Below the pieces are notes generated by a model, which was not told where the DNA came from, did no database searches, and worked only from the letters and a program-made list of their open reading frames with translations. This document shows positions 1-35,662 of a stretch of DNA of 35,662 nt, piece by piece (positions within the stretch are counted from its first letter, which is position 1; each line of letters begins with the position of its first letter). The translations under genes were made by a program, and so were the position numbers. This DNA is from an uncultured virus (IMG/VR IMGVR_UViG_3300020050_008348). Lineage: Duplodnaviria > Heunggongvirae > Uroviricota > Caudoviricetes. Location: IMG/VR virus record IMGVR_UViG_3300020050_008348. One strand, given 5' to 3'.

Positions 1-2
1 TA

Positions 3-914
3 TCACACGCACAAGAGAATCCTAACAGCCCAGCAGAAGCATTTGTTATCAAAAGTTTTAATGATTTCCCTATTCAAGAATTAAATGCACGATTATCACA
101 ATTAAAACGTGATAACAAATACATTATTTATGGACAACCTGTATATTTGCAGAAAGTTGAAGGGAAAGCGAGTATTAGACCAGATTTAAAGAATGAGTTA
201 AAACCACTTTGGTTTAAAAATGATAGAGGTGAAGGTTGTGTAGTAATATATGAAGCACCTATTACAGCACCACCAAGAAATATGTATTGTATTGGTTATG
301 ACCCATATAGACAAGATATAGGTACATCAAATGCTGGTGTATATGTTTATAAGAAAGCTAATGGATTATCTCAATCACAAAACAAGATAGTTGCATCATT
401 TATAGGTCGTCCTAAGACATTTGATACGTGTAATTATATAGTAGAGTTATTATCAGAACTGTATAATTGTGATATAATGTATGAGAATGAAGTACCAGAT
501 GTAGTAACTTATTTTCGTAATAGAAACAAATTACATTATCTCGCACTACAACCAGATTCGGTAATTTCAGCAGTAGTAGCTAATAGTAAAGTCAAGCGTA
601 TTTATGGTATGCACATGACTGATAAAATTAAAGATGCTGGTGAAAAGTATGTTAAAAAATGGTTATTGACAGTTATTGATTACGATGAATATGGAAATGA
701 AATTACTAATTTAGACCGATTAGAAGATGTTGGTCTAATTGAAGAATTAATAAAATACAGTCGTAAAGGCAATTTTGACCGCGTCATGTCCTTTTTTCAA
801 ATTATGTTTCAATTAGAATCTGATACAAATGATGATAACTATGCTAACCGAGAAGATACAGAAGAAAGTATTTTTGATAGATTAATAAACTTAACATTTA
901 ATAATGCAAATTAA
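3..914 (+). CDS. terL: Terminase large subunit, C-terminal RNase H-like nuclease part (5'-truncated by window)
   Basis: Frame is open from position 3 (SHAQENPNSPAEAF...), so the TTG at 147 is internal. QENPxxxxEAF, YCIGYDPY, MYENE and KGNFDRVMS motifs are typical of crAss-like TerL. Lies directly upstream of the portal. Confidence 0.9.
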   Translation, partial: SHAQENPNSPAEAFVIKSFNDFPIQELNARLSQLKRDNKYIIYGQPVYLQKVEGKASIRPDLKNELKPLWFKNDRGEGCVVIYEAPITAPPRNMYCIGYDPYRQDIGTSNAGVYVYKKANGLSQSQNKIVASFIGRPKTFDTCNYIVELLSELYNCDIMYENEVPDVVTYFRNRNKLHYLALQPDSVISAVVANSKVKRIYGMHMTDKIKDAGEKYVKKWLLTVIDYDEYGNEITNLDRLEDVGLIEELIKYSRKGNFDRVMSFFQIMFQLESDTNDDNYANREDTEESIFDRLINLTFNNAN

Positions 915-3240
915 TCATAGAATAACACAAAGAGAGAAAGATAAAAATGATAAGCAATACTATAAAGATTGTATAAATGATATTATTGCTGTATCAAATG
1001 GTACTTCTTTCACACAAGATACTAATACATTAGGTGTATCTCGTAGATTAAAACTACAAGGTAACTATGATTTATTAAATGGTATTGTTAATCATGCTGA
1101 TTTTACACACGTATTTAATACGTATGGTGTTAATGTAGGAGCTATGCCTGTTAACTTTAGTCACAAAGATATTGTTTCCCCACTATTTAAGTTACTGTTT
1201 GGTATGGAAATGTCCAGACCATTTGAGTGGTCTGTTGTTGCTACTGATGAAGAAGCTACTACACGTTTTGAAAGAGAGTATTATGATAAATTATCTCAAT
1301 CAGTAACAGGTATGCTTATTCAAGAAATACGTACTAAGTTAGAAGCTGAGAATCCTTCTGAAAATATGACACCAGAAGAACGTGATAAGATTAAGCAGAA
1401 AATAGAACAAGAAGTACAAGCACAAACACCAGAACAAGTACAAGCATACATGCAACGCAATTATCAAGATGTTGCAGAGACTATGTGTGAGCAGTTGTTA
1501 AAGTATATCATTAAGGAAGATGATATTGAAGCTAAGTTTTTAAAGAATTGGAAACACGTAATTATTGCAGGATTTGAAATATATTGGACAGGTATCATTA
1601 ATGGTAAACCAACAGTAAAAGTTATTAATCCAATTCATGCGAGTGTAATTGGTAGTAATGATTCACAATATATAGAAGATGCTGATGCAGTATTAGTAGA
1701 ATATTATTTAACTCCTTCACAAATTGTAGAAATATTTGGTACAGAACTTACCAATGACGAAATTGCTCGTTTGTATGATAGCCATTATACTTCATCTGCT
1801 ATATTTGATTGGGAGTATTCATATAGCACTCAGAGGATAGGTACTATACGTGTAATACACGGAGAATGGCAATCATTAAGAAAAATAGGATTTGTTACAC
1901 AAGAAGATGGTAATAAGATAGTTGTATCAGAAGATTACAAACTTAACAAAGAGTTTGGTGATGTTTCTATATCATGGTCTTGGATTCCAGAGACTCACGA
2001 AGGTTATAAGATAGGTACTGATATATATAAATATACTCGCCCTGTACCTAACCAGCATAAAGATTTAGATAACTTGTATCAGAGAAAATTGTCTTACAAA
2101 GGTTATATTTATGATAATCTTAATAGTGAGATGATTTCAATTGCTGATAGAGTGAAACCTTTTGCTTATCTATTTGATATTACAATGTATCGAATAGAAC
2201 AGTTAATGGCATCTGATAAAGGAAAGAAGATAGCGATGAATATGAATGCTATTCCTAAAAGTACAGGTTTTAACTTAGAGAAGTATATGTATTTCTTTGA
2301 CAATAGTCCAAATGTCTTTTTAAATCCTAATCAAGAGGGTATGAAAGGACAGGATAATAGTATAGGTGAAATTGTTAAAGAGATTGATTTATCATTAGCA
2401 AGTGATATTGGTAGATACATTAATTTCTTAGAGTATGTAGAGAGAAAGTGTGGTGAAGTAATTGGTATTAATGAACAAACATTAGGTGCTATTAGAGCAT
2501 CAGAAGCAGTTACTAATGTACGTCAAGCAGTTAATCAAGCATCTTATGTACTTGAACCATATTTTCAAGACCATGCGATGGTTAAACGTAATGTACTACA
2601 AGCAGTAATAGAACAGACTAAGATAGCTTATAGAGGTGTTAAGGGTAAGAAGTTACAATTTGCACTTGATGATTTATCAATAGCTTTTTTAAATATTGAT
2701 GGAGAGTTGTTAGATAATAGTCAATTAGGATTGTATATAGCTAATTCTAAAGATAGTATGGAATTAAAAGAGTTAGCTAAAGAGTTAAGTCATGCAGCAT
2801 TACAGAATCAAATGATTGACTTTAGTGATATTCTTAGAATATATACAAGTAAGAGTGCTAAGAAAACAGAAGAACTGATGAAAGTTGCTGAAAAACGTAA
2901 GCATCAACAGTCAATGGATATTGAGAAGCAGAAACAAGAATTTGAAACTGCTAAAATGAAGATGATTGAAGAATCTAAAGATAGAGATGTGACACGTACT
3001 ATCAAAATTAATGATGCAAAAGAAGCACAAAGACGTACTACTGAGATAGAAAAGCAAACAATACTATCATTAGGATTCAATGAAGATAAAGATGCTAATG
3101 ACAATGGTGTACCAGATACAATAGACCTTATGAGATATGCACTTGATAAGGAAAAATTAGATTTTGAAAAAGCTAAATTTGATAAACAAGTAAGTTTAAA
3201 ACAACAGGAGATTAATAAAAAACCAGCAGTAAGTAAATAA
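904..3240 (+). CDS. Portal protein
   Basis: 778 aa, directly after TerL. Long coiled-coil C-terminus with a DANDNGVPD motif. Size and position match crAss-like portals. Confidence 0.88.
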   Translation: MQINHRITQREKDKNDKQYYKDCINDIIAVSNGTSFTQDTNTLGVSRRLKLQGNYDLLNGIVNHADFTHVFNTYGVNVGAMPVNFSHKDIVSPLFKLLFGMEMSRPFEWSVVATDEEATTRFEREYYDKLSQSVTGMLIQEIRTKLEAENPSENMTPEERDKIKQKIEQEVQAQTPEQVQAYMQRNYQDVAETMCEQLLKYIIKEDDIEAKFLKNWKHVIIAGFEIYWTGIINGKPTVKVINPIHASVIGSNDSQYIEDADAVLVEYYLTPSQIVEIFGTELTNDEIARLYDSHYTSSAIFDWEYSYSTQRIGTIRVIHGEWQSLRKIGFVTQEDGNKIVVSEDYKLNKEFGDVSISWSWIPETHEGYKIGTDIYKYTRPVPNQHKDLDNLYQRKLSYKGYIYDNLNSEMISIADRVKPFAYLFDITMYRIEQLMASDKGKKIAMNMNAIPKSTGFNLEKYMYFFDNSPNVFLNPNQEGMKGQDNSIGEIVKEIDLSLASDIGRYINFLEYVERKCGEVIGINEQTLGAIRASEAVTNVRQAVNQASYVLEPYFQDHAMVKRNVLQAVIEQTKIAYRGVKGKKLQFALDDLSIAFLNIDGELLDNSQLGLYIANSKDSMELKELAKELSHAALQNQMIDFSDILRIYTSKSAKKTEELMKVAEKRKHQQSMDIEKQKQEFETAKMKMIEESKDRDVTRTIKINDAKEAQRRTTEIEKQTILSLGFNEDKDANDNGVPDTIDLMRYALDKEKLDFEKAKFDKQVSLKQQEINKKPAVSK

Positions 3241-3279
3241 TTACCCTTGATAGTATATGTAAACAATATTTCGCTGGAC

Positions 3280-3326
3280 TATTCAGTTTTGAACTGAATA
3301 ATTGTTCAGTTTTACTCTTAACTTTG
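3280..3326 (+). promoter_or_regulatory. Intergenic inverted/direct repeats (TTCAGTT-AACTGAA-TTCAGTT) followed by a Bacteroidota -7 box TAACTTTG (3319-3326)
   Basis: tattcagtt-ttg-aactgaata hairpin at 3280-3300. Second TTCAGTTTT at 3305-3313. TAnnTTTG ends 10 nt before the ATG at 3337. No well-spaced -33 TTTG. Confidence 0.5.
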
Positions 3327-3336
3327 TGAATGTAAA

Positions 3337-4368
3337 ATGGCAGTAGGTATTGATGATTTTAGTTGGGATGATTTTGAAGAAGGTGTAACAACTGATAATC
3401 CACCAACAGAAGAAGATGTTGTTGATAAAACAACAGATGATAAAGATAAAAAAAGTAAAGTTGAAAACGATGACGATTTTGCTTTTGAACCCTTATCAGC
3501 AGATACAGTACCAGATGATAAAGGTGGTACAGTAGTTGAAACAGGTGATGAATCTTTATTAAAAACTCTTAAAGAAAGAGAACTTTTAACAATAGAGTTA
3601 GAAGAAGGAGAAGATTTAGAATCAGCTTATGTTCGACAGTTAGAAAATGATGTAACAGAAGCAGTTGAACAACTTTTTGAAGGTGTCAAAAGAGACAAAG
3701 AAGGTATAGCACTTCTTAAACATTTAAGAGCAGGAGGTTCAGTAGATACTTTTGTAAAAAATAGTAGTTTTGCTATTGATATAGAAGTAGATACAGAGGA
3801 TAAACAAGCAGCACTTATCAAGTCCTATTATGTTAAACGTAAAGGAATGGATAATGATGAAGTGGATGATTTAATTGATACATTGAAAAACAATGGTAAA
3901 TTAGAAGGTCGTGCTGAAAATGTTAAAGCTGCTATTGAAAAAGAACGTGTAGAAGAAACAGCTAATTATGAAGCTACAAAGAAAGCTAATGAAAAGAAAG
4001 CTATTGAGAATCATAAGAAACTAAGAGAATCTTTTACAGGTATTGTAAGAGATACTAAATTTGATTTCAAAGGAATTGGTAAAGATAAAGATGATACTAA
4101 GTTAGTAGATATGCTTACTAAACCAGTTGATAATAGTGGAAGGACACAATTTCATCAAAAGTTAGGTGAATTATTCTTACCAGATAATCACGAAAAGTTG
4201 TTAGTAGTTGCTAAGTTACTTGAAAATGAATTCAATTTCGACAAATTAATAAAGAAAGGAGCTTCGCAACAAGTAGGGATTATTAAGAATAAAGTAGAAA
4301 ATAGGTCAGTCAGTATAAATACAGGTAATGCGAGAAAGACTATTACATTGGCAGACTTAATTGATTAA
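3337..4368 (+). CDS. Putative capsid scaffolding/assembly protein (conserved gene between portal and MCP)
   Basis: 343 aa with a very acidic, low-complexity N-terminus and helical C-terminus. Sits between portal and MCP, as in crAss-like phages. Confidence 0.65.
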   Translation: MAVGIDDFSWDDFEEGVTTDNPPTEEDVVDKTTDDKDKKSKVENDDDFAFEPLSADTVPDDKGGTVVETGDESLLKTLKERELLTIELEEGEDLESAYVRQLENDVTEAVEQLFEGVKRDKEGIALLKHLRAGGSVDTFVKNSSFAIDIEVDTEDKQAALIKSYYVKRKGMDNDEVDDLIDTLKNNGKLEGRAENVKAAIEKERVEETANYEATKKANEKKAIENHKKLRESFTGIVRDTKFDFKGIGKDKDDTKLVDMLTKPVDNSGRTQFHQKLGELFLPDNHEKLLVVAKLLENEFNFDKLIKKGASQQVGIIKNKVENRSVSINTGNARKTITLADLID

Positions 4369-4387
4369 GTAAAAACGATACAATAAT

Positions 4388-5830
4388 ATGGCAGGATTAA
4401 AAAGCTCAATGATTATCAAGAAGATGCCGTGGCATGCCAACATGACAGAAGCAAATCACTTGGGTAGAGCATTGATTACAAAACCTTACGCATTTGAGGG
4501 TAAAATGCGAGAGCTATTTACAACACAATTGTTTAGTGATAACACACTAACTACAATGTTGTCAAATACTAAAGAAGTAACAATTCCATCAGATACATGG
4601 ACTTGGAACTTGAAAACTAATACACGTCGTCCATTGGTATGTCTTGGTGATGTACAATCAACGGTAACACAACCTTGTAAATATAATTCATCAGCGCAAT
4701 TATGGTTAGATGAAAACTGGTATTTAGCAGGTGATATTATCCATCCCGGGGAAGCAGATGGTAAATACCAAGTACGTGTAGTTGATAATCCACGTCGTCA
4801 AGGTACAGGTTGGTTGTATAATGTAGTAGCTGTTAATGATGATGCAGCATTTTTCATTCCTAAGAAATACTTTGCTACTAATGTTCGTTGGTCAAAGCTA
4901 TTTGCTAAATATGAAGAAGGTTCACAACAAAGTGGTTCTACTCAATACAGCTTACCGATAGAACTCGGTCCAGCACGTACATCTATGCTTAGAAAACAAT
5001 ACTCAGTTACAGGTGATGCTGCTAATGAAGTACTTGCAGTTAAGATTCCAGATGGTAAAGGTGGTATGGTTAGTTCATGGGTACGTTATGCAGAAATTGA
5101 ATACTGGAGACAATGGTACAAAGAAATTGAAGCTAACTACTTTTATTCTCGTAGTGCAAAATCAGTAGTTGGTGCTAATGGTCGTCCTGTACAATCTGGT
5201 GCTGGTATGTTTGAATTGTTTGAAGATGCTCATAACCATAAGTATTCAGTACTTACAGGTAAATTGCTTCAAGAGTTCTTAATGGACATATTCTATAATA
5301 GGGTTAAGTTTGCTAATCGTAATCTTACAGTATTTACTGGTGAATATGGTATGTTGGCTTTTCATGGTGCAGTAGTTAAAGACCTTAAAGATTCTGGTTT
5401 TATCATTCCAGTTGATATTAACATTCAAAAAACTACAAGTCCATATCACAGCAATAGCTTGTCTTTTGGTTATCAGTATGTTACATACAAAATGGCTAAT
5501 GGTGCAACAGTTACAGTAGCACATGCACCTATCTTAGATGATAGAGAGTATAATACTGAAATTGACCCAGTTACAGGTTATCCTACACAATCAATGCGCT
5601 TTATGTTCCTTGATTTGGCTGGTGAAAAAGGTGATAATATCAAATTGGTTACTCGTGAAAATAGCTTCAAATTAGGTTATGTTGCTGGTTTGCAAACACC
5701 ATATGGTGTACGTAATGGAGGTGATATGGCTCATAGCGGTGACTACTACGAAATGCACATTCAGAAAAAGTGTGGTATTCAAATTGATGATATTACACGT
5801 TGTGGTCAGTTGATTCTTAGTCGTAACTAA
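4388..5830 (+). CDS. Major capsid protein (HK97 fold, crAss-like)
   Basis: 480 aa with strongly biased codon usage. WHANMTEANHL N-terminus, SGAGMFE and VFTGEYGM motifs resemble crAss-like MCPs. Synteny fits, and a large hairpin follows. Confidence 0.88.
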   Translation: MAGLKSSMIIKKMPWHANMTEANHLGRALITKPYAFEGKMRELFTTQLFSDNTLTTMLSNTKEVTIPSDTWTWNLKTNTRRPLVCLGDVQSTVTQPCKYNSSAQLWLDENWYLAGDIIHPGEADGKYQVRVVDNPRRQGTGWLYNVVAVNDDAAFFIPKKYFATNVRWSKLFAKYEEGSQQSGSTQYSLPIELGPARTSMLRKQYSVTGDAANEVLAVKIPDGKGGMVSSWVRYAEIEYWRQWYKEIEANYFYSRSAKSVVGANGRPVQSGAGMFELFEDAHNHKYSVLTGKLLQEFLMDIFYNRVKFANRNLTVFTGEYGMLAFHGAVVKDLKDSGFIIPVDINIQKTTSPYHSNSLSFGYQYVTYKMANGATVTVAHAPILDDREYNTEIDPVTGYPTQSMRFMFLDLAGEKGDNIKLVTRENSFKLGYVAGLQTPYGVRNGGDMAHSGDYYEMHIQKKCGIQIDDITRCGQLILSRN

Positions 5831-5840
5831 TAATAATGAT

Positions 5841-5916
5841 AGTGTTTCCCACTATGAATAATATATGGTCAAGCTCCACTGAACTTCCATACTTATTATT
5901 TATAGTGGGGAACACT
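5841..5916 (+). repeat. Long intergenic hairpin (about 28 bp stem) built from the TTCCCACTA/TAGTGGGGAA repeat
   Basis: agtgtttcccactatgaataata-tatgg (5841-5868) pairs with ccata-ct-tattatttatagtggggaacact (5887-5916), with two G-U pairs and a 2-nt bulge. Confidence 0.85.
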
Positions 5917-5945
5917 TTTCAATAACTATGTAAAATAAAAGATAA

Positions 5946-6749
5946 ATGAAAGTTGAAATTCGTCCATTGCCTATTACTAAATGGCATGGAAAAACAGGTA
6001 AAGATGAAATTGCTCAACCATTAGTATTAGAGTGTCTAATGGACGGTAGTGGTAAGTATATGACAGGTTTAACACCAGAAGAAGAAGTTGAATATGGTGA
6101 AAAACTCGGTACTACACTAAGTAGTAATTTTAAGTTTGACGAAGCACATCCATTTTATAGTACACGTCAAGCTAAATTAGTATTACCATATCAAACTACT
6201 ATTTTTGATACAACTAATCCAATGGATTTTGTCAAAATTAAGTATGCTAAACATTCACGCTTTATTGCATCTTCTATGAAAGCATGGGAAAATGGTGAAT
6301 CACCAGATGCAGTATTTGTGATTTATAGTGAAGAAGAAGATATGGAAGTCAAAGCATCTAAAGCACAAATCAAAGCACAGGCTTATAAACTTAGCTTTGA
6401 AATGTCTGATGTTATGAAACAACGTGTAATTGCAGTAATGACTGATAAGTTACGTAACTTTAGGTCAGCACGTGGTAAAGATGCAAACTTTTTAACAGTA
6501 GAGATTGAACGTTTAATTGACGAAAATCCAAAACTGTTTATTGAAATTGTATCAGATGATAAGAGTTTGCTTGGTGCTAAAGCTATGGTACTTGAAGCAT
6601 TAGAACAAGGAGTATTAAATAAAGAAGGTAGTGGTGTATATTATATGTCTGATTTATTAGGATATAGTATTGAAGAAGCTGCTGGTTATTTAAGTACACC
6701 AATCAATAGTCAATTAGCAACTCGCATTAAAGATAAGTTAAAGAAATAG
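5946..6749 (+). CDS. Conserved crAss-like protein downstream of MCP (gene 75-like), function unknown
   Basis: 267 aa. Position after MCP, with TGLTPEEE and FDTTNPMDFVK motifs similar to this family as I recall it. Confidence 0.6.
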   Translation: MKVEIRPLPITKWHGKTGKDEIAQPLVLECLMDGSGKYMTGLTPEEEVEYGEKLGTTLSSNFKFDEAHPFYSTRQAKLVLPYQTTIFDTTNPMDFVKIKYAKHSRFIASSMKAWENGESPDAVFVIYSEEEDMEVKASKAQIKAQAYKLSFEMSDVMKQRVIAVMTDKLRNFRSARGKDANFLTVEIERLIDENPKLFIEIVSDDKSLLGAKAMVLEALEQGVLNKEGSGVYYMSDLLGYSIEEAAGYLSTPINSQLATRIKDKLKK

Positions 6750-6752
6750 AAG

Positions 6753-7433
6753 ATGAATATACAAGAAATGCACTTTGCGGTTAAAGCTGGTTTGAATAAA
6801 TTAGATAGTAGTTATCGAAATTTACAAATACCAGAAATAGATTGGTTTTTAAATCAAGCGCAACAAGTATTTGTTAAAGCATGTATGCCGCAAAGTGCGT
6901 CTCTTTTTTTAGGTAGAGAGTTTGAATTGAGCCAACGCACAATAGATAGTATATCAACATTAGTAACACCAACAAAAATTAAAGTTGTAGATAACATTGT
7001 ACCACTTCCAAAAAATTACTACTTTCATGTTTCAAGTTATGTAGAAGCATCTAAAGGTGCTTGTAGTAGAACAATTAGATGTTATCAAGTACAACACGAT
7101 GATTTACATAAAGAATCAAGTAATACAGCATCCAGTTTTGAATGGGATGAATGTAATATAAGTTTTGAAAATACTGGTATTTTATGTTATGTGACTGATT
7201 TTACAGTTAGTAATATGAATCTGGTTTATATACGTGAACCCAAATTAATACACAATGCAGCACAATATAATAATGGTACTTATAACTATTTTGGTACTAC
7301 ATTAACAGGTACATCTAATTGTGAATTACCAGTAATTACACACGATGATATTGTAAGAATAGCTGTATTTTTAGCAAGTAGAGCTATTGAACAACCTACA
7401 TCAAATCAAAAATACGAAGAAACAAAATTATAG
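6753..7433 (+). CDS. Neck/tail ring protein (gene 74-like)
   Basis: 226 aa. MNIQEMH...EIDWFLNQAQ N-terminus and CELPVITHDDIVRIAV C-terminus match the head-tail ring/adaptor pattern. Confidence 0.7.
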   Translation: MNIQEMHFAVKAGLNKLDSSYRNLQIPEIDWFLNQAQQVFVKACMPQSASLFLGREFELSQRTIDSISTLVTPTKIKVVDNIVPLPKNYYFHVSSYVEASKGACSRTIRCYQVQHDDLHKESSNTASSFEWDECNISFENTGILCYVTDFTVSNMNLVYIREPKLIHNAAQYNNGTYNYFGTTLTGTSNCELPVITHDDIVRIAVFLASRAIEQPTSNQKYEETKL

Positions 7434-7455
7434 TAAAATTTTAAATTTATAACAA

Positions 7456-8559
7456 ATGTTAGGAACTAACAATTATCCATTTCAAGTACTTGTTACAAAC
7501 GGTACAAGTGGAGCTTTTGCTAAAGACCAAGCACCTTCTGCATTAGCAATTGGTCAAATTGGTTACTTTGACGCATATACCAATCTATCACTTGACGCAA
7601 CAAATATTGCAAACGTAAAAGACTTTTATGTAGCTGTTGGTACAGATGTTGATGGTACAGGTTCTACTACTGGTATTCTAAAGAGTGCTGGTCAAAAAAT
7701 TCAACGTAAGAATATTAACAACTACACAATTAGTTGTTTTCAAAATCAAGTTGCACAGGTAATACAGGTGACTGGTTTAACTGCTAAATGTGATACTGAT
7801 TATACGTTGTCAATTCAACCACGTAGTCTTGCACTTACACGTAGTTATGGTCAAAACTTTCCACGTATCACATATAATGTACGTACAGGTTGCTGCGAAG
7901 ATTGTGCATCATGCTCAGATGCTACAAGTGCAAATGAATTAGCTAACTTAATGGTTAATGCTATTAATGCAGATACTAATGCTATTGCAACAGCAGTTCT
8001 TTGGGATGCTACTAATAGTGCAGTTATTACAAATCTTGCTACATGGATTGCAGCCAATCCTACACTTACAGCATCTATTCGTATTACAGCTATCTTTGAA
8101 AAAGTAAGTGCTTATGTTTATGGTTTACTTAATGGTGTACAAGATACCCCAAATGGTTTGTCAATGAATGTAACACTTAATAGTGGTTTTGAATGTTCTG
8201 GTACAGTATCAGAAATTACACCATTGTCATTTGCTCGTAATACAGGTGGTGAACTACGTGTACTTGAAGAAGTTGCAAGAGGTTGGTCACCAGAGTTTTT
8301 ACTTTATCGTCAAACTCAAAGTGGTACACCATTGTCAACACGTCCAGTACGTGTTACAGGTACTAAATATTTTGTAGTAACACTTGATTATGTTGATAAT
8401 CATACAGGTGGTTTGGAACAATATCAAGATGTACAACAAACAATTATTGCTGTACCTTGTGGTGGTTCTACTGCATTTCTTACTGTACTTGATGCTCTTA
8501 CAGCAACAGCAGGACAAACAGCATTGAAAGCTACTGCTGACGCATGTCCAGCGTGCTAA
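7456..8559 (+). CDS. Structural protein, probable auxiliary capsid/decoration protein
   Basis: 367 aa, Thr/Ala-rich, with high-expression codon bias. Position matches the auxiliary capsid gene. Carries CCEDCASC and a terminal CPAC. A terminator follows. Confidence 0.55.
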   Translation: MLGTNNYPFQVLVTNGTSGAFAKDQAPSALAIGQIGYFDAYTNLSLDATNIANVKDFYVAVGTDVDGTGSTTGILKSAGQKIQRKNINNYTISCFQNQVAQVIQVTGLTAKCDTDYTLSIQPRSLALTRSYGQNFPRITYNVRTGCCEDCASCSDATSANELANLMVNAINADTNAIATAVLWDATNSAVITNLATWIAANPTLTASIRITAIFEKVSAYVYGLLNGVQDTPNGLSMNVTLNSGFECSGTVSEITPLSFARNTGGELRVLEEVARGWSPEFLLYRQTQSGTPLSTRPVRVTGTKYFVVTLDYVDNHTGGLEQYQDVQQTIIAVPCGGSTAFLTVLDALTATAGQTALKATADACPAC

Positions 8560-8566
8560 TTTAAAT

Positions 8567-8636
8567 GAGTGTTTCCTATTAATAGTAGAGTGTAATTAAG
8601 CTACTATTATTAGTGGGAAACACTCTTTTTTCTTTT
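8567..8636 (+). terminator. Intrinsic terminator-like hairpin made from the TAGTGGGAA repeat
   Basis: gagtgtttcctattaatagtag (8567-8588) pairs with ctactattattagtgggaaacactc (8601-8625), followed by ttttttctttt. Confidence 0.8.
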
Positions 8637-8662
8637 AACAACTAAGTAAAATAAAATACAAC

Positions 8663-9718
8663 ATGTCATATATTTCAGAAGTACAAGCTAAAAAGCTAAT
8701 TTGTGATGCAGCCAGAAACATTCGGCTGTGTGTTGGTATCACAGTAGATGGTACAGTATTAACAAAAGACGATACATTTTATGATTTATTGGTAGCACTT
8801 GATGGTATCAGTGCTGGTAGTGGAACATTTACTACTCTTAGTGGCGATGTAGTTTCTACAAGTACAGGTGGAGCTACTACTATTCAAGCTGGTGTAGTTA
8901 CTAATGCTAAATTAGCAATAGTACCAACACTTACTATTAAAGGTAAAAATACTGCTGGTACAGGTGCACCACTTGATTTAACAGTAGCACAAGTACAAAC
9001 AATGCTTGCTGATGCGGTAGTTGTTACAAGTTCAACAGGTACAAGTAGTGCTTATGCTACTACTGAATATGTTACAGCAGCGGTTACACGCACACTTCCA
9101 ACAGCCGCAACAAGCGATATTGGTAAAACTATTACATATAAAGCTGTTGGTGCAGCAGTTACTATTGCAGTAGGTGGAAATACTATTGATGGTGCTTCAA
9201 GTTCTATTACAATTGCTTCTGGTGATTCAGTAACATTTGCAGTTAGAGTGGCTAATACAGTAGAAAGAGTATATAGTTTAACAGCTACAAGCGGTGGAGG
9301 TTTACCAGTACGTTTACGTTCTAATGGTGCAGATATTAAATATGTAGTTATTAGCGGTACACCAACAGTAACATTTACTAAATCTGGTGGTACAGGTACA
9401 GTTGGTGTAAGTGGTGGTGTGATTGAACCATTACGTGTACAAGTAGATTTTAATACTTCTACTGATACTAACGGTACTAATGATTTCTTGTTAATTGTAC
9501 CTACTACTCAGAGTGGTACAATGTTACAATATCCAACAGTAATGATGGTAAATACACAAAGTGGTGTAGCACCTTCAACAACTGAACATTTGTATAAGAA
9601 TCAAGGTAGTAATCCAGTATTTTCAGTAACAGCAGGTACAGCAGGTACATCTATTACGATTAAAGCAGCAGGAACTAATATTCTTGGTACAACTGCTACA
9701 TTGGTTGCAAATTTCTAA
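8663..9718 (+). CDS. Fibre-like structural protein (head or tail fibre)
   Basis: 351 aa, very T/G/A/V-rich. LSGDV...TIQAGVVTNAKLA shaft-type motif and TLP.A...G..I.IK beta-sandwich motif, both common in phage fibres. Confidence 0.55.
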   Translation: MSYISEVQAKKLICDAARNIRLCVGITVDGTVLTKDDTFYDLLVALDGISAGSGTFTTLSGDVVSTSTGGATTIQAGVVTNAKLAIVPTLTIKGKNTAGTGAPLDLTVAQVQTMLADAVVVTSSTGTSSAYATTEYVTAAVTRTLPTAATSDIGKTITYKAVGAAVTIAVGGNTIDGASSSITIASGDSVTFAVRVANTVERVYSLTATSGGGLPVRLRSNGADIKYVVISGTPTVTFTKSGGTGTVGVSGGVIEPLRVQVDFNTSTDTNGTNDFLLIVPTTQSGTMLQYPTVMMVNTQSGVAPSTTEHLYKNQGSNPVFSVTAGTAGTSITIKAAGTNILGTTATLVANF

Positions 9719-9741
9719 TAACATTATAAAACATATTTGAT

Positions 9742-12700
9742 ATGTTAAAGAAAATTAGTATAGTATTCCCATTATTATTTATAGTGGGAATACTATTTTC
9801 TCAAAATATAACATTTTGCACTACTTATAGTATTAGTGGTCAAACTTCATTAGTATCTGGTAACACATATACTGTAAGTGGTAGTGTTACTGATTATAAT
9901 AATATTTATAATGGTGCAAGTGTAGCAGTAGGTGATTCTATCTTTTATATAGAAGATGGTCGAATATATGCAGGTGCTATTACATTAATTAACGGTAGTC
10001 CTGCTGGTAATGCTGTATCTTTTAGATTTTTATCAACAGAAGCACTACTTAGTACAGCCCCAGCAAGTGCTATGAGTGGTCAAGTAGTAATTAGTCGTAA
10101 AAATCCTAAAGGATATTGTGCTGTACCAAGTGGTTGTAATGAAGCATTACGTTGGGCATTAGAGAATAGATTTAAGAAACAACTAAGTACTGATATACTT
10201 GCTGGTAGTGGAAGTACAACAAACGCTATAAGCGGTGTAACTAAAACAGGTGACACAATTCGTTTAGGTGGAGCTTTAACCGCTTCAACTACAATAACAG
10301 GTGGTGGACTACGAGGATTAAATATTACAGGATTAAGCTCTAATGAAATAACTACAACAGTAGGTACAGTATCAGCAGGGTTATATTCTTCTCCAACAAT
10401 CAGTAATATTGGGTATTTCGATACAACCGATAATACTAAAGGTGGAGATATTGAAGTACGTGCAGATAGTATTCGTATGCACAAAGGAGCTGGTAGTACT
10501 CAATCTACAATTACTTTAACTAACACAGGAGTTAATATTAGAGGTGTTGAATTAAATGGTGGTAGTACAGCAGATAGTGTACTTGTTATTGTAGCTGGTA
10601 CAGGACAACTTAAACAAAGAGCTTCTACAACAATTGTTAATAGTAATGCTCCAGCTTTCGTATCAGCAAGTGTACCAGCATTGGGAGGAGTTACAATAGG
10701 TGATAGTCTGTTAACTATGAATGCTTCAACAGGTGCTGTTAGAAAATTAAATGTTGCTGATGTTGGTCAAGACTTTCAAGTAGCCGCAGGTTTAAGCGGT
10801 ACAACAACTAAAAATTACTACACTAACTTAACAGATACTACAAGTTCTCATTTAATCGCAGCGAATACCTATGAGTTTCTACAAGTAAAAGGAAGTACAG
10901 CACCTACAAATACGACAGTAGGAAGCAATACTTATAAGATAACAAGTAACACCATTTGGAATAGAACAGGTTTAGCTATTAATGCAATAACTATTCCATT
11001 CATCTATCAGAATAATGAATGGAAACCACAAAAAGGGCAGTTAGATTGTGACGATTTCGGTGCTATTGGAGATAACTCTACTGATAATTATAGTGCTATG
11101 ACTGCGTATCTTAATTATTGTAGAACATTTCAAAAGAAAGCAATTCTAAGAAAAGGGATATACAAAACTTCGATTGGACTTAATTTCTCTCTTTTAGATA
11201 TTGAAGGAAATGGATGTACAATAAAAAGATGGGAACATGCAGGTACAGCAGGAAATATCACCTCTAATTATACAGGCGGTACAACAGTTAATGTTACGGA
11301 TGGGTCTAAGTTCATAGTTGGTCAATCAGTTAGTATGTGTAGTGGAGATGCAGATAGTTTGCACAATGCTACAAGTGAAAATACAAGAATAATTACGGCA
11401 ATTAGTACAAATGCAATTACAATATCAAGTGCATGGACAACAAGTTACACCACAGGCACAGGTAAGTTATTTACTAATTATACTGTCATTTCTTTCGGCT
11501 CAACGGTTGCGAATCAAGTTGTAGATACTGTAAAAACGGTAGTAGATAATCTTACTTTTGACGGCAACAAAAATAGTGGAATTGTTAACTATGGTTGGTC
11601 TGTTAATACATTCTGCTATGCTGAATATAAAGATGCTGTTTTTAACAATTGTCGTTTTCAGAATATTTCAAATGAAAATATTGTAGCAACTAATAAAGTG
11701 GCTTTCAATAACTGTACAATTAGAAATACAAACGGAGGGTTATTTCACATAACAGGAACATCACCTTACAATACAAGTGCAGGGTCTAATCAAATTATTG
11801 TTGAAGGACTTATTTCAGACAGTACAAACTTAGCTGACCCTACAAAATCTCAACATAGTGAAGCGTTATTTACATATTCCGTAGAAGTGAAAAATGTGAA
11901 GATTAATAACGTTCGCGCCAATTATGGTCGTCAAGCTGTTTTTGGCACAGGTAATATAACATCTGAAAATACAAAGATTACCAATAGCGAGTTTTATAAT
12001 TTTGCTTCAATTGGCTTTGCTCAAAAGAACAAACGTTGGGAGATTCGCAATAATAAATTTCACACTTGCGGTAATTTAAACTTTAACTACTTTCAAAATG
12101 ATGCAATTGATTCTTTAAACTTAGGTGATATTAATATAGAAGGAAATACTTTTATTAATTCAAAACTATTGTTTTCTTATGTGAAAGGCGCGAAAGTGGA
12201 AAGTAACACTTTTTATACTACGCCAGCATATTGGTTTTCATCTTATTCAGTAGAACCTAATCCTCCTGCTATTTATGCTCGTAATGCTCAAATTGCGGTT
12301 GTTGGAGATTGTAGAAATATACGTATTCGTCACAACACATTGACAAAACCTCAATATATCAATACTGAAATGGCAGGGATATATATTGAAACTACTGGTA
12401 ACAGTGGAACGCCTACAACTGGAAGTGGTGTTTTGGTTGCGCCTGAAAACATTGAAGTAAGTAATAATACAGTTAAGGGGTATTTTACAGGCTTACAGTT
12501 AGGTGGGCATTTCACTAATAACGGTGTAGCTTCATTGCTATATGGTACAACAAGAAACATTAAGGGATTCATAGCAAAGAATAATGTCATAATTATGCCC
12601 GACAGTTCGGCATATACTACTACTTCAATTGGCATTCGTGCAACGGCGGGGGTTATGCTAACAAATAATGAAATATATCAAACAACTGCATCCGCACCTA

Positions 12701-14373
12701 ACAACTATTATGGCTTACATGTAACAGGATTTACGGACAATACAAGTTACGGAGCAATTGCTCAATTCAACAAAGTATATCATTCAAGTGCGGTACGTTG
12801 CCAATTATTTGCGGATATGAGTAATACGTGGAATATGAAAATCATGGGCAATGATGTTGGTTCGGCTTGCTTTGACACAACAGGTTTGAATCTAAAAAAT
12901 AATTTCTTTTCTGAATATTATGCGATTGGCACAGCACCTGCACGGAGTTGGACAATAGTAGGTAACGACATATACAGTGCATTAAGTGGGAATGTAGGTA
13001 TCGGTACAACAACGCCACCTAAAAAATTATCAGTAGTTGGAGATGCTGACTTAAACGGATTACGTGTTGGTAGGGGCTTATTGAATAATTCAACAAACAC
13101 AGCAATTGGGCTAAACGCTCTCGACGCAACAACAACAGGGATTCAAAACACCGTTGTAGGTAGTCAAGCGGGAAAATTGATTAATACAGGCAATAATAAC
13201 ACAATAATCGGAGAGTTAGCTGGGTCGGCAATGACAAGCGGCTCGGTTAATACGCTTGTTGGTCGCAATGCTGGAAAGGCATTGACATCTCAATACAGTA
13301 ATGTTGCGGTTGGTACAGATGCGCTTATACTTGCAACCGCCGCAGACAATACTGCACTTGGGGCTTATGCTTTGCAATCAACCATAACAGGCGGAAGAAA
13401 TGTAGGTGTTGGTTATAACGCATTGGGAGCGTCAACAGGTGCAGATAATGTAGGAATTGGATATGGTGCAGGGGCGACTCAAACCGCAGGAGCAAGAAAT
13501 ATTGCAATTGGCAAAGATGCTGCATTACCTTCAACCACAGGCAGCGACCAATTATCAATCGGAAACTGGATTTATGGTATCAACGCGGGTGACATCGGTA
13601 TAGGCACAACAGCACCAACAAGAAAATTGACAGTAGGGGGAAGTACTGCCCCTTATATGTCGTTCAAACCAAATGCAACAAACCAAGAACATACCATTGG
13701 TGTTGATGCTAATGGATTTATGATATATAATGATGTTGTTTCTACATATCGCATGATAATAACTAATGCAGGTCTAATTGGTATTAATACAACGTCTCCA
13801 AGTAATAAATTGACAGTTGATGCTGCAATAGGTGGTACAGGAGACCCTATGAAATTGATAGGATTGAATATCGGTGCAGTTACAGATTCTTTTGTAACTT
13901 CAAATAATGGTGTTTTTAAGCGTATGACTCTTAATGATATGTTAGAAACTACTACTTCATCATTAAGAATACCTCGTGTAACAACAACTCAAAGAGATGC
14001 CCTTAATGGTGCAGCAGGTTCAGTAACAGGAGATGTTATATATAATAGTACCACAGATACTTACCAAGTAGCAGATGGTGCTACAAGCAACTGGATTAAT
14101 TTAGCAACAGGTACAACTACTTATTTTAGTGGAAGTTATGATAATACAATTGCTGCTGGTAGTAGAGATAGTGTAGTTATTACTGTTTCGGGATTGACAA
14201 CTTCTACTGGTGCAGGAAGTGTTTATTATGTAGCAACTGTACATGAATCTGGTATTTTAATTAGTCCTGCTAAAATAGAGAGTGGACAAATAAAGATATA
14301 TTTAGATAACCTAAATCTTATAACAGCTAAAGCATTTGCTGGTGCTTTAAAGGTTATGGTTAGAAGATTATAA
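9742..14373 (+). CDS. Tailspike/fibre-like protein with pectate-lyase-type beta-helix, YadA-head-like repeats and an N-terminal signal-peptide-like segment
   Basis: 1543 aa. DFGAIGDNSTDN beta-helix cap near 11053 followed by Asn-ladder repeats. NTAIGxxAL-type repeats at about 13095-13520. GNVGIGTTTP-type repeats at about 12988, 13588 and 13771. N-terminus is MLKKISIVFPLLFIVGILFS-Q. Confidence 0.75.
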   Translation: MLKKISIVFPLLFIVGILFSQNITFCTTYSISGQTSLVSGNTYTVSGSVTDYNNIYNGASVAVGDSIFYIEDGRIYAGAITLINGSPAGNAVSFRFLSTEALLSTAPASAMSGQVVISRKNPKGYCAVPSGCNEALRWALENRFKKQLSTDILAGSGSTTNAISGVTKTGDTIRLGGALTASTTITGGGLRGLNITGLSSNEITTTVGTVSAGLYSSPTISNIGYFDTTDNTKGGDIEVRADSIRMHKGAGSTQSTITLTNTGVNIRGVELNGGSTADSVLVIVAGTGQLKQRASTTIVNSNAPAFVSASVPALGGVTIGDSLLTMNASTGAVRKLNVADVGQDFQVAAGLSGTTTKNYYTNLTDTTSSHLIAANTYEFLQVKGSTAPTNTTVGSNTYKITSNTIWNRTGLAINAITIPFIYQNNEWKPQKGQLDCDDFGAIGDNSTDNYSAMTAYLNYCRTFQKKAILRKGIYKTSIGLNFSLLDIEGNGCTIKRWEHAGTAGNITSNYTGGTTVNVTDGSKFIVGQSVSMCSGDADSLHNATSENTRIITAISTNAITISSAWTTSYTTGTGKLFTNYTVISFGSTVANQVVDTVKTVVDNLTFDGNKNSGIVNYGWSVNTFCYAEYKDAVFNNCRFQNISNENIVATNKVAFNNCTIRNTNGGLFHITGTSPYNTSAGSNQIIVEGLISDSTNLADPTKSQHSEALFTYSVEVKNVKINNVRANYGRQAVFGTGNITSENTKITNSEFYNFASIGFAQKNKRWEIRNNKFHTCGNLNFNYFQNDAIDSLNLGDINIEGNTFINSKLLFSYVKGAKVESNTFYTTPAYWFSSYSVEPNPPAIYARNAQIAVVGDCRNIRIRHNTLTKPQYINTEMAGIYIETTGNSGTPTTGSGVLVAPENIEVSNNTVKGYFTGLQLGGHFTNNGVASLLYGTTRNIKGFIAKNNVIIMPDSSAYTTTSIGIRATAGVMLTNNEIYQTTASAPNNYYGLHVTGFTDNTSYGAIAQFNKVYHSSAVRCQLFADMSNTWNMKIMGNDVGSACFDTTGLNLKNNFFSEYYAIGTAPARSWTIVGNDIYSALSGNVGIGTTTPPKKLSVVGDADLNGLRVGRGLLNNSTNTAIGLNALDATTTGIQNTVVGSQAGKLINTGNNNTIIGELAGSAMTSGSVNTLVGRNAGKALTSQYSNVAVGTDALILATAADNTALGAYALQSTITGGRNVGVGYNALGASTGADNVGIGYGAGATQTAGARNIAIGKDAALPSTTGSDQLSIGNWIYGINAGDIGIGTTAPTRKLTVGGSTAPYMSFKPNATNQEHTIGVDANGFMIYNDVVSTYRMIITNAGLIGINTTSPSNKLTVDAAIGGTGDPMKLIGLNIGAVTDSFVTSNNGVFKRMTLNDMLETTTSSLRIPRVTTTQRDALNGAAGSVTGDVIYNSTTDTYQVADGATSNWINLATGTTTYFSGSYDNTIAAGSRDSVVITVSGLTTSTGAGSVYYVATVHESGILISPAKIESGQIKIYLDNLNLITAKAFAGALKVMVRRL
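9760..9796 (+). repeat. 16-bp hairpin of the TAGTGGGAA family inside the 5' end of the CDS
   Basis: atagtattcccattat-tattt-atagtgggaatactat, with one G-U pair. Confidence 0.85.
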
Positions 14374-14417
14374 TTATAAAATATAATACAATCAAGTAAA
14401 TTAAAACACAAATTCTT

Positions 14418-14738
14418 ATGGAAAATCAATTTATAAATGTTTTATTAGGTGGTATTGGTACATTAGTAATAACATATCTTGGTAAAGTAGTTATTACAAG
14501 ACGTGAGTTATTTAAATTTGATACTGATTTATTAAAATCAAATTCTGAAATACTTAATAAACATAGTGAGACAATTAGCAATTTACAGTTAACACTTAGT
14601 AGATTAGCTGATGATAATAATACTTTACGAAATCGTGTAAATGATTTAGTTGAAAAAGTAGAAATTCTTGAAAGAGAAAATCGTTCTATTAAAGAGGAAA
14701 ACGAGATACTTAAAATAAAATTAGGAAATAATATCTAA
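14418..14738 (+). CDS. Small membrane-anchored coiled-coil protein (holin- or spanin-like candidate)
   Basis: 106 aa with one N-terminal hydrophobic helix (FINVLLGGIGTLVITYLG) followed by a heptad coiled coil. Confidence 0.5.
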   Translation: MENQFINVLLGGIGTLVITYLGKVVITRRELFKFDTDLLKSNSEILNKHSETISNLQLTLSRLADDNNTLRNRVNDLVEKVEILERENRSIKEENEILKIKLGNNI

Positions 14739-14745
14739 ATAATCT

Positions 14746-14819
14746 TGTTTCCCACTAATATAGATAGTAAGTGTTGAGTTTAATCTTAGCTTCACTACTA
14801 TCTGTATTAGTGGAAAACA
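14746..14819 (+). repeat. Long intergenic hairpin (about 26 bp stem) of the TTCCCACTA family
   Basis: tgtttcccactaatatagatagtaagtg (14746-14773) pairs with cactactatctgtattagtggaaaaca (14793-14819), with one mismatch, one G-U pair and one bulge. Confidence 0.85.
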
Positions 14820-14839
14820 TTATCAAACAATTAATCAAT

Positions 14840-15334
14840 ATGGTAACAGTAACAAATAGCAAATGGAAAGAAGTATTTTCTAATCCAAGTGCATACATCA
14901 CAATTACAGTAATTGCATTAGGACTACTTAAAACAGTAGGTGTAGATGTGGATGTAACTAATGATGGTAACGTAGATGTAAATGATGCAACTACATTAGT
15001 AAATGGTATGTGGCAAAAACATTTATCTGAAATTGCTGCATTTATAGTACCTATTATTGCTGGACTTGCTGGTAAAATAGCTAAAATAAAGATTAATAAA
15101 GCTGATATTATAGCCTATATTAAAACAAGTAATTTTATAATAGCTATATTTAGTTTAGTTGTTCTTATATTAGGTGTTTTCTTGAATAAAGAATTGGTTA
15201 CTGTTATCATGGTAGTTATTGCTAATATACTTAATTTTGTATATCATTTAAATATACCAACAACTACAACAGTAGCAACACCTATTTCACCTATAAATAT
15301 AGACCTTACAAATGACGATAACACAGAACATTAG
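14840..15334 (+). CDS. Multi-pass membrane protein, holin candidate
   Basis: ATG at 14840 preferred, since the GTG at 14771 lies inside the hairpin. About four hydrophobic helices, with a DVTNDGNVDVND loop after the first. Confidence 0.55.
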   Translation: MVTVTNSKWKEVFSNPSAYITITVIALGLLKTVGVDVDVTNDGNVDVNDATTLVNGMWQKHLSEIAAFIVPIIAGLAGKIAKIKINKADIIAYIKTSNFIIAIFSLVVLILGVFLNKELVTVIMVVIANILNFVYHLNIPTTTTVATPISPINIDLTNDDNTEH

Positions 15335-15767
15335 TAGTGGTGTAGTAACATCGCTAACTATTCAGTCTGATTTATTATTACAGCTATCAAGTTTTGTTGG
15401 AAATCAAATAAAACTTATTGTAAAATATGCGTGTAATAGTGAGTATTCTACTATTATTACAAGTAGTAGTACAAATACGTATTTAATTACACCTTCATTT
15501 GTAAGTTTAACTACGTTTCAAGATGGTGTCTATCAAGTAATTTTAGAAGGTACAACAACTACTAATATTATACAAGATGAAAAATGTACATTTATAGATA
15601 CTGTTTTAAAATGTCAAGTATCTGAATTAGTAGCTGCTGATAATATTGAAGCTGGTATATTGTACTATACACTTAAACAAGCTCAAACTTGTGATTGTGC
15701 TTGTACCAACTTATGTGCTATATTCTGTAAATTAAACGGACTATTAAACAATGAGTGTAACTGTTGA
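15312..15767 (+). CDS. Cys-rich structural protein (possible tail hub/fibre-docking protein)
   Basis: 151 aa. FQDGVYQV beta-sandwich motif and a helical C-terminus with CDCAC and ECNC. Confidence 0.45.
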   Translation: MTITQNISSGVVTSLTIQSDLLLQLSSFVGNQIKLIVKYACNSEYSTIITSSSTNTYLITPSFVSLTTFQDGVYQVILEGTTTTNIIQDEKCTFIDTVLKCQVSELVAADNIEAGILYYTLKQAQTCDCACTNLCAIFCKLNGLLNNECNC

Positions 15768-16011
15768 TTGCGTACTTGCTAAAGAAGTAGCTACATATAG
15801 TTTATTAAGTAAACATAGTGTATTAAATAATAGTATTAATCTTACAACTGTAAAAGATTCCATACTAACATTTCTTGATTGTTTACCAGTAAATCAATGT
15901 AGCAACTATGTATATGATTGTGCTACAACTATACCAGCACGATGTAATATAGTTATAAAATTAGATGCTACCACAAGTATCTGTAAAACACCATTAATTC
16001 AATTAATCTAA
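15751..16011 (+). CDS. Small Cys-rich hypothetical protein
   Basis: 86 aa with 6 Cys. Overlaps both neighbours, with TAATG coupling at the 3' end. Confidence 0.55.
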   Translation: MSVTVDCVLAKEVATYSLLSKHSVLNNSINLTTVKDSILTFLDCLPVNQCSNYVYDCATTIPARCNIVIKLDATTSICKTPLIQLI

Positions 16012-17456
16012 TGATAGTTAATAAAATACTTAAAATAAATAATGGTTCAGCACCATATACATATACAGTATTACCGAGTAACTGTATTAGTGTTAGTTCG
16101 TTAACAGGTGTATTAAATGAAAATGAAGCTAAACTTCTAACTTTCAACATTGATGAAGGGTGTTCCCCCACTATTACAATTAGTGTGGTTGACAGCAATG
16201 GTTGTCCTAATACTCTACAATACTCATTTACTAATGTTTGTTCTAATTTAGCATTAACATTAAGTCAAAGTAACTATACTTTTATTGCAACAGCAAGTGG
16301 TGGTAGTGGTGTTTACACTTATCAATGGATATACGATACAGCTAAATTTACAGCAAACAATGATACAAATAGTTCAATTGTACTAACTCCTATTGGTACA
16401 CAAGTAACTAATACTGTTACATGTATTGTCACAGATAGTAATGAATGTACTAAATTATCACAAATTACATTTCAACCATGTAAAGGTACACTTGTAGGAG
16501 CTTTAAGTGAAACATATTGTACAACAGATGCTTATGTAAGTGAAGTAATTGAATTAAAATATATAGGTTGTGATTATCCTAATTGGGATAAATTAGTATT
16601 TGTAGGTATTGATGGTTTATCTGGTGTGAATTGGACATACAATGTAGTTAATTCTACAAGTACATCTATTTTTGTAAGATTCACATTTCCTAAAAAAGAA
16701 ATAACCACTGTACCAAATGTTGTTAAAATAATTGGTACAGTAACAAATAGTTATAATATTATTTCTAATAGTGCTGAAATAAAAATCAACATAAGTGAAT
16801 GTGCTGCTTTTCAAGGAGTAGTTACAGGTATTGGAACAGTTCAAAAAATAGGACAAGGTACACAAGTTGGTCAAAGGTTTCTTAAACCATTAGCTGATTA
16901 TATTACAAGTACATATCCATTAGATTGGGATTCATTTACATTTATAGCAAGTACAGGTCAAACATTTAATAATAAAATTGACATGACTGTACAGGCTGGT
17001 AATCTGTATTTAACTACTAATCACGAAATTTTATTTGAGATTTTTAATACACCTACAAGAGACGTTGAAATAGTTAAATGGACTATTGAAGATATTTATG
17101 GAACTATATCTAATACTGTTCAAGAAATATACATACTAAAAGCGTTAGATGCTCCTACTGTCGCCAATGATTCATTATGTGGTATTACTAATCAATTGTT
17201 TTCAATTAATGGTATATTTACAAATGATACAGGTTATGTAGTTGATTCTTTTTTAGTAACACAACAACCATTACATGGTAATATTGTCATAGATGGTACA
17301 AATATTTACTTCTCACCAGCTATTGATTTTAAAGGTACTGACACATTTAAGTATAAAGTGGCTAATGCAGATGGATTATATTCAGCAGAAGCTACTGTAA
17401 CAATTACTATTATATCAAGTGGTATATCAATTAATACAAACAACATTATTTGCTAA
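16011..17456 (+). CDS. Ig-like repeat protein (SprB/PKD-like N-terminal repeats, Big_9/cadherin-like C-terminal domain)
   Basis: GSAPYTY..., VVDSNGC, ATASGGSGVYTYQW and VTDSNEC repeats. C-terminal APTVANDS...QQPLHGNI...YFSPAIDFKGTDTFKYKV...ATVTITI. Confidence 0.7.
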   Translation: MIVNKILKINNGSAPYTYTVLPSNCISVSSLTGVLNENEAKLLTFNIDEGCSPTITISVVDSNGCPNTLQYSFTNVCSNLALTLSQSNYTFIATASGGSGVYTYQWIYDTAKFTANNDTNSSIVLTPIGTQVTNTVTCIVTDSNECTKLSQITFQPCKGTLVGALSETYCTTDAYVSEVIELKYIGCDYPNWDKLVFVGIDGLSGVNWTYNVVNSTSTSIFVRFTFPKKEITTVPNVVKIIGTVTNSYNIISNSAEIKINISECAAFQGVVTGIGTVQKIGQGTQVGQRFLKPLADYITSTYPLDWDSFTFIASTGQTFNNKIDMTVQAGNLYLTTNHEILFEIFNTPTRDVEIVKWTIEDIYGTISNTVQEIYILKALDAPTVANDSLCGITNQLFSINGIFTNDTGYVVDSFLVTQQPLHGNIVIDGTNIYFSPAIDFKGTDTFKYKVANADGLYSAEATVTITIISSGISINTNNIIC

Positions 17457-18667
17457 TGATAAATCTATATTCGTATATCGTAAATTATACAACAGGTGGT
17501 ACATGGACTAATATATTATATCCATCTACTGCACCTACAATTAGTGGTGGTAATGTTGATTTTACATCTTTACCAAAAGGTGAATATGTATTTAGATATA
17601 GAGTTATTAGTAGTAGCTGCACATCAGATACACTTGTAACTATTACTAAATTTGGGATTACTCTCACTAATACTTCTACTACTTGTACTAAAACATTATC
17701 GTTATACAATAGTAATAATGAAGTAAATAAGTTAGATGTTTATACTAAACCAGATAGCAAATATATTTTTGCAAGTGTGACTGAATTAATTGATTCATCT
17801 TGTAATGCAAGTATTAGTAAGACATTTAATAATGAAGCTACTGGTGAGGAAGGTACAAGAGGTAAAATTTACTACACACATACATTTCCAGCAGTTACAG
17901 GTACTTATGTAAAGAATCTTAAAGTAACAGATAATGTATCAAATGTAGCAGTTAATCTTAATTTGAATCCAACTACTACACCATATCTTAATCCAGCATT
18001 ACCGTGTACTACTCCTGTTGTACAAGCAGATTTATATTTTGGACAATTAGGTTATGCTACACAATTACGTAATTTGATTAAAAATGCGATGTGTGTTTTA
18101 TATGGGGCTACTACTGATAATTATGATGTTATAGTTACTACTGGTAGCTCTGATATTAAAATTAAAATAGGTTGTAAAAATAATCCATCTGGTTTATGGG
18201 TTGGTATTCAATCATCATTAGCTACACCAAATACAGATACAGCAGTATATAATGATACTACTACTGACCATACTACATATCCTACATTTGAAATACTACC
18301 TGTATCATTAGCTATACTTGAAGATGTAAGTTGTGCTGTTGGTTTAACAACACAACCATATGTTAATTTTACGATTGATACAGTTAACTCTAATTATCTG
18401 AACATAATTCTTACAGCATACTCTTTTAATATTAGTGGGAATCTATTAGGTTCACCTGTATTAACTACTAACTGTAATAATTACATATTAAAAGTTACAG
18501 CTAATACAAATTGTCCTACTCAAACAATCACATGGTTACGTAATGGTGTTGGACATAATGAACAAAATGTTGATACACTCACAGTACTTGAAAGTCAAAC
18601 AGGTGTTTACACAGCAGTTGTTGATTGTGAAGGTTGTTCTAAAACTGAATCAGTTACAATAACATAA
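17456..18667 (+). CDS. Beta-rich structural/adhesin-like protein with Ig-like terminal domains
   Basis: ATG at 17456 overlaps the previous TAA (TAATG). GGTWT...DFTSLPKGEYVFRY at the N-terminus and ITWLRNG...TLTV...GVYTAVVDC (Ig-like) at the C-terminus. Confidence 0.6.
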   Translation: MINLYSYIVNYTTGGTWTNILYPSTAPTISGGNVDFTSLPKGEYVFRYRVISSSCTSDTLVTITKFGITLTNTSTTCTKTLSLYNSNNEVNKLDVYTKPDSKYIFASVTELIDSSCNASISKTFNNEATGEEGTRGKIYYTHTFPAVTGTYVKNLKVTDNVSNVAVNLNLNPTTTPYLNPALPCTTPVVQADLYFGQLGYATQLRNLIKNAMCVLYGATTDNYDVIVTTGSSDIKIKIGCKNNPSGLWVGIQSSLATPNTDTAVYNDTTTDHTTYPTFEILPVSLAILEDVSCAVGLTTQPYVNFTIDTVNSNYLNIILTAYSFNISGNLLGSPVLTTNCNNYILKVTANTNCPTQTITWLRNGVGHNEQNVDTLTVLESQTGVYTAVVDCEGCSKTESVTIT

Positions 18668-18695
18668 GAAATACATTTACATAGTTACCTTGTTG

Positions 18696-18739
18696 AAAAG
18701 AATGATGAACTTATTTGGTCATTGTTCTTTTTTTGTTTT
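18696..18739 (+). terminator. Intrinsic terminator-like hairpin ending the fibre block
   Basis: aaaagaatgatga (18696-18708) pairs with tcattgttctttt (18719-18731), 13 bp with 2 G-U pairs, running into a T tract. Confidence 0.6.
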
Positions 18740-18746
18740 ATCTTTG
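18714..18746 (+). promoter_or_regulatory. Bacteroidota primary-sigma promoter TTTG-N21-TATCTTTG
   Basis: TTTG at 18714-18717 and TATCTTTG at 18739-18746, spacer 21 nt. Matches the -33/-7 consensus TTTG-N19-21-TAnnTTTG. Confidence 0.7.
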
Positions 18747-18774
18747 TAGCAATAACTATGTAAAATATATAACG

Positions 18775-19449
18775 ATGAAAGAGCAATTAAGAGAATTATT
18801 TAGTGATTTAGAGTTTCGTAATGATGATGATGAACATGAATATTATTTAGATAATAGATTACAACGAGGTGTAACAACTACTATTAAAAATTTGTATGTT
18901 AAACCTTTTCCTTATGAAGTTGCTAAATATTCTGGTGCTAAAAGAGGGTTAACTGAAAGTGAAGAATTGTTTAGATGGAAAGAAGCTGGTAGAATTGCTT
19001 GTGAAAAAGGTCATAAAGTACATTCAATAATTGAGAATGAGATAATTGAAGAAGATATTAAATCATTCAACATTGATAATCTATTAGCTGAATATAATTG
19101 TGTACCTGTTATACCAGAGTTAAGTGTTTACAGTAGAATATATAGATATGCTGGTACATTTGACTTATTAGTATTTAATAATACTACACGAGAATATGAA
19201 ATTTGGGATTGGAAAACTAATAAAGATATTTATAAGAATTTTAAATATCAAGAGTTACTAAGTCCATTTGAAGGATATTTAGATATGCCTTTAAATCATT
19301 ACAAAATACAATTAGCTATGTATGCTATATGCTTAATTGAAAAAGGTATTCCTATTAGAATTGGTAGAATTGTATGGATTACTAATAATGAAGTAATCAG
19401 TTATGAAGTACAACCTTTTATTGATAAATTGAAATTGACGTTATTATGA
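18775..19449 (+). CDS. PD-(D/E)xK family nuclease (RecB/Cas4-like exonuclease, no Fe-S Cys cluster)
   Basis: GHKVHSIIE, PELSVY...YAGTFDLL, EIWDWKT and HYKIQLAMYA motifs. ATG at 18775 preferred over the TTG at 18715, which lies in the promoter/terminator. Confidence 0.85.
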   Translation: MKEQLRELFSDLEFRNDDDEHEYYLDNRLQRGVTTTIKNLYVKPFPYEVAKYSGAKRGLTESEELFRWKEAGRIACEKGHKVHSIIENEIIEEDIKSFNIDNLLAEYNCVPVIPELSVYSRIYRYAGTFDLLVFNNTTREYEIWDWKTNKDIYKNFKYQELLSPFEGYLDMPLNHYKIQLAMYAICLIEKGIPIRIGRIVWITNNEVISYEVQPFIDKLKLTLL

Positions 19450-20102
19450 TAAATAGAGAAATTATTAGTCGTATTCGAGAAGAAGCTATTGATAAAGGTG
19501 TACCAAGTGATGATTCACGGTTACGTAATAGATTAGTATTTAATAAAATGCTAACTGTACGTAATGATTTACTTGTTAAAAAAGCTAATAAGAATCAATT
19601 ATTATCAGTTGATAACTATGATACAATTGTAGAAGAACTTGTTGTTGTACCTTCTCCAATAGTGGGAATCACATCTACTTTACATCGTACAAAAAATAAG
19701 ATACCTAATATACTTGTTAAATTAGATAATGCTTTAATTAAGACAGTACAAAATTTAGACCCTAATAATCCTTTTTACTTTACAGCTACTACTTATGAAA
19801 AAGCCCGATATGCTAAATCTGCAAAATATACAGGTAATAACAAGAAATACTTTTTACATCAAGACTATTTGTATTTTGTTAACGTAAATTGCGATTTACA
19901 GAAAGTTAGTATTACTGCTATATTTGATAATATTCTATTTGACAATAAATTATGCAAATCTAATTTAGATTACGACTTTCCATTACAAGGTGATTTAACA
20001 GAAGCTATGATACAAATGTGTCAAGAAGCACTTATTAAAATATTTTATCCAACATTTAGTGACAATGTAAATAACGCAATAGATGGTAGAGAAAAATCGT
20101 AG
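19446..20102 (+). CDS. Tail ring protein (crAss-like tail barrel)
   Basis: 218 aa. SDDSRLRNRL, YFLHQDYLY and DFPLQGDL motifs, plus synteny before the IHF-like and tubular genes. ATGA overlap with the nuclease. Confidence 0.6.
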   Translation: MINREIISRIREEAIDKGVPSDDSRLRNRLVFNKMLTVRNDLLVKKANKNQLLSVDNYDTIVEELVVVPSPIVGITSTLHRTKNKIPNILVKLDNALIKTVQNLDPNNPFYFTATTYEKARYAKSAKYTGNNKKYFLHQDYLYFVNVNCDLQKVSITAIFDNILFDNKLCKSNLDYDFPLQGDLTEAMIQMCQEALIKIFYPTFSDNVNNAIDGREKS

Positions 20103-20625
20103 TGTAGATAGTATGGTTGTATTTTGGGATAAAAGTAAATACTTTAGACCAAAACCGTTAGGACGACAAGGTAATGAAAATTATGTTAAAGCACGTTCAG
20201 AATACAGAGAGCTAATGAATAAGTTTCTAACTAATGTTCAAAACGCTTTACTTGATGGACATACAGTTGTATTACCAGCATATCTTGGTAGATTATCTAT
20301 ACAAGGTGTAGAAATGGGTACATTAAGAGTACATGGTTGGAATACACGTAAAGCACGTGATGAGACAGGTGATGAATCAATAATAATAAGAGTAAAAGAA
20401 TATAACGATAATGTAGAATATAAACTACATTATGAATTTAATGCTGGTTATCAACACACTTATTGGTATAAAGCAGAAACACCTAAATACTTACAGAGAT
20501 TGATTTGGGAACGTTTAAATAATGGTCAATCATATTTTATTAGATATAAAAGAGTAAGAAAACAAAATATCAAAGTACAGGAAGAAGTGATTGTTCCGTA
20601 TGATGAAACAAATGATAAATGGTAA
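20083..20625 (+). CDS. HU/IHF-like DNA-binding protein (divergent)
   Basis: FLTNVQNALLDGHTVVLPAYLGRLSI resembles the HU/IHF ALxxGxxVxLxxFGxF core. crAss-like phages carry IHF-like genes at this position. Confidence 0.6.
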   Translation: MVEKNRSVDSMVVFWDKSKYFRPKPLGRQGNENYVKARSEYRELMNKFLTNVQNALLDGHTVVLPAYLGRLSIQGVEMGTLRVHGWNTRKARDETGDESIIIRVKEYNDNVEYKLHYEFNAGYQHTYWYKAETPKYLQRLIWERLNNGQSYFIRYKRVRKQNIKVQEEVIVPYDETNDKW

Positions 20626-20631
20626 TTTCAA

Positions 20632-21609
20632 ATGAGTAAACAATTAGCATATTTAACTATTGATGGTTTAATGGATAAGCTATCACGTAACATTCCTTCA
20701 ACATTCAAGTTAGAAGAAGATGATGTTATTGAATGGGCTGGTGAAGCACTACAAGGTATTGGTGCTTACAACGAGTTAGTTGATAGAGTTTACTTTTTAC
20801 CAGTTAAGAATTTTAAATGTGCAATACCAGCTCATTCAAAATATATTATTCAAATATCACGTAATAACTTAGTTCAATCTAATAATTACAGACAAAACTT
20901 ATGTGCTATTAATGAAGTACTACAAGAAGAAGCTGTTAATGATGTTGATACACCAGTACTATTAGATTGTAAAGGTGAACCTGTAACTGATTATGATGTA
21001 GCATATTATAGACCATTTTTCTCATTAGATTGGGATTATGGTAAATGGATTTCAAGTAATGCTTTTCGCAGACAATGGTCAACAATTAGACCGTCACAAC
21101 ATTCATTTTTTGATGTTTGTTCTATTGATGATACTTTGTACAATAATTCAACAGATGAATACAAGATAGAAGCACCATTCATAAAATTCTCTTTTCAAGA
21201 AGGTATGATAGCAGTAGCAGTAGCATCTGTTAAATTAGATGAAACAGGTTATCCAATGATACCAGATAATTATAGCTACTATACAGCTATTAATAAGTAC
21301 ATATTATTACGTCTTACTGAAAAAGACTTTTATGCTAACCGAGAAGGTTCAGCACCACGTTATCAAAAAGCAGAACAAGATTGGCAATTTTACTGTCAAC
21401 AAGCATCTAATGAATCTATGATACCTTCAACTATTGATGAACAAGAAACATTACGTACATCAAGAACATACTTATTACCAAGAACTAATTTAGTTAAAAG
21501 TTTCTTTGGTAGTTTGGGTACAGAAGAATATCGTAGTTACTTTAAGAATACGCTCAAATCAAGATATAGTAATGGATATAATCAAGCCGTACAAGGGTAT
21601 AATAACTGA
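20632..21609 (+). CDS. Tail tubular/ring protein 1 (P22 gp4-like adaptor of crAss-like phages)
   Basis: 325 aa. DVIEWAGEAL..IG, LDETGYPMIPD and EQDWQFYCQQA motifs. Directly before the muzzle gene. Confidence 0.7.
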   Translation: MSKQLAYLTIDGLMDKLSRNIPSTFKLEEDDVIEWAGEALQGIGAYNELVDRVYFLPVKNFKCAIPAHSKYIIQISRNNLVQSNNYRQNLCAINEVLQEEAVNDVDTPVLLDCKGEPVTDYDVAYYRPFFSLDWDYGKWISSNAFRRQWSTIRPSQHSFFDVCSIDDTLYNNSTDEYKIEAPFIKFSFQEGMIAVAVASVKLDETGYPMIPDNYSYYTAINKYILLRLTEKDFYANREGSAPRYQKAEQDWQFYCQQASNESMIPSTIDEQETLRTSRTYLLPRTNLVKSFFGSLGTEEYRSYFKNTLKSRYSNGYNQAVQGYNN

Positions 21610-24600
21610 TACACCTTATGACCAACAACCAGAAGGTAGTTATACATACGCTTTAAATACTTGTATTGAAATAGACAAGAGTGGTGATTTATCAGCATGT
21701 CGAGGTAATATAGATACAGTAACATTTCCAATAGGGTTTCATCCTATTGGAAATTGCTATTTTAATTTACTAAATCATACTGAATGTAATATTATATTCT
21801 TAGCTAATAATGATAGTATAGGTAATGGTGAGATTGGTATATTTTATAATGATAGTTATTTAACATTGCTTACAGGAATCCCACTAAATAATATAGCAAG
21901 AGCTGAGTACAGATTACGTAGGGGTTGTGAACACACTTTCTACTATACTGATGGTGTAAATGATGTACGCAGACTTGTTATTGATGATACGTTAAAAGTA
22001 TTATCTAATGATAAACTATTTAGAGATTTTAAAGAACCTAAACTACAAACATCTATATCTAATAATGGTGGTGTAATTACAACAGGTAGCTATGGTTTTG
22101 CATTACAGTATCTTGATGGTGATTTGAATACAAGTAAGTTTAGTGCTATTACTAATTTTGTAAACGTGTGTGCTGCTGATTCTGGTATAGAATACAATAA
22201 ATTATACGGAGACTTCTCTAATAAACCTACAAGTAAATCAATCAGTATTGATATATCTAATCTTGATAACAATTTTGAATTTTATCGTATAGCTATTCTT
22301 AAATGTGGTAGTGGTCAAGGTGTTGTTACAGAAGTATTGTACAGTAATCCAATATCATTTAATCAATCAACATCTGTATTTACATATAGTGGACAAGTTG
22401 ATGGTTTTGTTAATGGTAGTCTCGCCGAGATAAACATAGAACCCATCAACATTGATACTGCTAAATATGTTAAGCAGATAGATAATATGCTTACATTATG
22501 GAATACTACTGATAAAGTCTACAACTACTGCTCTTTTCAACAAGTAGTAAATAAGATTAAAGCATACCCAATCAAACGTTCTGTTGGACAAAATACATTT
22601 ATAGGTAATTCTAAGAATAGTATATACAATAAAGGATTTCTTGCAGGAGAAGTATATGCACTTGGTATAGTATTCACATTTACTAATGGTACTAAATCAC
22701 CTGTATATCATATCAATAATACTCGTGTTAATCCACCAAATCAAGATATTGCTACATGGAGTGAGGATTTATCTCATTTATATACACAAGCTGAGTATAA
22801 TGCTTTGACAGTAAAATTAAAGCAGTTTCAAGTGTACGACACTTCTATTATTATTAGTGGGAAACAATGGTTTAATTACTATGAAACTACTATTGACTAC
22901 CCAGATTCTAAAGGTTGTGATAATAGACGATTGTTTCCAGAAGGTAAAATAACACATCATAGATTTCCAGAAATAGATACTAATAGTATTCCAGAAGCAA
23001 ATACTACTAAACATCAATATGGTATAGTATTTGAAAATATAGAATATCCACATGCTGATATTATAGGACATGAGTTTGTGTATGCTAAACGTACAGATGA
23101 AAATAAGACTATACTTGATAAAGGTATATTACAAGGAATGGGTGAATCGAGAGACTTCATTGGAATGTCGTGGTTAGCACCAGAGAATAATCAAAATACT
23201 AAGTACAATCAATTCATTAGCCCAGAGTTTCTATATAAAAAGAAGTTACCACAAGGAGACTACTTACAAGTAGAGGGTTTATATAATCTTGAAAAGATTA
23301 CAGCTAAAGTTAATGGTGATGATTTTGATAGAGGATATGATGCAACAGGTAGTGACTTTAGTGATTCTGATTATATTATAGAAACACAAGTAATTGAATA
23401 TAGTTATTTTAAACCATTAAACAATAAGTTCAAAATTAAAGAACAACGGTTAATAGATTACTTTTCTAATCAACCGTTAGATAGCAAACAGTTAGTTAAT
23501 TTATCATTAACTAATAGAGGTCTTTGTGTAATTACAGATAAAGTTATTAGTAGTGTAGTAACTAAAAAATACTACGAAGCTCTATATGTATCATATAGAG
23601 TTGTACGTGATGTGTATACAAATCTTTACGACTTAGATTATATCAAATGTCACGAAGGAGTTTACACACTTACCGATAATCAAGAATGTTTTGAAGGTGA
23701 TACGTTTATTACTGAATTAAATTATGAAAATACATTCTTTCGTCAATCATTAAATGGTATATGGAAAGGTATCACTACAATAACAGCTATTGTAGTAGGT
23801 GCTGCAATATCAATATTATCAGCAGGAGCATTAACAGGTGTAGTTGCAGCAGCAGTAATAGCACTAACAACAGCAGCTACTATAATAGGTGCAGCAGTTA
23901 GTGTAGTAGCTCAATCAGTAGCATTGATTATATCACAAACAGCTAATGGTAAATATGACCAATTATTAGAGGATAATGATAATTGGAATAGACTTGATAG
24001 ATTGTTCAATGCAAGAGGTAGTAGTTATGTAGCTTATACATCTGAAATTTTAAGAAATGCAATAGTTGAATCACCTATTAATATAGGATTACGTATTAAC
24101 AGTAGTGGTAATTGTAATAACTTCTATCAATATCAAACTAACTTTGTTGATTATGCTGCTGATAAAATATTATACTTTGATAGTGAAGCAACTAAAGCTG
24201 GATATGTAGCTAAACCTGTACTATGTCCAGAATATTATGGACTTAATTTAGATTATAGTAAGTTGAATGACATTAGAGTATTCAAATCATTACCATTAAC
24301 ATTTTATGCTGATTGTTGTGATATATGTTATAGCTTACATCGTAATAGAGTATATTACTCACAACAGTCTTTTCAAGAAGAACGTGTAGATAACTATACA
24401 TTATTTCTACCTAACAATTATAAAGACTTACCAAGTGAATTTGGTGAAGTAACAGGTGTATTTAGATTTAATAATGGTCTATATTATTTAACACCAAGAA
24501 ACATATTTGTACAACCACAACGCTATCAAGAGAGAGTAACAGGTGAAATTGTATCATTCTTAGGTACTGGTGAATACTTTGCTATTCCATCAAGACAAAT

Positions 24601-25690
24601 TACAAATGATATTAAAGCAAGTGGTGGTACTATACATGAATTAATACAATGTCCACAAGGAATTATCTATGTAGATGCTAATTATGACAATACTGTATGG
24701 TTGTTTGATGGTAAATTACAAGAAATAACAGATGGTAATAAAAGATGGTTTATTAATAACTTGCAATTAGGTGATGATTTAAACATCAATGATTATGATT
24801 TTAATACATCTGGTATTACTATGGGATATGATGATGTATTTAATATGTTATACTTAACAAAGAAAGATTACACATTATTGCCATATTGGAAACAAGAAGT
24901 AGTAAATTGGTTTAATGGTAATATTGGAGATTTTGTAGTAAAAGATAATCGTTATGGATTTAAACGTTCAAGTACAGTTATCGAATATGTAGATATACGT
25001 GATACTAAATACTTTAGAAACAACTCTTGGACATATTCTTATAGCTTTAAAGAGAAAAATTGGATTAGTTTTCATAGCTTTACACCAGATTTTTACTTTA
25101 ACACTAAATCTAACTATTACTCAATTATACAATCAGAAGTTGTTAGAAAACACAATGTAGGTTACAAGATTAATGGAGTAGTTAAACCAATGATTATTGA
25201 GTTTGTATTCAATAAAGATGCAGCTTACAATCAAATACTAAATCATTTGTTCTTTATTGTTGAATCTAAATATAACAAGCAAGTATTTTTTGATAAGTTG
25301 ATAGCTTATAATCAATATCAATCAACAGGAATACTTGAATTAACATTTAACAAACAAGAAGTATTTGATTACTTTAATCAATATACACGTCAACAAGATA
25401 ATAAAATTACAGTAAGTCGTAATGAAAACATTATCTTAGTTAATAGTTTACACAATCATGTTAAACAATACAACCAACAACTTTTTACAACTGATTGGAT
25501 TCCAGAATATATTAGTCAATATCCAATTGATAAAGTTGTAAATAGTATAGTTGTAGATGAAACAGATTGGACAAGAATGGATGAACTTCGTGATAGATAT
25601 ATCATAGTTAGATTAATTTATGATAATAAAGAAGAACAACCATTAACATTAAAATTTATTGGTAACGATAAAACTCTATCAGTACGATGA
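21572..25690 (+). CDS. Tail stabilisation/muzzle protein (P22 gp10-like)
   Basis: About 1372 aa from ATG 21572. KGIITD...YTYALN start, FYYTDGVN, GFLAGEVYALGIVF...KSPVYHI and WTYSYS...WISFHSFTPDFY motifs. Confidence 0.8.
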   Translation: MDIIKPYKGIITDTPYDQQPEGSYTYALNTCIEIDKSGDLSACRGNIDTVTFPIGFHPIGNCYFNLLNHTECNIIFLANNDSIGNGEIGIFYNDSYLTLLTGIPLNNIARAEYRLRRGCEHTFYYTDGVNDVRRLVIDDTLKVLSNDKLFRDFKEPKLQTSISNNGGVITTGSYGFALQYLDGDLNTSKFSAITNFVNVCAADSGIEYNKLYGDFSNKPTSKSISIDISNLDNNFEFYRIAILKCGSGQGVVTEVLYSNPISFNQSTSVFTYSGQVDGFVNGSLAEINIEPINIDTAKYVKQIDNMLTLWNTTDKVYNYCSFQQVVNKIKAYPIKRSVGQNTFIGNSKNSIYNKGFLAGEVYALGIVFTFTNGTKSPVYHINNTRVNPPNQDIATWSEDLSHLYTQAEYNALTVKLKQFQVYDTSIIISGKQWFNYYETTIDYPDSKGCDNRRLFPEGKITHHRFPEIDTNSIPEANTTKHQYGIVFENIEYPHADIIGHEFVYAKRTDENKTILDKGILQGMGESRDFIGMSWLAPENNQNTKYNQFISPEFLYKKKLPQGDYLQVEGLYNLEKITAKVNGDDFDRGYDATGSDFSDSDYIIETQVIEYSYFKPLNNKFKIKEQRLIDYFSNQPLDSKQLVNLSLTNRGLCVITDKVISSVVTKKYYEALYVSYRVVRDVYTNLYDLDYIKCHEGVYTLTDNQECFEGDTFITELNYENTFFRQSLNGIWKGITTITAIVVGAAISILSAGALTGVVAAAVIALTTAATIIGAAVSVVAQSVALIISQTANGKYDQLLEDNDNWNRLDRLFNARGSSYVAYTSEILRNAIVESPINIGLRINSSGNCNNFYQYQTNFVDYAADKILYFDSEATKAGYVAKPVLCPEYYGLNLDYSKLNDIRVFKSLPLTFYADCCDICYSLHRNRVYYSQQSFQEERVDNYTLFLPNNYKDLPSEFGEVTGVFRFNNGLYYLTPRNIFVQPQRYQERVTGEIVSFLGTGEYFAIPSRQITNDIKASGGTIHELIQCPQGIIYVDANYDNTVWLFDGKLQEITDGNKRWFINNLQLGDDLNINDYDFNTSGITMGYDDVFNMLYLTKKDYTLLPYWKQEVVNWFNGNIGDFVVKDNRYGFKRSSTVIEYVDIRDTKYFRNNSWTYSYSFKEKNWISFHSFTPDFYFNTKSNYYSIIQSEVVRKHNVGYKINGVVKPMIIEFVFNKDAAYNQILNHLFFIVESKYNKQVFFDKLIAYNQYQSTGILELTFNKQEVFDYFNQYTRQQDNKITVSRNENIILVNSLHNHVKQYNQQLFTTDWIPEYISQYPIDKVVNSIVVDETDWTRMDELRDRYIIVRLIYDNKEEQPLTLKFIGNDKTLSVR

Positions 25691-27129
25691 AAAAAAGAAT
25701 GAAGTCATACGCGTTTGGCATAGATAGTCTTTTGAAAGATGCACCTGTTGAAGCAGTTGGAGCATTTACTAATTTGATTCCTATTATAGCTGGTGCAATT
25801 AATACAGTTAGTAATGCTAAGAATACTGTACAATATCCTATTACTCAACAGCAACAAATTACATCATTTGCTATGGGTGGTACAGTTGATAGTTCACAAG
25901 TACCAATCAATGTTGAAGGTGGTGAGATAGTAAAAAAACCAGATGGTACACAAATTGAAATGGAAGGTGCTAAACACGAACAAGGTGGTATTGATACACA
26001 AGCACCAGAAGGTACTGTTATATATTCAGATAGACTTAAAGTAGATGGTAAAACATTAGCTGAAAGACAAAAAGCAAGAGCTAAAAAAGAATTGAACTTA
26101 GCTAAGTTACTTGAAGGTGATGAATATGATGCTATTACTAAGAACACTTTAACAAGAGTATCTACGCAGAATAGATTACAAGATGATAAAGATAAGCAGA
26201 TGATGGTATTTGCTAATCAATTGGAAGAACAAGTTGATACTATTAATAAATTTATGAATGGTGGTATGGTTAAGTCTTATGCTAATGGTACACCAGAGTT
26301 AGAAAAATTACCGTTAAGACAATTACCAACAACACTTGAATCAATAGGTATCGGTTTACCTAATGCACCATTCGGTCAAGTAGAATCAACAGGAGATTTT
26401 TCTTCTCTTTTTGATATTCAACCATTACCTATTACTAAAGATAATAGACCAGCACTTCCCACTAATAATAATACTACATCAAGCTCAGATACACCCGATG
26501 AAGATTCATCACTCTTAGGTAATCAAATTGGTACTGCTGGTGCTGCTTTTAGTGCTATCGCACCATTAGCTACTACACTTGCTAATAGAGCAGGAGATAA
26601 AGCTAATACTAACTTCTATAAAACTGTCGGTAATAGAGCATTATCTACACTTGATACAGCAGAAGCTAATGTTAATTCACAACAAGAATTAGCTGAACGT
26701 GAGAATCGTCTGTTAAGTAATACTATGAGTGTTTCTAATCGTAATAATGCTGGTAGTGTTAATACACTTAGAGCTATTGATTCGGCAAGTACAACACAAT
26801 TAGCTGAAAACAATAGTAAAATTGTTGACAACTTCTTACAACAACTTACAGGAATAGCAGGACAGAAAGCTAATGTACAACAACAATCAGATGTACAAAA
26901 TGCACAAGCTGAAACACAACGTGAAACATTTGATAAGCAAGATAGAGATGCTTTTTATACTAACTTAGGTCGTAATCTCAATAACATTGGAACAGTTGCA
27001 CAAACACAAGGTAAAATGTTAAATGAGACACAATCTAATAATGACCAGTTAGATGTAATGAGTCAAATGTCAGCTTATGGTTTAAAGTTCAAAAGAGTTA
27101 ATGGTAAATTAGTACTCGTTAATAAATAA
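25687..27129 (+). CDS. Virion cargo/ejection protein 1
   Basis: 480 aa. INVEGGE...GAKHEQGGI motif and repeated [FY]xxG(G) motifs (SYAFG, SFAMGG, KFMNGG, SYANG). Q/N/A-rich helical C-terminus. Follows the muzzle gene. Confidence 0.65.
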   Translation: MKKRMKSYAFGIDSLLKDAPVEAVGAFTNLIPIIAGAINTVSNAKNTVQYPITQQQQITSFAMGGTVDSSQVPINVEGGEIVKKPDGTQIEMEGAKHEQGGIDTQAPEGTVIYSDRLKVDGKTLAERQKARAKKELNLAKLLEGDEYDAITKNTLTRVSTQNRLQDDKDKQMMVFANQLEEQVDTINKFMNGGMVKSYANGTPELEKLPLRQLPTTLESIGIGLPNAPFGQVESTGDFSSLFDIQPLPITKDNRPALPTNNNTTSSSDTPDEDSSLLGNQIGTAGAAFSAIAPLATTLANRAGDKANTNFYKTVGNRALSTLDTAEANVNSQQELAERENRLLSNTMSVSNRNNAGSVNTLRAIDSASTTQLAENNSKIVDNFLQQLTGIAGQKANVQQQSDVQNAQAETQRETFDKQDRDAFYTNLGRNLNNIGTVAQTQGKMLNETQSNNDQLDVMSQMSAYGLKFKRVNGKLVLVNK

Positions 27130-27134
27130 GAAAC

Positions 27135-29549
27135 ATGGCAAGATTTTATCAGACAGTTGACCCACAATTGGTTGACTATACATATAAGCCACCTATTGAA
27201 TTAATGGGTAAGGTGTTAGAGAATACAGATGCAATGATTGATAAATCATTGGGTACACTTGCTGCATTACCAGAAGCTATTAAAGCTAATGGTATAGAAG
27301 GTGTTGATAAAGATAGAGTAGCTGCTTATGTAAAAGATAAAGAAGCTCAAATAGCACAAATCACTCAAACTATTAGAGAGAATCCACTTGAAGCACGTAA
27401 ACAACGTATGGCTATCTCTAAGTTAGCTGGTGACATTAGTAAAGATATGACTAATGGTGAATTAGCTAACATTACAGCTAATCGTAAAACATTTGATACA
27501 TGGTTTGAAGAACAAAAGAAGCGCATGTATGGTAAGGATGAATATGTTACAGCAGAAGATATATCTAATAGGAGACAACGATTATTAAAAGAATGGAATG
27601 AAGGTGGTGGTACATCTTATAAAGATGGATTAGGTAAACAGTTTAATGCAGACCCACTCACATCAGCAGTTAATTTACAAAAAGAAGCTCTTGCTATTGG
27701 TAAAGATGTTAAACCAGACCAATATAGTAATGTAACATTTGATAAAGCTACTAATAGTTATGTACCATTAGGTAATACGTTATTCAAAAGTAGTGACCCA
27801 GCTTATCTTACTAAATATGCTAATACTATTAAAGTATTAAACGAAGATAAAGTAGCTGGTGCTGTAATGGCTAATTTAATGAATCGTCCAGATGTAGTTA
27901 ATTACTATAAGCAGAAAGTAAATGATGCTAAGATATTAGGTCAAAATTATTCAATGGAAGATGCTATTGTTGAAATGACTAATGCTGCTCAAATAGCTGG
28001 TAAGACATTATCATTCCATGAAGAAGATAAGAAAGAAACATTACATGAAAATTGGAGATACCGTGATAATATAAACTTTCAACAAGACTTGTATAAAATG
28101 CGTCTTAAAGAAAGTTGGGATAGAGGTAAAGAAGATAGAGATGCTGCTCGTGCAGATAAAAAGAAAAAAGAAGAAGAAGCACTTGGTGTAGTAGCATCAT
28201 TTGGTGAATTTCAAATACCTACTGAATCTAATTTGGTAGCTATGAAAGGTAATCTTGAAAGTAAACGTACACAATTAGAAAAGCTACAAGCATTAGCTAA
28301 TAGTGGAAAACTAAGTCAATCAGAAATAAATGCTAATAAGTTAACTATTAATAGTTTAACTGAATCTATTAAAAACGATGAAAGTCAATTAGCATACAGT
28401 GGTCGTACAGTACCATATGATATGACTAAGAAGTTCAACGAGTATAAAATATTGACAAGTAAACAAATGATACCATTAGGTAATGGCACATCTAAACCAC
28501 TATCAGAATTAACTAACGATGATATTGGTATAATGTCAACAGATAGAGGTAATAATTTAGGTAAAGCATATACTGAAAAAGAGATTAAACAATTGATAGA
28601 TTTAAAGTTAATGGGCGATAATCCAGATACTTTCGCTAATACATTTTATACTAATCGTTTAAAAACTAATGATAAACTATCTGCTGAAAGATTAACAGGT
28701 ACAAATAAATTATATGATAGAATAGTAGCACCACTAACTGATATGTTAGCAGTAGAAGAAAAAAACTTTACAGCATTAGCACAAACAAACAAACCAATAA
28801 TTGCAGAAGAAGCTATGGCTTTAGTACCAATTAAAGGTAATGATAAAGAATCAGAAGCATATAGACAAGTACGTGGTTATTTAGCTGGTTCAATCTTTAA
28901 AAACATTACAGCATTTAACACGGTGAATAAAGATGGTACTACCACACCTATTAATGATAGTGGGAAAATAACAGTTTTTGATGAAAAAGGTAAAACTAAA
29001 CAAATAGCTACTGCATCATTACTTCAATCAAGTGATAAAACTACTGTTGGTATGTTTAAACTTGATGGTAAAACTGTAACAGTTGCTAAATTTATGGATA
29101 AAGATGGTAAGTTTATTGGTACAGCTATGTTACAAGGTAAAGATGAAAATCAAGAAACTATTGCAAATAGTGTATATGGTACAATAGCTAAGAATTTACA
29201 ACATAGTGATGATAATGTCACAAGACAGTATGCACTTAATGGTGTAGCATCAAGTGAAATTAGTCATATATCAAGAGGATTAAATGCCAATAAAATGGTA
29301 GTAGGACAATCTAATTCTTATACAGATGGTAGTATCAGATATACAACGACTAAAAACAATAATGGTGATTACATACTTAAAGTACAAAGATTAGACGCTA
29401 ATGGTAATTATATAGATGCTAATAGTGATGTTAATAAACTATATCAACAAGCAACAGGTAATCCAAAAGCAGAATTTGACTTTAAAGCTAAAAACAATAC
29501 AGGTTTAGATAAAATTATTTATACTATTCAACAATTAAAAAATCAATAA
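27135..29549 (+). CDS. Virion cargo/ejection protein 2 (putative)
   Basis: 804 aa, helical and charged, with an MARFY...YKPP N-terminus. Lies between cargo 1 and the giant ORF. Confidence 0.55.
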   Translation: MARFYQTVDPQLVDYTYKPPIELMGKVLENTDAMIDKSLGTLAALPEAIKANGIEGVDKDRVAAYVKDKEAQIAQITQTIRENPLEARKQRMAISKLAGDISKDMTNGELANITANRKTFDTWFEEQKKRMYGKDEYVTAEDISNRRQRLLKEWNEGGGTSYKDGLGKQFNADPLTSAVNLQKEALAIGKDVKPDQYSNVTFDKATNSYVPLGNTLFKSSDPAYLTKYANTIKVLNEDKVAGAVMANLMNRPDVVNYYKQKVNDAKILGQNYSMEDAIVEMTNAAQIAGKTLSFHEEDKKETLHENWRYRDNINFQQDLYKMRLKESWDRGKEDRDAARADKKKKEEEALGVVASFGEFQIPTESNLVAMKGNLESKRTQLEKLQALANSGKLSQSEINANKLTINSLTESIKNDESQLAYSGRTVPYDMTKKFNEYKILTSKQMIPLGNGTSKPLSELTNDDIGIMSTDRGNNLGKAYTEKEIKQLIDLKLMGDNPDTFANTFYTNRLKTNDKLSAERLTGTNKLYDRIVAPLTDMLAVEEKNFTALAQTNKPIIAEEAMALVPIKGNDKESEAYRQVRGYLAGSIFKNITAFNTVNKDGTTTPINDSGKITVFDEKGKTKQIATASLLQSSDKTTVGMFKLDGKTVTVAKFMDKDGKFIGTAMLQGKDENQETIANSVYGTIAKNLQHSDDNVTRQYALNGVASSEISHISRGLNANKMVVGQSNSYTDGSIRYTTTKNNNGDYILKVQRLDANGNYIDANSDVNKLYQQATGNPKAEFDFKAKNNTGLDKIIYTIQQLKNQ

Positions 29550-32500
29550 TGGGAAAAGTAAAAGGTGTAAGTACAGAACCTGTAAATAATATAAATCCAT
29601 TTAAAGAATCTGAACAACACTACGACCAGTTATCTGGTGGTGGTGTTTCTGGTGTAGGTAATAATACTGTTAATACTGATACTGCTGAATTAGCAAAGTT
29701 TCAAGATACTTATGGAGCTAATACAAGTGTTAACTTACTTAATCCAACACAAGTAGCTACTGATGAACAACAAGCTAATAGTGGTGCTTGGAATTGGACT
29801 AAGACAACATTAGCTAAAACACTTGGTAAAGGTGTATTAGGTCTTGGTGAATTAGCTGGTTATGTTGTAAATGTACAAGATTGGGGTATTCAAAATCTAT
29901 GGGGTGGGAAAGTAGATAATCCTTCTAATGCTTTTTCTGAATGGTTTAGAAATAAATCAAAGAAGATAGATGAAAACTATAAGTATAATACAGAAGAAGG
30001 TAAATTAGATATGGGTGATGTAGGTGAGGGTATTTCATCTACACTTAGTAGTACAATACAATTTCTACCATTAGGATTTGGTGTAGGTGGATTATTTGGT
30101 AAAGCATTTGCTGGTATGAAACTTGGTGAAGAAGCTGCATTTATTGGTAGTATGGTTACTATGAATAGAGCAGAAGCACAACAAGCATCAATGGGTGTAT
30201 ATGATAAAGTATTACAAGAACAAACAGCTAAATATGGTAATACGCCAGAAGGTGTAGCTAAAGCTAAAGAAGATGCTGTCAATGCTTACAATACTACAAG
30301 TAATTTGTACGCACTAAATATGATGTTTAATGCAACAAGTACAGCCAAGTTCCTTAAAGGTAATCCATTTGGTATTACACGAATTGAGCGTGAACTTACA
30401 GGACGTAAGTTAAAGAAAGAATTACTAAGTGAAGGTTTACAAGAAGCAGCAGAAGAAGGTATTTCTAATGTATGGGAGAAAGCTGGTGAAGCAGTTGGTA
30501 AAGGTAAATCTATCAAAGACTATTTCTATAATAATGGTAATGTATTTAGTAGTGATGCAGCTAAAGAGTTAGTATCAAAAGATACATTTGAAAATGCTTT
30601 TTGGGGTGCTATTGGTGGTGTCACTAATACAGCAGGTCAACATATTGTAAACAACATTCGTAAAGTAGAAGGTACTGATGGTGTAAGACGCACATACAAT
30701 CAAGAACAAGATAGATTGTTTACTGTATGGGATTCAGCTAAAAAGTCATTGGAGAACATTAGTGCTAATCCAAGTGATGTGTTGAATATTACACATTCAC
30801 AAGAACAGATTAATACTAAGTTTAATGAAATAAACGTGTTGCAAGAATCAGCAGCTAAAGCATATCAAGTTGGTGATAAAGCAACAGGTGATAGTTTTAC
30901 TGAACAAGCTAATGAACTTAAAGCTAAAATAGTAGAATATCAAGCATATACATCGTTTCAAACAGGTACTACTAAAACATTGCTTGACCAATACGATAAT
31001 ATTAATCGTATGTCTGAGCAAGACGCTACTGATAAAGGTTTAGTAGTAGATGTTCGAGCAGATGGTTCTTATAGTGAAGAAGATTATCGTGTTAAATCAG
31101 CTAATGCTAAACAGACTATTATAGAATCTGAAAAGGCTTATAATGCTTCAAAAGGTTATTTGAATAGCGATACTGTATTTAATGGTATTATGTCTATTAA
31201 ACAATTGGAAAAAGCAGTAGCTAAATTAAAAACACAATCTGATATTGCTAATACTATTGCTAAAACAGATATACTCAATGATGAAGAACTGAAAGGAAAA
31301 CTTACAGTACCGAGTGCTGTGGAAGGTGATGCCAACTCCACTACTATTGATATTAGTGGGAAATCACTGTTGTCCGATGAACAAAAAGTTGTTGCAGATA
31401 GTGTTCGTACAGAAGCAACTGGTAAATATGAATCAGTAAAAAATAGCAATGAATTAAATCAACGTTTAGAAGATGTACAAAAAGCATTAATTCAACAACG
31501 TGTTACATTACAAGAAGCTACAAGCAAGCAAACACAAAAGCTATTAGTGCGCCAACAAGTATTTATAAAAGAACTTGGTACTAATAAAACCGATGTTAAT
31601 GAATTAATTGAGAAATATAGTGAAAAAGGTGATTCTAAAATAACTAAAGAGTTTAATGAATCATTGGTACAACTTGGTAAAGTAGTAGACGCTCGTCAAG
31701 AAACACAACGTAAGCGTAATGTTTTAGCTGAACGTAATAAAGTTAAACAACAAACTGCACAAACAGCAATAGCTACTACTACACCTGTATCACAAGAACA
31801 ACAAGCAGAACAAGCTAATACACGTACAACTAATATGCTTACTGGTAATACTGGTGAGGAACTTGGTAATCCTACTGATTTAGGTTGGGCTAATGAAGGT
31901 GATATACCAGTAGATGTAGGTGAAGATTATGGTGAAATGACTGATTTCATTCAAAGAAATGAAGAATCAGAAATATCAGAAGAATTTGGTGAACCTTCTA
32001 CTTATGTAGATGAAACAAATGCTAATAACACACCAAATCAAGAGTTTTCACCAGAGACAGTTAATGCTCTTGGAGCTTATTATAATCCTAATCAATCAAA
32101 GAATCCATCTTTTGCACAAGCTATTGATGATAAGATTGAAGAATTAAATAAGTTAAAGAACTTACTAACAGCATTACATAATGATGGTTTTGAGAATCCT
32201 ACTATCTTTACAGCAGGACAAGTGTTACGTACATGGGTAAAAAATGAAGGAGTATTTAAAGGTATTATGGAACGTATGTTCAAAGTATATACTATTGATA
32301 ATGACCTTAATATGGATTTTCCAAGATTCTGGTCTATTGTCAATAGTGATGATGTTAATGAACAAAATGTGAGTGATGTAGATTCTAATGAAGTAAGAAA
32401 TGAGATTGATAGAATAGTAGAACAACACTTTACTTATGACAATACATATCCTACTAACAAATTAGCATATCTTACTCAGAACTTTACACGTAACGCAGAT

Positions 32501-35500
32501 GGTACTATAACCAATGGTTCTATATTACCAGAGTATTTGTATGTACTAAACCCAAATAATGTACATACTGGTACTGGTATTAACCTATCTTATGGTGATT
32601 TTAATAAAGAGTTTGATTGGGTAAATAAACAAGGTAATAAAGTTAAAGCTACATTCAATGATTATGCTGAACAACGTGGTTGGAAACCAGATAGTCAAGA
32701 ATGGAAAGATAATGTACCTATTGCTATTACTGATGATAAAGGTGTATTGATTGGTTATGTACATAAAGTATCATTTGCATTTAGTCAAAATATTGATAGT
32801 GTACGTGCATATAGAAATTTAATTGTACAATCTACTAAAGAAGATGGTACACTTGATTTAAAAGGTAAAATTAGTAGTGTCGGTGATGGTGAATTACTAT
32901 TTGGTGATGTAGCTAAATCACTTAATCAAGCTAATCAAGAATGGCAGGTTGGTACAATGCGTTCAGATGCGTTTTATAATTCAGATGGACAAATTATACC
33001 TAATGAACAAATATACAATAAGAACTTTAATCCTCCATTTGGTAAGATTTACGACTTACGTTGGATTAAAAATAATGAAGATGGTAAGCCTGTATATGTT
33101 GCTTTACCTATTGACCAAACACGTCTTGACAACAAACAAGTAGATATGCTCGTCAAAGCTGTTGAAATTTATGTCCGTCAAGATGTTGACAATCCAATCG
33201 TTGCTCAAATCAAAAATGAAACAGGATTCTCAATTCTTGAAGCAGAAAATCTTGAAAAGTTCTTTAACTTGTATATTAATACATTCAAGTTAAATCGTGT
33301 TGATAGAGAAGGTTCAGTACATGAGATAGCTACACGTAATATTCATAAAGGTAGCGGTACACCGTATGTTACGTTTGTAGCAGCAACAGGTATTATATCA
33401 TTTGGTAATACAGGTAGTAAAACATATAATAGTACTAAAGTAGGTGACACTAACTTAGGATTAACTTTAGTTAATCTACGTAATATACTTGAACAAAAGA
33501 AATCACATACTAAAGTTGATTATCTTAAAGATAATAAGAAAATAGTTTATCTTGAAAATGGTCAAATTACAAGTAAATTGTATAAAGAACATGTTGGAGA
33601 ACAGTTAAAAACTAATATTAATAGTATTAATGTTAATGAAGGTTTAAAGAACTCCGATGGTACTGATGTAAAACCATTAATGGTTACTATGATTCAACCT
33701 GTAATTAGGTTTGATGTAGATTTTGGATATGATAATCAAGTGTCAACAGATAAAAGTGATGTAGTTGAGGGTGTTGCTAATACGATTCCCACTAATAGTA
33801 ATGATAGTGGAGCTTCATCAAGCACAGATGAACTCACACTACTTGCATCTGAATTTGACTTAACTGATATGGATTTCGACTTACCAGTAGATAGTTCATT
33901 CAGTCCAGTAATTGCTACTGATGTTAGTAGTCAGTTAGAAACACTTATGTCTGAACATAAGGTTACTGGTATATCTCTTGGTCAACAATATCAATTAGTA
34001 GATTATCTATACAACGAAGCATCATTTGAACTTAATCAAAAAGGTAATTTAGAAGGTAAACAAGTACTTGAATCACTCACTGATAAATTAGGATTCTTTA
34101 TTGATGGTGCTACTGCTAAAACTCGTAGTATAATAGCTAAACTTACAGCATTTAAAGAGAAAATAGCTTCAATACCAACAGAAGAAGCTGTTGCTAAATT
34201 TAATCAAGTAACTGATTTAATAGCATATCACAATAAGAACTTAGGTGTATTAGAAGGTTTACGTACAGAACAAGAACAATCTAAATTATTTACACAAGCA
34301 TTTGATAAATTGATTCAACTCACTGGTGCTAAAGTTAAACGTAAAGGTACTAAGGTTAAAACACAAGACCCTACTACTATTCAAGAGATAGAAGGTAGTA
34401 ATCTTACTATTGAAGATACTAAAGAAGATGATATTACAGTAGAGGAACAATCAGAAAAGATTTACAGTAAACAAGGCTTTGAAGAAAATCCAGCAGATAG
34501 TATTAGTTTCAAACTAAAACGCTTTATGTCAGGTATCAATCAGGTTGGTACTGATGGTAAAACTAAATATGGATTCTTAGATGTACCTCTATTTGTAGAT
34601 TTCAAAGAGTGTTTTTCAGTGGTTAAGAGTTTAACAGCTAATACTCCGAGTGATTATCAACTAATGATTGATAAATTGAGTGATAAATATGAGCAATATC
34701 CTTTCTTACGTCAATTTGTAGAACGTATGAATACTCAACCAAAGGATATTAAAAATCAATTTGTTACAGCAATGTCACAAGGTACTGTTAATATGACTTT
34801 TGTAACCTACAAAGCTACAACAGATGGTATTACTATTAGTACATTTAATGCTAATTCATCTAATAAGCAACAAGTTATATTTGAGAATTGGAATAGTGCA
34901 TCATTCGGTACAGATTTAGTAACTAATATTGATGGTAAATGGCAAGTTAATCAAGAGAAAGCTAATGAGATTAGAGAAATCTATAAAGAGTGGACACCTC
35001 GTCTCGTTGCTAAAAAATATGATGTAACTAAACCAGAAATGGTAGCAGAAGAAGCTAAATATTTACAAGATTTTTTGAAACGATTTGGTATAGATTTACA
35101 TGATAAAGTTGCTACTTTAATTGTTAGTGGGGAACTTACTGTCAATGGTAAGAAAATACCTTACAGAAATCAGTTAAGTAATGCTAATGTTACAGGTAGA
35201 TTGATATATGAACTTACAGCAGCATTATCTAATACAGATATAGTTGATGGTGATTCTATATTACGTAGAACTAACTTTGTAAGCACATTAGTACGTAATG
35301 AATCATTTTATAATAAATATGTAGAAGCTAATTCGTTTAGAGCGGAAGATAAACAAATATACAACTATACTAATAACCACTATGCTTTTGATAGAGTAAG
35401 AGAATTAGTAAGTGATGCTAACTTACGTGATGAATATAGAAGTACATCATTCGCTAAGAATAGTATGTATCTTCAATTGTTGGAGTTACAACAATTTAAA

Positions 35501-35662
35501 GACTTGTTTCAAGTAGAAATATTAAGTCCTGTTGCACTTAAAGATTTATTAGGAGAATCATTTGGTGATAAAGACATTCAGTCTTTATCAGATATTGACC
35601 ATGAGATAACTAAATTAGCTGCATTTACATCTACTAAAGGTGAATCTGAAATAATAATGAAT
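29549..35662 (+). CDS. Giant virion protein (at least 2038 aa, 3'-truncated): ejection-protein-like N-terminus, probably continuing into the virion RNA polymerase
   Basis: ATG overlaps the previous stop (TAATG). Translation starts MGKVKGVSTEP and ends ...ESEIIMN at the window edge. No stop in the parts I translated, and its absence from the ORF track fits a frame with no stop. Gly-rich hydrophobic segments (FLPLGFGVGGLFGKAFAG, AFWGAIGG) and an EGLQEAAEEG motif. Position matches the crAss-like RNAP cluster. Catalytic motif not seen in the window. Confidence 0.8.
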   Translation, partial: MGKVKGVSTEPVNNINPFKESEQHYDQLSGGGVSGVGNNTVNTDTAELAKFQDTYGANTSVNLLNPTQVATDEQQANSGAWNWTKTTLAKTLGKGVLGLGELAGYVVNVQDWGIQNLWGGKVDNPSNAFSEWFRNKSKKIDENYKYNTEEGKLDMGDVGEGISSTLSSTIQFLPLGFGVGGLFGKAFAGMKLGEEAAFIGSMVTMNRAEAQQASMGVYDKVLQEQTAKYGNTPEGVAKAKEDAVNAYNTTSNLYALNMMFNATSTAKFLKGNPFGITRIERELTGRKLKKELLSEGLQEAAEEGISNVWEKAGEAVGKGKSIKDYFYNNGNVFSSDAAKELVSKDTFENAFWGAIGGVTNTAGQHIVNNIRKVEGTDGVRRTYNQEQDRLFTVWDSAKKSLENISANPSDVLNITHSQEQINTKFNEINVLQESAAKAYQVGDKATGDSFTEQANELKAKIVEYQAYTSFQTGTTKTLLDQYDNINRMSEQDATDKGLVVDVRADGSYSEEDYRVKSANAKQTIIESEKAYNASKGYLNSDTVFNGIMSIKQLEKAVAKLKTQSDIANTIAKTDILNDEELKGKLTVPSAVEGDANSTTIDISGKSLLSDEQKVVADSVRTEATGKYESVKNSNELNQRLEDVQKALIQQRVTLQEATSKQTQKLLVRQQVFIKELGTNKTDVNELIEKYSEKGDSKITKEFNESLVQLGKVVDARQETQRKRNVLAERNKVKQQTAQTAIATTTPVSQEQQAEQANTRTTNMLTGNTGEELGNPTDLGWANEGDIPVDVGEDYGEMTDFIQRNEESEISEEFGEPSTYVDETNANNTPNQEFSPETVNALGAYYNPNQSKNPSFAQAIDDKIEELNKLKNLLTALHNDGFENPTIFTAGQVLRTWVKNEGVFKGIMERMFKVYTIDNDLNMDFPRFWSIVNSDDVNEQNVSDVDSNEVRNEIDRIVEQHFTYDNTYPTNKLAYLTQNFTRNADGTITNGSILPEYLYVLNPNNVHTGTGINLSYGDFNKEFDWVNKQGNKVKATFNDYAEQRGWKPDSQEWKDNVPIAITDDKGVLIGYVHKVSFAFSQNIDSVRAYRNLIVQSTKEDGTLDLKGKISSVGDGELLFGDVAKSLNQANQEWQVGTMRSDAFYNSDGQIIPNEQIYNKNFNPPFGKIYDLRWIKNNEDGKPVYVALPIDQTRLDNKQVDMLVKAVEIYVRQDVDNPIVAQIKNETGFSILEAENLEKFFNLYINTFKLNRVDREGSVHEIATRNIHKGSGTPYVTFVAATGIISFGNTGSKTYNSTKVGDTNLGLTLVNLRNILEQKKSHTKVDYLKDNKKIVYLENGQITSKLYKEHVGEQLKTNINSINVNEGLKNSDGTDVKPLMVTMIQPVIRFDVDFGYDNQVSTDKSDVVEGVANTIPTNSNDSGASSSTDELTLLASEFDLTDMDFDLPVDSSFSPVIATDVSSQLETLMSEHKVTGISLGQQYQLVDYLYNEASFELNQKGNLEGKQVLESLTDKLGFFIDGATAKTRSIIAKLTAFKEKIASIPTEEAVAKFNQVTDLIAYHNKNLGVLEGLRTEQEQSKLFTQAFDKLIQLTGAKVKRKGTKVKTQDPTTIQEIEGSNLTIEDTKEDDITVEEQSEKIYSKQGFEENPADSISFKLKRFMSGINQVGTDGKTKYGFLDVPLFVDFKECFSVVKSLTANTPSDYQLMIDKLSDKYEQYPFLRQFVERMNTQPKDIKNQFVTAMSQGTVNMTFVTYKATTDGITISTFNANSSNKQQVIFENWNSASFGTDLVTNIDGKWQVNQEKANEIREIYKEWTPRLVAKKYDVTKPEMVAEEAKYLQDFLKRFGIDLHDKVATLIVSGELTVNGKKIPYRNQLSNANVTGRLIYELTAALSNTDIVDGDSILRRTNFVSTLVRNESFYNKYVEANSFRAEDKQIYNYTNNHYAFDRVRELVSDANLRDEYRSTSFAKNSMYLQLLELQQFKDLFQVEILSPVALKDLLGESFGDKDIQSLSDIDHEITKLAAFTSTKGESEIIMN

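Follow-up and report, generated by a model that had tools for sequence, protein, structure and literature searches.

A dispersed DNA word on both strands of a crAss-like phage

Described systems of dispersed sites

CrAss-like phages count among the most abundant viruses in the gut and in aquatic Bacteroidota. The stoperators of cluster A mycobacteriophages and the operators of P1 comprise dozens of asymmetric sites, dispersed over the genome and spelled differently from lineage to lineage; stoperators, which occur in temperate phages, lie mostly between genes and follow the direction of transcription. Uptake sequences of the Neisseriaceae and Pasteurellaceae belong to the host genome, where they number hundreds to thousands. 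Single copies arise in genes by substitution, inverted pairs serve as hairpin stems and orientation is indifferent. Promoters of single-subunit phage RNA polymerases are about 20 nt long, end in a G-run and have a lineage-private spelling, and they lie between genes in the orientation of the gene they serve. IHF sites combine, in outline, an AT-rich tract with a conserved core. The nick motif of the tf/Rembedalsseter phages, WACTRTGAC, is a 9-mer with about 13 copies per 45 kb, lying inside coding sequences (PMC11780129, available text). For crAss-like phages themselves, the accessible part of a 2023 review describes the replication mode as unknown, and that of the phi14:2 bioRxiv preprint places the virion polymerase in a different family from the single-subunit enzymes, with no known promoter. 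Words of the kind reported below were not described in the literature searched; the supplements of the phi14:2 preprint may list motifs.

A frequent word selected at the DNA level

The window analyzed here is a 35,662-nt stretch of DNA from an uncultured virus, with a G+C content of 0.316, in agreement with the 31% first judged by eye. Its most frequent 9-mer, TTCCCACTA, occurs 11 times: on the plus strand at 5846, 14749, 26456 and 33786, and on the minus strand at 8611, 9782, 18433, 19660, 22855, 28958 and 31354. All of these copies had been listed in an earlier sequence-only reading, whose estimate of about 0.2 copies expected by chance is close to the mean of 0.27 (maximum 2) in 100 dinucleotide shuffles. 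Allowing up to one mismatch yields 23 sites against 7.6 ± 2.9 expected (maximum 15). Five of the proposed near-copies carry one mismatch each (at 1177, 5903, 14808, 21878 and 35125), while the sixth, at 16163, is a run-of-five-C variant outside the one-mismatch class. The 9-mer forms the core of a longer, asymmetric word: some 19 nt that read, on the G-rich strand, as an AT-rich tail of roughly 10 nt followed by TAGTGGGRA. A 12-mer, TATTAGTGGGAA, is found seven times in the window, and the 18-nt matches reported between copies are exact (the stretches at 8605 and 22849 are identical, and 22846-22863 matches 26456-26473 in reverse complement). A search for a second half-site at fixed distance shows a weak preference for a spacer of 7 nt, which ATA periodicity confounds; k-mer counts in the neighborhood are dominated by coding repeats, and Rfam returns no matches.

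An overlapping, 100% identical contig has eight copies and stretches the window to 41.4 kb. In this extended sequence TAGTG{3,5}AA matches 18 times, split 11 to 7 between the strands, where Markov simulations give 0.36 (maximum 3). The 18 matches amount to about one word per 2.3 kb over both strands. The 18 sites together are more evenly spaced than random (CV 0.57, P 0.007); per strand, the spacing is not significant (P ~0.1 each). The system had been placed across the late module, which is too narrow, as some copies sit upstream of the terminase gene.

Eight exact copies lie within seven ORFs and three between genes. Synonymous-codon shuffling produces a mean of 0.18 genic copies and codon-order shuffling 0.09, and under neither null do any of 1000 shuffles reach eight. 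One genic copy (9782..9790, minus) falls in codons 9-17 of ORF 9742-14373, with a partner, TTCCCATTA, at 9766-9774. The others are single: on the minus strand at 18433..18441 (ORF 17450-18667), 19660..19668 (tail ring protein 2 gene), 22855..22863 (muzzle protein gene), 28958..28966 (ORF 27135-29549) and 31354..31362 (a giant ORF starting at 29549), and on the plus strand at 26456..26464 (ORF 25687-27129) and 33786..33794 (the giant ORF). Variant copies are also genic: TTCCCCACTA at 1176..1185 (plus) in the portal gene, TTCCCCCACTA at 16163..16173 (plus) in ORF 16011-17456 and a minus-strand copy at 35125..35134, TAGTGGGGAA on the plus strand, in the giant ORF. Single genic copies show no unusual folding. 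Words enter coding sequence through point substitution and the use of rare codons.

Comparison with a 78%-identical relative (G002), which has seven copies, bears out the substitutions. Five of the eight words of the extended sequence are kept there, against a background in which only 18% of ungapped 9-mers match exactly. Between the two phages, words have been gained and lost by substitution, and genic copies align to near-copies without indels. Since the word is kept on both strands and within essential genes, and is respelled in other phages, it is a real signal, selected at the DNA level. The shuffles and the relative thus uphold the original proposal of nucleic-acid-level selection independent of frame and strand. 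The word turns over by substitution and is lineage-specific.

A REP- or MITE-type miniature mobile element, one of the roles first suggested, would account for dispersed copies, some of them in inverted pairs. It was rejected because the genic copies differ from G002 by substitutions without insertions, and for these copies the idea is refuted. The hairpins described below also stay in place in G002 while their loops diverge. In a metagenome scan, inverted pairs of the 9-mer occurred in 119 stretches that represent unrelated repeat families, with no tblastx match to the phage. As an account of the motif as a whole, a mobile element is scarcely tenable.

Words of other phages, hairpins and bacterial genomes

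Other crAss-like phages carry words of their own. In a complete 93.7-kb relative (G003), CCCTGYCAG occurs 26 times across early and late modules; nine genic copies are on the coding strand and 10 on the opposite strand, and the spacing gives P 0.0065 on the minus strand and P 0.10 on the plus strand. CrAssphage ZA has 17 copies of TACGGGGRGT (6 forward, 11 reverse; control 0) with a similar layout of pyrimidine tail, TA, G-run and then R. The words of these two phages span early and late modules alike and are mostly single. By extension from these lineages, the word studied here presumably covers the whole genome in its own lineage. Between the window and G003, word positions do not correspond; the one near-match lies 35 residues apart. 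A third word, TCCCGGT, is present 14 times in 21 kb of L120. The same k-mer method yields a weak 8-mer only in FpV4 and no word in phi14:2 or G004; the signal is therefore not universal, or is sometimes too degenerate for detection. Phi14:2 had been picked for its mapped transcription, and without a word in this phage no link to transcription experiments could be drawn. In the available text of its preprint, no motif shared by the regions upstream of early transcripts is reported. The word is probably one lineage's version of a genome-wide signal that other crAss-like phages spell differently, and the different spellings point to a phage-encoded reader whose specificity co-evolves with the word.

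All five close word pairs in the phage are arranged tail-to-tail, with partners 7-67 bp apart, and form long hairpins. Between genes, after the major head protein gene, an exact plus-strand copy (5846..5854) supplies the left arm and a minus-strand variant (5903..5912, TAGTGGGGAA on the plus strand) the right arm of a hairpin at 5838..5922 (RNA fold -37.8 kcal/mol, z -9.5) that is kept in G002. The intergenic hairpin at 8568..8628 (-29.4 kcal/mol, z -7.2) pairs a degenerate left arm, TTTCCTATTA, with the exact minus-strand copy at 8611..8619, after which a T-run follows. In a third intergenic hairpin, at 14742..14824 (-35.1 kcal/mol, z -8.8), the exact plus-strand copy at 14749..14757 forms the left arm and a one-mismatch copy at 14808-14816 the right; no T-run follows. 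The hairpin at 9760..9802 (-20.3 kcal/mol, z -7.6) lies inside a coding 5' end, and its pairing is kept in G002 despite changes in both arms.

Four stable hairpins with the word in both arms (z -7 to -9.5), three of them followed by a T-rich run, could suggest that a family of terminator hairpins came first and that the single genic copies are spill-over from them, by gene conversion or chance. Eight genic copies against 0.18 expected are not chance, however, and they fold no better than usual. A simple consensus terminator scan flagged none of the hairpins, one of which sits in a coding 5' end, and the words of G003 and CrAssphage ZA are mostly single. A terminator origin is disfavored and very improbable. 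In G003 a different G+C-rich hairpin follows the head gene and lacks that phage's own word, which indicates that hairpin function is independent of the word. In the phage studied here, word pairs are probably packed tail-to-tail into hairpin arms that would be present in any case.

Single genic copies, inverted hairpin pairs and a copy roughly every 2-3 kb also give the word an outline like that of uptake sequences, and it might be a host-read signal of this type, or of the Chi type, mimicked by the phage. Word counts in bacterial genomes are at control level: for the 9-mer in 5 genomes, for an 11-mer in 401 Flavobacteriaceae genomes (at most 7 per genome, 268 with at least one) and for a 12-mer in 151 Bacteroidota genomes (at most 4 per genome versus 7 in the 35.7-kb window). 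The word is not abundant in any sampled bacterial genome, and none of those searched has the hundreds of copies that mark an uptake or Chi sequence in a host. An inverted-pair scan of bacterial genomes gave at least 120 matches, and the 80 listed are in scattered taxa with at most two per genome. The host-signal reading is weakened to a slim chance.

With the head protein as query, a protein scan of genome contigs found no relative. Among viral sequences, a 14-mer scan returned more than 112 single matches and is uninformative; short-loop pairs occur in 36 contigs, roughly at chance level, and long-loop pairs in five stretches, of which two are related to the phage and both are G002. For the early region of this lineage, 80 primase-bearing crAss-like loci (1.13 Mb) contain three words in total, no locus having two or more, and a metagenome protein scan found no relative.

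Candidate functions and comparison with known systems

On balance, the word is probably a cis signal of the crAss class that is read by the phage itself. Its role is a more tentative matter. The favored reading, though less likely than not, is a strand-oriented initiation site for strand synthesis, with a phage enzyme starting a primer or a transcript at the word, on the word's strand. Both strands would then be primable over the full length of the genome, with synthesis setting out in both directions from a tail-to-tail pair. A bolder and doubtful extension is that crAss-like phages replicate without reliance on a single fixed origin: each lineage would carry a private 'start here' word on its two strands, and primers would be started there, bidirectionally at pairs, by a primase or polymerase of the phage, perhaps by its virion RNA polymerase, which acts on single-stranded templates, while spelling and specificity co-evolve.

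The reader might instead be an architectural protein, in which case the words would be high-affinity sites of a phage HU/IHF-like protein that bends DNA at intervals for compaction, packaging or ejection. The candidate is the product of a fast-diverging plus-strand ORF (20083..20625) between two ring-protein genes, possibly HU/IHF-like, whose syntenic orthologues share about 21% identity versus 27-56% for neighbor genes. Such divergence would fit a co-evolving specificity, and binding of double-stranded DNA would explain the word's indifference to gene orientation. The asymmetric word, an AT-rich tract plus a conserved core, would resemble IHF sites in outline, but a 9-bp core with almost no variation is stricter than is usual in the HU/IHF family and counts against this reading. 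In the crAss structural block, IHF is one of eight genes regarded as hallmarks (PMC10136315, available text). The ORF had been labeled IHF-like from the outset. The label is only a lead: the nearest ESM-Atlas clusters are named HU/IHF (score 0.94), but the ORF has no match in Pfam or among PDB sequences, and its AlphaFold model is poor (pLDDT 54), with no Foldseek match at E <= 0.001. Moreover, no word was detected in G004 or in phi14:2, even though the accessible part of the phi14:2 preprint names an IHF subunit, gp074. An HU/IHF-type reader is rather unlikely.

A gene for a PD-(D/E)XK-type exonuclease (18715-19449) in the late module would suit another reading, in which virion DNA is nicked in one strand at each word, site-specifically, as happens in T5 and in phages of the tf/Rembedalsseter group. 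WACTRTGAC is likewise a 9-mer of similar copy number within coding sequences, but the known nick motifs occupy one strand only (PMC11780129, available text), in contrast to the 11/7 split of the word. Pairs 7-67 bp apart would also place nicks close together on opposite strands, at the risk of a double-strand break. Nicking is thus an unlikely role. It is more improbable still that the words resemble operators and are bound by a repressor or roadblock protein of the phage. Dispersed asymmetric sites with lineage-dependent spelling would resemble stoperators or P1 operators, but most copies are genic (8 of 11), there is no orientation bias relative to transcription (9 same and 10 opposite in G003) and neither a repressor gene nor an integrase gene is present in the window.

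A word that overrides codon choice in essential genes and is respelled in each lineage implies an undescribed sequence-specific reader and a process that acts on the whole genome. Finding the reader of the proposed phage signal would open replication, packaging or genome-wide control in this order of phages to direct tests. Were it identified, the word could also be used as a lineage sequence marker.

Among known systems, stoperators share with the word dozens of asymmetric sites and a spelling that co-varies with lineage, but they are mostly intergenic and transcription-oriented, whereas the word is mostly genic and in either orientation. Uptake sequences are alike in their genic singles formed by substitution, inverted pairs reused as stems and indifference to orientation; they are abundant in the host genome, an abundance that no sampled Bacteroidota genome shows. 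Promoters of single-subunit RNA polymerases likewise consist of a word of about 20 nt ending in a G-run with a lineage-private spelling, but they are intergenic and co-oriented, which the word is not, and the window has no T7-like polymerase gene. The tf/Rembedalsseter motif, also a genic, group-conserved 9-mer of about 13 copies per genome with a function yet to be determined, is confined to one strand and concentrated on one side of the genome, whereas the word is on both strands and spread out (PMC11780129, available text). The words of CrAssphage ZA and G003 are the nearest counterparts: lineage-private, on both strands, running through genes and spaced by a few kb, with the layout of pyrimidine- or AT-rich tail, TA, G-run and purine common to the word and that of CrAssphage ZA. 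Compared with other crAss-like words, the one studied here has a shorter conserved core, is denser (about 1 per 2.3 kb) and has five tail-to-tail pairs that are built into long hairpins; its positions are not those of the G003 word.

Genomic setting and enrichment of the word

Gene content identifies the window as a crAss-like phage's late module: PHROGs matches give terminase, portal and major head protein, and Pfam matches give the muzzle protein and crAss tail ring proteins 2 and 1. All long ORFs lie on the + strand, including a giant ORF called from 29549 to beyond the window end, and G+C is 31.6%. Among cultured phages the nearest are those of Flavobacterium psychrophilum, for example FpV4 (head protein identity 49%). 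An overlapping contig (G001) matches window 1-21463 in reverse orientation with 100% identity and supplies 5786 bp more upstream; joined to the window, it gives an extended sequence (ext) of 41,448 bp. A relative contig (G002) shares 78% nucleotide identity with window 1-10202.

The 9-mer TTCCCACTA is the top-ranking 9-mer by count in the window, outranking AT-rich 9-mers, with 11 copies, where shuffled sequences average 0.27 and never exceed 2. All 11 copies listed by an earlier, sequence-only reading are recovered, and the 18-nt identities it described between copies are exact. The enrichment persists under a codon-preserving null: eight copies are genic, spread over seven ORFs, where 0.18 are expected with protein sequence and codon usage fixed and 0.09 with codon order shuffled, and 0 of 1000 shuffles reach eight under either scheme. 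The peptides encoded at these copies vary (ISGK/N, DSGK, IVGI, L/IPTN), as do the reading frames; it is therefore the DNA that is constrained, in agreement with the nucleic-acid-level selection first proposed from sequence.

Twenty oriented copies from ext and G002 yield the consensus aagTGTTTCCCACTAATAaTAATAGtag, which on the G-rich strand reads as TAGTGGGRA preceded by an AT-rich tail. At the R position, G is found in the near-copies at 1176, 5903 and 35125; the one at 16163 differs in having a longer G-run. The pattern TAGTG{3,5}AA matches ext 18 times (11 on one strand, 7 on the other), against 0.36 in Markov simulations (maximum 3), and the widest interval between matches is 4967 bp. Spacing is more even than random when all ext sites are pooled (P 0.007), with P about 0.1 for each strand taken separately.

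Hairpins and the evolution of the word

The word occurs in two settings, as tail-to-tail pairs within hairpins or as single copies. One pair lies upstream of the window, at -5401 in ext, and the others at 5846/5903, about 8573/8611, 9766/9782 and 14749/14808. Four of the five pairs, when folded, form long hairpins (-20 to -38 kcal/mol, z -7.2 to -9.5); the folding of single copies is not unusually stable. Hairpin positions and arms are kept between ext and G002 while the loops diverge, and in the G002 counterpart of the 9782 hairpin substitutions fall on both arms with pairing maintained. G003, a relative's complete 93.7-kb genome with terminal repeats, carries an unrelated G+C-rich hairpin 3' of its head gene that lacks G003's own word. 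It follows that the hairpin has its own function, and that in the window's lineage the word merely occupies its arms.

Two hairpins touch the beginnings of genes. In window 9742-9810, the 9766/9782 hairpin falls within the first 20 codons of a 1543-aa ORF; the peptide specified by these codons, MLKKISIVFPLLFIVGILF, is hydrophobic and resembles a signal peptide, and both hydrophobicity and pairing are kept in G002. In window 14771-14840, the 14749/14808 hairpin and the GTG that opens ORF 14771-15334 overlap, and the ATG at 14840 is the likelier start.

Five of the eight words in the G002-aligning part of ext are shared with G002, one of them, at the contig start, matched by eye at a site that MAFFT had misaligned; of the ungapped 9-mer windows as a whole, just 18% match exactly between ext and G002. 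The remaining three ext words and two G002-only words differ by 1-4 substitutions or a degenerate arm, and none among them is an insertion. A mobile mini-element is therefore ruled out, and with it the REP/MITE-like origin that the sequence-only reading had listed as a candidate.

Words in other crAss-like phages and bacterial genomes

The exact 9-mer TTCCCACTA does not occur in four relatives that are more distant. Relatives have words of their own. In G003 the word is CCCTGYCAG, preceded by a T-tract. Its 26 copies are spread over both modules; 7 are intergenic, 9 follow the coding strand and 10 oppose it, with spacing evenness of P 0.0065 on the minus strand and 0.10 on the plus strand. Word positions in the window do not coincide with those in G003; the one exception is a pair in the muzzle gene, with the same orientation and a separation of 35 residues. 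In CrAssphage ZA the word is TACGGGGRGT (6 forward, 11 reverse, control 0), every copy preceded by a pyrimidine-rich tail; it shares with TAGTGGGRA the layout TA, 1-2 variable bases, GGG and R. The relative L120 has TCCCGGT (14 copies in 21 kb), some copies of which arise from collagen-like Pro-Gly codons. The same k-mer word search returns nothing in phi14:2 or in G004, and only GGAGCAAC (n=13) in FpV4.

Other repeats appear in the sequences compared. In CrAssphage ZA (MK238400.1 28205-28317), two words about 100 bp from each other form a single tail-to-tail pair in intergenic DNA directly upstream of a RepL-like gene. FpV4 (NC_041872.1; L140:1-400, L141:38690-42800) carries four exact copies and one near-copy of CCCTCACTTA, all on the minus strand in intergenic DNA where the early gene block begins; these look like early promoters. 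Five copies of GGATTCGAAC in G003 (L130-L134) suggest a tRNA gene cluster. The single-strand repeats ACCATCACC (x20) and GGATATGGA (x16) in crAss-like replication-module loci L324 and L385 are probably tandem or coding repeats. Among metagenome loci L391-L509, a MITE-like repeat family with ends TTCCCACTAG...CTAGTGGGAA and an ATAA-rich core is present in many unrelated contigs, and others carry arrays of CCCACTAGTGGG palindromes; no homology of these contigs to the window phage was found.

Counts of the 9-mer in five Bacteroidota genomes are at control level. The highest count in any one genome is 7 for the 11-mer, among 401 Flavobacteriaceae, and 4 for the 12-mer, among 151 Bacteroidota, versus 7 copies of the 12-mer in the 35.7-kb window. 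As far as sampled, the word is not a host signal, a conclusion that covers the searched genomes alone.

Candidate roles and known systems

The word is selected, lineage-private, strand-oriented, present on both strands regardless of genes, and somewhat evenly spaced. These properties point to a putative phage-encoded reader. A tentative role as an oriented initiation site for strand synthesis is ranked first, because both strands need such a site and the pairs are tail-to-tail. Less probably, the word would be the binding site of a fast-diverging, putatively HU/IHF-like protein, a reading favored by the word layout and by the status of IHF as a hallmark gene.

ORF 20083-20625, a candidate reader that is possibly HU/IHF-like, is syntenic between two ring-protein genes. 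It is about 21% identical to its G003 and FpV4 counterparts (neighboring genes 27-56%) and keeps a G..V.LP..G..I.G motif.

A literature search found no description of such crAss-like words. The portions consulted of a 2023 Crassvirales review (PMC10136315) term replication unknown and contain neither "DNA motif" nor "promoter". According to parts of the phi14:2 preprint, early transcripts lack a common motif and middle promoters are host-type and mostly in sense orientation, a different signal from the dispersed word. The closest published analogue, in excerpts of the tf-like Pseudomonas phage study, is a nick-associated 9-mer (PMC11780129). By analogy the word might be a nick site, the most doubtful of the three roles; the Pseudomonas phage 9-mer is confined to one strand, whereas the window word occurs on both.
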